IMG/VR virus record: IMGVR_UViG_3300042562_001598
Location: 62,001 to 126,000 of that record
DNA length: 64,000 nucleotides
Strand: one strand, 5' to 3'
Shown: piece after piece, positions 1-64,000 of the stretch
Numbering within the stretch: the stretch's first letter is position 1
Layout: every line of letters starts with the position of its first letter
Notes under the pieces: model-generated
What the model was told of the DNA's origin: nothing
The model's database searches: none
What the model saw: the letters and a program-made list of their open reading frames with translations, nothing else
Program-made: the position numbers and the translations under genes

Positions 1-2
1 CG

Positions 3-560
3 TCAACATATACCCTTAAAGTTACTGATAGTAATAGTTGTGTTAAAACTCAAAGTGTTGTAATTAATGGTTCTGTGATTTTAGGTTCTTACCAAACATA
101 TGAAATATGTGAGGATATTTTTAGTGATACAACTACATTAGGTAAAAAAGGTCCTAAAGAAATGTTAAACGAAGGATTTTATGATTTAACTTCAGATTTT
201 ACGGATTGTATTCTTAATAACGCCATTTTTACTGTTATGGTTGACATAAGTGGAGTTACGGCATCAACCGAGTTTTATACAGGGTATACTTTAAATGATT
301 ATCCTACTGATAGTGTATATGAAACCGAATTATCTAATTTAATTGAGAGTTATCCACAAATTGGGGATGTTATTCTTATTCATTCTGAAAATACTATTGT
401 GATAAAAACAAGTTGTGAAACTGAATATTTGGTTGATACGAGTATTAAAACATATCTTAAGATTAATTATGATATTTCTTGTGTTGTTGCGGATTGTGTA
501 CCACCTGTGCCTTGTACAACAGATTTTGTTATGAGTGGTTATAGTTATAATATTTCTTAA
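3..560 (+). CDS. Partial (5'-truncated) Cys/Thr-rich virion/adhesin-like protein with SprB-like repeat end
   Basis: Frame is open from the window start (STYTLKVTDSNSCVKTQSV...), so the GTG at 75 is not the real start; YTLKVTDSNSC resembles the end of a SprB repeat. Confidence 0.6.
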   Translation, partial: STYTLKVTDSNSCVKTQSVVINGSVILGSYQTYEICEDIFSDTTTLGKKGPKEMLNEGFYDLTSDFTDCILNNAIFTVMVDISGVTASTEFYTGYTLNDYPTDSVYETELSNLIESYPQIGDVILIHSENTIVIKTSCETEYLVDTSIKTYLKINYDISCVVADCVPPVPCTTDFVMSGYSYNIS

Positions 561-571
561 ATAAATTACAT

Positions 572-871
572 ATGACATCAATTGATTTATATTCTATTAG
601 TGGTTTAAATTATCCATATACTGTTTATGTTTGTGATGTATATGGAAATCAGTGTATTTTAGTGTCAGTTATTTCTTCAAATGTTCCACCATATAATACA
701 ATATTATTACCACCATTATTTGACCACGCGCCTGCGGTTGGAATCAAAATCATCACATCAGATGGTTGTGAAAGATTTAAGGTCTTTAATTGTGTTTTAA
801 TTTATAAACAATTCCAAGATTTGGAGTTATTTGAGTTTATGGATGGTATTCAATATGATTTCCAAAATTAA
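572..871 (+). CDS. Small Cys-containing beta-rich putative structural protein (paralogue of 8767..8982)
   Basis: ISGLNYPYTVYVCDVYGNQC...IKIITSDGCE matches [19 protein letters not shown]...[10 protein letters not shown]. Confidence 0.55.
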   Translation: MTSIDLYSISGLNYPYTVYVCDVYGNQCILVSVISSNVPPYNTILLPPLFDHAPAVGIKIITSDGCERFKVFNCVLIYKQFQDLELFEFMDGIQYDFQN

Positions 872-942
872 AGTATTTATTAATATGGAAAATTATTTAA
901 TTTGTCAATAATTTTCTTATAATTTATTGAATATTAAAATTT

Positions 943-1947
943 ATGGGTTTTATTAATGAATGTGGTGTTATTACAATATTTCCTATGTCGGTTGAATGTG
1001 GTGATTATACTAATCCGACAACTCCAATTTCAAATAACGGGGAGGTATCAATTAATATAACAGGTGGAACACCGCCTTATGATATTACTTGGACGAATAA
1101 TGGTAGTAAAACAGCTACATTAATTAATTTACCACCTGGTAATTATACCGCGACAGTTACTGATTACTGGAAAGACTTTACAGGGGTTACTACATGTGTT
1201 TTAAGTGCTCAATCTTATAATTATTTATTGAATCAATGTTGTCCACCAACATTATATTGGAAATTACCTAATTTAACACCTACTAATTTAACAGGTGCTA
1301 CAGTGACAGGTGATTGTACAGGTCTTAATGTTATTATATCGGGAATGACTAATGATTTAAGAAATTGTTATTGTGATTACGAAATACCGACTTGTATTAC
1401 CGATAAGTATAGTGCTGAAACTCAAACTTGTGGAAGAAAAACTATTAAATATAATGCTGGTAGTGGAGTTTATTATTGGTTTGTACAAAACTTGGATTAT
1501 AACTTTTCTGTTTATAAGATAGAACCAAGTGTAACTTCAGGTAGTTATAACATATATAATTATAGTGGTTGTTGTTCTCAATCATATATGACAGGATTTA
1601 CTAATAATAGTGTTTTTAGTTCAGATTGTGGTCCATTCACAGGAACTGGGTTATTTGATTGGTATAACAGAACTGTTTTAAATGTTGGGTTAAATAATAA
1701 TTATTTATTCTACCCTTATTACAATAGTGGAACGACCAAATGTATGGTGAGTGGTGGTAGTAACCAAGAAATTGTTACAATATCATCAAATTATAATGTT
1801 TTAGGTAAATATATTAAAATTGTTAAAACACCAAATGATATTTCATATAATGTTACATCATTAGTTGATTTACCACCAACAGTGACTTGGACACCGGGTA
1901 TAATCTATAGTGGTTGCTCTTGGGATTATTTCTATAATAGAAGTTAA
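943..1947 (+). CDS. SprB-repeat-containing Cys-rich putative tail/adhesin protein
   Basis: NGEVSINITGGTPPYDITW...NLPPGNYTATVTD is a SprB-like repeat; T/S/G/C-rich. Confidence 0.65.
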   Translation: MGFINECGVITIFPMSVECGDYTNPTTPISNNGEVSINITGGTPPYDITWTNNGSKTATLINLPPGNYTATVTDYWKDFTGVTTCVLSAQSYNYLLNQCCPPTLYWKLPNLTPTNLTGATVTGDCTGLNVIISGMTNDLRNCYCDYEIPTCITDKYSAETQTCGRKTIKYNAGSGVYYWFVQNLDYNFSVYKIEPSVTSGSYNIYNYSGCCSQSYMTGFTNNSVFSSDCGPFTGTGLFDWYNRTVLNVGLNNNYLFYPYYNSGTTKCMVSGGSNQEIVTISSNYNVLGKYIKIVKTPNDISYNVTSLVDLPPTVTWTPGIIYSGCSWDYFYNRS

Positions 1948-1965
1948 AATAAAAAAAAATAATAT

Positions 1966-4221
1966 ATGGCGTTTTCAGCTTCAACATGTGTAACAAATTT
2001 AGGTGGTATTGATATTAATTCTACCGTTAAAATACGAACCTATCCTGGTGAGATTCAAATAGGCGGTGATATTATATTATCGGCTATGACGGGAGTTAAT
2101 TGTCCTTATACAATTACTGGTATTCCAAACGGAACTACAGAATTACAAATATATGTACCCGGGACTAATGTTTGTGGGTATATAGATATTTCTGATAATG
2201 ATTTATGTAATACTTGTGATTTAGGGTTTGATTCTTTTACATCATCAACCATTGGAAATATAGTTGTTGGTAATTTAACAGGTAGTTGTCAAAACCCCAT
2301 AACGGATTATCGTATTCTTTGGTTTGGTCCTAGTGAGTCTATGGAGGTTGTCTCAACAAATGTTGCTCGTATATCGGGTAAAGGCTCTGCTTTCACTTAT
2401 AATTATCAACATCCTTTAACCGGAATTAGTTCTTTACCTATGGAACAAGGGTATTACAGACCTGTAATAGACAAAGTTAGAATCAATGGGGTTAATTTTT
2501 CATATACCGGAGGGACAGGTTATGTTCCGGCAGATTTGGAATGTTTTGATAGTTTACCTGTTTATGTTTCAGGTTATACTTGTGAAAATGGTAAGGAGAC
2601 GATAGGTGATTACACACATAGAGTTAATTTTACATCAACAGGAAGTGGTTTAAGTCCAACACCTCTTACATCAACTTTCATATTATCTGGTGGTACTACC
2701 AATTTTTTCGCTTGGAAATTTAAAGGAGAGATTATTCCTGACCAATTAAAATTAACATTTTTTGGAACTGAGTATGGTTTAGAACCAATAATTTTGGAAT
2801 GGTGGGAAGTTGGAAGTATTCCCAGTTTAAATACTGCGATAATTCAAAATACCAATACTTTTCCAAAATCTGCAAACACTATTAGTTATATTTCTAAAGT
2901 GACTACTTTAACTGGTCTAACGATAAATGATGGTGATAGGATATTGTTAGAAGTTATTCCTTCTAAAACAAATTTTAATACTAATTGGGATTTTTATTTT
3001 ACTTGTTTAGAAACATTTAATTGTGATACATGTTTAGATAGTTATGAGAATGAAAGTTATAAAATTGTTGGTAGTTCTATTACTGGAATTACAGGTACCT
3101 GTGGTAATATTGATATTAGTGTAACTATTAGTGGTTGTAATGAATCAACCCTTTTAAATTCTGATTTAATTAAATATTTTTATCAAAACCCCCCGGAATC
3201 TAATGTTATAAATAACCATTATTATGTTAGACCTTTTACTTTCCCTTTAAACAACTTTTCTGATTTAAGATTTAATGGGTACAGATGTTCACCTAGGGGT
3301 TTTGGGGGTATTATAAATTGTTCAAATTCAGGTAATTATATTTCTTTTGAAAAAACTGTTACCACAATACCACCAATTCAAGGGAATATTTATATGGAAT
3401 TTAGTGGAAGTTCTAGTTTAACAGATTTTAACTCTTTTTATAATGGTTATTTATATTGGAAAAATAGTCCAAGTTATTCTGGTTCTACTGATAATACAAA
3501 TTATGATTATTATCGTTATTGGATATTACCGATATCTACAGCAACAGGTGATACTTATTGTGGTGATAGTACTACTTATTATGATTATTATATTCATTAT
3601 CCGACAGCTGTTGTAACAACAGGATTAACAGGTAGTGGTTATTGGTTAAATATAACTATGCCAACAATTAGTGATGGTATTTTACCAAATAGTTGTGAGT
3701 TACAATGTGATTATTGGAGAATTGAAAGAGTAGGTATAATAAATACTTCCTCAACAGGTTCAACTAATAATCGTAAAATTTATAGTAATCGGGGTGCTAA
3801 ATATCAATCACCATTTCAAATATGGGATACTGGTCGGAGTAATAATCCTAGTACTAGTGGTGAGATTATTAGTTATTTACGGGTGAATAATAATATGTTA
3901 AATACAATACCTTCATCGGGTAGTAGTAATACTTTAATACATAGTTTGTCTGGTCAAACATGTGATTATAGTTCTTACGGGGTTTTTAATACCAATGGTA
4001 GAACACCACCGACAGATGACGGTTTATATTATTATGAAAAAAATTTATATGCGGTTAAATTACAATTAACAAACCCTTCGGATGTTAGAGATTTTGATAT
4101 TTATATGTCACCAATTAATAACTTTGTCTACTCTGGTTATCCCGGAAACCCAAACTATGAATTAGCCTATAGTTATTCAGGGGGAAGTGTTGTTTATTCA
4201 AGTTCAACTTACATAATTTAA
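1966..4221 (+). CDS. Large T/S/G/C-rich putative tail fibre/structural protein
   Basis: 751 aa, beta-rich low-charge composition with TG/SG repeats, within the structural cluster. Confidence 0.55.
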   Translation: MAFSASTCVTNLGGIDINSTVKIRTYPGEIQIGGDIILSAMTGVNCPYTITGIPNGTTELQIYVPGTNVCGYIDISDNDLCNTCDLGFDSFTSSTIGNIVVGNLTGSCQNPITDYRILWFGPSESMEVVSTNVARISGKGSAFTYNYQHPLTGISSLPMEQGYYRPVIDKVRINGVNFSYTGGTGYVPADLECFDSLPVYVSGYTCENGKETIGDYTHRVNFTSTGSGLSPTPLTSTFILSGGTTNFFAWKFKGEIIPDQLKLTFFGTEYGLEPIILEWWEVGSIPSLNTAIIQNTNTFPKSANTISYISKVTTLTGLTINDGDRILLEVIPSKTNFNTNWDFYFTCLETFNCDTCLDSYENESYKIVGSSITGITGTCGNIDISVTISGCNESTLLNSDLIKYFYQNPPESNVINNHYYVRPFTFPLNNFSDLRFNGYRCSPRGFGGIINCSNSGNYISFEKTVTTIPPIQGNIYMEFSGSSSLTDFNSFYNGYLYWKNSPSYSGSTDNTNYDYYRYWILPISTATGDTYCGDSTTYYDYYIHYPTAVVTTGLTGSGYWLNITMPTISDGILPNSCELQCDYWRIERVGIINTSSTGSTNNRKIYSNRGAKYQSPFQIWDTGRSNNPSTSGEIISYLRVNNNMLNTIPSSGSSNTLIHSLSGQTCDYSSYGVFNTNGRTPPTDDGLYYYEKNLYAVKLQLTNPSDVRDFDIYMSPINNFVYSGYPGNPNYELAYSYSGGSVVYSSSTYII

Positions 4222-4234
4222 AAAATAAAAAACA

Positions 4235-5251
4235 ATGTATAATACAACTCTATATAATTTTTGTTTAACCTCAAGCGTGGACAATACACAAATTCACTTC
4301 AACCCTAATGGGGCTGACGATAATGATTTTAATAAATGGATTTCAGATGACTTAACCTATTCTGTCATATGGAATAATACAATTAATCGTTGGCAAGTAA
4401 CAGGTGGGACATTGGATTATTCAATATATTCAGGAACTGAATATCCCCCACTTAACGGATGGTATATTTTAGGTGCTAGTGGGTCTGTAACAGCAAATGA
4501 GGGTGTTTGTCCGACTTTAAATACTAACACGGTATCAGTTAATCTTAATCACCCACTTTGTTCTTGTGATGGGTCCATAATCGTTAATACATCCGGAGGT
4601 TATCCACCATATTTATATTCTATAGATAATGGGGTGTCGTATATTGATTTTCCGTTATTTACTAATTTATGTTCAGGTTTATATACTGTAAAGGTTGTTG
4701 ATGTATCTGGAAATACTTTAACTAATCCGGTTACATTAAATCCACCTACACCACCAACGACATATTCATTAAAGTTGTCAACAACAAGTACTACTATAGT
4801 GAATACACCGACAACTATGACAACATTATATTCAAGTGTTGTTAATGTAACACCAACATTACCTGATGGAGTTACATTAACCTTTAATTTAAGTCATAAT
4901 GATTTATTTACGATATCACCAAGTGGTAATACTGCGACGATAGTTACAAATAGTGTAATGACTAAAAATGAGGTAACTCAAGTATTAACTAATAGTGGGA
5001 CAACAACAGGAGCAACTAATTTTAATTTAACTCAAGGTTGTCAAGGTTTATTATTATACCAAACAGGGTTAACTGAAAATTGGAATACTGTAAGTATGAC
5101 AAATAGTGATACGATAGTTATTAATACGACAACAACAATTAATAAAAATGTAATATTAACCCCTTGTGATATTGCGACATCAAATGACACTTACGTCATT
5201 AGTAACGCAAGTATTTCGGGTTGTGGTTGTTGTAATGTAATTATTAATTAA
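4235..5251 (+). CDS. SprB-repeat-containing Thr-rich putative tail/adhesin protein
   Basis: CDGSIIVNTSGGYPPYLYSIDNG...FTNLCSGLYTVKVVD SprB-like repeat; C-terminal GCGCC. Confidence 0.65.
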   Translation: MYNTTLYNFCLTSSVDNTQIHFNPNGADDNDFNKWISDDLTYSVIWNNTINRWQVTGGTLDYSIYSGTEYPPLNGWYILGASGSVTANEGVCPTLNTNTVSVNLNHPLCSCDGSIIVNTSGGYPPYLYSIDNGVSYIDFPLFTNLCSGLYTVKVVDVSGNTLTNPVTLNPPTPPTTYSLKLSTTSTTIVNTPTTMTTLYSSVVNVTPTLPDGVTLTFNLSHNDLFTISPSGNTATIVTNSVMTKNEVTQVLTNSGTTTGATNFNLTQGCQGLLLYQTGLTENWNTVSMTNSDTIVINTTTTINKNVILTPCDIATSNDTYVISNASISGCGCCNVIIN

Positions 5252-5278
5252 AAAAAATAATAAAGATATTTATCAAAT

Positions 5279-7534
5279 ATGGGATTTATAATTAAAAATA
5301 CATCGGGGTTGATTAGTACACGATTAACGGATGCAGGTAGGTTGAAATTATCACAAGGAAATTTCAACATTTCTTATTTTCAGGTTGGTGATAGTGAGGT
5401 ATCTTACAATTCATTACCTAATACTTACAATCAATTTACTACTAATATATTAGAACCTAATTTCAATTCACAGAATTTAGCTGGTGTTCCGCAATCAAAT
5501 ATGCAGAATGTAAAATATCCTTATTATGTGGATGGGACTACAGGTAATACATACGGGATTCCAACGATGGCTTCAGCTCCAAGTTCTATTTACAATAGAG
5601 CTGCAATGAGAGGATTTTTTACTGGTGATACAACGGCAACAACAATTAATTGGAGTGCTTTAACTAGTAATGAATATGTTATTAATTCTAATTATATTGT
5701 TGAAATGTCAGGTTTAACTGGTGGAACAACAATTAAGGTTATAACTTCTGGTTGTAATTCAAATAGTGTTAGATTACCTTTAAGTGGTGATTTAATTACT
5801 ATATACTATAATGGACTTGGTAAAAGTAATTGTTATTGTAATCAGTCAAGTAGTGCTTGTACTATGTCAATGAATAGTTGTTATCCAATGATGACTTATA
5901 GAATTATTGATGTTTGTTTGGATGTATTAACATTGGATAGAAAAACACCTGATTTTAGTTATTTAAGTGGAACTTGTTATTACGCTAGAACTTTAGTTTA
6001 TCCACCAAATATGACATCATTATATGATAGTAGTACACCATCAGAACATTGGAGTGATAGTGTATTAAACTTTGAGTCTACTTGTTATGTTGATGAATTT
6101 GATGTTAAGGTTTGGAATATGAATATTCCGTGGTCTGAAAATCCAGCTGGGTTGATATCTACTCAAAACAAAGATTATACTAATTTTGGGTCTATAACTT
6201 ATTTGGGTACTAAAGAATACCTTGGTTATATGTCAAATAGTGGTCAAACAGATACTAGTTCTACTTATTATGTAAATTCATTTGGTGAGATTGTAACCGT
6301 TGAACCTAAAGACCAAAAAGCTATTGCAATTATACATTATACTAATCAGTCAATTGATTTATTTTATGGTGAAAAATTTGCGTTAGAACCTTATGATGCT
6401 AATACACCTGAAGAAAATACTGGTGAAGCAAGAAACTTTAAGTTACATTTACCTTGGTTGATGTGGCATAAAAATCCTGAATGTTGTTTGGGACAAACTT
6501 TTTGGGTTGACCCAGCTGGTTTTGATGACAAAAACTTATTTGAGGTTCAATATATTGAATCAACAAAAAATACGGATATGAATAAACCAGGTATTAGATA
6601 TTATCATTTATGGGATAAAAACGCTAATCCGGATGGATATCCAAATAGAGTTGGGAAAGTATTTCCTGACCAAAAAATCATTGTGATTGATGATGAAGAA
6701 ATAATTGCTGCGATGTCATATAAGTCAAATCGTAATTGGACTTTACCGGCACCTAAAGTTTCTTTACTCACACCAAATACTTGTGACTCAACAACAAATC
6801 AAAGTTCCACAGGTATATTAACGGATGATACCGAGTATTTGTATGTGACTTATAGATTAAGTAACTCAACAACCTTTACGGACTCATTACATTGTAATTA
6901 TTATTCAAAAATACAAGGTCCTAATAATCTGTGTTCTGGATTACCAAGTCAAAATGTTGGTGTAAGATTTGGGGGTGAGTTTAATTGTTTAAATCAAATT
7001 CCTGAAGGTTCATCGGTGTTACAAAATGGTTTTTATGCTGATAAATTTGAAATTATTTGTCAAAAAATGAATAGTGATGGTAGACCAGATTCGTCAGAAT
7101 GGAAAATACTTGATTTTACTGACCAAATTAGTGGTTCAAGTATAAATGATTTTATAACTATGAGTGGATTAACAGGTTCAACATTTGTAATAACACAAGA
7201 GGATTATACTAACGCCCCTTATTATGATTTAAGTGATGATATTATTTTACCAACGGGTTCAACAATGTCACTTAATTTTGGTGATGAATATTATTTTTAT
7301 GGGTCTATTGAGACGGATATTCAAGCAACGATTTATGAAATGAAATATAAGGTTAATTTAGGTCAATCTGAATTTCAAGCAACTTCAAATCCGACTTGGT
7401 CAAATGGTGAAACATCATATATTACTGAAGTTGGTCTTTACGATAAGGATTTTAATCTTATGATTATATCAAAGCTACAATCTCCTGTTTTACGACAGGG
7501 AATTCAACAGTTTTTAGTAAAATTTGATTTTTAA
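5279..7534 (+). CDS. Baseplate/tail-collar-fibre-like structural protein
   Basis: N-terminal RLTDAGRLKLSQG..ISYFQVGDSE and C-terminal YITEVGLYDKDFNLMIISKLQSPVLR resemble the two ends of the phage tail-collar fibre domain; TATTTAT upstream. Confidence 0.6.
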   Translation: MGFIIKNTSGLISTRLTDAGRLKLSQGNFNISYFQVGDSEVSYNSLPNTYNQFTTNILEPNFNSQNLAGVPQSNMQNVKYPYYVDGTTGNTYGIPTMASAPSSIYNRAAMRGFFTGDTTATTINWSALTSNEYVINSNYIVEMSGLTGGTTIKVITSGCNSNSVRLPLSGDLITIYYNGLGKSNCYCNQSSSACTMSMNSCYPMMTYRIIDVCLDVLTLDRKTPDFSYLSGTCYYARTLVYPPNMTSLYDSSTPSEHWSDSVLNFESTCYVDEFDVKVWNMNIPWSENPAGLISTQNKDYTNFGSITYLGTKEYLGYMSNSGQTDTSSTYYVNSFGEIVTVEPKDQKAIAIIHYTNQSIDLFYGEKFALEPYDANTPEENTGEARNFKLHLPWLMWHKNPECCLGQTFWVDPAGFDDKNLFEVQYIESTKNTDMNKPGIRYYHLWDKNANPDGYPNRVGKVFPDQKIIVIDDEEIIAAMSYKSNRNWTLPAPKVSLLTPNTCDSTTNQSSTGILTDDTEYLYVTYRLSNSTTFTDSLHCNYYSKIQGPNNLCSGLPSQNVGVRFGGEFNCLNQIPEGSSVLQNGFYADKFEIICQKMNSDGRPDSSEWKILDFTDQISGSSINDFITMSGLTGSTFVITQEDYTNAPYYDLSDDIILPTGSTMSLNFGDEYYFYGSIETDIQATIYEMKYKVNLGQSEFQATSNPTWSNGETSYITEVGLYDKDFNLMIISKLQSPVLRQGIQQFLVKFDF

Positions 7535-7535
7535 T

Positions 7536-8138
7536 ATGAGAAAAACTCTAAAAGAAAGTCCTAAAGTATTAGGATTAGATGTGTCAAGTAAAACAATTGG
7601 TATCGCATTATTTGATATTGAAAGTAAAGAATTATTGGAATTAACCCATGTATCTCCAATACCAAAACCAAAAAAGGAGAATAAAATTGAGGAATTATTG
7701 GTTAAAGCTGATATTTTTAGGTCAAAACTTTTAACCTATCAAAATTTGGGAATTACTAAAGTGGTTATTGAAGAACCATTAATGAATTCAAATAATGTAT
7801 ACACTGTCGCTACATTACTTAGATTTAATACTTTAATATGTCGTGAGATTTATGATGTGTTGGGAATTGTTCCTGAATTTATTTCAACATACAATTCAAG
7901 GAAATTTGCGTTTCCTGATTTGGTACAATTAAACGATAAAGGTAAAAAAGTTTTATTTGGTGGATTACCAAAAGACATTGATAAAAAAATGATTATTTGG
8001 GAATTGGTCGCGAAAATGGAACCACAGATAACTTGGTTATATACAAGAAATAATACACTCAAAAAAGAAAACTTTGACCAAACAGACGCTTACGCTTGTG
8101 TTGTCGGACAAATGAGAATGGATGAGGTTTGGAAATAA
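7536..8138 (+). CDS. RuvC-like Holliday junction resolvase (RNase H fold)
   Basis: VLGLDVSSKTIGIA, VVIEEP and FDQTDAYA acidic catalytic motifs; ATG at 7536 preferred over the upstream TTG. Confidence 0.8.
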   Translation: MRKTLKESPKVLGLDVSSKTIGIALFDIESKELLELTHVSPIPKPKKENKIEELLVKADIFRSKLLTYQNLGITKVVIEEPLMNSNNVYTVATLLRFNTLICREIYDVLGIVPEFISTYNSRKFAFPDLVQLNDKGKKVLFGGLPKDIDKKMIIWELVAKMEPQITWLYTRNNTLKKENFDQTDAYACVVGQMRMDEVWK

Positions 8139-8171
8139 AAAAAATATCGGTTAATAGCCGATATTTTTTTT
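8137..8171. terminator. Bidirectional intrinsic terminator between convergent genes
   Basis: A-run, ATATCGGT-taat-AGCCGATAT hairpin, T-run. Confidence 0.8.
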
Positions 8172-8183
8172 ATATTAAGTTTT

Positions 8184-8765
8184 TTATTCAGGACATATGA
8201 TGTCACCATCTATCACATCAAATCTAACATTACTAACAAAATTACAAGGACGAACAACTGGTGTTGGTGTAGGTGTCGGAGTTGGTGTAGGGGTAGGCGT
8301 AGGAGTAGGGTCAACACTAATAGTTGCGTCAATACCAAGATTTAAACAATAATTTGTTGGTGTTGGTGTTGGTGTTGGTGTTGGAGTTGGTGTCGGCGTT
8401 GGTGTCGGCGTTGGTGTTGGTAATACAACATCACAATCAAACATAGCACTAAAATCCAATAAACTACAATTATTAGTTGGTGTTGGTGTAGGTGGGGGAC
8501 AGGTATTACTATTAAAGTATGTATCACAAAGGTCTGGACAAGTTGATACGCAAGGTGATTTACCAGCTAATAAACAACTACCATCCAAAACTGATGATAA
8601 ACACCATTGAGTATTACCTGAAGAATAGTATATAAATAAACTATTTGACTCTCCGGTCCAATATAATTGACCATTATGAGTACCGGCAGAATAATAATTA
8701 TTATCGTATGAGTAATATCCGGTGTCGCTTATACAATAAGCTGAAAAACATGTTTCTGTTGTCAT
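8184..8765 (-). CDS. Cys-rich protein with (Pro-Thr)n linkers, putative structural/decoration protein
   Basis: Three PT-repeat tracts separating Cys-containing segments. Confidence 0.6.
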
Positions 8766-8766
8766 A

Positions 8767-8982
8767 TTAAAGTGTTAAAATTTTGATAATTTCACAACCA
8801 TTATCGTCAATCACCTTTAATTTATATGATAATTGATTTAACATAATAGATGGAACATCAATATCTGCGGGAAATGTTGAAATTGTTGCACGATAAATAC
8901 ATTGAGTTGAAGTGTTACTACAGATATAAATATCAAATGGTGTCGCCCCAGTAATATCGTTTATTGTTATAGTTATTGGCAT
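8767..8982 (-). CDS. Small Cys-containing putative structural protein (paralogue of 572..871)
   Basis: Similar to 572..871; TATTTAT on the - strand at 8997-9003. Confidence 0.55.
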
Positions 8983-9064
8983 TTTAGGTTTTATTAATAA
9001 ATATAGTGTAAAAAAAAATCTTATAAAGTTTTGATAATCTAATTTTTTTAATTAATATTGCAGT

Positions 9065-9958
9065 ATGGATGAATTTGATGTAATATTAGAAATACTATCT
9101 GACTTCTTGGGAGACCCAAAGAAGGTGTATGAACATAGTTCACAAATATCGTTCAACTGCCCAAATTGTGATGGTGATGAGAATAAAGGTAATTTAGAAG
9201 TTAATATTGAAAAGGGTGTATTCAAGTGCTGGAGTTGTGAATCCGAGGGAACACACGGAACAGTTGGTAAATTATTTGATTTATATGGTAACTCGCAATT
9301 AAAAAAAGAGTATGAGATTATACGACCTGATGAGTTCAAGAAAGTTGAGAAGAAAGTTGAGAAGTTAAGATTACCTGATAGTTATACTTTATTCAAGGAT
9401 AGTAGTCCGAGATACCCAATAAGAAATCAAGCTTACAATTACTTAAAAAATAGAGGTATAACAGATGAAATTATTGAAAAATACAATATTGGTTTTTGCG
9501 ATACGGGAAGTCATTCCGGGAGAATAGTTATACCATCGTATAATAAGAAAGGTGAATTAAATTATTATATTGCAAGGTCTTGGGATGTTAATAGTCGTGC
9601 CAAATATAAAAACCCGAAAACACCAAAAGATGAAATTATCTTCAACGAGAACTTAATTAAGTGGAGTATGGATATATATTTGGTTGAAGGAGCATTTGAT
9701 TCGGTATTTAAGTCAAATAGTATTCCGATGTTGGGAAAACACATGTCAACATTATTATTTGAAACATTATATGATAGAGCGAAAGCTAATATCATTATCG
9801 CATTAGATGGTGACGCTTACGATAGTGCGTTAAAATTATATCACACCTTAAATGGTGGTGAATTATATGGTAGAATAAAAATAGTTAAACTGCCTAAAGA
9901 TAAAGATATTGCCGACCTTAAAGGGGAAATTGATGAATATTATATTGAAATAAAATGA
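9065..9958 (+). CDS. DNA primase (Zn finger + TOPRIM)
   Basis: CPNC...CWSC zinc-binding domain, YLKNRGI, RIVIP, EGAFD and LDGD TOPRIM motifs. Confidence 0.9.
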   Translation: MDEFDVILEILSDFLGDPKKVYEHSSQISFNCPNCDGDENKGNLEVNIEKGVFKCWSCESEGTHGTVGKLFDLYGNSQLKKEYEIIRPDEFKKVEKKVEKLRLPDSYTLFKDSSPRYPIRNQAYNYLKNRGITDEIIEKYNIGFCDTGSHSGRIVIPSYNKKGELNYYIARSWDVNSRAKYKNPKTPKDEIIFNENLIKWSMDIYLVEGAFDSVFKSNSIPMLGKHMSTLLFETLYDRAKANIIIALDGDAYDSALKLYHTLNGGELYGRIKIVKLPKDKDIADLKGEIDEYYIEIK

Positions 9959-10290
9959 TAGGTGAAATGGTTGGTATATATTTGACACAAAACTTGGGTA
10001 GTCTAACCAAGGTAGAAATTCCTTTGTTTAAAAATATACCTAATAAGTTTTATTACGATAAAAATTTAGAATTACAATTTGAGTTTGACCAACACAATTA
10101 TGTGTGGGTAAATCCTTATCTTTGGATTTTTATTGGTGATATGTTCTCATTAGAAGATGATGAAATTTCATTACATATCAGAGACTGGTTAATGAAAAAT
10201 TTAGAGATTAATTATAAATTTGAGGTCCAATCAAATTACACTAACAATACCTTTTGGAATAACATACAAAAAACACTATGGGAGAATTAA
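9955..10290 (+). CDS. Hypothetical protein, paralogue family with 46820..47167 and 53005..53397
   Basis: Shared pattern LT..(L/F)G.L...IP..F.Y...F..F....I...(I/T)(K/R)(D/E)WL. Confidence 0.5.
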   Translation: MIGEMVGIYLTQNLGSLTKVEIPLFKNIPNKFYYDKNLELQFEFDQHNYVWVNPYLWIFIGDMFSLEDDEISLHIRDWLMKNLEINYKFEVQSNYTNNTFWNNIQKTLWEN

Positions 10291-11147
10291 ACAATGTTGC
10301 TAAAGAGATTAGAGAGATAATCAAAAACAAACAACAAGAACTTCAGTTAACCTTTGTTGAGGATACGCATACCTACACAATGGCTGATAAAAATGGCGAA
10401 TTAAGAAGTGATTGGCCTTCGGTATCAAAAGTTATAAAACTATTCTATGATGAATTTCCAGCTCAAGAAATTTCGTTTAAGAAAGCTAAAGGTGACTTGG
10501 AAGTGCAACAACAACTGTTGGACGAATGGAAAGCTGCCGGTGATTACTCAACAAATATGGGTAGTAGAGTTCATTTCCTATTGGAACAAAAAACCATTGA
10601 TATGTTTGGGGGTTATAAAGAAGTTAGACAACCTATATTTGATTGTGACTTTGAACAAATCCTAAAAAGTGATGCGATGGTTTCAGCCGGAAGTGACTAC
10701 TTAGAATTAATGGTTAAACGGGGGGCTGTATTATTAGATACGGAGATGGTCTTGGGTTCACCTGAATTAAAATATACCGGTCAGCCAGATAAAGTGTGGT
10801 TGATAAATGGTAAAGATGATTCTGAGATAGGTTTGATAATCACAGACTGGAAAAGTAACAAGAAAAAGAACTTTGAGAGTAACCATTTTACAAAACCAAT
10901 GCGACCTCCATTTCAGAAACACCCAAATAACGCACTTGGTCATTACTTTACTCAACTACCATTTTATGCTAAATTATTATTAGATATGTTGAAAGGTAGT
11001 AAATATGAAGATATTAAACTCCTTGGATGTATTATTGTGTTGGTTAAAGATGATGGTAGTTATGAAGAATTTAGAGTTCCTAAAGAAGTTATAACAACAA
11101 TACTTGATATGGATATGAGTAATTATTTGACAACACTAAAAAAATAA
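10278..11147 (+). CDS. PD-(D/E)XK exonuclease (Cas4/RecB-like phage nuclease)
   Basis: HTY, SVS, GSRVH, E..., GQPD, ITDWKS and QLPFYA motifs. Confidence 0.8.
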   Translation: MGELNNVAKEIREIIKNKQQELQLTFVEDTHTYTMADKNGELRSDWPSVSKVIKLFYDEFPAQEISFKKAKGDLEVQQQLLDEWKAAGDYSTNMGSRVHFLLEQKTIDMFGGYKEVRQPIFDCDFEQILKSDAMVSAGSDYLELMVKRGAVLLDTEMVLGSPELKYTGQPDKVWLINGKDDSEIGLIITDWKSNKKKNFESNHFTKPMRPPFQKHPNNALGHYFTQLPFYAKLLLDMLKGSKYEDIKLLGCIIVLVKDDGSYEEFRVPKEVITTILDMDMSNYLTTLKK

Positions 11148-11155
11148 ATTATAAT
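11127..11155 (+). promoter_or_regulatory. Perfect sigma70-type promoter TTGACA-N17-TATAAT
   Basis: TTGACA 11127-32, 17-nt spacer, TATAAT 11150-55. Confidence 0.6.
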
Positions 11156-11243
11156 TTGAATATGGAAACAATAACATTTACTTGGGAGTGTAATTCAACA
11201 CTACCTAATTCGGAACAAATAAAAATTAATTATATTATTAACT

Positions 11244-11477
11244 ATGGAAATTAACCAACCAAGAATTGACTTAAAGAAACAACCGACGATGTCGTGTGAG
11301 GAATGTAAATCAGAAATCTTTCAAGAAATCGTATTGATTAAAAAAGTCCCTAAACTATTAACCGGAAGTCTTGAAGACACCATCGTGCCCTTTCCAAGTT
11401 ATCGTTGTGCTGATTGTGGTCATATGAATGAGGATTTTAGATTATTTGATGAAACTAATAAAACAAATTTGGTATAA
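11244..11477 (+). CDS. Small zinc-ribbon protein
   Basis: CEEC...CADCGH. Confidence 0.7.
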   Translation: MEINQPRIDLKKQPTMSCEECKSEIFQEIVLIKKVPKLLTGSLEDTIVPFPSYRCADCGHMNEDFRLFDETNKTNLV

Positions 11478-11499
11478 TTAAATAAAAGTATTATCTTTG
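11468..11499 (+). promoter_or_regulatory. Bacteroidota-type -33/-7 promoter
   Basis: TTTG-N20-TAtcTTTG. Confidence 0.7.
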
Positions 11500-11523
11500 T
11501 CAAACAATTAAAAACTACTTATT

Positions 11524-11778
11524 ATGGCTAAAGAGAAATTATACAGAAGCGTTAACGGAGAGTATTTATACCTATTCAATTGGATTGGTGGTGGATTCAA
11601 CGATGTGTGGGCTAAAAGTAAAAGAGAAGCTTATTCTAAGGTGGTGAGAGAACACAAAGAACACGAGAAGAAATACCCAACTCATGTTAAGTTGAGACCA
11701 GATTATAAGACTATGAGAAAATGCACTTATAGTGAATATCAGGAACAAAACAAAATGGGTTGGATGATGAGTATGTAA
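11524..11778 (+). CDS. Hypothetical protein
   Basis: 84-aa ORF downstream of a host-type promoter. Confidence 0.6.
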   Translation: MAKEKLYRSVNGEYLYLFNWIGGGFNDVWAKSKREAYSKVVREHKEHEKKYPTHVKLRPDYKTMRKCTYSEYQEQNKMGWMMSM

Positions 11779-12048
11779 AAACTACTTGAGTAAGTGGGAG
11801 TGGTGATATGAACGAAGACAATACTGCAAAAACAGAGAGAAATGCTCATACTCAAAATAATAGTGCCTTAAGATGCACTATTTAATGCAATTACATAAGA
11901 AAAACCAAGACGTGTATAATATAGTGCGATTTACTGCTCTTTTTATTGAAGTTTTAAAAATTAGTATTACATTTGCATGAAATAATGCTTTATAATGCAC
12001 TTGTCAGAATTAATAAAAACCAGCAAGTAATAAAACAAATTTGATTTA

Positions 12049-12222
12049 ATGAAAGACCAATATGTTATTATAGACCTTAGGAATATGGACTTTATGAAAG
12101 ATAAAGATGGTAAAATCAATTATTACGATACGGAAGAAGAAGCTTGTAGCGTATGTGGAATATATGAATTTGAGAACGCCTGGGTGATGAAATTAATTTA
12201 TAACCATATTGAACCGGAATAA
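12049..12222 (+). CDS. Hypothetical 57-aa protein (not in ORF track)
   Basis: MKDQYVIIDLRNMDFMKDKDGKINYYDTEEEACSVCGIYEFENAWVMKLIYNHIEPE; TTG-N19-TAcaTTTG at 11946-75. Confidence 0.55.
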   Translation: MKDQYVIIDLRNMDFMKDKDGKINYYDTEEEACSVCGIYEFENAWVMKLIYNHIEPE

Positions 12223-12233
12223 AATATAGACAT

Positions 12234-12482
12234 ATGAAAGCGAAATTAACTTTTGATTTAGATAATCCGGATGATGTTACAAAACACCTCCGAGCTGTAA
12301 AGTCTTTAGATTTAGCGGTCGCAATCTTTGATATTATCCAACTTAAAAAAAAGTTAGAGAGAAGATTTGAAAACCAAGATAATACTAACAATGATGTATT
12401 TGATGGTATTCAAGAATACGCTAACGAGATAGGTAATATCTTGGACGAACATAGTATTGACATTAATGAATTGTTAGATTAG
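12234..12482 (+). CDS. Hypothetical phage protein
   Basis: 82-aa ORF starting MKAKLTFDL. Confidence 0.6.
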   Translation: MKAKLTFDLDNPDDVTKHLRAVKSLDLAVAIFDIIQLKKKLERRFENQDNTNNDVFDGIQEYANEIGNILDEHSIDINELLD

Positions 12483-12486
12483 AACT

Positions 12487-12510
12487 ACCCTCTTTACGGA
12501 GGGTTTTTTT
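12487..12510 (+). terminator. Intrinsic terminator
   Basis: ACCCTCT-ttac-GGAGGGT followed by a T-run. Confidence 0.75.
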
Positions 12511-12557
12511 ATTTGACATTGATAAATTAATTTACTATTATTAGTAAAAACTATAAT

Positions 12558-13115
12558 ATGAAATTAAAAGAATTTATTGAAGTTGTTGTAGCTGGTAATA
12601 ATGATAATGTTACCGGGGTTACTTTATATGGTGAACAGTTACTACCTTATAAAGATATTATAAAAAAATGTGATGAGTTTAGTGGTTGTGATGAGTTAAT
12701 TATTTTAACGATGCCTGTTGCTAAGGGTAACAATGGTGAAATTTACAGTGCTCAAACTATTAAATTATCGGACTTAATGAAATTTAAAGGTAGGTGTTAT
12801 TTATTATCCTTGGATTTAACACCTACGATGTATAACCCTAACAAATTATTAACACCTGTTAAAAATGGTGCGGGTATTTCACCGACATTCTATAACCCTG
12901 AAACATTTGAGCCTTATAAACACATTATACTAACTTGGAGTCCGGAAATGGCTCAAGATTTAAGTGGTGTAAATCCTGAAGATACTCTAAAAAACAATAT
13001 TCGTATGTTGTTGGATGATGTTTTAGCGAACCCTGCGGAGTATCAAATTAAAGGTGATAGAGGTGTAATGATTAGAGGGATATTTGAGATTGATGAAACA
13101 ACAAAAAAACTATAA
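12558..13115 (+). CDS. Hypothetical protein
   Basis: 185-aa ORF; TTGACA-N17-TATTAT at 12513-41. Confidence 0.6.
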   Translation: MKLKEFIEVVVAGNNDNVTGVTLYGEQLLPYKDIIKKCDEFSGCDELIILTMPVAKGNNGEIYSAQTIKLSDLMKFKGRCYLLSLDLTPTMYNPNKLLTPVKNGAGISPTFYNPETFEPYKHIILTWSPEMAQDLSGVNPEDTLKNNIRMLLDDVLANPAEYQIKGDRGVMIRGIFEIDETTKKL

Positions 13116-13116
13116 T

Positions 13117-13896
13117 ATGATAAACACTATTGTTCATTTTTCTGATTTACATATCAGACTATACAAAGACCATGACTTATATCGGAAAATCCTAACAGAG
13201 ATGTTGGATAAGTTCAGAGAGATAAAACCTTGTAGAATTGTATTTACTGGTGACCTGGTCCATAGTAAGAATCAATTAACACCAGAACTTATTGATATTG
13301 TTGCTTGGTTATTAACTGAATGTTCATCAATAGCCAAAACAATACTAATACCGGGCAATCATGACGCCTTAATCAATAATAACGAGAGGTTAGATAGTAT
13401 AACCCCCATTGTTAATTCGTTAAACAATTCAAATATTGTTTATTATAAAGACCGGGGAGTTTATGAGGATGATAATGTATCTTGGTGTGTTTATTCACAA
13501 TTTCAAGGAAACATCCCCCCGGAGATTAACGAAGCTAAAGGTGTTAAGGTTGGGTTATTCCACGGACCTATTCAGGGAATGAAAACGGATTTAGGTTTTG
13601 ATTTTGGTGAAGAGGGTTATGAGATATCAAAATTTGATGGTTTAGATGTTGTTTTATGTGGGGATATCCATAAAAGACAGGAGTTTAAGATTAAAAATGG
13701 TAAGGGGTATATGATTGGTTCTACTTTACAGAATAATATGGGTGAGAATATAGATAAACACGGATTTGGTATTTTAGATATTAACACTATGAATTATGAT
13801 TATGTTGATTTGTATAACCCAAAACCATTTTTATCATTTAGAATAAACTCAATTGAGGATATAACAAATGAAGCTGAAAGATTAGTGAATGTTTAA
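13117..13896 (+). CDS. sbcD: SbcD/Mre11/gp47-like metallophosphoesterase nuclease
   Basis: SDLH, GDLVH, GNHD, FHG and GDIH motifs; near SbcC. Confidence 0.85.
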   Translation: MINTIVHFSDLHIRLYKDHDLYRKILTEMLDKFREIKPCRIVFTGDLVHSKNQLTPELIDIVAWLLTECSSIAKTILIPGNHDALINNNERLDSITPIVNSLNNSNIVYYKDRGVYEDDNVSWCVYSQFQGNIPPEINEAKGVKVGLFHGPIQGMKTDLGFDFGEEGYEISKFDGLDVVLCGDIHKRQEFKIKNGKGYMIGSTLQNNMGENIDKHGFGILDINTMNYDYVDLYNPKPFLSFRINSIEDITNEAERLVNV

Positions 13897-13913
13897 TATA
13901 ATAAATCATTACA

Positions 13914-14441
13914 ATGTCAAAATTAACTTATAACCGAAAAGGGGTTACTTATAATCCAATAAAATATTGGAAGACTGATTATGTGACTGAAGTTGCGATA
14001 TACCAAGGTAGTAGGGGTGAAAATCCGGAGTTGGACTTCATTGTAAAATACAAAGAGGAGAACAAAAGATTAAGAACCCCATCACATACTCATTGGATTG
14101 TGGATTTACTAGTAAAGTCAGAATACAGTAAGGAACTTCTATTATCGTATATTGATGATATGATTAAAATCTATGATGAAACAACTGCCTTTAAGAGTGT
14201 TGAGGATAGAAATTCGTATAGTTTAAAACATATTTCAAGGATTGGGTCAAAATACAATAGACTTAATGGTAATGGTTATTATACCATTGAAACACTAACC
14301 ACATTTATTGAGTTGTTCTCAATTTGCGAGAAACAGGCAACAGGTGCGTTTATGTTCCGGGGTTTATTAACATTGATTAAAGAATATTGTGAGGGTAAGA
14401 AAGACTTTTATCAGGTTGTGGGTTATTCAAAACGAGTTTAA
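13914..14441 (+). CDS. Hypothetical protein
   Basis: 175-aa ORF, no motif recognised. Confidence 0.6.
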   Translation: MSKLTYNRKGVTYNPIKYWKTDYVTEVAIYQGSRGENPELDFIVKYKEENKRLRTPSHTHWIVDLLVKSEYSKELLLSYIDDMIKIYDETTAFKSVEDRNSYSLKHISRIGSKYNRLNGNGYYTIETLTTFIELFSICEKQATGAFMFRGLLTLIKEYCEGKKDFYQVVGYSKRV

Positions 14442-14443
14442 TT

Positions 14444-15070
14444 ATGGATATCATTATTGACAAGAAACATCATAAGGACCTTACATCTTATTGTAAGTTA
14501 AACGACATAACAGATATTAATGACTTCGTAAATAAGTGTTTTAAGTCCGGATTTGACACAAAAAGGTATGGTCTTATAGGAAATACCCCAGAACCAAAAA
14601 CAATTGAAATTGAGGTCATAAAAGAAGTCCCGGTTGAAGTTATTAAGGAGGTTGAAAAGATTGTTGAAGTCCCAGGACCGGTTCGGGAGGTTGAAGTTAT
14701 CAAAGAGGTTGAAAAGATTGTGATTAAGGAGGTTTTCATTCAGGATTCCGTCCCAAATTTAGACAATATTTGGGACAAAGATAAGTTACTGGAAACAATA
14801 CAAGGGTTGGAAGATGATAAACAAAGACTTTCCACTAAAATTGATGAAATGACCAACGAGATACAAGAATTTTCCACTAAAACGGAAGAAACGGTAAAAA
14901 TTTTCCAAGATAACCAAAAATCTTTGCAAACCACTTTACTCAATCTGAAAAAAGAACTAAAATTGAAAGACGAAAAAATTTCAGAATTAGAAAATAAATT
15001 AACGACCCCCAATGCTGATGGACAGAGAGCCATTTATATGAACGGGTCAAACATTAAACAAACATTATAA
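14444..15070 (+). CDS. Coiled-coil protein with VIKEV(E/P) repeats
   Basis: EVIKEVPVEVIKEVEKIVEVP...VIKEVEKIVIKEV followed by a heptad-rich region. Confidence 0.6.
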   Translation: MDIIIDKKHHKDLTSYCKLNDITDINDFVNKCFKSGFDTKRYGLIGNTPEPKTIEIEVIKEVPVEVIKEVEKIVEVPGPVREVEVIKEVEKIVIKEVFIQDSVPNLDNIWDKDKLLETIQGLEDDKQRLSTKIDEMTNEIQEFSTKTEETVKIFQDNQKSLQTTLLNLKKELKLKDEKISELENKLTTPNADGQRAIYMNGSNIKQTL

Positions 15071-15071
15071 T

Positions 15072-15428
15072 ATGGTACAATTATTAGTATGGACGATTAT
15101 GGCTTATGGAATAACAAACATTGTTGTTTATGGAAGTATCTTCAATGGTCCAAGAGATTTTATTAGGGAATGGTCTGAATCCGATAAACCTTTTAACGAA
15201 TTTGCTGGATTTGTTAGGAATATGACATCATGTGTAATGTGTTTCGGCGTTTGGGTTGGCTTCTTTTTAGGACTTTTTATATATTCACCAGTCAATCAAT
15301 TACTTGGTGTAGATGTATATTCTTCTTGGTTCTTTGACGGAATGTTATCATCCGGGGGAGTATGGATTATTAATTCAATCGTAGAATGGTTTGAGGAAAA
15401 CAGACCAGTAAATAAACATAATAACTAA
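15072..15428 (+). CDS. Membrane protein, DUF1360-like
   Basis: Three hydrophobic segments and CVMCFGVW (CxxCxGxW). Confidence 0.55.
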   Translation: MVQLLVWTIMAYGITNIVVYGSIFNGPRDFIREWSESDKPFNEFAGFVRNMTSCVMCFGVWVGFFLGLFIYSPVNQLLGVDVYSSWFFDGMLSSGGVWIINSIVEWFEENRPVNKHNN

Positions 15429-15440
15429 AAATCAAATACA

Positions 15441-15647
15441 ATGGCAACATCTAAAAAAAGAGGGGGAGCAAAAGCTCACAAACAAAGAGTAGCGACAAGA
15501 AATCAAGCTATTAATTCAGCCAAAACTAAATTCCAAAAAGAGTATGCTGAAATGGTTAAAACTAAAATGGAAGAGTTGAAAGTTCAGTATGAAACACAAC
15601 AAGGTCAAAAAGAAATCACAGCAGAAGTTGTAGAAACAATTAAATAG
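15441..15647 (+). CDS. Small basic hypothetical protein
   Basis: SKKRGGAKAHKQRV basic N-terminus. Confidence 0.6.
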   Translation: MATSKKRGGAKAHKQRVATRNQAINSAKTKFQKEYAEMVKTKMEELKVQYETQQGQKEITAEVVETIK

Positions 15648-15658
15648 TAAATTATTTT

Positions 15659-17989
15659 ATGAAATACGATTTAGAAATAGAAAAATTAGATAATCCTTAT
15701 ATTCAAGTAGTCTGGGAAGATTTCGCTGAGAATTTTACACAAGAAAAGATTAAAAGTGTAAAACACTATTTTCAGAAAAAATATCTTACTAGTAATGTGA
15801 ATATTATTACAAAGACTAAAGTTACCCAGGAGACGACACATTCTGTTGATATTTCGTTTAATATCTTGGATAGTAATTATCAATTGGAATTGGTTAAATC
15901 GTATTTAAAATCAAAGAATAATGAAAATTATTACGATGAGGTTTGTGCGTTAAATGCCCAAGTGGATAACAATATGTTATTGACCCAAACCGAAGCAACA
16001 CCATTCAAGAAATGGTATATCAAAAACATTGAATTTTCAAACTTCTTATCTTATGGTGAGAATCAAAGATTGGATTTTGAGAAATGTGATGGTATATCTG
16101 TTGTGGAATCAAATCCCCCAAACTTTGGTGGTAAAACAGTTCTATCGGTTGATTTATTATTATTCTTATTCTTTAATGAAACAACAAAAACTTCAAAGGC
16201 TGAAGAAATTTTTAATAGATTTTCTGATAAGAATAAGGTATCTGTAAAGGGTGAAATAATCATTGATGGTGATGAATATGTTATTGTTAGAAACATTGAA
16301 AGAAAGAAGACTAAAGCCGGTGAATGGTCAGTTAAAACAGAATTAGATTTCTTTAAGAAACTATATGATGGTAGCTTACAAAATTTTACTGGTGAACAAA
16401 GAAGGGAGACTGAAAGTTTTATTAAAACATCTATTGGAACCAAGGACGATTTCTTGATGACTATACTAACTACCGCTAGTAATTTAGAGGAGTTAATTGA
16501 CGCTAAACCAACGGCCAGAGGTCAAGTATTATCCAGGTTCATGGGGTTGGACTTCCTTAAGAAAAAGGAAGAGGTTGGTAAAGAGTTATATAGTCAATTC
16601 TCAAAATCAATGTTATCAAACATTTATAATACTGAATCACTAAAAACTGATAACGAAAATTGTCAAGACAATATCACAACATTACTTGACCAGAACAATG
16701 AATTAAATCCAAAACTAGTTGATGTTATGGAGAGAATTCTTAAAGGTCATGATTATAGAGATTCTTTATTAAAGAATAAACATACTGATATTGATGCTGA
16801 AATTAGTAGGTTATCACCGGATACGGTTAATTCTGAAATTGATACATTAAAATTTGATAAGGGAAAAGTTGTTACACAATTAGAAAACCTGAAAGTGGTG
16901 GAACCAACATCGTTTTATCATGAAGATGAACACGATAAGGTTAAAGAAGAATATGATATTGCTTACAAGGAAAAAGTTGTTGTTGATAACAAAATAAAAA
17001 CCTTGGAAGAATTGAAAAGTTCTGTTGGTGATGGGATTAAATGTGAACATTGTGGTATTGAGCTAATGAACGCAACAATTACTCAATCAAAAATTGGGGA
17101 ACTTGACGGATTTATCATACGCAAAGACGAAATTTTGGGGTTAATGACTGATTTATCCACCAAAGAACAAAGTTTTACCAAACTAAAAAAAGAATTTGAT
17201 GAATATGAGAAAAACAAACTCATCAAAGAAAAGTACGAATTAAATATTGAATCTTATGATTTGAAAATCAAGAACTTAAGTGACAAGTTATCCAGGTATT
17301 ACGAACTTCAGGAGAAGATATCCGAAAACCAAAAAACTGAAACCTTATTGATTAAAGCCGGTCTTAAAATTGATGAACTTGAAAAAGAGAAATATTCTAT
17401 CAAAAAAACAATTGATGATAACATTAATAAAGTCGGTATAAATAACGATAAGATTAAAGAGAATAATATTAAGATAAATAAAATCGCTGAAGAATCTGAA
17501 AAGGAAAAAATTTATAAAATCTATTTAGAAATTTATGGTAAAAATGGTATAACTAAATCAATTATGAAGACTATGATGCCACTTATAAATTCTGAACTTC
17601 AAAGGTTATTACAGGATAGTTGTCACTTTAGACTTGAGGTTAAAATCAATGATAAGAACGAGGTTGATTTCGTTATGGTAGATAACAATTCCCAAGTTGA
17701 AAAGAGTATGTCATCCGGGTCTGGGTATGAAAGAACCATTGCTTCATTAGCTCTTAGAGCCGTGTTAAGTAAAATATGTTCATTGCCAAAACCAAATATT
17801 ATGGTAATGGATGAGGTGTTTGGTAAGATTTCCAACGATAACCTGGAAATGGTTGGGGAATTCTTTATCAAAATTAAAGAATACTTTGAAAGGATATTCC
17901 TTATTACTCATAACCCTTTGGTTAACAATTGGGCTGATAATGTTGTTAAGATTAAAAAGGAAGATAACATTAGTTATGTTAGTCAGTAA
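15659..17989 (+). CDS. sbcC: SbcC/Rad50/gp46-like SMC ATPase
   Basis: NFLSYG, Walker A NFGGKT, zinc hook CEHC, signature SGSGYE, Walker B MDEVFG, ITH. Confidence 0.9.
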   Translation: MKYDLEIEKLDNPYIQVVWEDFAENFTQEKIKSVKHYFQKKYLTSNVNIITKTKVTQETTHSVDISFNILDSNYQLELVKSYLKSKNNENYYDEVCALNAQVDNNMLLTQTEATPFKKWYIKNIEFSNFLSYGENQRLDFEKCDGISVVESNPPNFGGKTVLSVDLLLFLFFNETTKTSKAEEIFNRFSDKNKVSVKGEIIIDGDEYVIVRNIERKKTKAGEWSVKTELDFFKKLYDGSLQNFTGEQRRETESFIKTSIGTKDDFLMTILTTASNLEELIDAKPTARGQVLSRFMGLDFLKKKEEVGKELYSQFSKSMLSNIYNTESLKTDNENCQDNITTLLDQNNELNPKLVDVMERILKGHDYRDSLLKNKHTDIDAEISRLSPDTVNSEIDTLKFDKGKVVTQLENLKVVEPTSFYHEDEHDKVKEEYDIAYKEKVVVDNKIKTLEELKSSVGDGIKCEHCGIELMNATITQSKIGELDGFIIRKDEILGLMTDLSTKEQSFTKLKKEFDEYEKNKLIKEKYELNIESYDLKIKNLSDKLSRYYELQEKISENQKTETLLIKAGLKIDELEKEKYSIKKTIDDNINKVGINNDKIKENNIKINKIAEESEKEKIYKIYLEIYGKNGITKSIMKTMMPLINSELQRLLQDSCHFRLEVKINDKNEVDFVMVDNNSQVEKSMSSGSGYERTIASLALRAVLSKICSLPKPNIMVMDEVFGKISNDNLEMVGEFFIKIKEYFERIFLITHNPLVNNWADNVVKIKKEDNISYVSQ

Positions 17990-18002
17990 AATAATTTTTA
18001 TT

Positions 18003-18037
18003 AATAACCATCAAATTACTTGATGGTTATTTTTTTT
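18003..18037 (+). terminator. Intrinsic terminator overlapping the -33 box of the next promoter
   Basis: AATAACCATCAA-attac-TTGATGGTTATT + T-run; TAcaTTTG at 18043-50. Confidence 0.75.
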
Positions 18038-18078
18038 ATGTTTACATTTGTACTCTAATCAAATACTAAAACAATAAA

Positions 18079-19062
18079 ATGGAAAATAGTTTATATCCTA
18101 AAGTTAGTTACGACCGAATGTTTATTTATGCTTGGTATGAGAAAACCAATGAATATGAAACTAAATTTGGTGAACACTGGGTGAAAGCAGATGTTGACCC
18201 TAAAACTGATATTGACAAATATGTTAGAAGTTCTATGAATAGACGAAAAGACCTTTTTGATGATGGGACTATTGTTGTTGAATCAATATGGGATGTAACA
18301 GAATATTCTAAAAAATATGATAAATATTACCCTAAATCACATGTTGATGATAAGATTCGTAAAGAAATCGGGTATGTTAAACAAAGTGAGGTTCATAATC
18401 TTCACTTTGCAATTTTAGTTGAGAAAGTAAATGAGATTCTTAACAAAGAAAATCAACAAAAACCTGAAGTAGGTTTATCTACAGCACAATACGATGATGC
18501 GGTTTTAGTTTTGAACGCTATTGACAATGGTAAACGTGTAATTTTTTCTGAATTAGCGGCAAGATATGGTAAAACGATTTGGTCTTCAGCGATAGCTGTT
18601 GAGACGGGTATTCCAATTGTTATTGTAGCTTCTTATGTGTTAACATCATTTACCTCGTTCAAAAATGATATTATGGATTTTCAACAATTTCAAAACATTA
18701 AGACTGTTGATACTTCGGATGGCGATTATAAAGAACAAATTAAAAAATACGTAGATGAAGGAAAACAAGTTATGGTATTTCTATCACTATGTAATGGTAT
18801 AGGTCGTAATGACCGTATTAACTTCTTAAATAACCTTAATGTTCAAAGATTAGTTTTTGTTGATGAAGCGGATTATGGTGCTCACCAAAAGAAACAATTT
18901 GAAGCTTTAAAGGCATTAGTGAGTAATGATGATATTTTGATATTAATGACCGGAACTAACTCAGATAGAGCTTCATCAGATTGGGATATTGATTTTATGT
19001 TGTCTACAACATATTTTGAACTTTTAGTCAATAAAAAAGAGTCCATGGCTTTGGTTAATTAA
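18079..19062 (+). CDS. SF2 helicase N-terminal (RecA1/ResIII-like) half with an N-terminal putative nuclease-like domain
   Basis: Q-motif-like LSTAQ, Walker A AARYGKT, Walker B FVDEADYG, motif III LMTGT; no motifs IV-VI. Confidence 0.75.
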   Translation: MENSLYPKVSYDRMFIYAWYEKTNEYETKFGEHWVKADVDPKTDIDKYVRSSMNRRKDLFDDGTIVVESIWDVTEYSKKYDKYYPKSHVDDKIRKEIGYVKQSEVHNLHFAILVEKVNEILNKENQQKPEVGLSTAQYDDAVLVLNAIDNGKRVIFSELAARYGKTIWSSAIAVETGIPIVIVASYVLTSFTSFKNDIMDFQQFQNIKTVDTSDGDYKEQIKKYVDEGKQVMVFLSLCNGIGRNDRINFLNNLNVQRLVFVDEADYGAHQKKQFEALKALVSNDDILILMTGTNSDRASSDWDIDFMLSTTYFELLVNKKESMALVN

Positions 19063-19104
19063 TATATTATAACTATTTTTGATAAAAAATAAAAAATCAA
19101 TATT

Positions 19105-20349
19105 ATGTTAAAGTTTTTCAAAAAAGATATTAAAAGAGATTTAATATACGCTTCAGTTCAGGGGTATCAATTAGATTTGAGACCGGTTGTTGAAAAAGCA
19201 AAACAACTTCATTCTAACCATGATGAATTACCATCTTGGCGTAAACTTGTGGAAAACCCTAAAAAAGGTAAAGGTTGGTTTGTTACATTACTGGAGGGCA
19301 TGTTCAAAGGAAAACATAATCTTAATGGAATTAATGTTGAGAATCTTGTGGATTCAACTAATGGAGAATTATCAAATCGTCGTGTTACTATGATGTTTTT
19401 TCCGGATAATACTAAAGTTGCTAATCTTATAACTATTGGTAAAATAGCCCAAGAAACTTTGGGAGGTTGGAAAATTAAAGTCCTTAACGGGATGACGGTT
19501 AAAGATAATTCTGAATGTGAACAAAAAGTTAAAGAATGTATAGAATCTACTGATGATAATGTTTTGATTATCTCATCTAAAATGGCTCAACGGTCTTTTT
19601 CCCAAAGTTTAATAACGGAAGTTTATTTAGCTTATGATAATGGTCAAGATGGTGCAACAATTCAAAAGATGTCCAGAGGTTTGACTTCAAATACTTCTGA
19701 TAAAATAGCTCGTATTTTTTCATTATCATTTGACCCTAATCGTGATGATAAAATAGATACTTTAGTATTTCAAGCAGCTTTAAATCAGGTTGAAAAGAAA
19801 GGTAAAACAGATATTCGAAAAGAATTACGAAGAGTGTATGAGTCAATTGACATTTATTCTTGTAATGATGATGGTGCGTTTAAGTTAAATGTTGATGATT
19901 ATGTCAAACAAGCACTTGAGAAAAAAGGTATTTTTCGTGTTATGGGTAAAAAGTCTGACCTTACTATGCTTAGTAAAGAACAACTAAATGCTTTGGCTCA
20001 AGGTAATGTGAGTTTTCTTCGTAATGAAATGAAAGAAAAAACTGAAATTGGTAAAACAAAAGACCCTTTACCTAAAAACATTGGTAAAACAGAAACGGAA
20101 AAACCTAATGATAAAGAAATTAACAAAGTTCGTGAGGTTATTATTAGTATTATTGAACATTCTGATATTATTATGTTAGCAGCTAAAAATCAGGGAGGTA
20201 AAAATATTATTGAAGCTTTAGCCATCATTGAAAAAAATAATTGGACTTCAATAATAGAAAAAGAATTTGAAGTGAGATATGATGTTATTAAGTATGTATT
20301 TACGATGGGGGTTATAAAGAATGAGTGGGTTGATATTCTTCACGGATAA
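19105..20349 (+). CDS. Putative SF2 helicase C-terminal (RecA2) half
   Basis: VLIISSKMAQRSFS (motif V-like), IQKMSRGLT (motif VI-like); own promoter TTTG-N20-TAttTTTG at 19050-81. Confidence 0.55.
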   Translation: MLKFFKKDIKRDLIYASVQGYQLDLRPVVEKAKQLHSNHDELPSWRKLVENPKKGKGWFVTLLEGMFKGKHNLNGINVENLVDSTNGELSNRRVTMMFFPDNTKVANLITIGKIAQETLGGWKIKVLNGMTVKDNSECEQKVKECIESTDDNVLIISSKMAQRSFSQSLITEVYLAYDNGQDGATIQKMSRGLTSNTSDKIARIFSLSFDPNRDDKIDTLVFQAALNQVEKKGKTDIRKELRRVYESIDIYSCNDDGAFKLNVDDYVKQALEKKGIFRVMGKKSDLTMLSKEQLNALAQGNVSFLRNEMKEKTEIGKTKDPLPKNIGKTETEKPNDKEINKVREVIISIIEHSDIIMLAAKNQGGKNIIEALAIIEKNNWTSIIEKEFEVRYDVIKYVFTMGVIKNEWVDILHG

Positions 20350-20398
20350 TTTTGGATATTAAATATTATTACCTATTTTTGTAAAAAAAAAAGAAATT

Positions 20399-21574
20399 AT
20401 GTTTTCACGAATAAAATTTGATATTAGTGCTATGGTTACTGATATTTATAGTAAAATACCTCAAGAGATGTTTGAGTCTGATGTAACTACTTTTGTAGAT
20501 ATACAAGCGGCTGGATTACAATTTATCATTCCTTTAATAGAGATACTTCGTAAGAAAGGACATTCTGACGATAACATTCGTAATAGAGTGTATGCTTATG
20601 CCGAGAATGATTTATATTTAAATTACGTTATGTTTAAATATAAGGGCTTACCAATAACGTATAAAATATATGATGAAAAAATTAATATGAAATTTGATGT
20701 TGTAATTGGTAATCCACCTTATAATAAACAAGTTGGACCTAAAAAAACTCAACCTGTGTGGCCTAAATTTGTTGAAAAATCTTTTGATATGTGTAAGGAA
20801 GACGGTTACGTTAGTTTAATACATCCAAATGGATGGAGAAATTTTGATGGAAAGTTTAAGGATATTCAAAAATTATTATTATCTAAATGTGTTAAATATA
20901 TTAATATGAATTCACCTAGTGATGGTGTAGAAGTATTTAAAGCTCAAATTGCTTTTGATTATTATCTTATACAAAATAAAAGTCATGAAAATGAATTGGT
21001 TGATATTGTTGATTATGATGATAAATTACACAATATTGACATTAGAAATTTTGATTTTATACCAAATAGTAATATAGATTTAGTTTATTCTTTAGTTGCT
21101 AAAGAAGGTGAGGAGACTGTTAAAATTTTACATAGTTATTCTGATTATGAAACCAGAAAAAATTATATGTCAAAAGTTAGGACTGAAGAACATATTTACC
21201 CTTGTGTGTATACTGTAAAAACTAATGACACATTAACATATTTTTATAGCAATAAAAACGATAACGGACATTTTGGCGTTCCCAAAGTAATATGGGGTAA
21301 CGGTGCTAGTTATGGTGTGATTATTGACGAAAATGGTGAATATGGTTTGACACAGTTCTCATACGCTATTGTTGATGAACCTAATAATTTACCGTTAATA
21401 AAAAAAGTATTGCAAAGTAAGTGTTTTATTCAGAATATTATGGGGTATTATGGTGGTACAACGTTAATAATATTTAACAGAAAAATTATCTCAACATTTC
21501 GTAAAGATTTTTGGAAAGAATTTCTTGATGAAAATAACAATGTTATAGAACCAAAACTTACAGATGTTAAATAA
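20399..21574 (+). CDS. N6-adenine DNA methyltransferase catalytic/TRD part (Eco57I-like)
   Basis: MKFDVVIGNPPY motif IV, GYVSLIHP..W; degenerate motif I (FVDIQAAGLQF); promoter TTTG-N19-TAttTTTG at 20351-81. Confidence 0.8.
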   Translation: MFSRIKFDISAMVTDIYSKIPQEMFESDVTTFVDIQAAGLQFIIPLIEILRKKGHSDDNIRNRVYAYAENDLYLNYVMFKYKGLPITYKIYDEKINMKFDVVIGNPPYNKQVGPKKTQPVWPKFVEKSFDMCKEDGYVSLIHPNGWRNFDGKFKDIQKLLLSKCVKYINMNSPSDGVEVFKAQIAFDYYLIQNKSHENELVDIVDYDDKLHNIDIRNFDFIPNSNIDLVYSLVAKEGEETVKILHSYSDYETRKNYMSKVRTEEHIYPCVYTVKTNDTLTYFYSNKNDNGHFGVPKVIWGNGASYGVIIDENGEYGLTQFSYAIVDEPNNLPLIKKVLQSKCFIQNIMGYYGGTTLIIFNRKIISTFRKDFWKEFLDENNNVIEPKLTDVK

Positions 21575-21986
21575 ATATAAAAAACATATAAGAGACAGAG
21601 TTTATATGTCGGGTATTGATAGAGATAAACTTAGAATTAAACAAACTGCTGAGGTATTTACACCTCAGCATCTTGTTATAACAACATTAGATAAATTGGA
21701 ATTAGAAAATCCGGAATTATTTACTGACCCAACAAAAACTTTTATAGATAATAGTTGTGGTGATGGTGAGTTCCTGGGGGAGATTGTAATACGAAAGATG
21801 GAACGTAGTGGTTGTACATTAGAACAAGCTTTATCAACCACTTATGGTGTTGATATAATGGAAGATAATATTGAGGAATGTAAAAAGAGATTGGCTGGTC
21901 CTACACCTACTGAAGAAATATACAGAATCCTTAATAAAAATATTGTTTGTCACGATGGTTTAACTTATAATTACGATTTTAATTAA
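21564..21986 (+). CDS. Stand-alone SAM-binding N-terminal part of an N6-adenine methyltransferase
   Basis: AEVFTP (motif X), FIDNSCGDGEFL (motif I), YGVDI, NIVCHDGL; no NPPY. Confidence 0.75.
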   Translation: MLNKYKKHIRDRVYMSGIDRDKLRIKQTAEVFTPQHLVITTLDKLELENPELFTDPTKTFIDNSCGDGEFLGEIVIRKMERSGCTLEQALSTTYGVDIMEDNIEECKKRLAGPTPTEEIYRILNKNIVCHDGLTYNYDFN

Positions 21987-22040
21987 AAAAATTTGGTAAT
22001 TCAAAAAAAGGTGTTATCTTTGATAAAAATAAATGACACT

Positions 22041-22601
22041 ATGAAAACTCAAACAAAATACATCTTATTTGTTTTTACTAAACAAGATAATTTAAATGAA
22101 TTAGTAACATTGATTGCTGAAGAACTTACACCAATTTCTTATTCCCCTAAGATTAATTATTATTATGATAATCAATCTATGATATTCACATTTGATTCCC
22201 AGGAAGAATTTGGTGATATTAAAGAGTATGTTGACATTCTGTTTGACGACTTAGATATGACATATGTGTTATTACCTTACAACACTGACAATATGTCATA
22301 CAATACACCTATTGATGTGTCAAATCATTTATTTGACCTAAATTTACCTGAAGATGTGTCAGGTAATATTGATGCGGGGCGAAAATTGTTACATGATGAA
22401 TTAACTGACAACGTTATGTCATTTTTCAAAAAGATTGAATTTAATGAAGAAATTGACGAAGATGATGATGAAGATATTTTATTAAAACAAATAAAACCAT
22501 TACCTTTGACCTTGGACAACATTTTAGATAAAATAAATGATTGCGGGATTTCTTCTCTAACAAATGATGAATTAAATTTATTAAACAAATACTCTAAATA
22601 A
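22041..22601 (+). CDS. Hypothetical acidic protein
   Basis: ATG at 22041 follows TTTG-N19-TAtcTTTG; C-terminal LDNILDKINDCGISSLT. Confidence 0.6.
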   Translation: MKTQTKYILFVFTKQDNLNELVTLIAEELTPISYSPKINYYYDNQSMIFTFDSQEEFGDIKEYVDILFDDLDMTYVLLPYNTDNMSYNTPIDVSNHLFDLNLPEDVSGNIDAGRKLLHDELTDNVMSFFKKIEFNEEIDEDDDEDILLKQIKPLPLTLDNILDKINDCGISSLTNDELNLLNKYSK

Positions 22602-22604
22602 TAT

Positions 22605-23405
22605 ATGAAAACTAAAAGCTATTCAATTCCGATTAATCAAGAAGAAATTAATGTTTATCTTAAAGATATTCGTAAGATAAAAGTTATGACTCCTGAACGA
22701 GAGAGAGAACTATCAGCACTTATAAGTTCTGGGACATTAACTGAAAAAGAAATTCAACAAGTTAATAAGGAACTTTTGGAAGGTAACTTACGATTTGTAA
22801 TTACGGTCGCTAAACAATATCAAAACCAAGGATTACCATTTCCTGACTTAATCGCTGAAGGTAATTTAGGTCTTATGAAAGCCATTCATAATTTTGACTG
22901 GTCAAAAAACCTAAGATTTATTTCTTATGCTGTATGGTGGGTTAAACAATCTATTTTACAATCATTGAATGATAATGCTAGAACTATACGACTACCGGTT
23001 AATGTTGTTCAGGATTTACATCGTGCTAAGAAAGAGATTGAAAATAATGGTGGAAAACTTGAAGATAAGTTTCAAAATTTACCATCAATGATATGTTTAG
23101 ATATGAGTATTAATGAAGATGGTGACACTTTAGTTGACATAATTAAAAACGACCAAGCGGATATGCCGGATGAAATATTTAATAGTAAGGATTTATTAAA
23201 ACAAAAACTTATGTCTTTATTACATATGTTAAATGAAAGAGAAAAAATCATTATTGAGGATTATTTTGGATTGTCGGGTGCACCAAGAACACTTGAGGAT
23301 ATTGGTAATGATTTTGGATTAACTAAAGAAAGGGTTAGACAAATCAAAGAGAAGTCAATTAGATTTTTAAGAAACAATTCTAAAGAATTATTTGATTATG
23401 TATAA
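22605..23405 (+). CDS. RNA polymerase sigma70-family factor, Bacteroidota primary-sigma-like
   Basis: YLKDI (1.2), NLRFVITVAKQYQNQGL, DLIAEGNLGL, FISYAVWW, RTIRLP (region 2), TLEDIG...LTKERVRQI (region 4). Confidence 0.92.
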   Translation: MKTKSYSIPINQEEINVYLKDIRKIKVMTPERERELSALISSGTLTEKEIQQVNKELLEGNLRFVITVAKQYQNQGLPFPDLIAEGNLGLMKAIHNFDWSKNLRFISYAVWWVKQSILQSLNDNARTIRLPVNVVQDLHRAKKEIENNGGKLEDKFQNLPSMICLDMSINEDGDTLVDIIKNDQADMPDEIFNSKDLLKQKLMSLLHMLNEREKIIIEDYFGLSGAPRTLEDIGNDFGLTKERVRQIKEKSIRFLRNNSKELFDYV

Positions 23406-23425
23406 GATTAAATGAAAAAATATAG

Positions 23426-23458
23426 AAACCTTCTATTTATTATAATAGAAGGTTTTTT
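23426..23458 (+). terminator. Intrinsic terminator containing a TATTTAT motif
   Basis: AAACCTTCTATT...AATAGAAGGTTT + T-run. Confidence 0.7.
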
Positions 23459-23482
23459 ATTTTTAGTAAAAAAGAAATATTT

Positions 23483-23755
23483 ATGAAAACAATTGTTAAT
23501 TTTATTGATGTATGGGGTAACCGAATAGTATTTTTACTAGTATTGGTTATTTTTATGAAAACTTGTACCACAAATGGGAAAGTTGATAAGGTGGCTCAAA
23601 GAGTGGATTCTTTAGAGGTAACACTAACTGAAGGTATTAAGATTGAGGGCTTAAAATCTGAAAAAAGAATGATTCAGTCAACGGATAGAAAAATTTTAGA
23701 TGTTCAACGACAGACTGAAATTGATAAAGAATTAAACAAACTTATAAAGAAATAA
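23483..23755 (+). CDS. Small N-terminally membrane-anchored protein
   Basis: Hydrophobic IVFLLVLVIF followed by KTC and a coiled coil. Confidence 0.6.
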   Translation: MKTIVNFIDVWGNRIVFLLVLVIFMKTCTTNGKVDKVAQRVDSLEVTLTEGIKIEGLKSEKRMIQSTDRKILDVQRQTEIDKELNKLIKK

Positions 23756-24693
23756 TGAATTTAATTTGGAAGTGGTTAAAAGAAAATCCGATAAGGTCAA
23801 TGTTTTTAATACCAATTTTATTGGTTACGGTAATATCCATATCACATGTTGTTGCTTGGTATTCATTATCTAACCCAATTAGTTGGGCTATTTATCTATC
23901 TATAGCTATTGAAGCGGCTGCGATGACAGCATTGGTAGCTGCAACTAATAGAATTAAAGGTGGAGTCTGGATAATGTTTGGTTTAGTAACTTTAATTCAG
24001 ATGATTGGTAATATATTCTTCTCATATAAAGAGATTGATTCTAATAGTGACTTATTTAAGTCTTGGGTTGAATTAACTAGTCCTATTTGGGAACTGTTAG
24101 GTTCTGATATTAACGATGTGGTGTCATTAAAAAGATGGTTAGCGTTTTTAGAAGGTGGGTTATTACCTATAATTTCTTTAACTTCTTTGCACTTTTTTGT
24201 TAAATATGATGAACTTGACCTGGAGAATAAAAAAGTTTTAAATGAAGTTTTTGAAGAAAAAAAAAATGAATCTGAAGATTTAGATGATTCTATTAATGAA
24301 TCAATTGATGTTGAAGTTATGGAATCTGAAGATTTAGAAACTGAAGATATTCTTGAATCTGAAGTGTTAAAACTTGAAAGTAATATTGAAGAAGTTATAG
24401 AGGATGAGGTTCAAGATGTCACCGACACAAATGTCACCGACACAAATGTCGGAGACATAACTGAAAGTGTTACTAACACTGACCTTATCAGTGAAGAACA
24501 ACAAAGAATAATTGATAATACTAATTTAAGTAATTTAGAGTATGTTAAAAAAATGCTCGGAATTCCAAACCCTATTACACAAACTACAGAACCGGAAATT
24601 GAAAAAGAAGACGAAATTATAATTGATGACAATACTAATGATGGTGAAATTTCAGATAATAAAGTAAGACTAACTTATACAAAAAATAGTTAA
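23755..24693 (+). CDS. Four-TM membrane protein with acidic C-terminal tail
   Basis: About four hydrophobic helices then an E/D-rich tail; 15-bp tandem duplication at 24416-24450. Confidence 0.6.
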   Translation: MNLIWKWLKENPIRSMFLIPILLVTVISISHVVAWYSLSNPISWAIYLSIAIEAAAMTALVAATNRIKGGVWIMFGLVTLIQMIGNIFFSYKEIDSNSDLFKSWVELTSPIWELLGSDINDVVSLKRWLAFLEGGLLPIISLTSLHFFVKYDELDLENKKVLNEVFEEKKNESEDLDDSINESIDVEVMESEDLETEDILESEVLKLESNIEEVIEDEVQDVTDTNVTDTNVGDITESVTNTDLISEEQQRIIDNTNLSNLEYVKKMLGIPNPITQTTEPEIEKEDEIIIDDNTNDGEISDNKVRLTYTKNS

Positions 24694-24720
24694 TCATAAA
24701 TATTTTTAATTCATCATAAA

Positions 24721-25317
24721 ATGGTTGAAATAATTAAATATGGTAAGTTCAAACCTAAAGGAAAACAAAAAAAGAAACGACAAATAATATTAACTCATAC
24801 CTCAAGAAATATTAATGATTATCTATTGATGTTAAAACATAGGTATAATGGGAAATATAGTAGAATACCCAATTATATTATAACTCAAGATGGTAAAGTA
24901 TTACAATTATTGGGTAATGGGGAGTACTCAACATATTTTCAAGATTTAAATGTTGATAGAAATTCGGTTATTATATGTTTAGAAAATTTGGGATGGTTAC
25001 AAAAAGAACCAATGACAGGTAATTATATTAATTGGATTGGTGATATTTATAAAGGAAATACCATTGATAAAAAATGGAGAGACTATTATTTTTGGCATCC
25101 ATATTCAGATAGTCAAATGAACTCGTTAAGTTTTTTATGTAAAAAAATATTAAAAGAAATTTCGATTAAAACACAAATTATAAGTAATAATACTAAAATA
25201 ACTAATATTGAAAAACATGAAGGGATTGTAACGAGAAGTAATTTTAATCTTAATTTTACAGATGTTAGTCCCGCATTTAATTTTGATAACTTTATAAAAC
25301 AAATAGAAAATGAATAG
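24721..25317 (+). CDS. N-acetylmuramoyl-L-alanine amidase (Amidase_2)-fold protein, possibly inactive
   Basis: IILTHTS, PNYII..DGKVLQL, NSVIICLEN, YSDSQ..SL, DVSPAF. Confidence 0.7.
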   Translation: MVEIIKYGKFKPKGKQKKKRQIILTHTSRNINDYLLMLKHRYNGKYSRIPNYIITQDGKVLQLLGNGEYSTYFQDLNVDRNSVIICLENLGWLQKEPMTGNYINWIGDIYKGNTIDKKWRDYYFWHPYSDSQMNSLSFLCKKILKEISIKTQIISNNTKITNIEKHEGIVTRSNFNLNFTDVSPAFNFDNFIKQIENE

Positions 25318-25885
25318 TTCACACGATGAAATTAAAAAATTACTAAAAGCTTCAAGAACCTTATTAAGTAATGATAAATTAAATGAAGACATTAATACTA
25401 TTAGAAAACAATATAGTCTTCTAACTGAAGATGATACTACTACTAAATTAGATTTGTCTAAATCTGTTGAAGATAAAATTGATGATGATACCGAAAGTAG
25501 TGATGATAAATCTCAAACTTATAGAATTTCAGGTGGATTATTATCATTACATGGTAAAAGTCAAACAGACTTAGAATTAACTACAGATGAAAAATTAGCG
25601 TTCCAAGAAACTATGGATGATTTTGTTGCGGAAGTTGCGGATTTAGTTGATTTCAATAAGTTAAATGTTTATCCAAATAATGTTGAATGGTCTGGTAAAA
25701 TTATTGACGCTAATATTGATTTCTTCTTTTCAATAGGTGAGGAAAATGGTGTTTATATTAATGGTGATATGATAAAAACGGATGATGAATTTTTAGAAAT
25801 GATTAATAAATTAAAAACTTTTTACGAAAAATTTAAATCAAAATGGGCTACTATATTAGCTGATAGAAAAAAAACGATTAAGTAA
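25310..25885 (+). CDS. Hypothetical putative virion protein
   Basis: N-terminal leader with LNE/LLTE motifs. Confidence 0.55.
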   Translation: MNSSHDEIKKLLKASRTLLSNDKLNEDINTIRKQYSLLTEDDTTTKLDLSKSVEDKIDDDTESSDDKSQTYRISGGLLSLHGKSQTDLELTTDEKLAFQETMDDFVAEVADLVDFNKLNVYPNNVEWSGKIIDANIDFFFSIGEENGVYINGDMIKTDDEFLEMINKLKTFYEKFKSKWATILADRKKTIK

Positions 25886-25886
25886 T

Positions 25887-26516
25887 ATGAAGAATTTTTT
25901 AAATTCTATTGACCTTAAAACTCTATTAATTATAGGGTTAATAATTTTATTAGTATTTAGTAAAGGTTGTAAAGACGATAATGATGTTAAAGGTGGTACT
26001 ACAACTATTGGAGGTAAAACATATCAAGATGTCAAACATACAGTGGATACTATTATAGTTCCAAAAATTCAAATTGAATACAGACCTGGTAAGACTATTT
26101 ATAAAGAGAGACCTATATTTGTTTCAATGCCAAGAGAAGTTGATACTGCGTTTATATTAAAAGATTATTATTCTAAAGTTGTTTATAAAGACACTTTAAA
26201 GTTAAAAGATAGTTTAGGTTACATATCAGTTATTGATACTATTAGTGAGAATAAAATAAAAGGTAGAGTTTGGAATTCACAGGTTAATCAAATAATAATT
26301 AAAGATACTAAAATAGTTAAAGAAATACCGGTTAATCAATTATATATTGGGGGTGTTGCCGGATTTGATAGAGTTAATATTGTTAATTATGTTGGTCCTA
26401 CTTTAACATTGAAAACAAAAAAAGATAAGTTATATTCTTTAGGTGTTGGATATGGAACAAATAAACAAATATCTATCCAAGGTGGGATATTTTGGAAAAT
26501 AAAACTAAAAAAATAA
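25887..26516 (+). CDS. Lipoprotein/membrane-anchored protein, spanin-like candidate
   Basis: Hydrophobic signal + SKGC; DT repeats; C-terminal amphipathic beta strands ending GIFWKIKLKK. Confidence 0.5.
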   Translation: MKNFLNSIDLKTLLIIGLIILLVFSKGCKDDNDVKGGTTTIGGKTYQDVKHTVDTIIVPKIQIEYRPGKTIYKERPIFVSMPREVDTAFILKDYYSKVVYKDTLKLKDSLGYISVIDTISENKIKGRVWNSQVNQIIIKDTKIVKEIPVNQLYIGGVAGFDRVNIVNYVGPTLTLKTKKDKLYSLGVGYGTNKQISIQGGIFWKIKLKK

Positions 26517-26761
26517 TGGCACTTACATCTACAGAAAAAAAAGAAATTGAAGTCTTGATTAGAAAAGAAATTAAAGATTTCTTGGGGTCTAACACTGTTC
26601 AACAACATGAACAAAAGATTATTGATATGTTATCTAAAGAATTGAAACGAGGTAAACTTGAAGGTGATGTTAAAGACATTGTTGTAAAAGTTTTTAGAGA
26701 ATTCTATAACTTTATGTGGACTCAAAGAGGGTATTGGGAACCAAGACTAAAAAACGCTTAA
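26516..26761 (+). CDS. Hypothetical protein
   Basis: ATG overlaps the previous stop (TAATG). Confidence 0.6.
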   Translation: MALTSTEKKEIEVLIRKEIKDFLGSNTVQQHEQKIIDMLSKELKRGKLEGDVKDIVVKVFREFYNFMWTQRGYWEPRLKNA

Positions 26762-26762
26762 A

Positions 26763-27266
26763 ATGGGAAATTTTACAGATAATTTAAAAAGTGCTATTCC
26801 AGGTGAGATGGCTAAAGCTGGTGTGCTTAGTAAAGGTACTGAAGGTATGTTAGCTTCAAGTGAATTTGTTAGAGGTTTAGGTGAAGACGAAGAAGTTGAA
26901 GAAGCGACAGGCGCTGGTTCAGCTGGGCAAATATCTCAACCATTATTTTCTAAAGTTGAAGCTACTGAAGCGACAGGGTCTGGGTCTTCAGGTTCATATG
27001 AAACTCCGGCGGCTTGGGCTAAAACTATGAGTAAAAAAAATTGGAGAGGTAAATCAAAACCATTAATACCTGGAGGTAAATTCGTCCAAGTAAAATCTAA
27101 ATGTAAAAAGTTTCCATATTGTAATCAGGGTGATATTAAAGCTTTGAAAATATTTGAGGATGAAACGATTAAAAAAATTATTAGTAAAGTGAGTAAATCA
27201 CATAACATAAGTGAAAATGTTATTAAAACTATTTTAGCTTATGAATATGAACAAATTAAAAAATAA
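26763..27266 (+). CDS. Hypothetical putative virion protein
   Basis: Repeated EATG(A/S)GS(A/S)G; CKKFPYCNQG. Confidence 0.55.
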   Translation: MGNFTDNLKSAIPGEMAKAGVLSKGTEGMLASSEFVRGLGEDEEVEEATGAGSAGQISQPLFSKVEATEATGSGSSGSYETPAAWAKTMSKKNWRGKSKPLIPGGKFVQVKSKCKKFPYCNQGDIKALKIFEDETIKKIISKVSKSHNISENVIKTILAYEYEQIKK

Positions 27267-27290
27267 AGATATTTATAATAAAACTTAAAA

Positions 27291-28481
27291 ATGAAAAAAT
27301 TAAATACAACTTACTTAGATAATTTAATTGGAAAAATATTAAATGAGACTTTAGAAGAAAAAGCTGATAAACTGGTTTCAAAAATAAATGAACTTGGTGG
27401 TATTGGTTCAGATGATGAATTCTCTGAAGACGAATGGATTGATGTTAATAATTTGGAGGAAGGTGAAGTGGGAGATTTTCCGAAACACCAAGCTTTTGAT
27501 TATGTTGAGGAAGAAGAAGGTAATGAGGATGAAAAACCTGGTTATGTTAACCAATTAGATGATGAAACTTGCAAATATCATATGAAAAATTTTGGTCCTG
27601 ACGATGAAATGACTAAGGAATTTTGTAAATCTGAAATGACTGAAACTTTAAAAGGGAAACAAAAAGTTTTGGATAAAAACAAAAACAATAAGATTGATTC
27701 TGAAGACTTTAAGTTATTAAGAAAAGGTGTTCAAAATGAATCTGTATGTCCTAAATGTGGGATGGAAGATTGTAAATGTAATCACAAAAAAACAACTAAA
27801 GAGTCTATTAAATTAACTGAATCTGAAATGGTTAATTTAATTGAAAAAATAATATTAGAACAAAAAACTCAAGACAATATAAAAAGTATTGGAATGGCTA
27901 AAGGTTATGACAAATACAACCAAGTTCATAAAAAATCAGGTAAAGAAAATGAGGATAGTCTTAAAGATGTTGCTAAAAAAATGAAAGATTATGTTGCAGC
28001 TGGTTCTAAAGGTGAATATACTGAAAATCCTACACATTTCCCAAAAGGTAATGGTGAGTTAGCGAAAATGTCAAAAAAAACTTATACGATGTCAGACGCT
28101 GGTAAAGAATTCATTGATGACTTTATGAGACCAGGTATGGAGAATTTAGATTATGATGAAATTCACCCTAATGACGAATGGATGAAAAAAACTATTGAAG
28201 GTTCATCTGAAACAGGTAATAGTTCAGAATATGCTAACGCTGTGAAAACAGATGTTAATTCAAGGATTAATAAAAAGAGAGAAGAAAATAAATTCGCTAA
28301 AGCTAAACGAATGGCTTATAACAAATCTAAACAACCTGTTGTTATGGATAAAACTGGTGAAGAAACAGGAAAAGGTCTTAACATTAAGACTGAATCGGTT
28401 AATGATAAGACTCAAAACAAAATTAATGAAGAATTTGATAAAATGAAATCATTAATATCTTACAATAGGAAGACTCAATAA
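27291..28481 (+). CDS. Putative head-internal/core protein with EF-hand-like and Cys motifs
   Basis: TATTTAT at 27270; ILNE, LTESE...IILEQ and INEE motifs; LDKNKNNKIDSEDF; CPKCGMEDCKC. Confidence 0.55.
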   Translation: MKKLNTTYLDNLIGKILNETLEEKADKLVSKINELGGIGSDDEFSEDEWIDVNNLEEGEVGDFPKHQAFDYVEEEEGNEDEKPGYVNQLDDETCKYHMKNFGPDDEMTKEFCKSEMTETLKGKQKVLDKNKNNKIDSEDFKLLRKGVQNESVCPKCGMEDCKCNHKKTTKESIKLTESEMVNLIEKIILEQKTQDNIKSIGMAKGYDKYNQVHKKSGKENEDSLKDVAKKMKDYVAAGSKGEYTENPTHFPKGNGELAKMSKKTYTMSDAGKEFIDDFMRPGMENLDYDEIHPNDEWMKKTIEGSSETGNSSEYANAVKTDVNSRINKKREENKFAKAKRMAYNKSKQPVVMDKTGEETGKGLNIKTESVNDKTQNKINEEFDKMKSLISYNRKTQ

Positions 28482-28531
28482 TTTACATATTAAAAAACAC
28501 CTCTATAATTCTCCATATACATAAAAACTAT

Positions 28532-28999
28532 ATGGAGAATTTTTTTAATTATATTACAAAACCATTAACCTCTGATGATGTGGATACTTGGTTACGAATT
28601 AACAACATAATACCTGAAAAACTGGAATTGTTTTCAGACTTTTCTCATTCCTTAAATTTCTTGATTTTAGACACTTATTTAGGTGAAAACAACCTCAATA
28701 ATGAAACTAAAATAACTTTAACGGAAAATGATAATACAGCTCATTTTGAGTGGTGTTGGGGTAAAGTTATTGATAACTTCAATAAAGAAAATATAGAATT
28801 CTACTCTGAAGGAGACCACTACGATTACTTCCTATCATTCTTCAACGAGGTATTTTATAATCAACGAGATTCAACGATTAGACAAACAATAGGTGACTTT
28901 TTCAAGGATTTATTTAATCTTGATAAGTCATTTACTAAATCTGATTTAGATATGATTACAACAATATATAAATTATTGGATAAACATATTAAAAAATAA
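28532..28999 (+). CDS. Hypothetical protein
   Basis: 155-aa ORF; TTTACA-N16-TATAAT upstream. Confidence 0.6.
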   Translation: MENFFNYITKPLTSDDVDTWLRINNIIPEKLELFSDFSHSLNFLILDTYLGENNLNNETKITLTENDNTAHFEWCWGKVIDNFNKENIEFYSEGDHYDYFLSFFNEVFYNQRDSTIRQTIGDFFKDLFNLDKSFTKSDLDMITTIYKLLDKHIKK

Positions 29000-29067
29000 C
29001 TTTACAATTAGGGAAAATAAAATTATTTTTCATTCTATAAACAATAAATTAATAAAAAACAAATTAG

Positions 29068-29244
29068 ATGGAAACATTAGAACAAATCAAAGTTTTGACT
29101 GAAGAATTATCAGTTAATGTTACTAAATTTTACAAAGGTAACGATAGTGCTGGAACTAGAGCTAGAAAAACTTCTCAAGAACTTAAAACTTTATTACAGA
29201 CATTAAGAACTGAAATTTTAGACAAAAGAAAAAAAATTGAGTAA
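29068..29244 (+). CDS. Histone H1-like (Hc1 family) small protein (not in ORF track)
   Basis: 58 aa METLEQIKVLTEELSVNVTKFYKGNDSAGTRARKTSQELKTLLQTLRTEILDKRKKIE; GNxSAGTRARK signature. Confidence 0.8.
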   Translation: METLEQIKVLTEELSVNVTKFYKGNDSAGTRARKTSQELKTLLQTLRTEILDKRKKIE

Positions 29245-29432
29245 TGAGCGATATTAATACATTATATTTATTTGTATTTATTTTCTCAATACTGGTTATT
29301 TTAAGGTCAGTTATCAAGTTAATAAGTTCACTATTTAAAGAAGTACCTGAAAAATACTCATTATATTATGGTGAACTTATATTTCTTGGTTTGTCAATAT
29401 CATACATAACAACATACATTATACAACATTAA
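29244..29432 (+). CDS. Small two-TM membrane protein
   Basis: Two hydrophobic segments; TAATG coupling. Confidence 0.6.
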   Translation: MSDINTLYLFVFIFSILVILRSVIKLISSLFKEVPEKYSLYYGELIFLGLSISYITTYIIQH

Positions 29433-29434
29433 CT

Positions 29435-29875
29435 ATGAGTTTATATAAAGAATTTTCCGCATTACTACCTTACTTACAATCTGTAAGAAAATTACAGAAT
29501 TATTTAAGTTTTGATGTTAGTTTTCCGTTATCTTGGAAATTACCTAAAAAATATATTGAGGAGGACAAGGTGATGGAACAAGAAGCTAAAATAAAGGATA
29601 ACCGTCTATTTTCTTTTGTTTCTGAAATAACTGAAGATGGTATTGAAAAGATTACTCAAAACATTCAAAATATTATAAAATATAATTTAGAAAGAGAAGA
29701 AAAAGAAACTTTGTTTAAGAATAAAGTTGATGAGTTAAAAGTTATTTTTGAAAAACAAAACTTAAGAAATCTTAAAAATTTAAAATTTGATTTACTGAAT
29801 AGTATTAATATTGATTTAGATGATGAACAAGAAGAACACAAAAAACCTAATGTGGTTGGAGAAAGAGAAGATTAA
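29435..29875 (+). CDS. Hypothetical protein
   Basis: 146-aa ORF. Confidence 0.6.
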   Translation: MSLYKEFSALLPYLQSVRKLQNYLSFDVSFPLSWKLPKKYIEEDKVMEQEAKIKDNRLFSFVSEITEDGIEKITQNIQNIIKYNLEREEKETLFKNKVDELKVIFEKQNLRNLKNLKFDLLNSINIDLDDEQEEHKKPNVVGERED

Positions 29876-30011
29876 AGATGATATCCGATTAACAAATGAT
29901 AAGGATAAACTTATTAATCAAATTAAACAATTAGGTAAAGATAATATTTTACCTAAACCACCTAAAAAAATAACATTATGGCAGAAGATAAAGAGGATAC
30001 TATTGGGGTAA
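29820..30011 (+). CDS. Hypothetical small protein
   Basis: ORF ending TLWQKIKRILLG; start uncertain. Confidence 0.5.
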   Translation: MMNKKNTKNLMWLEKEKIKDDIRLTNDKDKLINQIKQLGKDNILPKPPKKITLWQKIKRILLG

Positions 30012-30334
30012 TGGAAAAATTGGCGTTAATTTCTGACGCCATTGATTCCTTATTTCCGAAAGGGAAAAGAGTGATTTTACTTGAGTTAGGTAAAGATGAA
30101 TATCAATCTGTTAGTCAAAATTTCAGAATGGGTGACAGAGGTAATAAAAAATTTAGTATTGATATTTCAGGGACTGAATTTATTTTTTTGTCGGATGAGT
30201 TGTTAATTGACGGTGTAGATACACTTTTGAATAACCCCTCCCAACCAGTAAATCGTATAAGTATTTTCTCTGGGCTGTTGAAGAGTCTTTCACAAACATA
30301 CAATCGTATTTTTTCTCGGAAAAAAATAGATTAG
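29978..30334 (+). CDS. Hypothetical protein
   Basis: ORF whose 3' end overlaps the convergent gene. Confidence 0.5.
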   Translation: MAEDKEDTIGVMEKLALISDAIDSLFPKGKRVILLELGKDEYQSVSQNFRMGDRGNKKFSIDISGTEFIFLSDELLIDGVDTLLNNPSQPVNRISIFSGLLKSLSQTYNRIFSRKKID

Positions 30335-30854
30335 ATATTGTATCAATAAATCTTAAAGAATCTTTTTCATTCTTAAAGGTAAATAATTTAAGGTCGTCAT
30401 CATTTTGTAAGACGATTTTATTATTTAATTTAGATAATAATTTAAGACCTGGTTTATTCAGGTATTTTTTAATGAACTCTTTAGAGTTCATTTTTTTATT
30501 TTGTGACAAATCTAAAAATAATTCTTCTGTTTTATATTTTACAATTTTAGAAATGGTATATTCATTATCGTCAAGATTTATTTTAACTTGACGACCATAA
30601 TCATCTTTAAGATAAATGGGTGTGTGATTTTTTGGGGTTTTTTCTATGTAAGCAATTTCGTATTCTGAATAATATCCATTTTCATATTGTTTTTCAAATA
30701 TTACTTCGTTGGATTCTTTAATAAGTTTATCAAAAAACTCATCACCTTTTTTACGAGTGATAAATTTTTTGATAACTTTTTTTTGGGATTTATTCTTGAA
30801 TAGAATAATCCGGAAGTTGTAATTTATTTTATTATTTTCGGGTAAATTTGACAT
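30180..30854 (-). CDS. Hypothetical basic protein
   Basis: Long ORF downstream of dnaJ. Confidence 0.6.
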   Translation of the reverse strand: MSNLPENNKINYNFRIILFKNKSQKKVIKKFITRKKGDEFFDKLIKESNEVIFEKQYENGYYSEYEIAYIEKTPKNHTPIYLKDDYGRQVKINLDDNEYTISKIVKYKTEELFLDLSQNKKMNSKEFIKKYLNKPGLKLLSKLNNKIVLQNDDDLKLFTFKNEKDSLRFIDTISNLFFSEKKYDCMFVKDSSTAQRKYLYDLLVGRGYSKVYLHRQLTTHPTKK

Positions 30855-31749
30855 ATAATTTAATAAATAGGTCACCACTATTAAAAAATCCTTTTGATTT
30901 AACTCTCAAAGGTTTTGAGGTGTCAAATTCTGAAGGTAGTTTAATTGAGATATTACCTTTTGGATGTGGTATGGTTAATGAAGGTTTATTTAAGTCTTCA
31001 AGATTAAGGAATGAGTTATAAACCAAATCATTACCGGATTTCTCAAAATCACTTTCAGGTTGTAAATTAACTTTAAGAACTAGATTACCGTACATTCCAT
31101 CATTAAAATTACCTTTACCTTGTAATTTAAGGAATTGTCCATTATCAATTCCGTGTGGTAATTTAATTGAAATAGTTTCAATGACATTTTTAGTTGTTTC
31201 ACCATGACAAGTATTACATACATTTTTATATGTAAATCCATTACCATAACAGGAATTACAAGCTTGTCTAACCATTTGGATAAACATACCAGTTCCCATC
31301 CTTTTTACTGTAAATCCTTGACCATTACAACCATTGCAATTTGTTCGTTCACCACCTTGACCATTACATGTATCACATTTATGTTTTCTTGAGAATGTGA
31401 TGGTTTTATCGTTACCATTGTATGACTCTAATGTTCCAACATGAACATCAACAATAGTGTCAGGAACAACCCTTTGTTGTTGTGTATGAAAATGATTACC
31501 AAACATTTCATCAAAGGGATTAAATCCTCCACCACCCATATTTGCGAATGGGTTTCTTCTTTGATTATCGTATTGATTTCGTTTATTTTCGTCACCTATC
31601 GTATCAAATGCTACAGAAATTTTCTTAAACATTTCCTCATCACCACCTTTATCGGGGTGATGTTGGATTGCTTTTTTCTTATACGCTTTTTTTATTTCTT
31701 CTTGGGTTGCGGTTTCTGAGACCTCAAGAGTTTCATAATAATTTTCCAC
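30832..31749 (-). CDS. dnaJ: DnaJ co-chaperone (J domain + Zn finger + C-terminal domain)
   Basis: YYETLEV...HHPDKGGD, G/F region, four CxxCxGxG-type repeats; GTG start. Confidence 0.92.
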   Translation of the reverse strand: MENYYETLEVSETATQEEIKKAYKKKAIQHHPDKGGDEEMFKKISVAFDTIGDENKRNQYDNQRRNPFANMGGGGFNPFDEMFGNHFHTQQQRVVPDTIVDVHVGTLESYNGNDKTITFSRKHKCDTCNGQGGERTNCNGCNGQGFTVKRMGTGMFIQMVRQACNSCYGNGFTYKNVCNTCHGETTKNVIETISIKLPHGIDNGQFLKLQGKGNFNDGMYGNLVLKVNLQPESDFEKSGNDLVYNSFLNLEDLNKPSLTIPHPKGNISIKLPSEFDTSKPLRVKSKGFFNSGDLFIKLYVKFTRK

Positions 31750-31760
31750 TGATGATGTTA

Positions 31761-31985
31761 TTAAAACAATGCGATTATATCCTTAAATAATTTTATTGAA
31801 CCATAGATAGCTGCGAATAAAATATAAGATGATAATACAATCATAGACCAATGGGTTGTACTTAAACCTTTTTTACAAGAGCTACAACCTTTTTCTTTTG
31901 TTGTACTAACTGATTCTGATACATTTATTGGGTCAATAATTTCAAAATTTTTGATATCAGAATCTGGGATTTCAATGATTTTCAT
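31761..31985 (-). CDS. Small protein with CxxC and C-terminal TM
   Basis: GCSSCKK and a hydrophobic C-terminal helix. Confidence 0.55.
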   Translation of the reverse strand: MKIIEIPDSDIKNFEIIDPINVSESVSTTKEKGCSSCKKGLSTTHWSMIVLSSYILFAAIYGSIKLFKDIIALF

Positions 31986-32136
31986 AATATTAATATTTTT
32001 TAGTTTAATACTTAAATATAGTAATTAATTAAAATAAATCCAACAATTGAGTGTTGATTTTTTTATTTTATGTTTAGTGAGTTTAAATATTGATATTTTT
32101 CTTAAAACCTTATATTTATAATAAAAACTAAATAAA

Positions 32137-33591
32137 ATGAATTTCATTAAATTATTATCTAATCTGATAGTTGAAGATTCTAAATTTGAGAATCTATATA
32201 ACAAATACGTTGAGGTTAAAGACAAAAAAAACCCAGAAGTTAAGAAAAAGGGATTACCTTTTGATATGTTTAAAAAATTAATATTTGCTGACCCAACAAC
32301 AAGAGTTCCCCAAGGTTTTGATGTTGACGGTGCTCAAGTAGCGGACATGGATTCTGTTAAAGTTGGTAAATATGTTCAATGGATTATCAATACTTTTGGT
32401 AAGTTACCAACAACTATTACTGATGTTGAACCTGGAACACCTGAATATAAAGAACAAGTTAAAGAATTGGTTAGATTATATTTGGAGGATTTGGACCACT
32501 TGAAAACTTTATTGGAGAAGTATGAAAGGTTTAAAGGTAGTTTACAAGACCCTACTAAAAAAGATATTAATAAAGTTAATTCTGTTGAAGAATTAATGAC
32601 TTTACCTATCGTTGTTTCAGACGAAGGTGATACGATAGAATTAGATTTATATCGTGGTAAAAAAGTTAAAAAAGTTAAAGGAGAAGATTCAACATCTCCA
32701 GCTCAAGATAAATTTAAATTCCCTGGTGCTGAAATATTAAGAGATAACGGTGAGTATACATTAATTAAAATTGCTGACAAAGGACAAATAGGTTCTGATG
32801 CGGCGTCTTATTTTGGTGGTTATGATGGTAAAGCACAGGCTGGTGAAACTAACTGGTGTACAGCTGCTAAAGACTCCGGTTACTCAAAAACTTATAGAAA
32901 CCAAGGTCCTTTATATATTTTCATTGCTAATGACCCTAAAGGTCAAGTTGGTGAAAAAACTGGATTACCTTCAGAAAGATACCAATTCCACTTTCCTAGT
33001 AACCAATTTAGAGATAGATTTCAAAACAGTGGAAATATTGATGTTGTTAAATTTATGAATGGTTCGTTTGCGGATTTTAAAGATTTATTAAAAACTGAAT
33101 TTTTACGAATTGGTGGAACTACTAGTGGTGGAGACGGTGGAAGACTTAGTGGTAGTAAAATAGAAATTAAATTCCCTGGGAATGTTTCATTATACGAACA
33201 AATATATGGTGTTGAAAAAGATTTACAAGGACAATTCAACGAGATAATTAATACATTGCCGGATGATATTGAATCATTGGTGATTAAAAACACTACAAGT
33301 ATGGATGTAGCTTTAGATGTTCCTGAATCTATTGGTAATTATAAAAATTTACAAACTTTAACTCTACTTAATTTGGTTAAAACATTACCTGAATCAATTG
33401 GTAATTTGACAGATTTACAATATTTGATTTTAACTGACAACCCTTCAATTGAGAAGATACCTGCAAGTGTTGCTAAATTACAGGATTTAGTTTTTATTAA
33501 CTTACAAAGAAGTAACCGTGGTGTAGAAATACCAGCTGAGGTTAAGGAGTTATTAGAGGATTCTTCAGATGGTTTTTACGCTATGAAGTAA
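32137..33591 (+). CDS. Leucine-rich-repeat protein with uncharacterised WCT-motif domain (late copy)
   Basis: VPESIGNYKNLQTL / LPESIGNLTDLQYL / IPASVAKLQDL LRRs; TATTTAT at 32113; leader MNFIKLLSNLIVE. Confidence 0.8.
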   Translation: MNFIKLLSNLIVEDSKFENLYNKYVEVKDKKNPEVKKKGLPFDMFKKLIFADPTTRVPQGFDVDGAQVADMDSVKVGKYVQWIINTFGKLPTTITDVEPGTPEYKEQVKELVRLYLEDLDHLKTLLEKYERFKGSLQDPTKKDINKVNSVEELMTLPIVVSDEGDTIELDLYRGKKVKKVKGEDSTSPAQDKFKFPGAEILRDNGEYTLIKIADKGQIGSDAASYFGGYDGKAQAGETNWCTAAKDSGYSKTYRNQGPLYIFIANDPKGQVGEKTGLPSERYQFHFPSNQFRDRFQNSGNIDVVKFMNGSFADFKDLLKTEFLRIGGTTSGGDGGRLSGSKIEIKFPGNVSLYEQIYGVEKDLQGQFNEIINTLPDDIESLVIKNTTSMDVALDVPESIGNYKNLQTLTLLNLVKTLPESIGNLTDLQYLILTDNPSIEKIPASVAKLQDLVFINLQRSNRGVEIPAEVKELLEDSSDGFYAMK

Positions 33592-33647
33592 AATACTTTG
33601 ATTTCATATTTTTTTTATCTATCTTTGATATTATAAATAAATTTGAG

Positions 33648-35036
33648 ATGAACACAACAACAAAAACCTTAAGTAGGTTTCAAATTTTATACGATAGATA
33701 TGTTAGAAAAGGTGGTATTGATACTGCCTTTTCTAGTTTATCAAAAACACATTTATCTTTTGATGTGTTAAAGTTATTGATATCTTACGACCCCACCACA
33801 AAAACCCCAAATGATTTTGATTACGCTAAAGCTTCCGTTGATGATATGACGGATGTTAAAGTTGGTCAATATACTAAATGGTTTATAAAACATTATTTGA
33901 ACCCGGAGATTACGGAATTAATTGAAATTAATCAGGGTATTGATTATCTTACTGAAGATGTTAATAGTGAGAGATATCAATTAGTTATTAAGGAATACCG
34001 TAGAAGATTTGAGGAAGATTTGATGGGTGTTAAAAACGATTTAGTTAATTACAGAAAATATAAATTTCACATTCCGGAAGACAAAAGAGACATTAACAAA
34101 CTCAATACTCATTTATTGAGTAAAGTTATTAATGATATCCCTAGTAATATTATTGAGAAGAAGAATAGGGAGACCTTAAAGAATGAAATACGATTGGTTC
34201 GTGAGGGTTTTTATCATCCTGGTGCGACAATTGAGATTCAGGGGTCTGAATATACTTTAATTAAGATTGAGGGCGATGGTGACAAACAAGCTGAAGCCGC
34301 TTCTTGGTATGGGGGTTATTACGATTTTATAAATGGTGAGAGTAAATGGTGTACTTCACCACCTGACTCTAATTTTTTCCGAACTTATATTAAGCAAGGA
34401 CCTCTTTATATTATATTAAAGAATAAAGATGAACTTAGTAAGAGAACTGGGTTACCTATTGAGAGATATCAATTTCATTTTCAAAGTAATCAATTTATGG
34501 ATAGACATAATCAACCAATACCGCTGGTTCAGTATTTTAATGGTCATCTAAAGGATTTTAAGGACTATTTTAAGAAAGATTTTACTAAAGCCTTAATGAG
34601 TGGTGACGGGAATAGAGTTGAGATTAATTACCCTGAAACATCATCAGGTAAGTTCGTCGCAATATATGGTTTTGATAATATATTTGATTCGTTACCGGAG
34701 GATATTAGTCATCTTATTATCAGTAATAAATCAAAAGAAAAAGTATCATTTAAAATACCTGAAACTATTAATAGATTTAAGAACCTAACCGCTTTATTAT
34801 TACAAAATATTGTTAGTGAATTACCTGAAAGTATCGGGGAATTAACTAAATTGAGATTTGTATCTTTATGTGGGAATAAGTCTTTGGAAGAAATACCAGA
34901 ATCTGTTGGAAATTTACCCGAATTACTTTTTATAAATCTTAAAGATTGTAATCCGAGACTAGTGATTCCTAAAAACATAACTGACAATATGTTATATGAA
35001 GGAAATGGTTATTATTGTAAAAAAAATATATTATGA
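33648..35036 (+). CDS. Leucine-rich-repeat protein, tandem paralogue (early copy)
   Basis: IPETINRFKNL / LPESIGELTKL / IPESVGNLPEL; same WCT, GPLYI and ERYQFHF motifs; TTTG-N19-TAtcTTTG at 33597-627. Confidence 0.8.
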   Translation: MNTTTKTLSRFQILYDRYVRKGGIDTAFSSLSKTHLSFDVLKLLISYDPTTKTPNDFDYAKASVDDMTDVKVGQYTKWFIKHYLNPEITELIEINQGIDYLTEDVNSERYQLVIKEYRRRFEEDLMGVKNDLVNYRKYKFHIPEDKRDINKLNTHLLSKVINDIPSNIIEKKNRETLKNEIRLVREGFYHPGATIEIQGSEYTLIKIEGDGDKQAEAASWYGGYYDFINGESKWCTSPPDSNFFRTYIKQGPLYIILKNKDELSKRTGLPIERYQFHFQSNQFMDRHNQPIPLVQYFNGHLKDFKDYFKKDFTKALMSGDGNRVEINYPETSSGKFVAIYGFDNIFDSLPEDISHLIISNKSKEKVSFKIPETINRFKNLTALLLQNIVSELPESIGELTKLRFVSLCGNKSLEEIPESVGNLPELLFINLKDCNPRLVIPKNITDNMLYEGNGYYCKKNIL

Positions 35037-35323
35037 AAAATGTAGAAGTAGAGTTATACCTCAATCAGTTTATTAAGTTTTTTGATAATAACCCTAACGA
35101 CCTAATGAATTTAATTGGGGATTTAGGTAAAGAAGAATTTTATCTTAAAGTTAAGGAACAATCATATTTGAATGTTGAGAATGGTGAGGAACCATCATTA
35201 ACCCAAAAACAACTTATTGCGATTGTTGTTAAGATGAAAAAACGAGATATTAATGATGATGAGGTTAAATTATTTGAGAAAATATTCAAGGATACAAAAT
35301 TTGGTCCATTATGTTTGAATTAG
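35033..35323 (+). CDS. Hypothetical protein
   Basis: 96-aa ORF ending CLN. Confidence 0.6.
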   Translation: MKNVEVELYLNQFIKFFDNNPNDLMNLIGDLGKEEFYLKVKEQSYLNVENGEEPSLTQKQLIAIVVKMKKRDINDDEVKLFEKIFKDTKFGPLCLN

Positions 35324-35377
35324 TTTTGTTTATTAATTAAAAAAAAATTACTTTTGTAAGGTTTAATACAATTTACG

Positions 35378-37105
35378 ATGGAAGAACTTTATAAATATAT
35401 AATTGAAACTTATCATGTTACAGAATATGATGATACAACTCCCGTCCAAAGGGAGATATCTGACGACCCATTTGAGGATAATGGTCGGTATTATGATATG
35501 GAAGGACTTGAGTATGTAATCAAAGGAAACTATACAACAAAAGAAAAATTTGAAGAAAACCTTAAAAACAAATTAGCTGTAGTTGAAATAAAAAGAAAAA
35601 GTGTTTACGTAACTAAAACTGAAGATAAAATTAGTTTTAAACTTTTCACATATAGTAGAAGACGACGACTAAATGGTCGGGGTTTTAAAAGTGATAATAG
35701 TGTTAGGTTTGTAACTTTTAATGTTAAGACTAATTCACTATATTCTGGACATATGACGAATTACACATCCAAAAAAAAGGTTAATAAAAGAATTCGTAGA
35801 AACAACTTTTGGGAAAGTCCTTTAAACTTGATAAAACATTTAATGAACACAATGTTTTATGGGAGTTTAAGTAATAAAAAACTTAAGGAAAAAATGACCG
35901 AAAAACACGAGGTTATCGGAATATCAATGAATATTTTTTTAAGTAATATCCCAGGTGTTGTTATTAACCCATCTTATAGTGATGATGAAAACTTATACAA
36001 AAGATATTTGGAATATTCAGGTATTAAGTATTCAAATAACTGGAAAGTGTTTATGGAGATTTTCCCCCAAGTTACAAAAAAAGATTTGGTAAAACACAAG
36101 TTAAAGTTTATTGATGCGTTTATGACTAAAAATGGTGTCAGTGGTGAAAAACTAAAAAGGGTTTTACATACGGTTAAAGAATGTAATATGGAGTCATTAC
36201 ATTATGCTTATCGTTTATTGGGGGAGAAATTTGTGAATTCCCAAAGTGATGACTTTATGAAACAGGTTATTGAGACCTCGGTGTTTAAATACTACTATAT
36301 GCCGGAGTTTGCATTTAAGAATGATAAAGAGAAAAGAAATGTTGTTGAGGTTATGAAGTTAGTTATGATGAAACATATAACATCTAACACTTTCAACGAC
36401 CATATAAATATGATAACCCAAATAAGATTATTTGAGGATTTTACTTGGAAGTCGAAAACTTATGATGAGTTTAATAATGAACATTATGATTTGACCAATA
36501 AGGTTAGTCATTATACTCAAGGGGATTTCACTAGAAAATATGATGAAAAATTTGTAAATACTATTGAGAAACCTATTGTGTTAGATTACATTTATTATCC
36601 AGTTGTATTAAAAACATCTATTGACTATAATTCGGAGTCGGTGACGCAATCAAATTGTGTTAAGACTTATATTAAAAGAGAGGAGTCAATAATCATTTCA
36701 CTTAGGAGAGATGAAATCACTGGTGAAAGAGTTACCATTGAATATATTGTAGGTCATAATGGTGAAAAAGTCTTTGACATTGTAAGAATCCAGACATTAG
36801 GTAGATTTAATCAAGGTATTGATGAAGTTTGGCATAATGTTGTGGCTAAATTAGATGATAGAATTAATGATTATTTATTACATAATGAGTTTACTTTACC
36901 GGTTATGAATGTTGTTGTAGGTGGTAGAGAATTTGATACTGAATGTGAGGTTACTGATAATATTAAAATGAAACATTATATGGACCAAAGTAATAGAACC
37001 GATTTTGGTTATCAACTAAAATGGGATAAAGATTTAAGTAGGTTAAAAGATAATGTAAATACTGATGACCAAGAAGAAACTCACGACTGGATTGATTTTT
37101 TTTAA
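35378..37105 (+). CDS. PcfJ-like domain protein
   Basis: ESVTQSNCVKTY...IISLRR...RVTIEY...IQTLGRFN; TTTG-N20-TActTTTG upstream. Confidence 0.7.
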   Translation: MEELYKYIIETYHVTEYDDTTPVQREISDDPFEDNGRYYDMEGLEYVIKGNYTTKEKFEENLKNKLAVVEIKRKSVYVTKTEDKISFKLFTYSRRRRLNGRGFKSDNSVRFVTFNVKTNSLYSGHMTNYTSKKKVNKRIRRNNFWESPLNLIKHLMNTMFYGSLSNKKLKEKMTEKHEVIGISMNIFLSNIPGVVINPSYSDDENLYKRYLEYSGIKYSNNWKVFMEIFPQVTKKDLVKHKLKFIDAFMTKNGVSGEKLKRVLHTVKECNMESLHYAYRLLGEKFVNSQSDDFMKQVIETSVFKYYYMPEFAFKNDKEKRNVVEVMKLVMMKHITSNTFNDHINMITQIRLFEDFTWKSKTYDEFNNEHYDLTNKVSHYTQGDFTRKYDEKFVNTIEKPIVLDYIYYPVVLKTSIDYNSESVTQSNCVKTYIKREESIIISLRRDEITGERVTIEYIVGHNGEKVFDIVRIQTLGRFNQGIDEVWHNVVAKLDDRINDYLLHNEFTLPVMNVVVGGREFDTECEVTDNIKMKHYMDQSNRTDFGYQLKWDKDLSRLKDNVNTDDQEETHDWIDFF

Positions 37106-37108
37106 GAT

Positions 37109-37426
37109 ATGGAAGAGATAAAGATAAGAAAACATTGTGTAAAATTATTTAAGGAACGATATGGTTCCTATCCTTCTATTGTTAATACTTATAACTCATT
37201 AAGTGGGGAAGTTATTAATAAATTAATTGACAAATCACACCTGTTATGGTATAATGATTATGTTGATTTAGATGGGGGTATAAATAATATTGAAAAATTA
37301 GTTGAATATGATTCAACAGGTATATTTATTTATATTAAGAATGGTAATGTTCTATTCTTAACAACAATAAACAAAAAAAACATTGTAGATTTTACGCTAC
37401 ATAATTTAATTAAAAAAAGTAAATAA
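37109..37426 (+). CDS. Hypothetical protein
   Basis: 105-aa ORF. Confidence 0.55.
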   Translation: MEEIKIRKHCVKLFKERYGSYPSIVNTYNSLSGEVINKLIDKSHLLWYNDYVDLDGGINNIEKLVEYDSTGIFIYIKNGNVLFLTTINKKNIVDFTLHNLIKKSK

Positions 37427-37427
37427 A

Positions 37428-37742
37428 ATGGAGATTACAACAGAAGAATTAAAAAGAAAAATTGAAAATGGTGAAAAATTGGTTATTGATTTTCACGCAG
37501 CATTTTGTGTACCTTGTAGACAAATGAAACCAATCTTTGAAAGAATTGCTACAGAATATCAAGAACAAAATTCAGATGTACAATTATACACTATGGATGT
37601 TGAAGCTAATATGGCGTTCGCAAAATCATTGGGTATTAGAAATATTCCTATGATTAAAACTTTTGCTAATGGTACTGAAACTTATTCTAGAGTGGGAACA
37701 CATACTGAAGAAGAAATTAAAAATGTTATTGAAACCGTATAA
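37428..37742 (+). CDS. Thioredoxin
   Basis: DFHAAFCVPCR, GIRNIP cis-Pro motif. Confidence 0.85.
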   Translation: MEITTEELKRKIENGEKLVIDFHAAFCVPCRQMKPIFERIATEYQEQNSDVQLYTMDVEANMAFAKSLGIRNIPMIKTFANGTETYSRVGTHTEEEIKNVIETV

Positions 37743-37744
37743 TT

Positions 37745-38029
37745 ATGGATAAATTATTAATTGTCTTTACGATGAAGGGTTGTCCTTATTGTGTTGAATT
37801 AAAAAATAAAATAAAGGAAAGTGATATTGATTTCGTTGAACGCGATATTGATAAACATAAGGATGAATATGATATGTTTGTTGAAATAACAGAAAACGAA
37901 TTTGTTCCAGCCTTTATGATTGTTGAAAGTCCTGACAAAGAACCAACTTCATTGTTATTTGCACCGGAAAGAGATTTTAATGAAATTGATGAAGGTTTGA
38001 CAATTATTAAAGAACATTTTAATAAATAA
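37745..38029 (+). CDS. Glutaredoxin/NrdH-like redoxin
   Basis: GCPYC, FVP. Confidence 0.85.
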   Translation: MDKLLIVFTMKGCPYCVELKNKIKESDIDFVERDIDKHKDEYDMFVEITENEFVPAFMIVESPDKEPTSLLFAPERDFNEIDEGLTIIKEHFNK

Positions 38030-38060
38030 AAAATCCCCTTAATTGGGGATTTTCTTTTTA
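38029..38060. terminator. Bidirectional terminator
   Basis: AAAATCCCC-ttaatt-GGGGATTTT between convergent genes. Confidence 0.75.
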
Positions 38061-38885
38061 GAATACTACTAAGTCTTTTACTCTATCTCTTATCAACCAG
38101 GGTTTATCTCCAAATGGTATTGTGATATCTTCAATGATATCGTAAGATAAAATACCATGTTGAAATTTACTAATGTTAAAATCAAAAACATCCAATATCA
38201 AAGATTTAATGGTTTCTTCTTTATATATTCCATTTGATTTAATTCTAATATTAAAATCTTCATCTTTATTTTGAGATAATGAAAACTTAAATGTTATTTC
38301 TGACGCACCAATAATATCAAAAATTTGGTTACAAATATATTCTGAATAATAAAGATTACTTCTACCCATAGATAAGCTATGTCCATAAGGGAATTCTGAT
38401 GTTATATTTAAAGGATTGTAAGTGTAGTAATCAAGATTTGATACATTCTCTTCAGAGAAGTCAATTTCAGGTTCTAATTGGTGTGTATAGTTAACTGAAT
38501 GAAATTTATAATCAGTTGTTGAGTTTTGAACAAAATCGGTAACATCTTTATGGTAGTAAGGTCTAATATTGTTTGAATATAATGTGAAGAAATGTTCATC
38601 TTTTTTAACTAATTCGTGTTTATAGATGATTAAATCAATTATATTAATGTGTTCATAACCGAATATTGTTAATAGTGTTTTATATTCAGTCATAAATTCT
38701 TCTTTAACTGTCATTATGTCTAAGATTTCTTCACAATTTGTCATACCATTGACAACTAAAAAACGACCACAGTCAACCACTTCAATTACAACATCGTATT
38801 GTGTAGTTTTATTTATTTTTTTAACTATAAAATCTGCGAATAGATTTACAATTCCTCTGTTAGAATTTTTATTAATATACTTCAT
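38058..38885 (-). CDS. Degenerate S-adenosylmethionine synthetase (MAT/MetK)-like pseudo-enzyme
   Basis: Manual alignment to recalled MetK N- and C-domains (RS..Y...Y....I; L...FD; FG..PW...D); catalytic motifs absent. Confidence 0.6.
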   Translation of the reverse strand: MKYINKNSNRGIVNLFADFIVKKINKTTQYDVVIEVVDCGRFLVVNGMTNCEEILDIMTVKEEFMTEYKTLLTIFGYEHINIIDLIIYKHELVKKDEHFFTLYSNNIRPYYHKDVTDFVQNSTTDYKFHSVNYTHQLEPEIDFSEENVSNLDYYTYNPLNITSEFPYGHSLSMGRSNLYYSEYICNQIFDIIGASEITFKFSLSQNKDEDFNIRIKSNGIYKEETIKSLILDVFDFNISKFQHGILSYDIIEDITIPFGDKPWLIRDRVKDLVVF

Positions 38886-38934
38886 AATTTTTGTTTTATG
38901 TTAATTAATAAACAAAATAAAATATTATATAAAT

Positions 38935-38964
38935 AAAAAAAAGGAGAAATAATCTCCTTTTTTT
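38935..38964 (-). terminator. Intrinsic terminator
   Basis: A-run, GGAGA-aataa-TCTCC, T-run. Confidence 0.7.
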
Positions 38965-38983
38965 GTTAATGATTGTCGTTATA

Positions 38984-39127
38984 CTACTTTTTAGTATAAT
39001 AACGCTCAACTACTTTACGAACTGACTCTTGAATTGGCTGAGTTTGAGGTTGAGCCGGTGCTGGAGTTTGGTTAGTTTGTTGTGTAGTTTGTGTCTGATT
39101 TTGTTTATTTTTACAACCACATGACAT
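38984..39127 (-). CDS. 47-aa Gln/Thr/Pro-rich peptide with MSCGCK N-terminus (not in ORF track)
   Basis: MSCGCKNKQNQTQTTQQTNQTPAPAQPQTQPIQESVRKVVERYYTKK; TATTTAT on - strand at 39160-66, terminator downstream. Confidence 0.65.
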   Translation of the reverse strand: MSCGCKNKQNQTQTTQQTNQTPAPAQPQTQPIQESVRKVVERYYTKK

Positions 39128-39241
39128 AGTACTAAAGTGTTAGAAGTTTATTGATAATGATAAATATCAATCAAAATAGATTAATGTCAAGATTACAAAT
39201 AATATATTGATATATTTATAAAAATATGATACATTTGCCTT

Positions 39242-40582
39242 ATGAAAAAAATTAAATTAACCGAACAAGGTTTACATAAATTAATCAGAACTATTGTTGA
39301 ACAAGTTGAGGAAACATACCTTAAAGTTCCGGCTGAACAATATCGTGATTTATTAGAAAAAGCGAGTAATGACCCAAGTCTTTTAGCCAGAATAAAAACT
39401 TTAAAGGGGAAGTCACTTATTATTGTTGGAGATTTGAAATTAAAAGGTTTACCGATTGATAATTTAGGAAACATTAAAGTTGTTCAAGGTTCATTAGATA
39501 TTAGTGATACAAATATCAGAGACCTTAAAGGTGTTGAGGTAACAGGTTATGTTACGGATTGGAATACACCATTCGCTAAAATAAGAGAAAGAGCTCAGGA
39601 GAGAAAGAAATATGAAGAAGCTGAAAGTAATAGAGAGGATGATGTTTGGAATCGTACTAATGAGAATATTGATGATGTAGGGTTAAAGGCTAACGCTTTA
39701 TTTGAACATTTAGTTAGTATTGGTGTTATTGATGAGTTAACTGAAGATGATATTGCGGAAATAGAAACTTTACAAAACAGAAGTAATTCATTACAAGAGA
39801 GATTTGCAGAAACAGAAGACTCGGAAGAGACTAATAGATTACGTGATGAAATTTCTGATATTGATGAAAGAATTGATGAAATTAGAGGTGAAAAACAAGA
39901 TATCTATAATATTATAAACACTAGTTACCAAGCCTATGGTCTTACTCATTTTGAGGTTTTAGGATTAGGTCGTGAGTATTCAGTTGGAACTGAATATGAA
40001 ATGGATGCTGCGGCATATGAGTATATGGAGAGCATGATTGACGACATTGGTGTTGAAGGTTATAGAGATGATGTTCTTGAAGATTTTTTAGATATTGATG
40101 ACTTACTTGATTCTGAAAGAGAACATTATGAGTATGATGTTAGTGATAGTCCGGAATCTTATTTTAATGCTGATGATTATGAATTAACTCCAGAACAAGA
40201 AGAAAGAAAAGAACAACTTGAGTCTGAAATTGAGACCTATGAAGAACGATTATCTGAATACGAAGAAGGGTCTGACGAATACGACCAAATTCAAGAACAT
40301 TTAGAGACTTTACAAGAAGAATTAGATAGTATTGAGGTTGATATGGAACCAACCCAAGAAATGATTGATAGAGTTGTAGAAGATAGATTAGATGATATTA
40401 AGAGAGACCCAGCTGGTCACATAAAAGATATGGGATATGACCTTAAAGATTATGTTGACAAAGACGCATTAATTAAATATGTGATTCAACAAGATGGATA
40501 CGGTTTAATGTCAGGGTATGATGGAGATGTTGATGAAGTAAGAATTGGTAGTGAACTATATTATGTAATAAGAGAAAATTAA
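39242..40582 (+). CDS. Very acidic protein with N-terminal leader and short LRR/L-domain-like repeats
   Basis: MKKIKLTEQGL...IVEQ leader; VGDLKL...VQGSLDI...VTG repeats; D/E-rich coiled coils. Confidence 0.65.
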   Translation: MKKIKLTEQGLHKLIRTIVEQVEETYLKVPAEQYRDLLEKASNDPSLLARIKTLKGKSLIIVGDLKLKGLPIDNLGNIKVVQGSLDISDTNIRDLKGVEVTGYVTDWNTPFAKIRERAQERKKYEEAESNREDDVWNRTNENIDDVGLKANALFEHLVSIGVIDELTEDDIAEIETLQNRSNSLQERFAETEDSEETNRLRDEISDIDERIDEIRGEKQDIYNIINTSYQAYGLTHFEVLGLGREYSVGTEYEMDAAAYEYMESMIDDIGVEGYRDDVLEDFLDIDDLLDSEREHYEYDVSDSPESYFNADDYELTPEQEERKEQLESEIETYEERLSEYEEGSDEYDQIQEHLETLQEELDSIEVDMEPTQEMIDRVVEDRLDDIKRDPAGHIKDMGYDLKDYVDKDALIKYVIQQDGYGLMSGYDGDVDEVRIGSELYYVIREN

Positions 40583-41352
40583 TGGACAAATTAAGAAATA
40601 AAAAAGTATCATTTATTATGAATACAGATTGGATTTTTGACGGAGTTTTAGATTCCGAACAAAAACAATATGTATTACTTGATTATTTCCAAAAAATGAA
40701 TAAATACCTCGAGGATATGAAGATATATCCTATGTTTATTGAATTATCATTACATTTGGGTAATATACAAACATTATTAACTCAAAATAAAATATTATAT
40801 GTTGATAGACAATTCACCTCAAATGATGATGAATTAATATTATCAGACTTAAAATTGAAAGATATCCCAGTCTTAGCTGACGAGGAGGTTGAAGAATACC
40901 ATAAGATATTAAAAATGGCTCAACCACAATTACATGACTACTTCAACTTTGCGAAATCAATATGGAGCGTAGCTTATGATTCAGTGGAAGTAACATTAAA
41001 AAAGAATAAAAATAATTTAAAAAGTAAATCAGGTTTTTTTTATTATAAATCAAAAGATAAATTGTATATTTGGCGATATGTAACAAAGAAAGTTTATAAA
41101 GTTAAAAATCAAACAAGAACATCATTAACTTTAGTGTATGAAGGTTTACAAAATGATTTGACAATACAAGATAATATATTTAAATTTTCTAAAACTTACG
41201 ATAAGAATAACGAAGAGAGTTATCCAGTATTTGAAGTATCGTCTGATGACATATTTCCATTACAAGAAACACTAATTCCTATGTTCAAAAGAAAAGTTGT
41301 TGCTTATATAAAACAAAACGGAAGTGTTAAACGAAATATCAAATTAGAATGA
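40582..41352 (+). CDS. Hypothetical protein
   Basis: 256-aa ORF with DSEQKQYVLLDY and FPLQETLIP motifs. Confidence 0.6.
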   Translation: MDKLRNKKVSFIMNTDWIFDGVLDSEQKQYVLLDYFQKMNKYLEDMKIYPMFIELSLHLGNIQTLLTQNKILYVDRQFTSNDDELILSDLKLKDIPVLADEEVEEYHKILKMAQPQLHDYFNFAKSIWSVAYDSVEVTLKKNKNNLKSKSGFFYYKSKDKLYIWRYVTKKVYKVKNQTRTSLTLVYEGLQNDLTIQDNIFKFSKTYDKNNEESYPVFEVSSDDIFPLQETLIPMFKRKVVAYIKQNGSVKRNIKLE

Positions 41353-41570
41353 GTATAAATAAAAGAATTGTGAATTTTAATATGGTTATTAACTATATTA
41401 ATTGTAACTTGCCACTCAATTCATTATTCAACACTGATACACTAATTTTAACGGATGATGAAACATCCGAAATATATAAGTGGGTAAAAAAAGGAAAAAC
41501 AAACGAACAAGTCAAATCAAAAATTATTAAACATTATGGAAAAAACTCAAGCCAATTTGTTGTTAGCTAA
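41349..41570 (+). CDS. Hypothetical protein
   Basis: 73-aa ORF with ATGA coupling. Confidence 0.5.
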   Translation: MSINKRIVNFNMVINYINCNLPLNSLFNTDTLILTDDETSEIYKWVKKGKTNEQVKSKIIKHYGKNSSQFVVS

Positions 41571-41724
41571 ATTAAGACAACCTATTCACATTAATTATGT
41601 ATCTAAATACATTCTTAAAGAAAGTATTGAACAAACGAAAGTCATCTTAAATAAATTAATTGAAGATGGTGTTGTTGAAGAATATGTAAAAACTAAAGAC
41701 TATTACGTCGTTAAAAACAGTTAA
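41536..41724 (+). CDS. Small putative winged-helix protein
   Basis: ILNKLIEDGVVEE...YY wHTH-like pattern. Confidence 0.45.
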   Translation: MEKTQANLLLAKLRQPIHINYVSKYILKESIEQTKVILNKLIEDGVVEEYVKTKDYYVVKNS

Positions 41725-41725
41725 T

Positions 41726-41947
41726 ATGGAAAAAGAAATGGTTAAAAACCCTAGTCATTATGGGGGAGCCGATAATCAATATGAGGCCATAAAAGTAATT
41801 GAGGCGTGGGACTTAGACTTCCATTTAGGTAATACTGTCAAATATATTTCAAGGGCTGGAAAGAAAGATACCGATAAAGAAATACAAGACCTAAAGAAAG
41901 CTGCATGGTACTTGGAAAGAAAAATCAAAAATTTGGAGAACATTTAG
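41726..41947 (+). CDS. DUF3310 (SaV-like) protein
   Basis: VKNPSHY, EAIKVIE, FHLGNTVKYISRAGKK, DLKKAAWYL. Confidence 0.85.
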   Translation: MEKEMVKNPSHYGGADNQYEAIKVIEAWDLDFHLGNTVKYISRAGKKDTDKEIQDLKKAAWYLERKIKNLENI

Positions 41948-41991
41948 TTCTCCTTTTTGTTTTACAGTATATTTATTAATAAACTATTATT

Positions 41992-42396
41992 ATGAAAAAC
42001 AGATTTATAATTTCGGAAGAAGAAAAGAAAAGTATACTTGGACTACACGAAACATTCAAGAACACTGAAATATTAAAAGAACAGGAAGAAGTTCTTAACC
42101 AAAATTTTATTATGGCCGTACAAGATTTCTTAAACCAAACTCAAGGAACTAAATTAGTTGTTGATGGGTTAAGTGGACCTGGTTCTAAAACTGAAGAAGC
42201 TGTTATGGAATATCAATCTAAAATAGGTGCAGTCCCTACAGATGGTAAAATAGGTTCTGAAACTATTGCTAAAATGAAAGTTAAAGACCCTCGTAATTTT
42301 GAGAAATTTGAGGAAATGATTGCTAAACATGGTGACTTTATGGAAAAATTAAGTCATTTAGCAAATCAAGGATTAAATAAACTAAAGTTTGAATAA
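41992..42396 (+). CDS. Peptidoglycan-binding domain protein with N-terminal leader
   Basis: VQDFLN...LVVDGLSGP..TEEAVMEYQ...DGKIGSET; leader MKNRFIISEEEK; TATTTAT at 41970. Confidence 0.75.
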   Translation: MKNRFIISEEEKKSILGLHETFKNTEILKEQEEVLNQNFIMAVQDFLNQTQGTKLVVDGLSGPGSKTEEAVMEYQSKIGAVPTDGKIGSETIAKMKVKDPRNFEKFEEMIAKHGDFMEKLSHLANQGLNKLKFE

Positions 42397-43499
42397 TGAA
42401 TAGATTAGTACTAACTGAAAAAGAATTCAGAGATAAAACAAGACAAATATTCAAGGAAGAACAATATAAGATTGCTGAAGAAAAATTTAATAATTTAACT
42501 AAAGTTGATAAAATATTTGTTGTTGAATTCTTAAAAGAAATTTACCCTGATAAAAGTGTTTTATTGAATGAAGATAAATGGTATAACACATTAGGTGATA
42601 TTGCTGGTATATTTGACCCCACCGGTATTATTGATGTTGTTAATGGTATTAGTTATTGGAGACAGGGTGATAAGTTATTTGCTTTATTATCTTGGATATC
42701 CGCGATTCCGTTCTTGGGTGACGCTATAGCTAAACCTGTTATTAGTGTTATGAAAGTAGGTGGTGATAGTGCTAAAGTATTTAAGAGTGCTGTTATTGCT
42801 GGTGATGCCGCAAAAATGGCTAAAACCGCTAAAGAAATGGGTGGACCTGTTGCTAAACTTGTTGAGACCTCACCTATGTGGGCTAGCAAATTGATTGCTG
42901 CTTTACGAGGTTCTATAGGTAAAGTTCCATTTTTGGGAACTAGATTTGTTGGATTAGTTGAGGAATTTTTACAAATATTTGTTAAAGGTTCTAAAGGACT
43001 TGAAGGTTCTGCAAAATTAGTAGGTAAATTAGAAACTAAAGGTTTATCTCAAGTTGAGAAACAAGCTTTATTAAATCAGATAGCTAAAGAAAGTAAATTT
43101 AGAGGGTTTAGAGACTATAAAAATATAAACCCTACATTATTCTCCAGGGTAGCCGGTGGTGTTCCTAGATTGTGGGGAAATAGAGCTACAAGGTCATTAA
43201 TGAGAAGAACTAAATGGTATTTGGGTTTATTGGATTCTGTTGGTGTTGGTAATTTTGTTGGTCCTGAAGAATTGGAAAAACAGATTCCTAATTTGGAACA
43301 AAAAGTTGCTAAATATAGTAAGACACAAAAATCACAAGATTTATGGAATGAAGAATTTGGTGATGTTAAAGATGGTGAGACACCAATAAAACCTGTGACC
43401 TCTGTCGCACCTGAAAAACCAACTGGTGATACTAATACTGACCCAATTGGTAGTTTTATTAGTTCTTTAATGGGTGGTGCGATAAAATCAATGATATAA
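42396..43499 (+). CDS. Protein with pre-toxin (PT-TG-like) hydrophobic segment and N-terminal leader
   Basis: DIAGIFDPTGIIDVVNGISYWRQGDKLFALLSWISAIPFLGD. Confidence 0.5.
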   Translation: MNRLVLTEKEFRDKTRQIFKEEQYKIAEEKFNNLTKVDKIFVVEFLKEIYPDKSVLLNEDKWYNTLGDIAGIFDPTGIIDVVNGISYWRQGDKLFALLSWISAIPFLGDAIAKPVISVMKVGGDSAKVFKSAVIAGDAAKMAKTAKEMGGPVAKLVETSPMWASKLIAALRGSIGKVPFLGTRFVGLVEEFLQIFVKGSKGLEGSAKLVGKLETKGLSQVEKQALLNQIAKESKFRGFRDYKNINPTLFSRVAGGVPRLWGNRATRSLMRRTKWYLGLLDSVGVGNFVGPEELEKQIPNLEQKVAKYSKTQKSQDLWNEEFGDVKDGETPIKPVTSVAPEKPTGDTNTDPIGSFISSLMGGAIKSMI

Positions 43500-43510
43500 A
43501 ATAGTACAAA

Positions 43511-44941
43511 ATGAAGATTAAAAAAAATACACAAGTTATTATTGAAAGTGGGTTAAGAAATATTCGTTCTCTTGCTGATAGATACAAAAAAGCTAAAATA
43601 TATTTTCATCAAGATTTAGATGGTGTGGTTAGTGCAATTGCTATGAAGGAATACCTGAATAATAATGGTATTAAAGTAGTTGATTGTGAAGTTATTCAAT
43701 ATGGTGATAAAGAATTTGCGGTTAAGAAAGCTGATGCTAAAGGTGAAGTTATGCCTGTTTTAGTCGATTTTGCCCACGGCAAGCCAATGTTCATAATTCA
43801 CACCGACCACCACGATAGACAAGCTGGAGCTGAAGATACAGGTTCAACCTCTTTTAGACAAGCTCGTTCTAATGTTGAAACAATATCACAAATTGTATCA
43901 CCAAAAGAATTATTTACAAATGCTGACATCTTATTAATTTCAACGGTTGACTCCGCAAATTATGCGATGAATGATATTAGTGTTGATGAGGTTATTAACT
44001 ATATTTTTAAGTTAGATAAAGGCAAATCAATTGAGAAGAATAAAATGTTGATGGGTCTAGTAACAAATAAATTATTGTTAGCCTTTAAAAACAAACCAAG
44101 ATTTTTGGAAAGATTAGTGATGGACTCAACCCCATCTTTATTAAATATTTTACAGAATATCAAAAAAATTATGGTTGAGAAGGGCTATGCTAAAGTAGAA
44201 CAACTACAAAAGAACAAGGAAACTTATATTAAACAAATGGCTAATAGTCCTGCTGTGAAAGTTATGGGGAATATCATAGTTCAATGGGGTGGAGGAAATA
44301 TGTTTTCACCAGGTTCTTACGATAGATACACACCATTTAAAAATAATCCTGAAGCTGATTTTTTAGTGATTGGTTGGGGTGATATAGGGTTGGTTCAAGC
44401 ATCTTGTAATCCATATAAGAAAGATAGGGCTTTAAAAGGGATTGATTTAGGAAAAATTAAAGATATTGTTCTTTCAAAATGGGAAAGTAGATTGAAGTTA
44501 AAAGATATTTCATTATCAACACTTAAATGGATGTCTGAAAATAGTAAAGATTTTAATGAAGAATCAATAGGATTTACATTTAAAGATTTTGTTGCGATTT
44601 ATGGTGAAGATTTCAAAAAAATAGATAATGGTCGTGACTTATTAACTAAAATTGGTTATAGCATGATTAAACCTTATATATCAATGAGTGAAGAAGAAAA
44701 ACAATTGATGGAAAATATAAATATTACAGCTTGGGATGTTATTGATAAAGTCAGTGGTGGTCATAAATGTATTACTAATATTTCAGGATTGAATTATTTA
44801 GGTAAAGATTTACAAAGACCTGGTGATGAAGACATTATGTATGTTAAAGATATTGATAAACAAGCGACTATTAAATTCACAAAAATGATTCAGGATGAGT
44901 TTGTAAGAGTGTTACAAGAGAAAATTGAATCAGAGAAATAA
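43511..44941 (+). CDS. DHH-family phosphoesterase
   Basis: HQDLDG, VDF, HTDHH and SGGHK motifs. Confidence 0.75.
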   Translation: MKIKKNTQVIIESGLRNIRSLADRYKKAKIYFHQDLDGVVSAIAMKEYLNNNGIKVVDCEVIQYGDKEFAVKKADAKGEVMPVLVDFAHGKPMFIIHTDHHDRQAGAEDTGSTSFRQARSNVETISQIVSPKELFTNADILLISTVDSANYAMNDISVDEVINYIFKLDKGKSIEKNKMLMGLVTNKLLLAFKNKPRFLERLVMDSTPSLLNILQNIKKIMVEKGYAKVEQLQKNKETYIKQMANSPAVKVMGNIIVQWGGGNMFSPGSYDRYTPFKNNPEADFLVIGWGDIGLVQASCNPYKKDRALKGIDLGKIKDIVLSKWESRLKLKDISLSTLKWMSENSKDFNEESIGFTFKDFVAIYGEDFKKIDNGRDLLTKIGYSMIKPYISMSEEEKQLMENINITAWDVIDKVSGGHKCITNISGLNYLGKDLQRPGDEDIMYVKDIDKQATIKFTKMIQDEFVRVLQEKIESEK

Positions 44942-44944
44942 AAT

Positions 44945-44975
44945 AAAAAATGACCTATTATAGGTCATTTTTTTA
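44945..44975. terminator. Bidirectional terminator
   Basis: AAAAAATGACCTA-tta-TAGGTCATTTTTT. Confidence 0.8.
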
Positions 44976-45317
44976 TTATACAGATATTCTATCCCCAATT
45001 TTAATACCTAACTTCTTACAGGTATTACCATCAACCTCAAGGATTGTATCTCCGTGACCGCAGTAGTTATTGCAATCTTTTGTTTTACATGGGGGGCAAT
45101 TATGGTGGATATTAGTTATTACATTATCTTGGATGAATATGATATCTAGTGGTATTACACAATTTTTCATATAGAAACAATGTGGCCCATCTGACATAAG
45201 GAATAACATCCCGTTTACTTTATCATTAAATTTTTTACCCATCATACCTTCGGACCATTGTTCTTGGGTTAACATGGTCTTTACATTGAAGGTGTTGTTT
45301 TTTATTTTTATCTTCAT
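44976..45317 (-). CDS. DUF192 family protein
   Basis: GMM, GMLF, FYMKN..IPLDIIFI, PC, LEV..N, GIKIGD. Confidence 0.85.
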   Translation of the reverse strand: MKIKIKNNTFNVKTMLTQEQWSEGMMGKKFNDKVNGMLFLMSDGPHCFYMKNCVIPLDIIFIQDNVITNIHHNCPPCKTKDCNNYCGHGDTILEVDGNTCKKLGIKIGDRISV

Positions 45318-45344
45318 ATTTATAAATATAACAAATTACTGAAA

Positions 45345-45758
45345 ATGGTTAAAAAAAGATACGCAGGTGTTTTAGTAAAATCAAACGATAAGGTTTTATT
45401 ATGTAAAAGAAATAACAAGGGGAGTTTACCTGGGGAATGGTCAATTCCTTGTGGTGGTCTTGATAAAGATGAGAATCCTGTTGAAGGTGCCGCAAGAGAA
45501 TATTATGAGGAAACTAATAATAAGATAAGTGCTCCTTTAGAGTTATGTGGTATTATTACTCGTTATGGTCGTGATGGTATAAATAAAAAGGGTGAATTAT
45601 CAGTATATTTGATGGATGTTGATGAGGATATCATGCCGGATTTGGAAAACGCAAAGGACGGAAATGAACATACAGACTGTGGTTATTATAGTTTAGACGA
45701 CTTACCAACACCCTTGGGGAGTGAATTAGAGGGGATTATTAGAAGAATGTTAAAATAA
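45345..45758 (+). CDS. NUDIX hydrolase
   Basis: Nudix box GGLDKDENPVEGAAREYYEET. Confidence 0.85.
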   Translation: MVKKRYAGVLVKSNDKVLLCKRNNKGSLPGEWSIPCGGLDKDENPVEGAAREYYEETNNKISAPLELCGIITRYGRDGINKKGELSVYLMDVDEDIMPDLENAKDGNEHTDCGYYSLDDLPTPLGSELEGIIRRMLK

Positions 45759-45799
45759 TGCTAAATCATTTACTTTTATAAAGTATTGTTGTATTTATA

Positions 45800-45873
45800 T
45801 ATTCACACTACTACCTCTCCTTTCGATAGATTTAGAATCTCGTCAATCTAAAAAATTGATGAGATTTTTTTTT
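45800..45873 (+). ncRNA. Candidate small RNA (late promoter to terminator, no ORF)
   Basis: TATTTAT 45792-98, C/U-rich CACACTACTACCTCTCCTTTCG, then AATCTCGTCAAT/ATTGATGAGATT + T-run. Confidence 0.35.
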
Positions 45874-45917
45874 GTTTTATATTGAAATTATGTTTATCTT
45901 TGAAAAAAATAAATGAG

Positions 45918-46193
45918 ATGACAACTACAAAATTTAATATAAGAATTGAGAACGAGAAATTTGGTTCATTGTTGAATGAGACATTCATTGATGCAACACA
46001 ATTCAAATTATTCTTGAAGATGATTCAAGGTTGTATTGCCTTGAAAAACGATTTAACATTCTTTAACGGAACCGACTTCTTGGTTCATATCCCTAATAGA
46101 ATTTTAGTTGATTCTATTATTGTAACTAATAATGTTGAATATGATTTGGCTGACCATATGAGAAGTAAGGTGGAGGCTTTGGTGACTAAATAA
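45918..46193 (+). CDS. Hypothetical protein
   Basis: ATG after TTTG-N20-TAtcTTTG (45871-902). Confidence 0.6.
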   Translation: MTTTKFNIRIENEKFGSLLNETFIDATQFKLFLKMIQGCIALKNDLTFFNGTDFLVHIPNRILVDSIIVTNNVEYDLADHMRSKVEALVTK

Positions 46194-46280
46194 AATTGAC
46201 TAATGGGGAAAATTATCTTATTATTTTTTACAATAAACTTTTGTTATGGTTTTAATATATTTATTGTTAAAGACATAACT

Positions 46281-46709
46281 ATGGGTAAGAAATTTATAAT
46301 TACGGAAGAAGAAAAGAACGAAATAAAAACATTATATAACATTAATGAACAAGGTAATACTTTTGTTAAAAGATACAATAAGTTTATTACTTATGTTGAT
46401 GATATGAAAAGTGTTGAAAATGGGGGAGACTTCATTGTTAAGTTTAGTAATGGACTTGTGTTTATAACTAATATGGGTAATTCAAAAATGGTTCAGTTCG
46501 CTCAAGATGGAGGTGTTACTAAAGGAACTATGGAGGGTAAAGAATATCAAATGATTGAGTGTAAACAATCGGATGGAAAAGATGTTGTATTTTTATTGTT
46601 CAACGATGGGAAACTAAGGGTATCATTAACATCTTTAATAATAAAACAAATGGAACTAACTGATATTCCTAATAATCCTGAAGAGAATTACATTGAATTC
46701 TACAAATAA
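46281..46709 (+). CDS. Hypothetical protein with N-terminal leader
   Basis: MGKKFIITEEEKNEIKTLYNINEQ; TATTTAT at 46258. Confidence 0.6.
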   Translation: MGKKFIITEEEKNEIKTLYNINEQGNTFVKRYNKFITYVDDMKSVENGGDFIVKFSNGLVFITNMGNSKMVQFAQDGGVTKGTMEGKEYQMIECKQSDGKDVVFLLFNDGKLRVSLTSLIIKQMELTDIPNNPEENYIEFYK

Positions 46710-46819
46710 TAGTTTGCTTATTTATATAAAATAAGATGGTGGAGTGGTTAACTTATGTTGACCCCAAAAAAAAGGAGGTAACTATTACCTCTTTTTTCTT
46801 TTTTATTATATTTATAAAT

Positions 46820-47167
46820 ATGAAAGTCATTATTACAGAGAATAGAATATATAATATTGCTAAAAAAGAGTTAACCAAGAAGTTTGGTGATTTAATTCTG
46901 TTTAAGGATGAAAAATTCCCAAATAGGGTTTTCTATATTGACGAACAACAAAAAGTTTATTTTGATAATAATAAAATTGATGATAATGTCAGAATTAATT
47001 ATCATATTTTTGGACCATTTTTAGAAGACACCTTTCAATTTGAGTATGAACAAATACTACAAGTTACAAAGGAATGGTTAGAGGAACATTACAATTTAGA
47101 AATAAATAAATTATACGCGGTTAATCCTATTACTGAGATTCGTTGGAGAAATATTACGAATAGATAA
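46820..47167 (+). CDS. Hypothetical protein with MKVIITE leader (family with 53005, 9955)
   Basis: TATTTATAAATA at 46809-20; clear similarity to 53005..53397. Confidence 0.65.
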   Translation: MKVIITENRIYNIAKKELTKKFGDLILFKDEKFPNRVFYIDEQQKVYFDNNKIDDNVRINYHIFGPFLEDTFQFEYEQILQVTKEWLEEHYNLEINKLYAVNPITEIRWRNITNR

Positions 47168-47184
47168 AATAAATAAAAAACAAT

Positions 47185-47502
47185 ATGGGAAATATAATTA
47201 TCACAGAAAAACAATTAAACTTATTGGTTGATAAGTTTAAGAACAATATAAATGAAGAACACGAAGGTGGTTCTTACATGGCTAAAGAACAACTATACAC
47301 TATAGCGACTTTAGCTATGAAGATGTGGGAAAAAATGGAAGATGGTGACCAATTAGAGGATTGGCAAGAAACTAAAATCGCACAATCAGAACAATCAATA
47401 ATATCTGTTGTTAAACATTTTATGTATGGTGAAACTGAAACCAAAGATACTAATAGTGGTATGGATAGATTAGATTTTGGTGATATTATAATAGGTCAAT
47501 AA
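47185..47502 (+). CDS. Putative head-associated protein with leader
   Basis: MGNIIITEKQL...INEE; YMAKEQL...LEDWQETKIAQ. Confidence 0.55.
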   Translation: MGNIIITEKQLNLLVDKFKNNINEEHEGGSYMAKEQLYTIATLAMKMWEKMEDGDQLEDWQETKIAQSEQSIISVVKHFMYGETETKDTNSGMDRLDFGDIIIGQ

Positions 47503-47521
47503 ATAATAAAAAAATAAAAAT

Positions 47522-48130
47522 ATGAGTGATATCACAAAACAATTCAAGGATAATTTAGCTAAAGAAGTTAACAAGACGGTTATTAACGAAAAAATGTCAA
47601 AAGAGACTGGTTCTGATAATACATTAACAAATGTTAACAACATTGCAGTTTATCTATTGGATGATAAAACAATAAAAATCATTACTGAAAGAATTAAAGA
47701 TGAGTATGCCGCTCATTATTATTACAGAGCTGCAGCTAATTGGTGTAGAGATATGAATTATAAAAAAGCTGCTGAATTCTTCTCTAATGAAGCTGACGAT
47801 GAGTTAACTCACGCAAAAACATTACAGGAGTATATGGTTGATTTTAATATTATACCTGAAATACCTCAAGCTAAAATTAAACACGAATTTAATAATTTAA
47901 TAGATGTTGTTTATGGTGCTTATAAAATGGAGTTGGGTCTTATGAATTCTTATAATAAAAACTCGCAAGAGTTATTTAATAGTGATATCACTACTTACGA
48001 TTTATTTACTAAATTCAGAAAAATACAAAAAAATGCGGTTGTTGAATATAATGATTTGATTAACGCAAGTAACTTAATTGATAAGAAAGATAAATTTCAA
48101 GTTCTTTATTTTGAACAGACTTATTTTTAA
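47522..48130 (+). CDS. Ferritin-like protein
   Basis: DEYAAHYYY, AAEFF..EADDELTHA, E, Q ferroxidase-pattern residues; N-terminal extension ending VINE. Confidence 0.8.
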   Translation: MSDITKQFKDNLAKEVNKTVINEKMSKETGSDNTLTNVNNIAVYLLDDKTIKIITERIKDEYAAHYYYRAAANWCRDMNYKKAAEFFSNEADDELTHAKTLQEYMVDFNIIPEIPQAKIKHEFNNLIDVVYGAYKMELGLMNSYNKNSQELFNSDITTYDLFTKFRKIQKNAVVEYNDLINASNLIDKKDKFQVLYFEQTYF

Positions 48131-48134
48131 TTAA

Positions 48135-48572
48135 ATGGAAAAAGTTTTCTTTGGTCAAGACTATCAATTTGGGCATTGCCACTATTTCGCTGAATACTTG
48201 AAAAAAGTATTTGAAAAGGTATTACCTAATGAGGAGATAAAGTATCATTTAATATTAGCTGAAAGAACTGATAGACAAGGTGAAAACATTGACGATGTAT
48301 TGGTTCATGCTTATCTTAAAGTTGGTGGTTATTTAATTGACTCTGAAGGTGTGTATGATATTTCTATTGCTTCAGAGAGGGAAAAAGACTGGGCGGATAA
48401 AGAAAAAGATTTAACACCGGATGGTTATAATTTTGAGACCTGGGAAGAAGAATCCGATGAGATACCAGAATTTTACTTTAATAGATTTTGTTCAAAGAAT
48501 AAACTAAAACAAGATGTTATTGATTTTATAAAACGAGATGATGTTGAAGAATTAATAAACAGTTTAAGATAA
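48135..48572 (+). CDS. Hypothetical protein (possible Cys-His-Asp fold)
   Basis: GHCHYFA...VHAY...LIDSEG. Confidence 0.55.
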   Translation: MEKVFFGQDYQFGHCHYFAEYLKKVFEKVLPNEEIKYHLILAERTDRQGENIDDVLVHAYLKVGGYLIDSEGVYDISIASEREKDWADKEKDLTPDGYNFETWEEESDEIPEFYFNRFCSKNKLKQDVIDFIKRDDVEELINSLR

Positions 48573-48630
48573 CAATTAAAAATTATTACCAGCCAAATGT
48601 TACTATTAATTAATACATTTGGCTGACAAT

Positions 48631-48662
48631 AAAAAACCCATTCATAACGAATGGGTTTTTTT
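48631..48662. terminator. Bidirectional terminator
   Basis: AAAAAACCCATTC-ataac-GAATGGGTTTTTT; a second hairpin CAGCCAAATGT/ACATTTGGCTG lies at about 48590-48625. Confidence 0.8.
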
Positions 48663-49249
48663 TATAGTGTGCGATATTTTGTATAGTCAGTTGATGTTGG
48701 TTTTTCATTCTTAAAGTAATAGATTTCAACCTTATTACTATATCTTATTTTTTTATAATAACCATCAGGAACAACACCACCGGTTTTTAGTCTAATTGAT
48801 TTTAATGAGAATATACATTGGATTTCAACATATACCTTAAACTTTTGGGATAAGTCCCTCTCATGTTGTTCTAAAAGTCTCCAGGTGGTTCTATTTAATG
48901 TTTGTTCTTGTAACGAACAATTCAAGTATGAGAATGTTTTACGTAACATTTCTTTGGAACAATTAAAGTCGGCAGCCGCAGCCATATGACCTTTATCCCA
49001 TATATTGTTTTTATAATCCTTATCGTCTGATGTCTTTATACTATCATTAGTGTAGAAATCCATACCAGTTCTTGATACTTTACCATTCGGACATAATACA
49101 CTATATTTAACTAATTTTGGTTGTTCTAATACTTCAGAATATACAACCTCAAATATGTCACTTTTTACGGTAATATTATCTCTTAATTTCTTTTGAGAAT
49201 AAACGGATAAGGATAAAAGGGTTACTAAGGTTAAAAATATTGTTTTCAT
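48662..49249 (-). CDS. DNA/RNA non-specific endonuclease (NucA/EndoG-like) with signal peptide
   Basis: WDKGHMA, TFSYLN..LQ..LNR..WRLLE, VPDGYYK; N-terminal hydrophobic signal. Confidence 0.88.
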   Translation of the reverse strand: MKTIFLTLVTLLSLSVYSQKKLRDNITVKSDIFEVVYSEVLEQPKLVKYSVLCPNGKVSRTGMDFYTNDSIKTSDDKDYKNNIWDKGHMAAAADFNCSKEMLRKTFSYLNCSLQEQTLNRTTWRLLEQHERDLSQKFKVYVEIQCIFSLKSIRLKTGGVVPDGYYKKIRYSNKVEIYYFKNEKPTSTDYTKYRTL

Positions 49250-49297
49250 ATACATAAATATCGTCACTTCACTATATTTATTACTAAACTGATTGTA

Positions 49298-50908
49298 ATG
49301 AATTTAATAAAATCAATAAAAGCTTTAATAACTGAAGCGTCAAAGAAGAAAATCCTAATGGATAAACTTGGGTTTAATGAAAACCAAGCGGAAATGTTAG
49401 ATAGTTTATGTGGACCCTTAGCTGTATGGATGGGTAATAAATTACTTAAGTTTTTTTCTGATTATCATGGGGGTATGACTCAAGAATTAAACCCTGAAGA
49501 ATTAAAAAAGACATCAATTAATTTGGTTAATCAAAACAATTTAGTTCGCAGACAACGAGAACAAATAGTATCCATTATGGATTATATTAGAGTTGGGTTA
49601 GACGGAAATGTTTCAACGATTAAAGATTTATTTTATGATGAGTTATATAACGAATCAAATCAGTGGCATCAATCTTTGGGAACCAAAGATGGTGATATTA
49701 ATTATAAAGAAGAACATCCTATTGTTGTTGATTTTAGAAATGAAGATGGTCTTGGGTTTTATTGGGTTGATACAGAAACTAATGATTGTTCGGAAGAATC
49801 CCGGAGAATGGGACATTGTGGTAGAACAGATAGAAGTAATAGCGTTTATTCTTTGAGAGAATTTAAGAAACTTAAAGATAAATATACGATTAACAAAAGT
49901 CACTTGACTGCGGCGATTGGTGATAGAGATGGTATATTATACCAATTAAAGGGTCCTCACAACTCAAAACCGAAAGAAGAATACCATAACTACATATTAC
50001 CATTGTTTTATGTTTTGGGGGGTGATGGTGGAGAAGCTGGATACTTAATTCAAGGGTTTGGTTCAGAATATCAAAGTCAAGAAGATTTCAAGCTTACTGA
50101 TTTACCTGAAGAGGTGCTAAAATCATTATATAGTAATAGACCTGAATTGTTTAACACAAGAAGTTTAAAGAACAAATTAGCAGAATTAGGTCTTATAGAA
50201 AAACCTGAGTACGATTATAATGTAACCATTGATATTGACCCAGGTCGTCTTTCATATTATATTGATGGTGATTATAAAGTGGGAAGTTATAAAAAGAAAA
50301 CACCTGCTGGTAATGATTATAGTGTTGATGTTTTTTTATTTGATAAAATAATGGGTGGTGATACCTGGGAATTTTGTGGTTCAGATTCTGATGATTGGTC
50401 TGGTGCTCTACAATATTATGTGAATAGTGAAAACGAAAAGCGAATTGAGGAAATGGTTAAGGAAATGGCTTCAAGTAATAATCCAGATTTTGATGAGGAT
50501 GAATTTAACGAATTAAGTCTTGATGAAAAAATTGAGGAATATGATGAAGATTACGATATTAGAAACGCTTTAAACAGGGCTTATGATGATGCTTGTTGTA
50601 GTGAATATACTGATTATTTGTATGATACATTAAGAGGTGCGGTTGAGGAGTATGGTAAGATTATTAGATTTGATGATGAACGAGTTATTTTTGAGGTTAA
50701 TATAGAAAGTTATATAAATGAACTTGATGATGAGATTTTTGACGAACATCTTGAAAACTGTAATGATGATTTAGCATGTGTTTTTGAGGAGATGATTGGT
50801 CAAGGTGATGTTGATAAACCTGAATATAGTACTGACGACCGGTGGTCTCCGGATATTGATTATGGAAACTATAATGAAATATTGAGTGACCGACTATCGG
50901 ATATATAA
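49298..50908 (+). CDS. PcfJ-like domain protein with leader and acidic C-terminus
   Basis: EESRRMGHCG, VYSLRE, SHLTAAI, YQLKGPHNSKP; leader MNLIKSIKALITEA; TATTTAT at 49275. Confidence 0.65.
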   Translation: MNLIKSIKALITEASKKKILMDKLGFNENQAEMLDSLCGPLAVWMGNKLLKFFSDYHGGMTQELNPEELKKTSINLVNQNNLVRRQREQIVSIMDYIRVGLDGNVSTIKDLFYDELYNESNQWHQSLGTKDGDINYKEEHPIVVDFRNEDGLGFYWVDTETNDCSEESRRMGHCGRTDRSNSVYSLREFKKLKDKYTINKSHLTAAIGDRDGILYQLKGPHNSKPKEEYHNYILPLFYVLGGDGGEAGYLIQGFGSEYQSQEDFKLTDLPEEVLKSLYSNRPELFNTRSLKNKLAELGLIEKPEYDYNVTIDIDPGRLSYYIDGDYKVGSYKKKTPAGNDYSVDVFLFDKIMGGDTWEFCGSDSDDWSGALQYYVNSENEKRIEEMVKEMASSNNPDFDEDEFNELSLDEKIEEYDEDYDIRNALNRAYDDACCSEYTDYLYDTLRGAVEEYGKIIRFDDERVIFEVNIESYINELDDEIFDEHLENCNDDLACVFEEMIGQGDVDKPEYSTDDRWSPDIDYGNYNEILSDRLSDI

Positions 50909-51040
50909 TTTGACTTTCAACTAAAATTGATTATTATTCTTCTTCATTAAAGAAATGATTATGGAAAGAGAATATAGAAAAGGAACAATTTTTTTAGTAA
51001 GTTTAATGATTATTATAATAACAACTTTACTCATAATATT

Positions 51041-51262
51041 ATGAAATATTTGATAAATACAAAAGACAAAACAATAACCCTATTGGATAGTGGTGATAAT
51101 CTTACAGATGTTAAGGGTTTATTGGAAACCTTCAAGGACTATACTTTGACACCAAATATTGATAATACGGAGAATAAAACGACTATTAAACCTAAAAAAA
51201 TACATCCAGTATCATATAGAGAAGGTTATATTGATGGTATTCAGTCAGTTGTAGGTAATTAG
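51041..51262 (+). CDS. Hypothetical protein; C-terminus shared with 51579..51875
   Basis: Ends YREGYIDGIQSVVGN. Confidence 0.55.
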   Translation: MKYLINTKDKTITLLDSGDNLTDVKGLLETFKDYTLTPNIDNTENKTTIKPKKIHPVSYREGYIDGIQSVVGN

Positions 51263-51486
51263 AATTTTTTTTATAAAATAATTCACTTTTGTTTTGGTGG
51301 AATGGAATTTAATTGTATTTTTGTGGTGTAGAAATGAAACAACAACCATAAAAAAAATATAGAAATTATGAAAACTACTACCTTCACAATGCAAGAAATC
51401 TGGATGGCTTCAAGACCAAATGTTCAAAAGAACAAAAAGAAGTATGTGAGAAAAGATAAACACAAAAAAAACGAGAAATAATAATG
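51219..51486 (+). repeat. Direct repeat copy 1 (268 bp)
   Basis: Near-identical to 51832..52098 (4 substitutions and a 1-nt A-run indel seen). Confidence 0.95.
51368..51481 (+). CDS. 37-aa basic peptide, ArfA-like, copy 1
   Basis: MKTTTFTMQEIWMASRPNVQKNKKKYVRKDKHKKNEK after TTTG-N19-TAttTTTG. Confidence 0.55.
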   Translation: MKTTTFTMQEIWMASRPNVQKNKKKYVRKDKHKKNEK

Positions 51487-51578
51487 AACAAGTAAAAAAA
51501 GTTATTGAAACATTGCAAGCACTAATTCAATAATTTTATGTTTTATACACCTTGTTATGTTTAGTTAATTTTAATAAT

Positions 51579-51875
51579 ATGGATTTTACTGGAGCATATA
51601 AACATTATAATGAACAATTAAAAGAAAGATTTAATTCTGAAATCAGTATTGAAGAGTATATTAATACTCGTGTATTTAAACGGACATTAAAGAAAAAATA
51701 CGTTGGTAAATATGTAAGATACTTATTTGGTGATATTGTAAATGTTTATTATGTTACGAAAAAATTTGAGTATCCAATAACTGTATATAAATTAGATAGA
51801 TTTAACAAAGGTAAGATATTACGGACTTACCGAGAAGGTTATATTGATGGTATCCAGTCAATTGTAGGTAATTAG
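51579..51875 (+). CDS. Hypothetical protein; C-terminus shared with 51041..51262
   Basis: Ends YREGYIDGIQSIVGN. Confidence 0.55.
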   Translation: MDFTGAYKHYNEQLKERFNSEISIEEYINTRVFKRTLKKKYVGKYVRYLFGDIVNVYYVTKKFEYPITVYKLDRFNKGKILRTYREGYIDGIQSIVGN

Positions 51876-52098
51876 AATTTTTTTTATAAAATAATTCACT
51901 TTTGTTTTGGTGGAATGAAATTTAGTTGTATTTTTGTGGTGTAGAAATGAAACAACAACCATAAAAAAATATAGAAATTATGAAAACTACTACCTTCACA
52001 ATGCAAGAAATCTGGATGGCTTCAAGACCAAATGTTCAAAAGAACAAAAAGAAGTATGTGAGAAAAGATAAACACAAAAAAAACGAGAAATAATAATG
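51832..52098 (+). repeat. Direct repeat copy 2 (267 bp)
   Basis: Near-identical to 51219..51486. Confidence 0.95.
51980..52093 (+). CDS. 37-aa basic peptide, ArfA-like, copy 2
   Basis: Identical peptide to 51368..51481. Confidence 0.55.
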   Translation: MKTTTFTMQEIWMASRPNVQKNKKKYVRKDKHKKNEK

Positions 52099-52374
52099 GC
52101 AACATTAGAAACTCAATATAGGAACTATTTATTAGATAATCCTAATTCTCAAATAACTTTTGAGCAATGGAAAAGTGATATATTGATGCCCCCAATTAAA
52201 GTTACCTTAAAGGACATAGATAAGAAGTTAAAAGAAGATTTCTTACGGTCAAAGGGTTGGTCAACTGTATGGCATGATGACAATTGGGTTGATAATCAAA
52301 ATCCTGATTTAGTTGGGACGACATTAGACAAGGCTTATCAATATGCTAAAGAGAATTTAGACTTATATATGTAA
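52096..52374 (+). CDS. Hypothetical protein
   Basis: 92-aa ORF. Confidence 0.6.
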   Translation: MATLETQYRNYLLDNPNSQITFEQWKSDILMPPIKVTLKDIDKKLKEDFLRSKGWSTVWHDDNWVDNQNPDLVGTTLDKAYQYAKENLDLYM

Positions 52375-52402
52375 GTCATAACAAGTTAAAAAAAAATAGA
52401 AG

Positions 52403-52648
52403 ATGAGTAAACCAATTTTTATTGTTAGATTTCCTTATTACACTAGTGAGGAGAATGCGTTGAAACAGATTACACAAATAAAACAAAGTAACATCAGTGA
52501 GGAGTATAACATTTTGGGTATTAAGGATGATACTTTAGATGGTGGTGTTAAATTTGAGTGTTATAATTCTGAGTATACAGAAATTGAGTTTAAGGCGTTA
52601 GAGGAGCGAGTTTTAACCCTTATGGATAAAACTGATGATGTAATATAG
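52403..52648 (+). CDS. Hypothetical protein
   Basis: 81-aa ORF. Confidence 0.6.
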   Translation: MSKPIFIVRFPYYTSEENALKQITQIKQSNISEEYNILGIKDDTLDGGVKFECYNSEYTEIEFKALEERVLTLMDKTDDVI

Positions 52649-52650
52649 TA

Positions 52651-52833
52651 ATGGAAGAATTAGATAAGCATGACGCCTACAATTGGATTGTAGGTGTTAT
52701 TCGTTCTTGCGATACGCTGGAACAATTTGAAACTACTGAGAATTTGGTTTTAAACTTTAATAATTTATTTCAGGACGAGGTATTATATAATGAGTTAATG
52801 GAAATGTTGGACTATTATAAGATAAAAGAATAA
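52651..52833 (+). CDS. Hypothetical protein
   Basis: 60-aa ORF. Confidence 0.55.
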   Translation: MEELDKHDAYNWIVGVIRSCDTLEQFETTENLVLNFNNLFQDEVLYNELMEMLDYYKIKE

Positions 52834-52834
52834 T

Positions 52835-52996
52835 ATGAGAAGATTGTTGTGTTTTTTAGGGTTCCATAATTGGAGAAATATTCAGAATGAGAAACCTGAT
52901 GCTATTGATGGTGAGAAAATACATTATGTTAATTTACATATTTGTGAGGGATGTGATAAATATTCTGGTAAATATATGGGTTATGTTACAAAATAA
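52835..52996 (+). CDS. Small DUF1660-like Cys/His protein (not in ORF track)
   Basis: MRRLLCFLGFHNW...ICEGCDK. Confidence 0.55.
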   Translation: MRRLLCFLGFHNWRNIQNEKPDAIDGEKIHYVNLHICEGCDKYSGKYMGYVTK

Positions 52997-53004
52997 TAGA
53001 AATT

Positions 53005-53397
53005 ATGAAAGTGATTATCACTGAAAGACAAAGAAAACTATTATCCGAAGACGAGGATAGAGATTTTTTAGTTAAGAAAAAAATTGCAAAAAAAGAATTA
53101 ACAAAACGCTTTGGTGATTTGATACCTTATGAGACCAAAGATATTCCTGATTACTTTTTTTATATTGATGAAAATAAAAATATTTATTTTGAGTGTAATA
53201 AAAAAAATGGTGAAGTCTGGGTAGATAATAAAACAATTAGGTCATTTTTAAAAGAAATTTTTTCATTTAATTACAAACAAATTCAACAGGTTATAAAAGA
53301 ATGGTTGGGAGAACATTACAAATTAGATGTGACAAAAACCATCAGGTCTCCCAATACTGTGCATCAATATGTTGCGAGAACATTACAAAATAAATAA
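53005..53397 (+). CDS. Hypothetical protein with MKVIITERQ leader (family with 46820, 9955)
   Basis: IAKKELTK(R/K)FGDLI...FYIDE...KEWL.EHY.L shared with 46820. Confidence 0.65.
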   Translation: MKVIITERQRKLLSEDEDRDFLVKKKIAKKELTKRFGDLIPYETKDIPDYFFYIDENKNIYFECNKKNGEVWVDNKTIRSFLKEIFSFNYKQIQQVIKEWLGEHYKLDVTKTIRSPNTVHQYVARTLQNK

Positions 53398-53404
53398 TTG
53401 ATAT

Positions 53405-53779
53405 ATGAATAGATTACCTGAAGGGGTTAAGAATTACCTAATTGATTTAGATGGGACTGTATGTGATGACATCCCCAATGAGGAGGCTTATAAGATGGCT
53501 ACGGCTAAAGTTTATCCTGGTGCTTTAGAGACATTAAATAAATGGTATGATGAGGGTCATATTATAACTTTTTTTACCTCTAGAACTGAAGAACATCGTG
53601 AGATGACTGAGACCTGGTTGAAAGAACATGGGTTTAAGTATCACGGGATGGTTATGAATAAACCTAGGTTTGGTAATTATCACTGGATTGATAATCATAT
53701 TGTAAGGGCTACTAGATATAATGGTGTGTGGTCTGACTTAGTTGAAAAGGAAATGAAGATTGAAGTTTTCAACGAATAA
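53405..53779 (+). CDS. HAD-superfamily phosphatase (capless)
   Basis: IDLDGT, FTSR, KP, WIDN motifs. Confidence 0.8.
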   Translation: MNRLPEGVKNYLIDLDGTVCDDIPNEEAYKMATAKVYPGALETLNKWYDEGHIITFFTSRTEEHREMTETWLKEHGFKYHGMVMNKPRFGNYHWIDNHIVRATRYNGVWSDLVEKEMKIEVFNE

Positions 53780-53799
53780 ACGGAATTAATAATTAAAAA

Positions 53800-53946
53800 A
53801 TGACTTGGAGAATTGAAAAAAGTGAGTATGATTGGCGAGTAGTTTATGACGAAAAGACTAATAAAAATGTGGTTGAGATTGGTGCTCCATCAATGTATAT
53901 GATTACTAAGGAGATGTTTTACGCTAAACAAAAATATGTTAATTAA
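53800..53946 (+). CDS. Hypothetical 48-aa protein (not in ORF track)
   Basis: MTWRIEKSEYDWRVVYDEK...; TAATG coupling to the next gene. Confidence 0.5.
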   Translation: MTWRIEKSEYDWRVVYDEKTNKNVVEIGAPSMYMITKEMFYAKQKYVN

Positions 53947-54152
53947 TGTCAAAAAAAACTAAATATCTGATTTTATCTATTTGTATTATTGTTGTATTGT
54001 ATATTGCAAATTACCAAAGGGGTACTTGGTTTGAGTGGATATTAATAATTCCTACAATATATCTTATGTATTTCTTATTTACTCAGTTGAGTACAATCTT
54101 ACTAATTGGATATTATAAACTTAAAAATAAAATTAATAGAAGAAAATTATGA
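53946..54152 (+). CDS. Small two-TM membrane protein
   Basis: Two hydrophobic helices; architecture like 54149. Confidence 0.55.
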   Translation: MSKKTKYLILSICIIVVLYIANYQRGTWFEWILIIPTIYLMYFLFTQLSTILLIGYYKLKNKINRRKL

Positions 54153-54340
54153 AAGCAAATTTATTTATTACTTTAGGTTGTTTTATATCAATACTAGGGT
54201 TATCCTTTTTTCAAGAAGAAGAATGGTTTAGTTATGTAATTATTTTTCCTTTTTTGTATATCATTTATACATTTATAATTGGAATGATTTCATGGGTAAA
54301 CAGAACTATTGAAAGATATAAAGAAGAAAAAAACAAATAA
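54149..54340 (+). CDS. Small two-TM membrane protein
   Basis: Two hydrophobic helices; WF..IIxP.xY pattern shared with 53946. Confidence 0.55.
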   Translation: MKANLFITLGCFISILGLSFFQEEEWFSYVIIFPFLYIIYTFIIGMISWVNRTIERYKEEKNK

Positions 54341-54810
54341 TGAGAAAACTTATTAAACAGGGAAATCACATCAGTAATTACATCCCCAAGTTAACATTCT
54401 CAAATAGTATAAAAGGTTTTGTAACCTTTGAGGGTGATTTTTCATATACAATTGAAAAACAGAAAGACACCAATAAGTTAATTGGGTTATCTGATAACTG
54501 GTCTCACCATAAAGATAGTATCCGGATAGGATGGAGATGGAATACTAAAAGTGAATGTCTCGAATTGATGTCAATACTATATAGTGGTGGTAAACGAGAG
54601 ATAAACTCTTTAATGTTATTACCTAATAACAAAAATGTTACAATTAATTATGAAGTTGAGATTTTACCCGAACATTATAGTATTACTATTAATGGAAGTA
54701 ATTTCTTAATTGATAGAACATCAAGTTGGTGTTTTATAAGAGTTGTGTTACAACCTTATTTTGGAGGAACCACTGTGGCTCCAAAAGATTTTAAGTTTAA
54801 TTTCTTTTAA
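54340..54810 (+). CDS. Hypothetical beta-rich protein
   Basis: NKLIGLSD...HHKDSIRIGWRW...PYFGG. Confidence 0.6.
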   Translation: MRKLIKQGNHISNYIPKLTFSNSIKGFVTFEGDFSYTIEKQKDTNKLIGLSDNWSHHKDSIRIGWRWNTKSECLELMSILYSGGKREINSLMLLPNNKNVTINYEVEILPEHYSITINGSNFLIDRTSSWCFIRVVLQPYFGGTTVAPKDFKFNFF

Positions 54811-54891
54811 AAAATAACAAATAATTTTAACCCGGAGGTATTTAATCTTTGGGTTTTTTTATTTATATTTAATTATTAAAAATATATATAT

Positions 54892-55866
54892 ATGGGTAAT
54901 AAAACATTAAAGGTGGTTAGTTTATTTTCAGGGTACGGAACACAAGAATTGGCTCTGAAATATCTTGGGGTTAACTATGAGAATATTGCTAATTGTGATA
55001 TCTTAAAATCGGCTAATGAAGCTTACGATAGTTTACATACTACAGAGTGTGGTAACTTGGGGGATGTGTCAAAGATTGATGAAACACAATTCCCGGATTG
55101 TGATTTCTTAACATATTCATTCCCATGTCAGGATATCTCAATCTCTGGTGTTCAGAAAGGTATTAAAAAAGGAACTAGGTCAGGTTTATTATTTGAGGTT
55201 GAACGAATCGTTGAATACAATAAACCAAAGTATTTGTTAATGGAGAATGTTAAGAACTTGGTATCAAAAAACCATATTGAAGCGTTTTCTGAATACATTC
55301 GTAATTTGGAAGAATTGGGTTATGGAAATCACTGGATGATATTAAACGGAGCTGATTATGGTTGCCCCCAAAATAGAGAAAGGGTTTTTATGTTTTCTGT
55401 ATTGGGTGAGAGTAATGAGGTTGTTCGTGAAAAAATGTTGGGGGTCTTGAACCTTAAGGAAGAAAGGGTTCCGATGAAATGTTATATTGAGGATGATGCT
55501 GATGAAAAGTTATTTATCAATCCCCCATTTGAGTGGAATGATTCCAAGGTAAAGTCGGTGTGTAAATTAATTGCTAGAAGAAGTGATATTAAGTATGACC
55601 AGACCCGTAGGATATATTCAACTGAAGCTTGTTCTCCTTGTTTAACAACATCGGGTTCACCTCAGATAATGTTGGAGGATAAGAGAATAAGAACATTAAC
55701 TGCAAGGGAAGGTTATCGTTTTATGGGTGTTAAAGATGAGGATATTGATAAGTTATTGACAACCAAATTATCAACCAATCAACATATTGCTTTGGCTGGT
55801 AACTCAATATGTGTTCCGGTTATGAGTGCAATATTCCAACAATTCTTTGAGGAATATCAAAACTAA
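54892..55866 (+). CDS. dcm: C5-cytosine DNA methyltransferase
   Basis: LFSGYG (I), SFPCQD (IV), MENV (VI), QNRERV (VIII), AGNS (X). Confidence 0.92.
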   Translation: MGNKTLKVVSLFSGYGTQELALKYLGVNYENIANCDILKSANEAYDSLHTTECGNLGDVSKIDETQFPDCDFLTYSFPCQDISISGVQKGIKKGTRSGLLFEVERIVEYNKPKYLLMENVKNLVSKNHIEAFSEYIRNLEELGYGNHWMILNGADYGCPQNRERVFMFSVLGESNEVVREKMLGVLNLKEERVPMKCYIEDDADEKLFINPPFEWNDSKVKSVCKLIARRSDIKYDQTRRIYSTEACSPCLTTSGSPQIMLEDKRIRTLTAREGYRFMGVKDEDIDKLLTTKLSTNQHIALAGNSICVPVMSAIFQQFFEEYQN

Positions 55867-55947
55867 AAAAAATGTGATAATATTAATCCCTGGACTTGTA
55901 GTTTGGGGATTTTTTATTTATATTTGTAGAGAAAAAAATATACAGTT

Positions 55948-56178
55948 ATGAAAAAAGAAAAACCAATATTGGAGAAACATACTAGAAAATCAATATCTGC
56001 GGGATTGAGACAATTTGATTTTTTAGCTAAAGACGATGATTTTATTGAAGTTACTCAATGGACTAATGGGGAAGGTTTTGATATTAATATTTCTTCTCAA
56101 GGTGAAAAGTATATTGCAATTACATACGGAGAATTTAAAGCAATTAAAGAAATGATTAAACAACTAAATAAAGAATAA
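55948..56178 (+). CDS. Hypothetical protein
   Basis: FIEVTQWTNGEGFDI; TAtaTTTG upstream. Confidence 0.6.
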   Translation: MKKEKPILEKHTRKSISAGLRQFDFLAKDDDFIEVTQWTNGEGFDINISSQGEKYIAITYGEFKAIKEMIKQLNKE

Positions 56179-56179
56179 G

Positions 56180-56512
56180 ATGAGCGGAGGCAGATGGGAT
56201 TATATTCAATATAGATTTATTGATATAACAGAAGATATTGAAAAACTTATTGAGATTAACGGTAAAGAAAAGACAAAAGAAGAGTTGAAAGAGGAATCTT
56301 GGAGAGACCCTGATTGGTATGAAAAATACCCTGAAGATAATTTCCATACTGAATATCCGGAAGAAGTTATTGAGGAGTTTAAGAAAGGTCTTGAGGTTAT
56401 TAAACAAGCTCAAATATATATTCAACGACTTGATTGGTTATTATCCGGTGATGACGGTGAGGAATCATTCTTAAGAAGATTGAAAGAAGATATAAACGAT
56501 TTAAACAAATAA
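56180..56512 (+). CDS. Hypothetical phage protein
   Basis: MSGGRWDY...DWLLSGDDGEESF. Confidence 0.65.
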   Translation: MSGGRWDYIQYRFIDITEDIEKLIEINGKEKTKEELKEESWRDPDWYEKYPEDNFHTEYPEEVIEEFKKGLEVIKQAQIYIQRLDWLLSGDDGEESFLRRLKEDINDLNK

Positions 56513-56513
56513 T

Positions 56514-57149
56514 ATGAACAAATTATTAATATTATTGATTACGGTAGGTTGTATATCCTTTATAACACCTAATAAAAAAATATTATTTGTTGGAGATTCT
56601 ATCACAACTATTGAACATAAAGGGATTGTTATCAAATCTAATTACCCCTACTTAATAAAAAGAGAATTACGACCAAAAGGTATTGGAGTTGATGTTGTTG
56701 CAATTGGAGGTAAGAGAACAAAGTGGATGTTAGATAACCTAATTGTGAAACTAAAAACCAACAAATATGATAGGGTCTATATTTACGGGGGAATCAACGA
56801 TATGTTTAGTGGTGTTTCAGAAAAAGCTGCATTAAACAACATTCAGAAGATGGTGGATGTTGTTAATAAAAGTGGGTCGGATGCGTTTGTAATTGTTGGG
56901 TATGATGCTAAGTATTTTATGGATAGTGATAAACTAAGAAGAACTCCATATGTACCTACAAAATTAGGAATGATTGCTTTAAAAGACAAATATATTAGAT
57001 ATCAAAATTTAATACCTACAACAATTAAAAACGCGACAATTATTAAAAAATTTAATATATCTAGTAAACTAACGAAAGATGGTATTCATCCAACTGGTCG
57101 TGGTCAAAGAATAATCGCAACTAACATATTAAAAACTATAAACAATTAA
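56514..57149 (+). CDS. SGNH/GDSL hydrolase with signal peptide
   Basis: FVGDSIT, GG, GGIND and DGIHP blocks. Confidence 0.88.
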   Translation: MNKLLILLITVGCISFITPNKKILFVGDSITTIEHKGIVIKSNYPYLIKRELRPKGIGVDVVAIGGKRTKWMLDNLIVKLKTNKYDRVYIYGGINDMFSGVSEKAALNNIQKMVDVVNKSGSDAFVIVGYDAKYFMDSDKLRRTPYVPTKLGMIALKDKYIRYQNLIPTTIKNATIIKKFNISSKLTKDGIHPTGRGQRIIATNILKTINN

Positions 57150-57150
57150 A

Positions 57151-57993
57151 ATGAACAAATTAAAATTAATATTTAAGGAGAATTGGGTTGCAATATTATT
57201 CTCTTATGGGTTATTCACAATGCAATCAATCTTTATGTTAATTTATCCCAAGGTCCTTGGTGTAACAATGGATAAGTTAATTGCCAAGGACTATTATTTT
57301 ATGTATTATCTATTGCTGACCTTTGCTGGGATGATGTTCTTCGGGTATGTTAGTAGAATTTATGATACCAGGGTGTTCTCAAAGATATATAGAAACTTTG
57401 CATCAGTTGAAACTAATAAACAATATGAGAATGATGTTGATACCACCAAAATAAACGGAAGGGTGAATTTAATGTCAAGTGTTATTTCCTTCTTTGAGAG
57501 GGATATGTTTATGATAATGAATAGTATATATGGGGTTTTGGTTTCAGTATATTTCATATCCTTGGTTGATATTACAATGGTTGGTTATTTAGTTATTAGT
57601 GCTGTTTTAACATTAGGAGTGACTTATTACTATTCACCTAAAATAGCTAAGATAACGATGCTCAATAATGATTTATCTGAAGAACAGACCGATGTTATAT
57701 CCTCAAGAAAAATATCACTGGTTAATGACTTTTTACATAGAGGTCAAAAGTTGAAAATAAAATTATCAAACCTGGATGCGAAGTTTTCTTTATTAATCCA
57801 AATCATTGCCTACGGAACCGTAACATCATTAATTACTTATTATGTTATATCAAATAATGTAACAGTTGGGGGAGCGTTTTCAACATATAGATACCTGTTT
57901 GACTTCTGTATCGCAATTGCAAGTGTTCCATCAATTATTGAATCGTTCATCAATATAAAAGATGTTATTAAAAGACTGGAAACAGAAAATTAA
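57151..57993 (+). CDS. ABC transporter six-TM domain protein (no ATPase domain)
   Basis: About six TM helices, YPKVLG..MD, RIYDTRVFSKIY, FFERD. Confidence 0.65.
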   Translation: MNKLKLIFKENWVAILFSYGLFTMQSIFMLIYPKVLGVTMDKLIAKDYYFMYYLLLTFAGMMFFGYVSRIYDTRVFSKIYRNFASVETNKQYENDVDTTKINGRVNLMSSVISFFERDMFMIMNSIYGVLVSVYFISLVDITMVGYLVISAVLTLGVTYYYSPKIAKITMLNNDLSEEQTDVISSRKISLVNDFLHRGQKLKIKLSNLDAKFSLLIQIIAYGTVTSLITYYVISNNVTVGGAFSTYRYLFDFCIAIASVPSIIESFINIKDVIKRLETEN

Positions 57994-58080
57994 AAAAAAA
58001 TAAAAATAAATTAGGATTATATTGTAAAAAAGAATTACATTTGTCATGTGATAATTAAGTCTAAAAAAAAAACAAAGGTT

Positions 58081-58323
58081 ATGAAAACTTTACAAATGTC
58101 TGAAGAATTGAAAACTCAATATAATGTAGAAGACTTTCCAGTTGGTTTCTTAATTCACTTTAACGATGGTGAATCTTGGAAAGTTGTTAAGACTGGTATG
58201 AAATCTAATGAGATTAGTGCTAAACCGTATAACGAGTTAGCTAAAAATAGAAACATAAGTTTAGCGATAGATTTTAGTTTAGAATACTTGAATGATAATG
58301 TTAATAAAATAGATAAAATATGA
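58081..58323 (+). CDS. Hypothetical protein
   Basis: ATG after TAcaTTTG (58036-43). Confidence 0.55.
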   Translation: MKTLQMSEELKTQYNVEDFPVGFLIHFNDGESWKVVKTGMKSNEISAKPYNELAKNRNISLAIDFSLEYLNDNVNKIDKI

Positions 58324-58490
58324 ATAAAATTGTGTTAAACTCGGTTCTTTTTTTAATTATGGTGGTGGCGTTATATGTTATTAACATTATGACTTTTAGG
58401 GGTGAATATCCAATGATGTTTTTCGGAACATTATTAGTTAGTATTGTGATTTTAATATTGTTTCCTTATAACAAATTCTTTAAACGATAA
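58320..58490 (+). CDS. Small two-TM membrane protein (not in ORF track)
   Basis: MNKIVLNSVLFLIMVVALYVINIM...FFGTLLVSIVILILFPY. Confidence 0.5.
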   Translation: MNKIVLNSVLFLIMVVALYVINIMTFRGEYPMMFFGTLLVSIVILILFPYNKFFKR

Positions 58491-58493
58491 AAT

Positions 58494-58748
58494 ATGAATG
58501 AAAATCTTAAAATAATTGGAATTATTGTAATCTTGAGTGCGATAGTATCATTTGGTCTATTCTTTACGATTAAACATTACGAGAAAACATATAAAGTTGA
58601 GATTACTTTTTGTGATGGTCGTCCACCAATAGTGACTACCGTAGTGGATTTTAAAACACCATCTCGGTATAGAATTAGTAATGATAAACGAGCTGTGCCT
58701 GAATATAAAGGGTATCTTAATGTGTGTGATGTAAAAGTTGTTAATTAA
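58494..58748 (+). CDS. Membrane-anchored hypothetical protein
   Basis: N-terminal TM; two Cys. Confidence 0.55.
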   Translation: MNENLKIIGIIVILSAIVSFGLFFTIKHYEKTYKVEITFCDGRPPIVTTVVDFKTPSRYRISNDKRAVPEYKGYLNVCDVKVVN

Positions 58749-58766
58749 ATAAATAAATAAATAAAT

Positions 58767-59540
58767 ATGAAAAAAGTTTTAGTGTTATTAGTTGGTGTGT
58801 TATTTTTAGGTTCATGTCATCGTCCAGAACCAAATTATGAAGGTGTTCTTATGACAGATTATGGTAGGAATGGAATTGAGTCGTTCAAGGTTGTAACCGG
58901 AGCTCAAGGAATATTAGGGCCTGGAACTGAGTTGTATCAAGTTCCTATGTTTGAACAGAAAGCGGATGTTGATGCCGTTAGAGTATCTGCGAAAGATGCT
59001 GGTGTATTCACAATTGACCCTAGTTACTCTTATCAGGTAACCAGAACCAAAGGTCCTAATATCGTGTTAAACTATAAACATTTGGGAACTGGGGATGGGT
59101 TTTTAGATAATGTTGAAGAAAATGTATTAAATAAATTGGTAACAGATACATTCAGAGAAGAAGCGAGAAATTATACTACAGATTCCCTTATGAATAACCT
59201 TAATACCTTTGAGAAAAGAGTTGAGAAATCATTAACTATTAAGTTTAGTAATAAGTTCTTCACCTTAAACACTTTAACATCCGGGTTAACACCACCAAAG
59301 TCTATGGCTGAAGCAATTGAAGCTCGTAACAATGCTATTCAAAAGGCTAACCAGGTTAGGAATGAGTTGGAAACTTCTAAATTATACCAAGAAAAAGCGC
59401 GAATTGATGCTGAAACTGATAGAATTAAGTCAGCTGGTTTAACCAAAGAAGTCCTTCAACAAAAATGGATTGAGGCCATTAGAACCTCAAATAATAGAAT
59501 TATTATCACTGATGGTAGAACACCAATAATCTTAAACTAA
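58767..59540 (+). CDS. SPFH/Band-7/prohibitin-domain lipoprotein
   Basis: Lipobox LGSC, EGV...YG, VSAKDA, AIEARNNA coiled coil, LQQKWIEA. Confidence 0.8.
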   Translation: MKKVLVLLVGVLFLGSCHRPEPNYEGVLMTDYGRNGIESFKVVTGAQGILGPGTELYQVPMFEQKADVDAVRVSAKDAGVFTIDPSYSYQVTRTKGPNIVLNYKHLGTGDGFLDNVEENVLNKLVTDTFREEARNYTTDSLMNNLNTFEKRVEKSLTIKFSNKFFTLNTLTSGLTPPKSMAEAIEARNNAIQKANQVRNELETSKLYQEKARIDAETDRIKSAGLTKEVLQQKWIEAIRTSNNRIIITDGRTPIILN

Positions 59541-59547
59541 TACAATC

Positions 59548-59877
59548 ATGAAAAAACATTTTAGACTTACAGAAATTTATACAGTTCATGCAGCAACTAA
59601 ACCAGTTGAGTTGGATAGTGAAATGTTCCCAGACTTTAAGGGAGAAACCGAACAAGAGTTTTTTGATTATATTCTTCAAAACTATAGAGAACTTACAGAA
59701 GATGAAACATTATCGGAAGAGGTGAGTAATTTAATTAATGATTTAGCTTATGGTGATAAAGAAGAATATTACAACTCATCTTTCAACTATTATGAAGGTG
59801 AATTTCAGATGGGTGAATTGGACGAGAAACAACATAAAAATGGGTATTTTGACGCACAATATACTATTGACGAATAA
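59548..59877 (+). CDS. Hypothetical acidic protein
   Basis: 109-aa ORF. Confidence 0.55.
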   Translation: MKKHFRLTEIYTVHAATKPVELDSEMFPDFKGETEQEFFDYILQNYRELTEDETLSEEVSNLINDLAYGDKEEYYNSSFNYYEGEFQMGELDEKQHKNGYFDAQYTIDE

Positions 59878-59950
59878 AAAATAAAAATAAATTAGGTTTT
59901 TAATTAAATAAGAATTACTTTTGTTAAACAATAATAAAACGATAAAAAAT

Positions 59951-60958
59951 ATGAAAACAGAATTAACAGCTCAAGAACAAGAATTGACAAATGTGGTAAG
60001 AGAAGAATGGTTGAATTTAGCCTTTAATCAAAACACCAAAGGTATTAACAAGGAGTTATTTGAAAAAGGTATTACCTGGTTATACCAAAGATTCTTGGAA
60101 TTACCAAAACCGGAAGTTGTTTATTGCGATGGGTTAATTGAAGCGGTTATCAAAATCACTTTGGTGAAAGACTTTGACAAAGAAGTTGAGGATTATACAC
60201 CTGATATGATTGAACAATACAACAACAAAACTTTATCTCCAGAGTTTATGGAGAAATTCAAGGAGAATTATAACTTGAAGTCAACATATTGTGGATGGAG
60301 TAACTTCGGATGGGTATCGTTCTACGATTACTTTACAAGAATTGGAGTAATCAACCACGAGGACTTCAACAACTATAAGGATATCATCCAGTCTAATGTG
60401 TTTGAGACATTTGAGTTTGAGAATGTTGTATTCGCGGTTCAACCACCATCTGAAATCAACAGAAACGAAAATGGTCAGTTACATAATACTTCAGGTCATG
60501 CGTTAGCTTTCAAGGATGGTAGTAAGTTCTACTATGTTCATGGTCGTGAGATTGACGCTAACCTAGTAAAAGGTGACTTCACTAAAGAACAATTCTTAAC
60601 TGAAGAAAGTGAAGATATTCGTGGAGCAATGTTTGAGATTATTGAAGCTCAAGGTGAGGGTTCTATGATGACATTCCTTGGAGCTTACGAATATGGTACC
60701 GAAACAATTGTTCACGGAAATGGTGAGGAAGAAGTTTTAACCTTGTATAGAACTACGGAATCATTCCCTGAATTACAAGACATCAATGGTAAGACAGATG
60801 TTCCGTTATGTTGGTTGAGATTGGTTTGTCCATCAACAGGACAGAATTACTTAATCTCTACTGATGCGTCGTTCACTACACCATCTGAAGCTGCTAAATA
60901 CCACAGACCTGAAGAGGTTCCTTTTGAGTTGGGTTACTCATGGTTGAGTAGAAACTAA
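59951..60958 (+). CDS. DUF6745-like protein
   Basis: WVSFYDYF, GQLHN..GHAL.FKDG..YYVHG, LVCPSTGQNY; TActTTTG upstream. Confidence 0.7.
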   Translation: MKTELTAQEQELTNVVREEWLNLAFNQNTKGINKELFEKGITWLYQRFLELPKPEVVYCDGLIEAVIKITLVKDFDKEVEDYTPDMIEQYNNKTLSPEFMEKFKENYNLKSTYCGWSNFGWVSFYDYFTRIGVINHEDFNNYKDIIQSNVFETFEFENVVFAVQPPSEINRNENGQLHNTSGHALAFKDGSKFYYVHGREIDANLVKGDFTKEQFLTEESEDIRGAMFEIIEAQGEGSMMTFLGAYEYGTETIVHGNGEEEVLTLYRTTESFPELQDINGKTDVPLCWLRLVCPSTGQNYLISTDASFTTPSEAAKYHRPEEVPFELGYSWLSRN

Positions 60959-61072
60959 TAGACCTGGAAAAGTAATTAATAATAGGTTATGATTATCGTA
61001 AAATCATTGATATTTATAATAATATAACCTATTATTACTTTAACAACAACAATAATTAAAATACTATTAAAA

Positions 61073-61396
61073 ATGAAAAAGATATTAATAATGTTAATGA
61101 TGTTAGGGATAGCATCTTGCAAATCAACAAGTGGTGTTAGTGATTATGGATATGAAATGAAAGACAACACACTTTACCTTAAAGGGGTTGAAATTGGGTA
61201 TCTTGAAGCAGTTAAGTTACAAGATAAAGGTGGGGAAATAAGAAGAGAGGTTGTGTTTGTTATATATAATGAAACAGAACCAGTTGGTAGAGCTCGTGAA
61301 ATCATAACTTACTTAAAATCTCGTATTTCAAAATCAGATATTGAATTAAAAACACTTTATAAAAAAAATAATATAAATAAAATTAAATTAAACTAG
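61073..61396 (+). CDS. Putative lipoprotein
   Basis: MKKILIMLMMLGIASC lipobox. Confidence 0.65.
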   Translation: MKKILIMLMMLGIASCKSTSGVSDYGYEMKDNTLYLKGVEIGYLEAVKLQDKGGEIRREVVFVIYNETEPVGRAREIITYLKSRISKSDIELKTLYKKNNINKIKLN

Positions 61397-61398
61397 AT

Positions 61399-61785
61399 AT
61401 GGAAAAGTTAGAGTTCACAAACAAGTACAACGCACACCAAGGAGATTGTCAATTTCACTCAATCGCTAAACTACCTACAGGTGTAAAACAAGTGGAGAAA
61501 ACATTCTTCGCTAAATCAGAAAAGAGTGGTCACGCACACGCTTTATGTGGGGATTATGATTTATATGAAGATGAAAAAGGTTCACGATTCATCGTTGTAG
61601 GTTCAGATGGAGCTACATTGAACCACACAGGTTACAAAAACCTTATCCCAGAATATTGGGATAGAAATGAGGTTCTTCCGGTTGCTGACCACAAGCCGAC
61701 ACTTCTACCTATGGGTATCTACCATGTAGGTATTCAACGAAGAGTAAATCCCTTCAAATCCGTTTGGGAGAAAGTTAAAGATTAA
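61399..61785 (+). CDS. His-rich putative metal-binding protein (usual DUF6745 neighbour)
   Basis: HQGD, SGHAH, LNH, DH..LP.G.Y.V.IQR. Confidence 0.6.
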   Translation: MEKLEFTNKYNAHQGDCQFHSIAKLPTGVKQVEKTFFAKSEKSGHAHALCGDYDLYEDEKGSRFIVVGSDGATLNHTGYKNLIPEYWDRNEVLPVADHKPTLLPMGIYHVGIQRRVNPFKSVWEKVKD

Positions 61786-61808
61786 TCTTTAATGATGTTA
61801 AACTAAAG

Positions 61809-61840
61809 AAAAAGTCTCTATCAATATAGAGACTTTTTTT
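61809..61840 (+). terminator. Intrinsic terminator
   Basis: AAAAGTCTCTAT-caat-ATAGAGACTTTT. Confidence 0.8.
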
Positions 61841-61856
61841 ATATAAAACAATTATT

Positions 61857-62033
61857 ATGAAATTAGGAAAATATATTGGTCAAGAACTATTAGAAGACAT
61901 GGTTATAATTAATACTGTTGTTTACACAGAACTAGACAATACAGAATATGGTGGGTTAATTGATTCTACCTGGATTATATTCACTCACATTATGGAATTA
62001 ATTAATGATGAGGTAACCAACAAATTCCGTTAA
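61857..62033 (+). CDS. Hypothetical 58-aa protein (not in ORF track)
   Basis: MKLGKYIGQELLEDM...; terminator-like hairpin at 62035-63. Confidence 0.45.
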   Translation: MKLGKYIGQELLEDMVIINTVVYTELDNTEYGGLIDSTWIIFTHIMELINDEVTNKFR

Positions 62034-62147
62034 TAAAAAACCCCCAATATGATTGAGGGTTTTAAGGTTTACATATAATTAATTATAATTGTTTAATAAT
62101 ACAAAATCAAATATATTTGTGGTATATTTATTAATATATTTATTTTT

Positions 62148-62618
62148 ATGGAATTAAGTAAAGAAGAAGAAAGAGGTATTGATTTGGTCGTTAGAGCGGT
62201 ATCAAAGAAATATCCATTTATAAAGGGTTGGGTGTTAAATCAGGTTGTTAAAGCTGATAATACTGAACATACAATTATATTCATTGATATTCTTATTAAT
62301 ATGGGGGCTTATCTAAAGTATTTTGATTTATACCCTAGTAAGTTTTATATCAATTATAGTAATAAGAGTGAATTCCAATCATCGTCACTATGGCATTGGG
62401 GTAGTGAAGAAGAGGGTGGTAAATGGGTTGGGTCATATGATGAATCGCGTGAAAAATATGAGGAAAAATCAAATAATTTGAATCAACATATTCGTGAGAT
62501 GTTAAAAGATAGGTATAGTGAAATACCGGAAGAATATCAAAAATTGTATATAGGTTATGGTGGAGAACTTACACCATCATCACTATTAAACTTCCAATAC
62601 AGAATTGCAAATGATTGA
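62148..62618 (+). CDS. Hypothetical protein, tandem paralogue 1
   Basis: ELSKEEERGIDLVVRAVSKKYPFIKGW. Confidence 0.65.
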   Translation: MELSKEEERGIDLVVRAVSKKYPFIKGWVLNQVVKADNTEHTIIFIDILINMGAYLKYFDLYPSKFYINYSNKSEFQSSSLWHWGSEEEGGKWVGSYDESREKYEEKSNNLNQHIREMLKDRYSEIPEEYQKLYIGYGGELTPSSLLNFQYRIAND

Positions 62619-63078
62619 GTTAACAAATAATGAGAAAAAAGGGATTAACTTGAGTGTTAAAGGTCTTGCTAAAACATATCCTTTTGTTAAGGGGTGGGAT
62701 TATAATGAAAATTCTGATGATTATAGATACTCACTTTATATTAATCTATTAATTGACCCTATTGAATCAATTAATTTTATTCGTGAAAAATATGGGATTG
62801 AGTTTTATCCTTCAAGAACATTAATTGATATGATTACTAACAGACCTGACGAATACGAAACACCTGTTTTAATGTTGTATGCTTCGGTTGAAGGTGAAGG
62901 TGGTGAAATGATGGGTAGTAGTAATGAGGCTTGGTCTGATACATTTAATAAATTATATGATATAAAATTGGAGATGGTTGAAAGGTTAAATGACAAATAT
63001 AATATGTTACCTGATGAATATAAAGTTCCTAAAGCATTATCACTTCAGAGATATAGAATAACTCCAGAAAAAAAATAA
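62611..63078 (+). CDS. Hypothetical protein, tandem paralogue 2
   Basis: ELTNNEKKGINLSVKGLAKTYPFVKGW. Confidence 0.65.
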   Translation: MIELTNNEKKGINLSVKGLAKTYPFVKGWDYNENSDDYRYSLYINLLIDPIESINFIREKYGIEFYPSRTLIDMITNRPDEYETPVLMLYASVEGEGGEMMGSSNEAWSDTFNKLYDIKLEMVERLNDKYNMLPDEYKVPKALSLQRYRITPEKK

Positions 63079-63080
63079 TT

Positions 63081-63854
63081 ATGAATTTACAGGAAAATAT
63101 AGTAAGGATTAGAGAGATGATGCTTGCTGAGGAGATGGTGCAATCTGATGCTTGGAAAATGATTAAGAAATCAATAGATATTCTTAAGAAGAAAGATAAG
63201 GTTTTATTATTGAGTTGTTCCAATAGATACAATTGGAATGAAGAAAACATAGACATTCCAAAGTCAAAGATGATTGCAATGTATATCCAAGATGAGTTGG
63301 GTGATAAGGCGGTCTTAATTGATGTTCCAGAACTTAATATATTACCTTGTGAGGGCAATGTTTCAAGAAAGGATGGTAATAGTTGTGGTTTATTAAAAGC
63401 GTTGCTTAAAGATAAGGATAAGAACCCCTCCGGTAATCATAGATGTTGGGCAAGTTATAACAATCCTAAAGATGAGTTATGGAAAGTATCCAAGGAATTG
63501 TTTGAGTCTGACACTGTAATATTTTTTAGTTCTATAAGATGGGGACAGACTAATATGTATTACCAAAATTTAATTGAGAGGTTAACTTGGATTGAGAATA
63601 GACACGCAACACTTGGTGAATCAAATATAGTTAAGGATATTGAGAGTGGGTTTATTTGTACAGGTCAAAACTGGAATGGTGAGAATGTTACTGGAACTCA
63701 ATTAAAGGTACACGAATTTTATGGGTTTAAACCGAATGATGATTTATATTGGAATTGGCAATACACTAAAGATGTTAATGATGAGACGAAAAAATCTTAT
63801 AAGGAATCACATAAAAAATTCATAAAAGACACGAAGATACCTGAAAATAAATAA
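63081..63854 (+). CDS. Flavodoxin-fold / NADPH-dependent FMN reductase-like protein with leader
   Basis: VLLLSCSNR, LNILPCEG, D.VIFFSSIRWG, LIERL; leader MNLQENIVRIREMMLAEE. Confidence 0.7.
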   Translation: MNLQENIVRIREMMLAEEMVQSDAWKMIKKSIDILKKKDKVLLLSCSNRYNWNEENIDIPKSKMIAMYIQDELGDKAVLIDVPELNILPCEGNVSRKDGNSCGLLKALLKDKDKNPSGNHRCWASYNNPKDELWKVSKELFESDTVIFFSSIRWGQTNMYYQNLIERLTWIENRHATLGESNIVKDIESGFICTGQNWNGENVTGTQLKVHEFYGFKPNDDLYWNWQYTKDVNDETKKSYKESHKKFIKDTKIPENK

Positions 63855-63872
63855 AAAATTTGTTTTATAATT

Positions 63873-64000
63873 ATGAAATTACAGGAAAATATAGACAGAA
63901 TGAAATCAATGATGGGTTTAATTGGTGAGGGTACGGATAAACTTACCAATAAATTAATTGATAATTTTAGTAAAGAGTTTAATTACACTAGATTAGCTAA
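63873..64000 (+). CDS. Partial CDS (3'-truncated) with MKLQENIDRMKSMMGLIGE leader
   Basis: Open to the window end; same leader type as 63081. Confidence 0.6.
   Translation, partial: MKLQENIDRMKSMMGLIGEGTDKLTNKLIDNFSKEFNYTRLA

What the first reader, a model, noticed from the sequence alone, without database searches (positions are those of the whole stretch)
18079..21986. Four-gene cassette: split SF2 helicase plus split N6-methyltransferase (R-M-like system on a phage)
Seen: gene 1 has only helicase motifs Q/I/II/III plus a ~120-aa N-terminal domain (IYAW...KFGE, reminiscent of GIY-YIG/T5orf172). Gene 2 has motif V/VI-like sequences. Gene 3 has NPPY and a TRD but a degenerate SAM-binding motif I. 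Gene 4 has motifs X and I (FIDNSCGDG) but no NPPY. Genes 1-3 each have their own host-type promoter (18043, 19074, 20374), so the helicase break looks like a maintained split rather than a frameshift; genes 3 and 4 overlap. Inference: complementary halves assemble into a type IIG/ISP/III-like restriction-modification complex expressed early, for self-methylation and exclusion of competing phages or attack on host DNA.
Basis: partly seen in the sequence, partly recalled or inferred. Interest (0 to 1): 0.76.

Follow-up and report, generated by a model that had tools for sequence, protein, structure and literature searches.

The report
Phage four-gene helicase–methyltransferase restriction-like module
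A lake-water jumbo phage carries a conserved, phage-only four-gene module: a nuclease-like head on a DNA motor split into two genes, an adenine methyltransferase, and a stand-alone "half" methyltransferase. It resembles ATP-driven restriction-modification enzymes of bacteria and has never been characterised.

Summary
The cassette is a conserved module, not a chance neighbourhood. The same gene order occurs in 46 viral contigs and in Synechococcus phage S-CAM7. It is essentially absent from 185,579 bacterial and archaeal species genomes.

- **g1 and g2:** they are the two RecA lobes of one SF2 ATPase, preceded by a T5orf172/GIY-YIG-fold domain. About half of the relatives encode g1+g2 as one ~750-aa protein. 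The split/fused state flipped at least 5 times, both halves are under purifying selection, and one phage has 3.8 kb between them. The split is real and functional.
- **Fusions:** rare relatives fuse g1-g2-g3 into ~1150 aa. The best solved-structure match by Foldseek is the Type ISP enzyme LlaBIII.
- **"Split methyltransferase":** this reading is not right. g3 is a complete TaqI/CamA-like N6-adenine methyltransferase with its own motif I in nearly all relatives; only this phage's copy deviates. g4 is an extra paralogous SAM-binding half (motifs X to III) that stays a separate gene even beside triple fusions.

Best reading: a phage-borne, multi-subunit relative of Type ISP / YeeABC-type ATP-dependent restriction-modification. 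Nuclease activity and the role of g4 are inferred, not shown. Verdict: new variant of a known kind, uncharacterised, moderately high interest.

The parts
18003..18031 (+). Terminator-like hairpin with T-run. It closes the upstream SbcC-like gene's unit, so g1 starts a new unit.
   Evidence: (12-bp stem)
18043..18050 (+). TACATTTG, a Bacteroidota-type -7 box (TAnnTTTG), 36 nt before the g1 ATG. Putative promoter.
   Evidence: the consensus itself is from established knowledge, function untested
18079..18453 (+). g1 residues 1-125: T5orf172/GIY-YIG-fold N-terminal domain. Conserved residues Y17, K29-F-G31-E, R50, D72, D90, E104, H106. Putative nuclease head.
   Evidence: AF2 pLDDT 93.9; AFDB hits T5orf172/GIY-YIG/MUG113, probability 0.97-1.0; HIGLE, Slx1 and I-TevI among the top VIA hits
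18454..19062 (+). g1 residues 126-327: RecA1 lobe of an SF2 ATPase, with the Q motif, motif I AARYGKT, motif II DEAD and motif III TGT.
   Evidence: relatives hit Pfam ResIII and PADLOC PDLC03626
19063..19104 (+). 42-nt A+T-rich spacer between g1 and g2, with several stop codons and a TATTTTTG box at 19074-19081. It shares TATTATnACnTATTTTTGnAAAAAA with the g3 leader.
19105..20349 (+). g2: RecA2 lobe (motif V/VI region, with the arginine of QKMSRGLT) plus a C-terminal helical region. It completes the ATPase site of g1.
   Evidence: Helicase_C in relatives
20374..20381 (+). TATTTTTG box 25 nt before the g3 ATG. Putative promoter.
20399..21574 (+). g3: complete gamma-class (TaqI/CamA/Eco57I-like) N6-adenine DNA methyltransferase with a C-terminal TRD.
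   Evidence: Pfam Eco57I 3.5e-14; phrog_3689; family profile against CamA 6.4e-12, TaqI 2e-8, BseCI and HsdM
20492..20524 (+). g3 motif I region (F32-F42), FVDIQAAGLQF. It deviates from the family consensus FLDPAxGGGQF.
   Evidence: unchanged in independent metagenomes
20711..20722 (+). g3 motif IV, NPPY (N105-Y108).
21564..21986 (+). g4: stand-alone SAM-binding half of a gamma-class methyltransferase. It has motif X FTP at 21657-21665, motif I D-N-S-C-G-D-G-E-F-L at 21747-21776, and motifs II and III. It has no motif IV and no TRD.
   Evidence: profile against BseCI residues 8-104 and CamA 22-159; Atlas model pTM 0.82

Best explanation
**What it is (well supported)**
- The cassette is a phage-restricted, multi-subunit relative of single-chain ATP-dependent restriction-modification enzymes: Type ISP, and the helicase-bearing enzymes that REBASE/PADLOC call 'IIG'.
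- g1 and g2 together form one SF2 double-stranded-DNA translocase. Walker A/B lie on g1 and the motif VI arginine on g2, so ATP hydrolysis needs both chains.
- The translocase carries a T5orf172/GIY-YIG-fold head at its N-terminus.
- g3 is a TaqI/CamA-like N6-adenine methyltransferase with its own target-recognition domain.
- g4 is a separately encoded SAM-binding half-methyltransferase.

**How it most likely works (inferred)**
- g3, probably together with g4, recognises a short DNA site and methylates phage DNA there.
- On unmethylated sites in host or competitor DNA, the g3-bound complex activates the g1/g2 motor.
- The motor translocates along the DNA, and the GIY-YIG-like head cuts it.
- Extra g3 paralogues in related phages add further specificities to the same motor.
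For: **Conserved linkage**
- g1-g2-g3-g4 occur in the same order in S-CAM7 and in 46 IMG/VR loci.

**g1 and g2 are one protein**
- 74 of the 150 best cluster representatives are g1+g2 fusions of 730-840 aa.
- A fused relative (51% identical to g1, 48% to g2) models as N-domain + RecA1 + RecA2 + helical tail, with pLDDT 88.

**Physical link to the methyltransferase**
- g1-g2-g3 triple fusions exist: P0076 (1176 aa) and P0035 (1122 aa).
- Atlas holds viral clusters carrying ResIII + T5orf172 + Eco57I.

**Relation to restriction-modification motors**
- The best Foldseek PDB hit is LlaBIII (Type ISP, E 3e-10). It also gives the longest VIA alignment (414 residues, Z 19.3).
- 12 of 59 fused relatives hit PADLOC REase_MTase_IIG model PDLC03626 (best 5e-24); where the positions were shown (P0004, P0010) the match lies at 117-305. 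The methyltransferase part of P0076 hits the same model at positions 1002-1069, which is co-linear.
- 21 of 59 relatives hit Pfam ResIII.

**Nuclease-type head**
- AF2 model pLDDT 93.9. AFDB neighbours are T5orf172/GIY-YIG/MUG113. The GIY-YIG nucleases HIGLE, Slx1 and I-TevI are among the top PDB alignments.
- A divergent branch of the family has a bona fide T5orf172 domain at the same position.
- Polar residues are nearly invariant.

**Function beyond methylation**
- Loci whose g3 has lost NPPY (L006, L026, L007) keep g1/g2 under purifying selection.

**Precedents**
- Type ISP architecture (PMC4666363).
- YeeA/YeeB/YeeC: methyltransferase + helicase + GIY-YIG (PMC2731913, PMC9973331).
- One res gene with three mod genes (bioRxiv 10.64898/2026.05.01.722158).
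Against: - No nuclease, ATPase or methyltransferase activity has been measured.
- T5orf172 domains have also been read as DNA-binding or recombination modules (PMC9973331, PMC7824862).
- The window's own g1 and g2 hit no Pfam or PADLOC model directly. The links go through relatives and predicted structures.
- VIA Z-scores of the motor do not single out restriction enzymes: RadD scores Z 20.2 and many SF2 proteins score 17-19.
- The N-domain matches to solved GIY-YIG nucleases are weak (Z 3.6-5.6).
- This phage's g3 has a deviant motif I. If it is inactive, an active restriction arm would endanger the phage itself.
- Restriction by the B. subtilis YeeABC cluster could not be shown (PMC9973331).
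- The family is virtually confined to phages, which fits an anti-restriction role equally well.
Confidence: 0.5

Rival explanations
1. Modification only. The module is an anti-restriction device. The g1/g2 motor loads or drives g3-type methyltransferases along phage DNA so that all sites are methylated quickly. The T5orf172 domain only binds DNA, and nothing is cut. This is the logic proposed for the P1 DarB methylase-helicase dyad and for ATPase-loaded MtsC in MANTIS.
For: - The family is phage-restricted.
- Related phages carry up to five g3 paralogues with different TRDs, each behind its own promoter. This is the usual pattern for escaping several host restriction systems (PMC7824862).
- The DarB dyad is proposed to need its ATPase for methylation (PMC5512222).
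- MANTIS shows ATP-dependent methyltransferase loading (bioRxiv 10.64898/2026.09.23.753747).
Against: - Lineages whose g3 has a ruined NPPY motif and no g4 keep g1/g2 under purifying selection.
- The N-domain keeps nearly invariant polar residues at T5orf172 signature positions.
- The closest structural and profile relatives are restriction enzymes.
- The domain order is the reverse of DarB's, and the motor is not specifically SNF2.
Confidence: 0.3
2. True split methyltransferase. g4 supplies SAM binding in trans to g3, whose own motif I is dead, so g3+g4 together make one enzyme.
For: - Against solved methyltransferases, the matches are complementary. g4 aligns to BseCI residues 8-104 and CamA 22-159. 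g3's best matches start at motif IV (BseCI 106-318, CamA 148-338).
- The window's g3 has a deviant motif I.
- g4 is lost exactly where g3's catalytic motif IV is ruined, which ties g4 to methyl transfer.
Against: - g3 keeps its own N-terminal Rossmann half. Nearly all homologues have an intact DPAxGGGQF and still have g4.
- The g3 profile aligns to HsdM from motif I onward.
- g4 is a paralogue of g3's N-terminus, not a missing piece.
- g4 is modelled as a compact self-standing domain, pTM 0.82.
- No g3-g4 fusion was seen, not even beside the triple fusions.
Confidence: 0.1
3. Unrelated neighbours. g1/g2 is a recombination or repair helicase-nuclease belonging with the adjacent SbcC/gp46-type genes, and g3/g4 are an independent orphan methyltransferase pair.
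For: - An SbcC-like gene lies just upstream in the window. A Metallophos + SMC_N pair lies upstream in L060.
- T5orf172 has been proposed to act in recombination (PMC7824862).
- RadD, a repair helicase, gives the top VIA Z-score.
Against: - g1-g2-g3 fusions exist as single proteins.
- Linkage to g3/g4 is near-universal across loci, while the SbcC gene is not conserved next to it.
- In L045, methyltransferase genes are inserted between g1 and g2.
Confidence: 0.07
4. Decay. The cassette is a broken single-chain enzyme, split by frameshifts or nonsense mutations, and no longer works.
For: Fused relatives exist. g3's motif I deviates.
Against: - dN/dS is 0.06-0.25 for both halves in split-split comparisons.
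- The junction is a clean stop/start overlap, or a spacer carrying a promoter.
- The same split occurs in S-CAM7 at about 30% identity.
- The sequence is identical in metagenomes from 2016 to 2025.
- All ATPase motifs are intact.
Confidence: 0.03

Closest known systems
Type ISP restriction-modification enzymes (LlaGI, LlaBIII; PDB 4xqk)
   Same: - Same domain order: nuclease head, SF2 dsDNA-translocase-type ATPase, linker, gamma-class N6-adenine methyltransferase, TRD (PMC4666363).
- Natural g1-g2-g3 fusions reproduce this order in one chain.
- LlaBIII is the top Foldseek PDB hit and gives the longest VIA alignment.
- ISP_coupler and EcoEI_R_C families appear among g2's feature look-alikes.
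   Different: - The head is T5orf172/GIY-YIG-fold, not Mrr/PD-(D/E)xK.
- The system is encoded by phages, not bacteria or plasmids.
- It is split into 2-4 genes.
- It has an extra stand-alone half-methyltransferase (g4).
- Some relatives have one motor with several methyltransferases.
- The window's own proteins show no significant sequence match to Type ISP enzymes.
YeeA(DnmA)-YeeB-YeeC clusters (MmeI-like methyltransferase + DEAD-type helicase + T5orf172/GIY-YIG protein)
   Same: It has the same three activities in a conserved cluster, proposed to be a restriction-modification system in which the methyltransferase gives specificity and the helicase plus GIY-YIG protein cut (PMC2731913, PMC9973331).
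   Different: - Here T5orf172 is fused to the N-terminus of the motor instead of being a separate protein.
- The methyltransferase is Eco57I/TaqI/CamA-like, not MmeI-like.
- g4 has no counterpart there.
- Those clusters are bacterial, whereas this family is phage-only.
PADLOC REase_MTase_IIG model PDLC03626 (about 1359-position single-chain enzyme)
   Same: Fused g1g2 relatives match it (12/59, best 5e-24), at positions 117-305 where the positions were shown (P0004, P0010). The methyltransferase part of triple fusion P0076 matches positions 1002-1069, in the same order.
   Different: The window's g1 and g2 do not reach significance themselves. The model's own nuclease type and its members are not known to me.
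Phage P1 DarB-type methylase-helicase dyad
   Same: It is a phage-encoded pairing of an EcoKI/TaqI-like adenine methylase with an SF2 ATPase, thought to act together on DNA (PMC5512222).
   Different: - Opposite order: LPD36-methyltransferase-SNF2 in one giant virion protein.
- No T5orf172 head, no TRD swapping and no g4.
Type III restriction-modification (Res + Mod)
   Same: - Separate motor-nuclease and methyltransferase subunits.
- ResIII Pfam hits in 21/59 relatives.
[quoted passage not shown]
   Different: - Res carries a C-terminal PD-(D/E)xK nuclease.
- Mod is beta-class with an internal TRD.
- Here the nuclease-like domain is N-terminal and GIY-YIG-fold, and the methyltransferase is gamma-class.

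Membership tests
SF2 helicase-like ATPase | Two RecA-like lobes carrying motifs Q, I, II, III (lobe 1) and V, VI (lobe 2) | tested here: met
   Motifs are present and nearly invariant, divided between g1 and g2. The fused relative models as two RecA lobes, with VIA Z 17-20 to many SF2 proteins. Relatives hit ResIII and Helicase_C.
Type ISP restriction-modification enzyme | Single polypeptide | tested here: not met
   There are four genes in the window. Rare relatives fuse g1-g2-g3, but g4 stays separate.
Type ISP restriction-modification enzyme | N-terminal Mrr-family PD-(D/E)xK nuclease | tested here: not met
   The N-domain has a T5orf172/GIY-YIG fold.
Type ISP restriction-modification enzyme | SF2 motor followed by a coupler, a gamma N6-adenine methyltransferase and a TRD, in that order | tested here: inconclusive
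   The order holds in gene order and in the triple fusions. LlaBIII is the best Foldseek hit. A coupler is suggested only by a feature look-alike.
Type ISP restriction-modification enzyme | ATP-driven translocation and collision-dependent cleavage | not testable with these tools
   This needs biochemistry.
GIY-YIG / T5orf172 superfamily | Characteristic alpha/beta fold with a beta-hairpin core | tested here: met
   AF2 pLDDT 93.9. Most of the 30 best AFDB cluster hits that carry a name are T5orf172, GIY-YIG or MUG113 (probability 0.9-1.0, TM about 0.5). HIGLE, Slx1 and I-TevI are among the VIA hits.
GIY-YIG / T5orf172 superfamily | Match to the family's sequence profile | tested here: inconclusive
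   - The window's N-domain and 84 homologues give no Pfam hit.
- The divergent branch of the same protein family does: P0130 hits T5orf172 (E 4e-4, above the cut-off), and the best family hit is 8.9e-8.
- hhalign of that branch's N-termini against T5orf172 gives 98% probability.
- hhalign of the window-type N-domains against that branch gives P 0.0026 over 84 columns.
GIY-YIG / T5orf172 superfamily | Catalytic residues (Tyr, Arg, metal-binding Glu) in place | tested here: inconclusive
   Y17, K29, G31, R50, D72, D90, E104 and H106 are conserved and align with T5orf172 signature positions. No residue-level superposition or assay was done.
Gamma-class N6-adenine DNA methyltransferase (TaqI/CamA/Eco57I-like) | Motif order X-I-II-III-IV...-TRD with (D/N/S)PP(Y/F) | tested here: met
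   g3 hits Pfam Eco57I, has NPPY, and its profile hits CamA, TaqI, BseCI and HsdM. The window copy's motif I deviates, so its activity is uncertain.
Gamma-class N6-adenine DNA methyltransferase (TaqI/CamA/Eco57I-like) | The same features, asked of g4 | tested here: not met
   g4 has motifs X, I, II and III only. It ends before motif IV and has no TRD.
Type III restriction-modification | Res with a C-terminal PD-(D/E)xK nuclease; beta-class Mod with an internal TRD | tested here: not met
   The nuclease-like domain is N-terminal and GIY-YIG-fold. The methyltransferase is gamma-class with a C-terminal TRD.
YeeA/YeeB/YeeC-type cluster | MmeI-like methyltransferase + separate helicase + separate T5orf172/GIY-YIG protein | tested here: inconclusive
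   All three activities are present, but T5orf172 is fused to the motor and g3 is not MmeI-like. Homology to YeeB/YeeC was not tested.
DarB-type methylase-helicase dyad | LPD36-methyltransferase-SNF2 order in one virion-borne polyvalent protein | tested here: not met
   The order is reversed, the genes are separate, and the motor is not specifically SNF2 (PMC5512222).

The most novel reading that the evidence does not exclude
T4-like and jumbo phages that lack hypermodified bases may use this module as their own self/non-self system.
- g3-type methyltransferases would mark phage DNA.
- A split SF2 motor with a GIY-YIG-type head would shred unmarked host or rival DNA.
- The always-separate half-methyltransferase g4 would be a new kind of trans-acting SAM-binding licensing subunit. 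In many relatives it carries a terminal docking peptide, possibly for the replisome. It would couple methylation, or the methylation/restriction decision, to SAM supply or to replication.
Probability: 0.22. Interest if true: 0.82.

Novelty: new variant of a known kind. Interest (0 to 1): 0.62.

Why it matters
- **Reversed roles.** ATP-dependent restriction-modification is regarded as a bacterial weapon against phages. Here a large, uncharacterised family puts the same parts in phage hands. It comprises 267 clusters at 50% identity, Atlas clusters of over 1000 members, and every protein is annotated as hypothetical.
- **Motor assembly.** The motor splits and re-fuses between its two RecA lobes at least five times. 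This is a natural experiment on whether an SF2 ATPase can be assembled in trans.
- **Modular specificity.** One motor serves one to five methyltransferases with swapped TRDs.
- **Unknown subunit.** The conserved orphan SAM-binding half-domain g4 has no known counterpart in restriction-modification enzymology.
- **A route to experiments.** Synechococcus phage S-CAM7 is the only cultured phage in the collection searched that carries the cassette.

Tried and rejected
- **DNA similarity.** The cassette has no DNA match in 50,697 phage records.
- **Direct family scans.**
  - The window's g1 and g2 have no PADLOC hit and only sub-threshold Pfam/NCBIfam matches; g1 hits one PHROG of unknown function.
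  - The links had to go through relatives.
- **Profile against PDB.** The g1g2 family profile hits only XPD, at motif I, E 0.006.
- **Pfam on N-domains.** 84 N-domains scanned singly gave no T5orf172 hit.
- **hhalign.** The N-domain profile against five Flavobacteriales T5orf172 domains gave only 18 columns at 4% probability.
- **Foldseek PDB with the N-domain model.** Nothing below E 0.26. AFDB and the wide VIA search were needed.
- **Own genome.** T5orf172 (Pfam) is not found there, and there is no second g3 or g4.
- **Sigma-70 promoter scan.** At chance.
- **Frameshift or assembly-error explanation of the split.** Rejected.
- **g3+g4 as halves of one enzyme.** Rejected as the general rule.
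- **Named homologues.** All 87 hits are 'hypothetical protein' or unnamed.
- **Bacterial genomes.** One 5-kb MAG contig only.
- **Not possible with these tools.**
  - Multimer structure prediction of g1+g2 and g3+g4.
  - Model coordinates could not be read, so conserved residues were not mapped onto the fold.

Full report
**The window and the observation**

- g1: 18079-19062, 327 aa.
- g2: 19105-20349, 414 aa.
- g3: 20399-21574, 391 aa.
- g4: 21564-21986, 140 aa, overlapping g3 by 11 nt.

- g1 has a ~125-aa N-terminal domain, then AARYGKT, VDEADYG and MTGT.
- g2 has QRSFS ... IQKMSRGLT.
- g3 has GNPPY and an odd motif I (DIQAAGLQF).
- g4 has FTP and DNSCGDGEF without NPPY.

Direct family scans were thin.
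- g3 hits Pfam Eco57I (3.5e-14).
- g4 hits PHROG families of small 'DNA methyltransferase' proteins.
- g1 hits one PHROG of unknown function.
- g2 hits nothing.
- PADLOC gives nothing for g1 or g2.

The sequence is not an assembly artefact. Contigs from four separate lake-water metagenome studies (2016, 2020, 2023, 2025) cover the region with 0-1 substitutions and no indels. They span the g1|g2 spacer and g3's motif I.

**The cassette is a conserved module**

tblastn against 50,697 phage records found one cultured phage, Synechococcus phage S-CAM7. It has four adjacent genes of 319, 448, 353 and 133 aa, in the same order, that match g1 to g4 at 27-35% identity.

A degenerate-pattern scan of IMG/VR with a g2 alignment returned 46 loci.
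- g1 lies directly before g2 in all but one of them (L045, described below).
- A g3-type methyltransferase follows in nearly all, and a g4 gene follows the first g3.

An exhaustive phmmer search of g1 against 1.84 billion cluster representatives gave 267 hits, 181 of them at E<=1e-10. ESM Atlas clusters of the g2 type hold over 1000 members, 99% viral. All 87 close relatives of a fused homologue are 'hypothetical protein' or unnamed.

In one genome for each of 185,579 bacterial and archaeal species, the same scan found a single 5-kb MAG contig from Crocinitomicaceae. The family is in practice phage-restricted.

**g1 and g2 are one ATPase, repeatedly split and fused**

Of the 150 best representatives, 74 contain only the g1 part, 74 are g1+g2 fusions of about 730-840 aa, and 2-3 are longer. 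Among the loci, 14 have a single ORF of 743-777 aa.

On a maximum-likelihood tree of 37 distinct loci, the split/fused label needs 6 changes. Starred branches force at least 5. Sister loci such as L008 (split) and L013 (fused) differ in state.

Split junctions take three forms:
- A stop/start overlap (AATGCTTAA).
- TAATG.
- A short spacer carrying a near-consensus promoter, for example TTGACA-17-TATAAT in L034.

In L045, three methyltransferase genes (3.8 kb) lie between g1 and g2. dN/dS for g1 and g2 in split-split pairs is 0.06-0.25; dS is near saturation, so the values are rough.

A fused relative, P0004, is 51% identical to g1 and 48% to g2. It models with pLDDT 88.4 as N-domain, RecA1, an insert, RecA2 and a helical tail. 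The window's break falls right after the last helix of RecA1. The Walker A/B residues are on g1 and the motif VI arginine is on g2, so hydrolysis should need both chains. That last point is inference from SF2 enzymology.

**The N-terminal domain of g1**

- With an 84-sequence alignment, residues 1-130 model at pLDDT 93.9.
- Foldseek against AlphaFold DB clusters returns mostly T5orf172, GIY-YIG nuclease and MUG113 entries, at probability 0.9-1.0 and TM about 0.5.
- A Foldseek-independent search of PDB puts several GIY-YIG nucleases among its top hits: HIGLE (Z 5.6), Slx1 (4.8, 4.4) and I-TevI (3.6). All are weak.
- Foldseek against PDB found nothing.

Sequence evidence is indirect.
- No Pfam hit for the window's domain or for 84 homologues.
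- A poor hhalign against five genuine T5orf172 domains.
- However, a divergent branch of the same protein family carries a recognisable T5orf172 domain at the same position. P0130 has T5orf172 at 8-118, ResIII at 135-299 and Helicase_C. The best family hit is 8.9e-8.
- hhalign of that branch's N-termini against T5orf172 gives 98% probability.
- The window-type N-domains align to that branch over 84 columns with P 0.0026. The signature positions correspond: YxW to YxY, KFGE to KIGxT, RIR to RI, ExH to EWF.
- Y17, K29, G31, D72 and D90 are invariant or nearly so.

Whether the domain cuts DNA is not shown.

**Link to the methyltransferase and to restriction enzymes**

P0076 (1176 aa, on a 178.6-kb contig) and P0035 (1122 aa) are g1-g2-g3 in one chain. 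Each is followed by a separate small g4-type gene. Atlas structure neighbours of g2 include:
- Viral clusters annotated ResIII + T5orf172 + Eco57I.
- Bacterial clusters named Type III res or RM.MpnORF110-like.

The fused model's best Foldseek PDB hit is the Type ISP enzyme LlaBIII (4xqk, E 3.2e-10), followed by Snf2-type remodellers and SauUSI; HsdR of EcoR124I appears at rank 45. In the VIA re-alignment, RadD scores highest (Z 20.2). LlaBIII has Z 19.3 with the longest alignment, 414 residues. Many SF2 proteins score 17-19, so the structure shows an SF2 motor but does not prove a restriction-type motor.

Profiles add support.
- 21 of 59 fused relatives hit Pfam ResIII.
- 12 of 59 hit PADLOC model PDLC03626 (REase_MTase_IIG; best 5e-24), at positions 117-305 in the two members for which positions were shown.
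- The methyltransferase part of P0076 hits the same model at positions 1002-1069, which is co-linear.

**g3 and g4**

An alignment of 41 distinct g3-type proteins shows a complete gamma-class enzyme:
- A conserved N-terminal helix.
- Motif I, FLDPAxGGGQF.
- Motif II, RVYGxE.
- Motif IV, GNPP(Y/F).
- A variable C-terminal TRD.

The family profile hits CamA (6.4e-12), TaqI, BseCI, and HsdM from motif I onward. Only the window's g3 has DIQAAGLQF. Its activity cannot be judged from sequence.

g4 homologues are 36-60% identical to the window's copy. They carry textbook motifs X (GEVFTP), I (LDxSCGDGQFL), II (YGVD) and III (NIVxxDAL), and stop just before motif IV. The g4 profile matches only the N-terminal parts of solved enzymes: BseCI residues 8-104 and CamA 22-159. 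g4 cross-hits the N-termini of g3 proteins, so it is a paralogue of that half, not the missing piece of g3. The Atlas model of g4 is confident (pTM 0.82), and its neighbours are viral 130-170-aa proteins of the same kind.

Other observations on g3 and g4:
- The phage genome has one g3 and one g4.
- Related phages have two to five g3 paralogues that share the catalytic half but differ in TRD.
- The three loci whose first g3 has a ruined motif IV (SNPNF, SNPAH, GAPPF) all lack g4. This represents at least two independent events.
- Loci with an intact motif IV almost always have g4. This ties g4 to methyl transfer.
- g1/g2 stay under purifying selection in those three lineages. This argues that the motor does more than assist methylation.

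**Expression signals**

A terminator-like hairpin at 18003-18031 precedes g1. TAnnTTTG, the Bacteroidota -7 box by established knowledge, sits 36, 31 and 25 nt before the g1, g2 and g3 start codons. The motif's total count is at chance, but it is enriched about 3-fold upstream of + strand genes: 13 of 85 against 4.2 +/- 2.0 expected. The g2 and g3 leaders share a longer motif. Relatives from hosts with sigma-70-type promoters have near-consensus promoters in the same spacers. Separate promoters are therefore plausible; timing is untested.

**Interpretation**

The module has the parts and the order of a Type ISP enzyme (PMC4666363). It has the same three activities as the YeeA/YeeB/YeeC clusters, for which a methyltransferase-directed helicase plus GIY-YIG cutter was proposed (PMC2731913). 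Restriction by the B. subtilis copy of that cluster could not be shown (PMC9973331).

I therefore read the cassette as a phage-borne, multi-subunit variant of ATP-dependent restriction-modification. g3 (with g4) marks phage DNA, and the g1/g2 motor with its GIY-YIG-type head acts on unmarked DNA.

The main rival is a modification-only anti-restriction machine. In that reading the motor loads or drives the methyltransferases, as proposed for DarB (PMC5512222) and shown for a different ATPase in MANTIS (bioRxiv 10.64898/2026.09.23.753747). The many TRD variants and the phage-only distribution favour it. The conserved nuclease-type head, and the retention of g1/g2 where g3 is catalytically dead, count against it.

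The role of g4 is unknown.

**Verdict**

It is right on the split helicase, the N-domain and the Type ISP/III-like kinship. It is wrong on the 'split methyltransferase'. It is untested on function.
- Novelty: a new variant of a known kind, widespread and uncharacterised.

Noticed in passing
g4 homologues in L004-L048 (e.g. L004:8505-8975, L028:8500-9135); absent from window 21564-21986: Most g4 homologues end in a charged or low-complexity linker plus a terminal hydrophobic-aromatic peptide such as LFDF, LFEF or LFQ. It looks like a docking motif and recalls, from memory, the clamp-binding C-termini of T4/RB69 replication proteins. The window's g4, L038 and L040 lack it.
   Followed up: no
L006:7244-8368, L026:7229-8446, L007:5376-6473: These g3 copies have a ruined motif IV (SNPNF, SNPAH, GAPPF), and these loci lack g4. 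g1/g2 remain under purifying selection there.
   Followed up: partly
L009 and L010/L011 (g2 ends at 7284): L009 has g4 but no g3. L010 and L011 keep only a ~186-aa TRD-less g3 remnant before g4. The methylation arm is being remodelled in this clade.
   Followed up: no
L045:2101-5953: Three extra g3 paralogues lie between g1 and g2. Each sits behind a copy of the same ~70-nt spacer, which carries a near-consensus TTGACT-17-TATAAT promoter. This looks like tandem duplication of promoter+methyltransferase units.
   Followed up: partly
window 21647-21670: A perfect 9-10 bp inverted repeat (TGCTGAGGT ... ACCTCAGCA) lies inside g4, over the codons of motif X. The scan scored it as terminator-like on both strands.
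   Followed up: no
window 19063-19104 and 20350-20398: The g2 and g3 leaders share a ~25-nt motif, TATTATnACnTATTTTTGnAAAAAA, which is longer than the TAnnTTTG box alone.
   Followed up: no
L001:4320-4650 (S-CAM7 g1 homologue): The S-CAM7 N-domain lacks the KFGE signature that is invariant elsewhere. Its head domain may be degenerate.
   Followed up: no
window 15659-17989; L060:294-3079: An SbcC/gp46-like gene lies directly upstream of the cassette in the window. A Metallophos + SMC_N pair lies upstream of the triple-fusion gene in L060. This may be a shared genome position next to recombination nuclease genes.
   Followed up: no
window 21993-23405: Downstream lie a 202-aa protein whose C-terminus matches DUF6576 (7e-07), and a phage sigma-70-family factor with regions 1.2, 2 and 4. 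The next terminator-like hairpin is at 23424-23457, so g1 through the sigma gene may form one unit.
   Followed up: no
window 14444-15070 and 23755-24693: ORFs with internal peptide repeats: EVIKEVEKIVE-type repeats in the first and TDTNV-type repeats in the second.
   Followed up: no
LR756508.1:280039-281598: An unannotated 484-kb uncultured phage record holds a distant fused relative of g1g2, at 23-26% identity.
   Followed up: no

What the first reader, a model, noticed from the sequence alone, without database searches (positions are those of the whole stretch)
25310..64000. Shared N-terminal leader on unrelated late proteins: putative capsid-targeting/protease-cleavage code
Seen: many unrelated proteins begin with a short leader ending in (I/L)xE: MKKIKLTEQ...IVEQ (39242), MKNRFIISEEEK...ILKEQ (41992), MNRLVLTEKE (42396), MKIKKNTQVIIES (43511), MGKKFIITEEEK...INEQ (46281), MKVIITEN (46820), MGNIIITEKQ...INEE (47185), ...VINEK (ferritin 47522), MNLIKSIKALITEA (49298), MKVIITERQRKLLSED (53005), MNFIKLLSNLIVED (32137), MNLQENIVRIREMMLAEE (63081), MKLQENIDRMKSMMGLIGE (63873), ...KILNE (27291). 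Most lie downstream of TATTTAT. Established: T4 internal proteins carry a short capsid-targeting sequence removed by the prohead protease gp21 after Glu in (I/L)xE. Inference: a modular tag loading a varied payload (DHH phosphoesterase, ferritin, flavoprotein, LRR, PcfJ-like, PG-binding) into the head for injection at infection.
Basis: partly seen in the sequence, partly recalled or inferred. Interest (0 to 1): 0.75.

Follow-up and report, generated by a model that had tools for sequence, protein, structure and literature searches.

The report
Portable cleavable leaders on phage proteins
About forty otherwise unrelated late proteins of this 282-kb freshwater T4-type jumbo phage start with one of a few conserved 13-30-residue leaders ending in (Ile/Leu)-x-Glu, the cut site of T4-type head proteases, so they are probably cargo loaded into the capsid and injected with the DNA; no experiment has tested this.

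Summary
The generic (I/L)xE triplet is only 1.6x enriched. Behind it lie five discrete leader families: A (MKIIITENQ..), A2 (..ITEEEKxRILxLH..LxEQ), C (MKKVIRLTESDLxRIVRRVIKE), D (MNLQENIxRIKxMMGxIxE) and F.

HMMs trained only on other viral contigs find 38 leader proteins in this genome, eight of them in the window. All hits sit at an N-terminus. Leaders sit on unrelated bodies: 176 body families in about 1 Mb of related contigs. A class C profile finds 9,508 protein clusters worldwide.

Orthologous bodies swap leader class exactly at the terminal Glu, and conservation collapses after it. The genome encodes a T4 gp21-type S77 prohead protease, an acidic scaffold and a gp23-like capsid protein. 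Their own conserved sites (LINE|A, LTE|Q, LIE|Y) match the leader ends.

Leader genes share the A-TATTTAT-WA motif with head and tail genes. Best reading (0.6): an expanded, multi-class version of T4's capsid-targeting sequence. Packaging, cleavage and injection are inferred, not shown. Main rivals are an uncleaved docking helix and a tag for the phage's own ClpC/ClpP. No cultured relative or virion proteome exists.

The parts
39242..40582 (+). Class C leader protein (446 aa). Leader is residues 1-20, ending IVE|Q. The body is related to the five-member paralogue family at genome 160894-166707.
   Evidence: orthologues carry class C or a short ..LxEQ leader joined at the same point
41992..42396 (+). 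Class A2 leader (residues 1-30, ending ILKE|Q) followed by a PG_binding_1 domain from residue 39.
42396..43499 (+). Leader-like start MNRLVLTEKE.., below HMM threshold. Second gene of the 41992 run.
43511..44941 (+). DHH phosphoesterase with a degenerate leader ending VIIE|S. Orthologues carry a canonical class A leader or other leaders, all joined at ..(I/L)xES|G(I/L)R.
46281..46709 (+). Class A2 leader protein; leader ends NINE|Q. The true start is probably 46281, not 46203.
46820..47167 (+). Class A leader protein (MKVIITEN..), member of a four-paralogue family. The true start is probably 46820, not 46736.
47185..47502 (+). Class A leader protein; leader ends NINE|E. Orthologues keep the leader.
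47522..48130 (+). Ferritin-like protein with a 23-residue N-terminal extension ending VINE|K. The domain starts at residue 52. Orthologues have a helix ending GL(L/M)EQ followed by an acidic linker.
   Evidence: not recognised by the leader HMMs
53005..53397 (+). Class A leader protein (MKVIITERQRKLLSE|D), same body family as 46820.
63081..63854 (+). Class D leader (ends MLAE|E) on an FMN-reductase-like flavoprotein body.
63873..64000 (+). Class D leader (ends LIGE|G). The gene continues to genome 126553, beyond the window.
27291..28481 (+). Protein with an N-terminal helix ending ILNE|T and a complete class C module inside it (about residues 170-193, ending ILE|Q).
32137..33591 (+). LRR protein with a short 13-residue leader-like start ending IVE|D. 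Weak: this form is seen on only 3 body families.
49298..50908 (+). 536-aa protein with a short 13-residue leader-like start ending ITE|A (weak). Its body has only a PcfJ-like lead.
39213..39219 (+). TATTTAT late-promoter-like motif, consensus A-TATTTAT-W-A. Further copies lie at 27270, 32113, 41970, 46258, 46809 and 49275, each 11-29 nt before a leader ATG.
   Evidence: the same motif precedes the protease, scaffold, portal-position and large tail genes

Best explanation
The leaders are cleavable capsid-targeting propeptides, an expanded multi-class counterpart of the T4 capsid-targeting sequence.

Proposed mechanism:
1. Leader genes are transcribed together with head genes from the A-TATTTAT-WA motif.
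2. Each precursor carries an N-terminal strand-plus-amphipathic-helix (classes A, A2, C) or helix (D, F) of 13-30 residues. This binds the scaffolding core while the prohead assembles, so the cargo is enclosed.
3. The gp21-type S77 protease then cuts after the Glu of the terminal (I/L/V)-x-E, as it does in the capsid protein and scaffold. This frees the cargo from the core.
4. The cargo stays in the DNA-filled head and leaves with the DNA at the next infection, acting in the periplasm or cytoplasm. Cargo bodies include peptidoglycan-binding and L,D-transpeptidase-like proteins, a DHH phosphoesterase, LRR proteins, a ferritin-like protein, a flavoprotein and many proteins of unknown function.

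Shown here: the motifs and their N-terminal specificity, modularity, leader swapping at the Glu, the presence of the T4-type head machinery with matching sites, and the shared promoter motif.

Inferred: binding to the core, cleavage, packaging and ejection.
For: 1. N-terminal specificity: 32 observed against 0.21 expected. HMMs trained on other contigs hit 38 genome proteins, always at an N-terminus.

2. Modularity: 48 hand-picked leader proteins fall into 38 body families in this genome. In about 1 Mb of related contigs there are 402 proteins in 176 families. The class C profile finds 9,508 clusters at E<=0.001, and 138 of the top 150 start within 10 residues of the N-terminus.

3. Selection acts on the peptide: synonymous codons vary at every degenerate site.

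4. A cleavage-like junction. [IL]xE occurs at residues 9-32 in 74% of leader proteins (81% of family representatives) against 33% of other proteins, and is not enriched further in. Information content falls from about 2 bits to below 0.7 right after the Glu. One body carries class C or class F leaders joined exactly at ..hxKE|N. The DHH, 39242 and ferritin orthologues swap leaders at the same Glu. The AF2 helix ends at E22 and the body begins at residue 28.

5. The machinery is present. There is a Peptidase_S77 protease (4e-25) that aligns to T4 gp21 structure 5JBL with the His and Ser motifs. There is a gp23-like capsid protein whose propeptide aligns to T4's.

6. In nine related genomes the capsid protein keeps LINE|A, the scaffold keeps L(T/N/K)E|Q before its acidic region, and the protease keeps L(I/V)E|Y near its N-terminus. 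T4 gp21 has a comparable LIE-9 site (PMC9026906).

7. All eight leader-bearing contigs that are at least 86% complete have the S77 protease.

8. The late motif precedes 54% of leader genes, 16% of other genes and 3.9% of random windows, and it also precedes the protease and scaffold genes.

9. The system is virus-specific: 596 Gb of cellular genomes give only 1-2 viral-type hits, both on tiny MAG contigs.

10. Several bodies bind or modify peptidoglycan yet have no signal peptide. That fits delivery by ejection.
Against: - There is no direct evidence. No cultured relative exists, there is no virion proteome, and only DNA runs hold the sequence.
- The leaders do not resemble the T4 sequence MKTYQEFIAE and are two to three times longer.
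- (I/L)xE is a short, common motif.
- Forty or more cargo species, about 10% of genes, is many.
- Class C modules also occur inside proteins. In 33 of the top 150 hits there is a second copy, mostly without a preceding Met. So strict N-terminality is not required, and a plain interaction helix would explain that as well.
- Co-occurrence with the S77 protease may simply reflect one clade.
- The phage also encodes ClpP and a ClpC-like ATPase.
Confidence: 0.6

Rival explanations
1. The module is an uncleaved docking or oligomerisation helix. It brings many late proteins to some common partner other than the prohead core, such as another virion part, a membrane or pole complex, or a phage-made compartment. 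The terminal Glu is just the helix end.
For: The module can be internal and repeated. AF2 models it as a plain helix. (I/L)xE is common at the ends of amphipathic helices. Nothing shows cleavage.
Against: The end of conservation and the leader-swap joints fall exactly on the Glu. The same ..INE..LTEQ and ..LxEQ endings occur at the predicted sites of the capsid protein and scaffold. Tail and baseplate-size proteins lack the leaders.
Confidence: 0.17
2. The leaders are recognition tags for the phage's own AAA+ protease, so that tagged proteins are unfolded or degraded on schedule. That protease consists of ClpP at genome 167273-168007 and a ClpC/ClpA-like ATPase at 216102-218153.
For: ClpP (2e-52) lies directly after the 12-gene leader array at genome 160894-167231. 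The ClpC-like gene and a UVR-motif gene lie next to the head module. From memory, one ClpX N-terminal signal class is Met-basic-three hydrophobics, which class A resembles.
Against: A complete, leader-rich relative (G007, holding locus L071) has the S77 protease but no ClpP, although host ClpP could substitute. No McsB-type kinase is present. Tagging about 40 late, co-structural proteins for destruction has no obvious logic. Degrons do not need a conserved Glu-terminated junction.
Confidence: 0.07
3. The shared 5' ends are by-products of gene shuffling or of expression needs. Promoter plus leader would form a recombination cassette like the PeSL cassettes of T4-type phages (PMC2839356), or an A/T-rich start would boost translation. 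The peptide itself would have no function.
For: Leader genes lie in tandem arrays in variable regions. Many carry promoter motif and leader together. Leaders swap between orthologues.
Against: Synonymous sites vary while the peptide is kept. Five unrelated leader classes of up to 30 residues are each conserved across genomes whose core proteins are only 57-86% identical. Internal copies are conserved without any start codon.
Confidence: 0.05

Closest known systems
T4 capsid-targeting sequence on internal proteins IPI, IPII, IPIII (and Alt), removed by prohead protease gp21
   Same: A short N-terminal tag sits on otherwise unrelated proteins and ends in (L/I)-x-E. The head machinery is homologous here: S77 protease, acidic scaffold and gp23-type capsid protein. 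T-even internal proteins are likewise a diverse set sharing only the tag (PMC3012670, PMC9026906).
   Different: There is no sequence similarity to MKTYQEFIAE. Leaders are 13-30 residues rather than 10. There are at least five leader classes instead of one, and about 40 tagged proteins per genome instead of a handful. The module can recur internally. P1' is mostly Q, E, D, S or N. No experiment exists.
Propeptides of head and inner-body proteins of phiKZ, 201phi2-1 and SPN3US, cut by diverged gp21 homologues
   Same: A jumbo phage in which many head proteins (19 processed in 201phi2-1) are cut after Glu by a T4-related protease, and proteins are ejected (PMC9026906, PMC10052503).
   Different: Their motif is S/A-x-E with a small P3 residue, whereas here P3 is I, L, V or M. 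From memory, their propeptides are not a shared portable sequence.
Phage P1 DarB N-terminal capsid-targeting signal
   Same: The N-terminal 30 residues suffice to load a large anti-restriction protein or a reporter into the capsid (PMC9024508).
   Different: It is a single cargo chain in a different head-assembly system, with no shared motif family.
Encapsulin cargo-loading peptides and MuF-domain polymorphic toxins (from memory)
   Same: A short tag or N-terminal domain directs varied cargo into an HK97-fold shell. Ferritin-like and flavin proteins are typical encapsulin cargo.
   Different: Encapsulin tags are usually C-terminal and uncleaved. MuF is a whole domain. No homology was tested here.

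Membership tests
T4-type capsid-targeting propeptide cargo | Short tag at the N-terminus shared by proteins with unrelated bodies | tested here: met
T4-type capsid-targeting propeptide cargo | Tag ends in the gp21 motif (L/I)-x-E | tested here: met
   74-81% against 33% background, with the conservation drop and leader-swap joints at the Glu
T4-type capsid-targeting propeptide cargo | Same genome has a gp21-type protease, a scaffolding core and a gp23-type shell | tested here: met
T4-type capsid-targeting propeptide cargo | Sequence likeness to the T4 tag MKTYQEFIAE | tested here: not met
   Classes A, A2, C, D and F differ in sequence and length. Only the rare 13-residue form is of similar size.
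T4-type capsid-targeting propeptide cargo | Tag is sufficient to load a foreign protein into the head | not testable with these tools
   Needs a leader-reporter packaging assay.
T4-type capsid-targeting propeptide cargo | Tag is absent from the mature virion protein | not testable with these tools
   Needs virion mass spectrometry. No cultured relative exists.
Peptidase_S77 prohead protease (gene at genome 229163-229897, outside the window) | Pfam score over the curated cut-off, with His and Ser motifs aligned to T4 gp21 | tested here: met
   85.6 bits against a cut-off of 27. ELNHP and SSRG align to 5JBL.
phiKZ-type S/A-x-E propeptides | Small residue at P3 | tested here: not met
   P3 is L 66, I 63, V 18 and M 9 among 156 junctions found in the 176 family representatives. 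The count admitted only I, L, V or M at P3, so small residues were not scored.
Sec, Tat or lipoprotein signal peptide | Uninterrupted hydrophobic core, or a lipobox Cys | tested here: not met
   Leaders are charged throughout and have no Cys (sequences).
Clp N-terminal degron | Dependence on a Clp unfoldase and protease | tested here: inconclusive
   Phage ClpP and ClpC-like genes are present, but one leader-rich complete relative lacks ClpP. Host Clp was not excluded.
Ribbon-helix-helix fold | Strand, helix A, turn and a conserved helix B | tested here: not met
   Conservation stops after the first helix. No Pfam match covers any leader.

The most novel reading that the evidence does not exclude
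Uncultured jumbo phages use a multi-class peptide address code for capsid cargo, and the code is readable from sequence alone. Class C alone marks about 9,500 protein clusters. The classes would sort cargo by place, copy number or release order. Internal copies would mark polyproteins that the head protease resolves. The capsid would carry dozens of injected effectors, including ferritin-like and flavoprotein cargo like that of encapsulins. The huge phage LR756502 uses a different, T4-like tag (MKHLKxFExF) on the same DHH body. This suggests that each lineage has its own code.
Probability: 0.25. Interest if true: 0.9.

Novelty: new variant of a known kind. Interest (0 to 1): 0.75.

Why it matters
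If the leaders are capsid addresses, a simple sequence tag would list the injected proteome of a large, uncultured group of freshwater and marine jumbo phages. That would be thousands of candidate host-takeover and anti-defence proteins that are now annotated only as hypothetical. It would show that the T4 cargo-loading principle has been scaled up from a few proteins to about a tenth of the gene set. It would also supply new portable tags for loading foreign proteins into phage heads. Full-text searches for the literal strings MKIIITE, IITENQ and LTESDL found no paper in the library that contains them.

Tried and rejected
- Complex prediction of the protease with residues 1-40 of a class C protein gave no answer (score 0.00). 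This is evidence neither for nor against.
- Nucleotide and protein searches of GenBank phages found no cultured relative carrying the leaders. The only hits to the DHH body were uncultured huge phages.
- The Bacteroidota-type early motif TAnnTTTG does not separate leader genes from other genes (3 of 48 against 36 of 358, with a 6% random background).
- The bare (I/L)xE count is too weak to use.
- The 13-residue 'class E' form of 32137 and 49298 could not be established as recurrent.
- A look-up of one two-copy protein gave only a 1.9-kb contig with no context.
- Only DNA runs hold the sequence, so no transcript starts could be mapped, and read laying was not used.
- Chance, signal peptide and ribbon-helix-helix readings were considered and rejected (see the membership tests).
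Full report
WHAT THE WINDOW IS. The window is bases 62001-126000 of a single 282,192-bp IMG/VR virus record with 30% G+C and a CheckV completeness estimate of 96%. The virus belongs to the T4 superfamily. It has a gp23-like major capsid protein, a large terminase, an S77 head-maturation protease and a strongly acidic scaffold-like protein, arranged in T4-like order at genome 224-233.5 kb. The nearest cultured relative by capsid protein is Flavobacterium phage immuto, at only 40% identity. The sequence recurs in lake-water metagenomes from 2016 to 2025. A Bacteroidota host is likely but not shown.

THE OBSERVATION. The bare (I/L)xE triplet is common, at 12.7 per 1000 residues, and is only 1.6x enriched near N-termini. 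What is real is a set of discrete leaders:
- Class A: MK(I/V)IITE(N/R/E)(Q/K/R).
- Class A2: a hydrophobic run, then (T/S)EEEKxxILxLH and, after a variable gap, (L/I)xEQ.
- Class C: MKK(V/I)I(R/K)LTESDLxRIVRRVI(K/N)E.
- Class D: MNL(Q/N/H)ENIxRI(K/R)xMMGxIxE.
- Class F: MNRSYSKIRHIQE..LEKRxLxEQ.

The core word of classes A, A2 and C begins at residues 3-5 in 32 of 406 ORFs, where 0.21 are expected (P 4e-58). HMMs built only from leaders on other contigs find 38 proteins in this genome. Every significant hit lies at an N-terminus, or at an internal Met that is the better start. Eight of the hits are in the window. Codon choice varies at every degenerate position, so the peptide is what is conserved.

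MODULARITY.
- After removal of the first 32 residues, the 48 hand-curated leader proteins of this genome fall into 38 BLAST families.
Of the 132 matches, 124 open ORFs of at least 50 residues, on many different bodies.
- The same scan of 596 Gb of cellular genomes gave 34 matches. Most are not ORFs, seven belong to a cellular enzyme family, and only one or two are of the viral type, on tiny MAG contigs.
- Within the fetched loci, 402 leader proteins represent 176 body families.
- A 32-position profile of class C finds 9,508 cluster representatives at E<=0.001 among 1.84 billion. Of the top 150, 138 have the motif starting within the first ten residues.

THE JUNCTION.
- Information content per position is about 2-4 bits through the leader. 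It falls below 0.7 bits immediately after a Glu that is preceded, two residues earlier, by Ile or Leu.
- [IL]xE occurs between residues 9 and 32 in 74% of leader proteins (81% of family representatives) against 33% of other proteins. Further into the leader proteins it is not enriched.
- Homologues of one small body carry either a class C or a class F leader, joined at exactly ..(I/L)KE|N.
- Orthologues of the window's DHH protein, of 39242 and of the ferritin-like protein also exchange leaders while keeping the Glu-terminated joint.
- An AlphaFold model made with 26 homologues puts a helix at residues 9-22, ending at that Glu. A short linker follows, then a confident beta body from residue 28.

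THE MACHINERY.
- The protease scores 85.6 bits on Peptidase_S77. It aligns to the T4 gp21 structure with the His and Ser motifs in place.
- The capsid protein's N-terminal region aligns with the T4 gp23 propeptide. The only (I/L)xE in the interval that corresponds to the T4 cut is LINE|A at residue 60.
- Across nine related genomes that site is invariant while the following residues vary. The scaffold keeps L(T/N/K)E|Q at the start of its acidic region. The protease keeps L(I/V)E|Y near its N-terminus. T4 gp21 has an LIE site at the equivalent place (PMC9026906).
- The leader endings (..INE, ..LTEQ, ..LxEQ) are of the same kind.
- All eight leader-bearing contigs that are at least 86% complete encode the protease. 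Each of the five genomes scanned for it carries 1-11 class A starts, against none for a reversed-pattern control.

TIMING. The motif A-TATTTAT-W-A lies 11-45 nt before the protease, scaffold, portal-position and large tail genes. It precedes 26 of 48 leader genes against 55 of 358 other genes (P 1.4e-8). Its rate in random 70-nt windows is 3.9%. Leader genes without it mostly follow another leader gene in the same run. That the motif is a late promoter is an inference.

CARGO. Recognisable bodies are:
- PG_binding_1 (41992 and one more).
- A Tlde1/YkuD-like L,D-transpeptidase domain, and LysM in relatives.
- DHH phosphoesterase, LRR proteins and DUF5872.
- A ferritin-like protein and an FMN-reductase-like flavoprotein.

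Where a Pfam domain is found, it begins after the leader. Peptidoglycan-directed bodies that lack signal peptides fit delivery through the tail at infection.

INTERPRETATION. The best reading is a greatly expanded, multi-class equivalent of the T4 capsid-targeting sequence. In T4, ten N-terminal residues load diverse internal proteins onto the scaffolding core and are removed by gp21 at (L/I)-x-E (PMC9026906, PMC3012670). I give this reading 0.6. Binding to the core, cleavage, packaging and ejection are all inferred.

COMPLICATIONS.
- Class C modules also occur inside proteins. This is true of 27291 in the window and of 33 of the top 150 database hits, mostly without a preceding Met. Such proteins could be fusions of neighbouring leader genes that the protease resolves, or the module may simply be an interaction helix.
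- The phage also encodes ClpP, placed directly after a run of twelve leader genes, and a ClpC-like ATPase beside the head module. A degron reading is therefore possible. Against it, one complete, leader-rich relative lacks ClpP, and the Glu-terminated joint is unexplained by it.
- A complex prediction of protease with leader gave no answer.

NOVELTY. The principle is known from T4 and from P1 DarB (PMC9024508). Glu-directed processing of many head proteins is known from phiKZ-like phages. New here are the leader sequences themselves, their plurality, the number of tagged proteins per genome and worldwide, and the internal copies. Full-text searches for three of the leader strings found nothing.

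Noticed in passing
genome 133772-137195 (+), 148197-150557 (-), 155639-159671 (-); loci L006 and L007, outside the window: At least 42 tandem tiny ORFs of 52-95 aa with overlapping starts and stops. Each begins MKTK(I/V)xLGKSV, continues with tetrapeptide repeats (x-S-V-x)n and ends ..NSI(N/K)N(R/S)(L/I). No Pfam match.
   Followed up: partly
L133 (LR756502.1, 642-kb uncultured huge phage), 41.6-kb piece: 14 of 64 ORFs begin MK(H/Y)(L/I)Kx(Y/F)(E/K)xF, a different shared leader that resembles the T4 tag MKTYQEFIAE. The DHH orthologue there starts MLRKYGQFINEE. The record has only a weak S77-like match (22.7 bits, below the cut-off).
   Followed up: partly
genome 167273-168007 (-), 216102-218153 (-), 218354-218821 (+): The phage encodes ClpP, a ClpC/ClpA-like double AAA+ ATPase and a UVR-motif protein. 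No McsB-type kinase was found. ClpP is present in 4 of 5 complete relatives.
   Followed up: partly
window 46203-46709 and 46736-47167: The longest-ORF starts are probably wrong. A TATTTAT motif lies inside the extension, and the conserved leader begins at the internal Met (46281 and 46820). The same applies to genome 152677, whose likely true start is 152719.
   Followed up: yes
window 1-64000, upstream regions: Some non-leader genes are preceded by TAnnTTTG, the Bacteroidota -7 promoter type. Enrichment over background is weak (10% against 6%).
   Followed up: partly
genome 220004-222736 and 35075-35740: Genes beside the head module, and one elsewhere, carry leader-like starts that the HMMs missed. 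Examples are an internal-Met start MKTTTLTSLTESQVNNLYNRLVE|G at 221771, and MKKIDEKILEEIARY..ITE|Q followed by a Pro/Ala-rich linker at 35075.
   Followed up: no
whole window: Near-identical sequence is held by lake-water metagenome runs from 2016 to 2025, so this is a persistent freshwater phage population. One marine metatranscriptome shares 6% of the sampled words.
   Followed up: no

Follow-up and report, generated by a model that had tools for sequence, protein, structure and literature searches.

Of all phage products, the proteins ejected from the capsid are those that host defences encounter first, and outside T4, P1, N4 and phiKZ-like phages few of them are understood. The internal proteins of T-even phages are diverse anti-defence proteins for which the targeting peptide is the sole shared part (PMC3012670); in T4, targeting peptides of 10–20 residues are used by all internal head proteins, and Alt is cut at ITE-6 (PMC5694885). 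A further point of comparison is EST35_0205 (QCG76086.1) of the Pseudomonas jumbo phage PA5oct, which is annotated as "structural protein, ESI-MS/MS" and was detected in virions by ESI-MS/MS (PMC7318152).

The locus compared here with these systems lies in a window of 64,000 nucleotides (positions 62,001 to 126,000 of IMG/VR record IMGVR_UViG_3300042562_001598, a 282-kb freshwater jumbo phage with 29% G+C). This phage encodes a gp21-type prohead protease (a Peptidase_S77 homologue at G000:229163-229897, with its PF03420 match of 85.6 bits at G000:229325-229756) together with a T4-type head, as judged from a gp23-type capsid protein (PF07068 Gp23, 217 bits) and a portal protein (phrog_213). The locus was detected in 24 lake-water DNA metagenome runs; no RNA run containing it was found among the runs matched, and a cultured-phage database gave no match to the locus as DNA or to the product of its first gene, P0001, as protein.

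Two paralogues and their domains

The first gene of the pair, copy 1 (P0001; 32137..33591, + strand; 484 aa), encodes a leader, a helical N domain, a WCT domain and leucine-rich repeats, and is adjacent to copy 2 (P0002; 33648..35036, + strand; 462 aa), a leaderless paralogue with its WCT domain at 34200-34589 and its repeats at 34599-35033. The original prediction of two colinear paralogues was borne out, as both ORFs are present and can be aligned end to end (full-length BlastP, 38% identity, E 3e-91), and all of the common motifs it had listed were found in both copies, i.e., DPTT..P..FD, VKVG.Y..W, PGA.I..EYTLIKI, GE..WCT, TY..QGPLYI, TGLP.ERYQFHF.SNQF.DR and LPESIG. Most of these motifs are invariant columns in an alignment of 51 family members, and copy 2 retains every residue that is invariant in that alignment. 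Both copies are under purifying selection, with an omega of 0.17–0.20 for copy 2. A simple, recent tandem duplication must be rejected as the origin of the pair, since the copies fall in different family clades and copy 2 is nearer to the single copies of other phages, sharing 50% identity with these leader-bearing proteins versus 38% with copy 1. The family is normally a single-copy gene at this syntenic position, which is marked by a conserved 96-aa gene (35033..35323, + strand) whose start overlaps the copy 2 stop and which is located directly downstream of a family member in loci L003, L005, L006 and L032. Two 751-aa ORFs (1966..4221 and 5279..7534) were also considered as paralogues of each other and had no detectable relatedness.

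The C-terminal leucine-rich-repeat (LRR) domain of copy 1 (33151..33588, + strand; residues 339-484) contains four or five (L)PESIG-type repeats, and the LPESIG-type LRRs that had been proposed for the C-termini of the pair are real, if short. Pfam LRR_14 scored 34.1 bits against copy 1 and 24.4 bits against copy 2, below the 40-bit curated cut-off, the array being short; regex-clean repeats numbered three in copy 1 and two in copy 2, flanked by degenerate ones with LPESIG, IPASV and IPAEV. In the AlphaFold2 model of copy 1 (mean pLDDT 85) strands and helices alternate over residues 380-483 (pLDDT 87–97 over 370-484), and a whole-protein Foldseek search of the PDB matched LRR proteins exclusively (E 5e-4, probability 1.0). 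The tandem repeats and the strand-helix solenoid of the LRR clan are both present, therefore, with the Pfam score alone falling short of its cut-off. The best Foldseek matches were to "typical" LRR proteins such as Leptospira LIC12759 and human SHOC2 (25–33% identity over about 100–150 columns), to which the copies are similar in their 23–24-residue repeats and LxxLxLxxN..LP.SIG pattern, and from which they differ in having just four or five repeats, joined to a virus-only module. Compared with each other, the repeat domains of copies 1 and 2 are no more than 41% identical, and distinct binding partners would therefore be expected. A literature search on LRR proteins in jumbo-phage virions found nothing relevant. 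The statement that LRR proteins are uncommon in phages is correct for cultured phages; it fails for metagenomes, where this virus-only family, abundant in uncultured phages, comprises more than 1800 sequence clusters at 90% identity.

The repeats of copy 1 are preceded by the helical N domain (32176..32661, + strand; residues 14-175), with the DPTT and VKVG.Y..W motifs, and by the WCT alpha/beta domain (32692..33126, + strand; residues 186-330), in which W240, C241, T242, Y253, P258, Y260, N265, G276, L277, P278, R281, Q283, H285, F286 and Q290 are invariant. A WCT domain profile matched 1495 cluster representatives (clusters at 50% identity). The N domain is conserved alongside the WCT domain in the wider superfamily, including PA5oct EST35_0205, and this module occurs in jumbo myoviruses whose hosts include at least Bacteroidota, Pseudomonas, Caulobacter and Salicola, as well as in thousands of metagenomic phages; the cultured phages PA5oct, CcrBL9 and SCTP-2 were reached solely with a distant superfamily member as the query. 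The C-terminal partners of the module vary across the superfamily and include LRR, BspA-type LRR, ankyrin, WG repeats, LRV, GNAT and, in some members, CBM_5_12. Those of extracellular type in some relatives (BspA-type LRR, CBM_5_12 and WG repeats) would fit a surface adhesin too.

No solved fold was matched by the N and WCT domains: a Foldseek search of the PDB found nothing below E 0.35, a profile search of PDB sequences nothing below E 0.1, and a VIA-wide fold search gave a best Z-score of 4.8 (GNAT and hot-dog folds), which is within noise. The suggestion that the WCT domain is possibly enzymatic consequently gained no support, as neither Foldseek nor the fold searches matched a known enzyme fold. 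A papain-like, NlpC/P60 or transglutaminase-like Cys-His hydrolase was not supported either, no such fold having appeared in the Foldseek PDB or VIA-wide searches. C241 and H285 are both invariant, and the Asp following H285 is not invariant in the core family. Any catalysis or other biochemistry ascribed to the WCT domain of either copy would be presumptive.

Beyond the 96-aa gene is a conserved 575-aa neighbour (35378..37105, + strand), weakly PcfJ-like at 36566-36739; two host-type promoter matches lie shortly before this gene (35300-35356). This neighbour was the only match in a six-frame genome search with PF14284, at 17.5 bits (threshold 25 bits); PF14284 is the PcfJ-like Pfam family, of unknown function. 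Certain likenesses may link PF14284 with the WCT domain, i.e., a language-model feature search placed a cluster of PcfJ proteins close to the WCT domain (0.89), PF14284 was matched by 3 of 66 distant WCT-superfamily members (best E 3.3e-6) and overlapped the WCT region in one of them (P0332), and a Foldseek BFVD search identified phage proteins named PcfJ-like at E 5.6e-4. PF14284 had no match to P0001 or P0002 at E values up to 1, and no relationship between the WCT domain and the PcfJ-like 575-aa family was detected, with an hhalign probability of 0.09% and an HMM of the PcfJ-like region that found no WCT protein. A search for literature on PcfJ-like proteins or PF14284 found none.

Leader and promoters of the two copies

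Copy 1 begins with MNFIKLLSNLIVE (32137..32175, + strand; 13 codons), ending in LIVE, and copy 2 begins with MNTTTKTL and has no in-frame alternative start upstream, in agreement with the predicted pairing of a leader-bearing with a leaderless copy. The copy 1 sequence fits a T4-type capsid-targeting propeptide (10–20 residues, ending I/L-x-E), with a predicted cut after Glu13, and is our candidate for such a propeptide; the N-terminus of copy 2 does not have this form. The leader of the family is 13 residues long, M..(I/T)..LS.LI(T/V)E (the consensus is also given as M(K/R)(I/F)T..LS.LI(T/V)E), and is found in about 95% of the core family (220/237 members in one count, 241/254 in another), in 64% of distant WCT-superfamily members and in 17–19% of the other proteins of this phage. 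The copy-2 lineage is the sole leaderless lineage in the family tree. Residues 1-13 of the copy 1 model have a pLDDT below 50 and are outside the confidently folded domain. Over the 13 leader codons dN is 0 versus a dS of 0.55, the amino acids being identical while synonymous sites differ, which indicates that the leader is constrained at the protein level. The leader type recurs at the start of two unrelated proteins that this genome encodes (MNLIKSIKALITE and MKLYNTFKSLIVE). A 536-aa protein with the same leader was ruled out as a P0001 paralogue.

When the N-terminal motif was counted genome-wide as two hydrophobic residues, any residue and then Glu, a TATTTAT promoter was found for 14 of the 41 genes that fit and for 50 of the 355 others (odds ratio 3.2, p 0.003), and a host-type promoter for 0 of the 41. 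The cleavage motif is short, and about 19% of this phage's proteins match a loose version by chance.

Copy 1 is like the T4 internal proteins IPI-III and Alt in its 13-residue N-terminal peptide with a hydrophobic-x-Glu end (LIVE here, ITE-6 in Alt), in that unrelated cargo proteins of this genome have the leader in common, and in its expected role, i.e., ejection with the DNA and immediate action on the host. It is unlike them in that, the motif aside, its sequence resembles no T4 internal protein, in that the cargo has 470 residues, three domains and leucine-rich repeats, and in that its cleavage and packaging are putative. To our knowledge, T4 has no such pairing of a leaderless paralogue behind a host-type promoter with a leader-bearing copy beside it. 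PA5oct EST35_0205 matched across the N and WCT domains by BlastP (E 4.5e-10 for P0001 and 5e-12 for P0002) and was also identified by Foldseek BFVD (E 3.2e-7); this protein is likewise from a jumbo myovirus, has 482 aa and begins MKLFEVFTLYE, with a hydrophobic-x-Glu N-terminus. It differs in the absence of detected repeats from its C-terminal half, where the copies have LRRs, in its identity of about 27% and in the phylum of its host, and no function has been assigned to it either.

The phage-type promoter element aTATTTATaataaaa (32112..32127, + strand) has its TATTTAT core at 32113-32119, 24 nt before the copy 1 ATG. Copy 2 has a Bacteroidota-type promoter match, TTTG-N19-TATCTTTG (33597..33627, + strand), which consists of TTTG at 33597-33600, a 19-nt spacer and TATCTTTG at 33620-33627, and ends 21 nt before the copy 2 ATG. 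Both predicted motifs, TATTTAT for copy 1 and TTTG-N19-TAtcTTTG for copy 2, are thus located where they had been placed. The Bacteroidota sigma-A promoter consensus is a -33 TTTG and a -7 TAnnTTTG with a spacer of about 19 nt, and the copy 2 promoter has both elements, the 19-nt spacer, start-proximal enrichment and conservation in orthologues. TATTTAT is 4.8-fold enriched in upstream regions (83/396 versus 17 expected), and its positions peak sharply at -21 to -24. There are 42 full TTTG-N17-21-TAnnTTTG matches genome-wide, roughly 20 of which are expected by chance in a 29% G+C genome; 14 of the 42 end 5–33 nt before a same-strand start versus 1.3 expected, so that start-proximal matches are 10-fold over-represented, and most are at 16–28 nt, a range that includes the 21 nt of copy 2.

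Every leader-bearing copy examined has TATTTAT at -23 to -25 (-24/-25 in orthologues, and about -23 in P0152, the closest leader-bearing relative of copy 2), and every copy-2 orthologue (loci L005, L006 and L007) has the TAtcTTTG (TATCTTTG) box at -27/-28. The predicted contrast between a leader with a phage promoter and no leader with a host-type promoter is therefore real and conserved in relatives, being kept in orthologues whose proteins are 75–80% identical and in a relative with 44% identity. The equation of TATTTAT with late expression had to be abandoned in its strict form: TATTTAT is found before the genes for the tail sheath, portal and prohead protease, and it is also upstream of a DnaB-like helicase gene, so that the motif denotes a promoter class belonging to the phage itself and not one of strictly late genes. 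Host-type promoters lie upstream of genes for non-structural proteins (a methyltransferase-like protein, a phosphoesterase and a peptidase-like protein). A scan of 31700-35450 found no intrinsic terminators, and none between the two genes in particular, so transcription from the copy 1 promoter may continue into copy 2, which may then also be made late.

Possible delivery from the virion and by early expression

The contrast in leaders and promoters suggests two routes of delivery, in the virion and through early expression, and our tentative reading, to which we would give somewhat less than an even chance, is that the pair consists of a packaged leader-bearing copy 1 and a leaderless early copy 2 of an effector-like family confined to viruses. 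In this case a conserved module of two domains (the helical N domain and the Cys/His-bearing WCT domain) would be joined to a swappable repeat domain, with the short LRR found here most likely binding a host protein. Copy 1 would keep the ancestral form of the family, with its phage-type promoter driving it along with virion genes; its leader ending in LIVE would act as a T4-like capsid-targeting sequence and bring it into the prohead core, the gp21-type prohead protease would remove the leader after Glu13, and the mature protein would enter the next host along with the ejected DNA. Copy 2, from another clade and directly upstream of the 96-aa gene at what is the family's single-copy position in related phages, would have lost the leader and swapped the phage promoter for one of host sigma-A type. 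Given these two changes, copy 2 would be an unpackaged protein that the infected cell makes from the outset; if the leader serves for packaging alone and the remainder of the protein acts in the cytoplasm, a loss of the leader together with a switch of promoter is what one would expect. Cleavage, packaging, timing and target binding are all steps that we infer.

It is unlikely, in our estimate, that neither copy is packaged and that both are intracellular proteins differing in transcription class alone, with the conserved N-terminus serving in folding, partner binding or translation initiation. Protein-level constraint on the leader, its position outside the folded domain, its occurrence on unrelated proteins, its loss exactly where the promoter class switched and the presence of a remote homologue in virions all argue against this, while TATTTAT is not confined to virion genes, the loose N-terminal motif is common (about 19% of proteins), and many small, non-structural-looking paralogue families of this genome begin MKIIITE.., as such an explanation would have it.

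Receptor-binding proteins usually combine a conserved module at the N-terminus with a binding domain that varies at the C-terminus, some relatives have BspA-type LRR, CBM_5_12 or WG repeats, and the PA5oct homologue is known only as a "structural" protein; both proteins could accordingly belong to the virion outside the head, for example in the tail or baseplate or as a surface adhesin, with the N and WCT domains anchoring them to the particle, the variable repeats binding the host surface and the N-terminal motif being a structural helix. We consider this quite improbable, as residues 1-13 have a pLDDT below 50 and are outside the folded domain, the leader ends in I/L-x-E, the site at which gp21-type proteases cut within proheads, an adhesin would hardly be expected to have a leaderless copy behind a host-type promoter, and ankyrin and GNAT as partner domains suggest a role inside the cell. 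Least credible, with hardly any weight in our view, is that copy 2 is a redundant paralogue heading for loss and its promoter match a chance A+T-rich string, for although roughly 20/42 full matches are expected by chance at 29% G+C, copy 2 has an omega of 0.17–0.20 and keeps all family-invariant residues, its TATCTTTG box is at the same distance in three orthologous loci, and its 21-nt start distance is within the 16–28 nt range, so close to a start that matches are 10-fold over-represented.

Returning to a packaged copy 1 and an early copy 2, the pair is a natural experiment in which the leader has disappeared together with a change from a phage-type to a host-type promoter within one locus, in a family that is very abundant, confined to viruses and without an assigned function. 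It is conceivable, albeit doubtful, that the N and WCT domains form an undescribed virus-only effector chassis, delivered via the capsid by a T4-like targeting peptide and retargeted by swaps of C-terminal repeats (LRR, ankyrin, WG and LRV), with the job split in this lineage between a virion-preloaded copy and a copy transcribed by the unmodified host polymerase, a division that would leave no gap in the action against a host factor from injection onward. If the leader does serve for packaging alone, it would be a sequence marker of capsid-delivered cargo in uncultured T4-like jumbo phages, and the repeat domains, LRRs among them, would indicate which host proteins such phages must neutralise.

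Two adjacent paralogues and their family

The IMG/VR source record (282,192 bp, estimated to be 96% complete, ~29% G+C; the window covers its bases 62001-126000) has just two copies of the gene by both a whole-protein search and a central-domain profile search, namely copy 1 (P0001; 32137..33591, + strand, 484 residues) and the adjoining copy 2 (P0002; 33648..35036, + strand, 462 residues). BLASTP aligns the two proteins end to end with 38% of residues identical (E-value 3e-91), every shared motif listed in the original prediction was found in both, and most of these motifs are invariant columns in an alignment of 51 family members. An AlphaFold2 model of copy 1, built from the family alignment (mean pLDDT 85), has four parts: residues 1–13 with pLDDT below 50, a helical N domain (residues 14–175), an alpha/beta WCT domain (residues 186–327) with the invariants W240, C241, T242, Y253, P258, Y260, R281, Q283, H285, F286, and Q290, and a strand-helix solenoid, i.e., a short leucine-rich repeat (LRR; residues 339–484). 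The C-terminal LRRs that had been predicted proved to be a short array in both copies. Pfam LRR_14 scored under its 40-bit cut-off (34 bits for copy 1, 24 bits for copy 2), all Foldseek matches in the PDB were LRR proteins with probability 1.0, and the sequence itself shows four or five repeats of the (L)PESIG type.

A word-based search identified >1838 clusters of full-length relatives (a lower bound), 455–490 residues in length and encoded on metagenomic contigs, the longest reaching 464 kb. The corresponding ESM Atlas cluster has 2026 members, all viral, one family member lies in a genome bin labelled Bacteroidota, and the locus is present in lake-water metagenomes of 24 studies; no close relative was found in cultured phages.

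The leader peptide and the phage head

Copy 1 begins MNFIKLLSNLIVE, and a 13-residue leader of the form M(K/R)(I/F)T..LS.LI(T/V)E is present in ~95% of core family members. A looser motif, in which two hydrophobic positions and one unrestricted position precede a Glu, occurs in 64% of distant WCT-superfamily members versus 17–19% of the phage's other proteins. Between orthologues the leader has a dN of 0 against a dS of 0.55, its amino acids unchanged while synonymous sites diverged, so the constraint acts on the peptide and not on the RNA. In T4, an N-terminal capsid-targeting sequence of 10–20 residues takes all internal head proteins into the prohead core and is then cleaved off by gp21, Alt being cut at ITE-6 (PMC5694885); the internal proteins of T-even phages are anti-defence proteins of diverse kinds, and this peptide is all they have in common (PMC3012670). 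The leader ends LIVE-13 and LITE-13 agree with the T4 pattern, and we infer that cleavage would take place after them. Among the phage's genes are those for a prohead protease of the T4 gp21 type (Peptidase_S77, 85.6 bits), a major capsid protein of the gp23 type (217 bits), and a portal protein (phrog_213); TATTTAT, the phage-type promoter core, lies upstream of both the portal and protease genes. This T4-like head module, at G000:C1:225933-233507 (outside the window), groups the phage with distant T4-like jumbo myoviruses.

Two unrelated proteins with the same leader type are candidates for further capsid-targeted cargo: a 536-residue protein starting MNLIKSIKALITE (49298..50908, + strand; TATTTAT at -23) and a 126-residue protein starting MKLYNTFKSLIVE (G000:C1:263527-263907, − strand). 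There are also dozens of small paralogues starting MK(I/V)IITE(N/R)Q.. or MK..(I/L)TE.E..IL (e.g., 53005..53397 and 47185..47502, with many more elsewhere in the record, such as at 160894-167231), many with TATTTAT at -21 to -23, which suggests that, besides the leader, this phage has another and larger class of conserved peptides at protein N-termini. Outside the window, ~60 tiny genes encoding 50–90 residues and starting MKTK..LGKSV.. form arrays (G000:C1:134200-137400, + strand, and 148200-159700, − strand), with TTCAGTG repeats spaced 12 nt apart in upstream or overlapping DNA.

Promoter classes and history of the locus

Of 396 upstream regions, 83 contain TATTTAT (extended form aTATTTATwAwwAAA) versus 17 expected, with a sharp peak at -21 to -24. 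The genes behind it include those of the tail sheath, portal, and prohead protease; as a DnaB-like helicase gene also has it, we read the motif as marking a middle or late promoter class that belongs to the phage itself, not a strictly late one. The Bacteroidota-type (host-type) motif TTTG-N17-21-TAnnTTTG was found 42 times versus ~20 in Markov simulations, and 14 of the 42 end 5–33 nt before a same-strand start codon (1.3 expected); the genes sampled behind these motifs are non-structural. Genome-wide, a TATTTAT promoter precedes 14/41 genes whose N-terminus fits the looser motif versus 50/355 of the others; 0/41 of the former have a host-type motif.

The proposed contrast between copy 1, with TATTTAT and a leader, and copy 2, host-type and leaderless, is maintained in every relative examined: TATTTAT lies at -23 to -25 before every leader-bearing copy, including the single copy of related locus L003 (44% identical) and P0152, the nearest leader-bearing relative of copy 2, and TATCTTTG lies at -27/-28 before every copy-2 orthologue. 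A scan for intrinsic terminators found none in the stretch between the two genes, so late transcription may continue from copy 1 into copy 2. Absence of the leader is confined to P0002 and two close orthologues, P0150 (96%) and P0151 (80%), all starting MNTTTKTL; the remaining apparent cases seem to reflect miscalled starts. Leader-bearing single copies from other phages (P0152 and P0104) share 50% identity with copy 2, against 38% between copy 2 and copy 1; in our tree the copy-2 lineage (support 1.0) joins P0152 and P0104 (0.78), in a clade separate from that uniting the copy-1 lineage (1.0) with P0010-P0066 (0.89). These identities and clades rule out copy 2 as a recent duplicate of copy 1. 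That copy 2 is a gene in decay sits poorly with the purifying selection on both copies (omega 0.17–0.26) and the retention of all family-invariant residues.

In related phages (L003 and L032) one leader-bearing copy lies immediately 5' of a conserved 96-residue gene, followed by a 560–590-residue gene, a ~100-residue gene, thioredoxin, and glutaredoxin; here copy 2 fills this position with copy 1 upstream, an arrangement kept in three independent contigs (L005, L006, and L007). A related lake contig (L008:6001-9030) ends after two tandem leader-bearing copies, which show 76% and 96% identity to copy 1 and are each preceded by TATTTAT, so that the locus may hold three copies in some strains. 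Upstream of copy 1 in divergent orientation, and in the same position in all related loci, is a full-length phage DnaJ (30832..31749, − strand; J domain, CxxCxGxG zinc-finger region, and C-terminal domain). Further upstream, a 58-residue protein (29068..29244, + strand) may be of small nucleoid type, as its orthologues have Pfam Hc1 (PF07432, histone H1-like). Two genes past copy 2, a conserved 575-residue gene (35378..37105, + strand) accompanies the LRR gene in every related locus examined; two overlapping Bacteroidota-type promoter matches (35300-35356) precede it, and a weak PcfJ match (PF14284; 36566-36739, 17.5 bits) surrounds its invariant core QSNCVKTY...SLR...RVQSLGRFN. A thioredoxin-like and a glutaredoxin-like gene lie side by side at 37428..38029 (+ strand; Pfam families recorded for orthologues), and in related loci this pair is conserved 3' of the LRR genes.

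The N and WCT domains and the proposed role of the pair

A WCT profile alone matched 1495 cluster representatives (50% identity clustering). The core GT.WCTA..Y..Y..GPLYI...KYQFHF.S.QFMD also occurs outside the LRR family, in proteins of 400–560 residues and, as two to five repeats, in giant proteins of 900–1850 residues. Across this superfamily the N domain accompanies the WCT domain, while the C-terminal partners vary (several LRR types, BspA-type LRR, ankyrin, WG repeats, LRV, and GNAT). Some BFVD matches to the module, one of them a protein with ankyrin repeats, come from metagenomic bins that bear the label Marseillevirus LCMAC201/202; these reflect either giant eukaryotic viruses or phage contigs inside those bins.

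The invariant Cys and His invite the enzymatic reading first proposed for the WCT domain; however, no fold or family match backs it. A separate model of residues 14–330 (pLDDT 86) gave nothing below E 0.35 against the PDB by Foldseek, no solved fold in a VIA-wide search (best Z-score 4.8), and no profile match to PDB sequences. There is a tentative link to the PcfJ-like family of unknown function (PF14284): 3/66 distant WCT members have sub-threshold Pfam matches, of which the one inspected overlaps the WCT region, a language-model lead scored 0.89, and Foldseek gave marginal matches to proteins named PcfJ-like, whereas Pfam found no PF14284 in either copy and hhalign of WCT against the neighbouring 575-residue family was negative.

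A distant member, P0362, matches EST35_0205 of Pseudomonas jumbo phage PA5oct, annotated "structural protein, ESI-MS/MS", a phage in which mass spectrometry tied 93 gene products to virions (PMC7318152). This virion-annotated homologue aligns directly over the N and WCT domains of both copies (4.5e-10 for P0001, 5e-12 for P0002) and was also found by Foldseek against BFVD (3.2e-7). A virion adhesin located outside the head would fit this annotation, with the T4-like leader pointing instead to the head interior; a purely intracellular pair would suit the presence of TATTTAT before genes other than virion genes and sits less easily with EST35_0205. Leader loss and promoter change fall on the same branch, and within our data this argues most strongly for a packaging role of the leader and for action of the rest of the protein in the cell. 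On the most economical reading, copy 1 would be a capsid-targeted ejection protein, as in T4, and copy 2 a cytoplasmic counterpart with the same type of effector function, produced early by host RNA polymerase. The pairing of a conserved N and WCT module with repeat domains that can be exchanged suggests a common activity directed at different targets.
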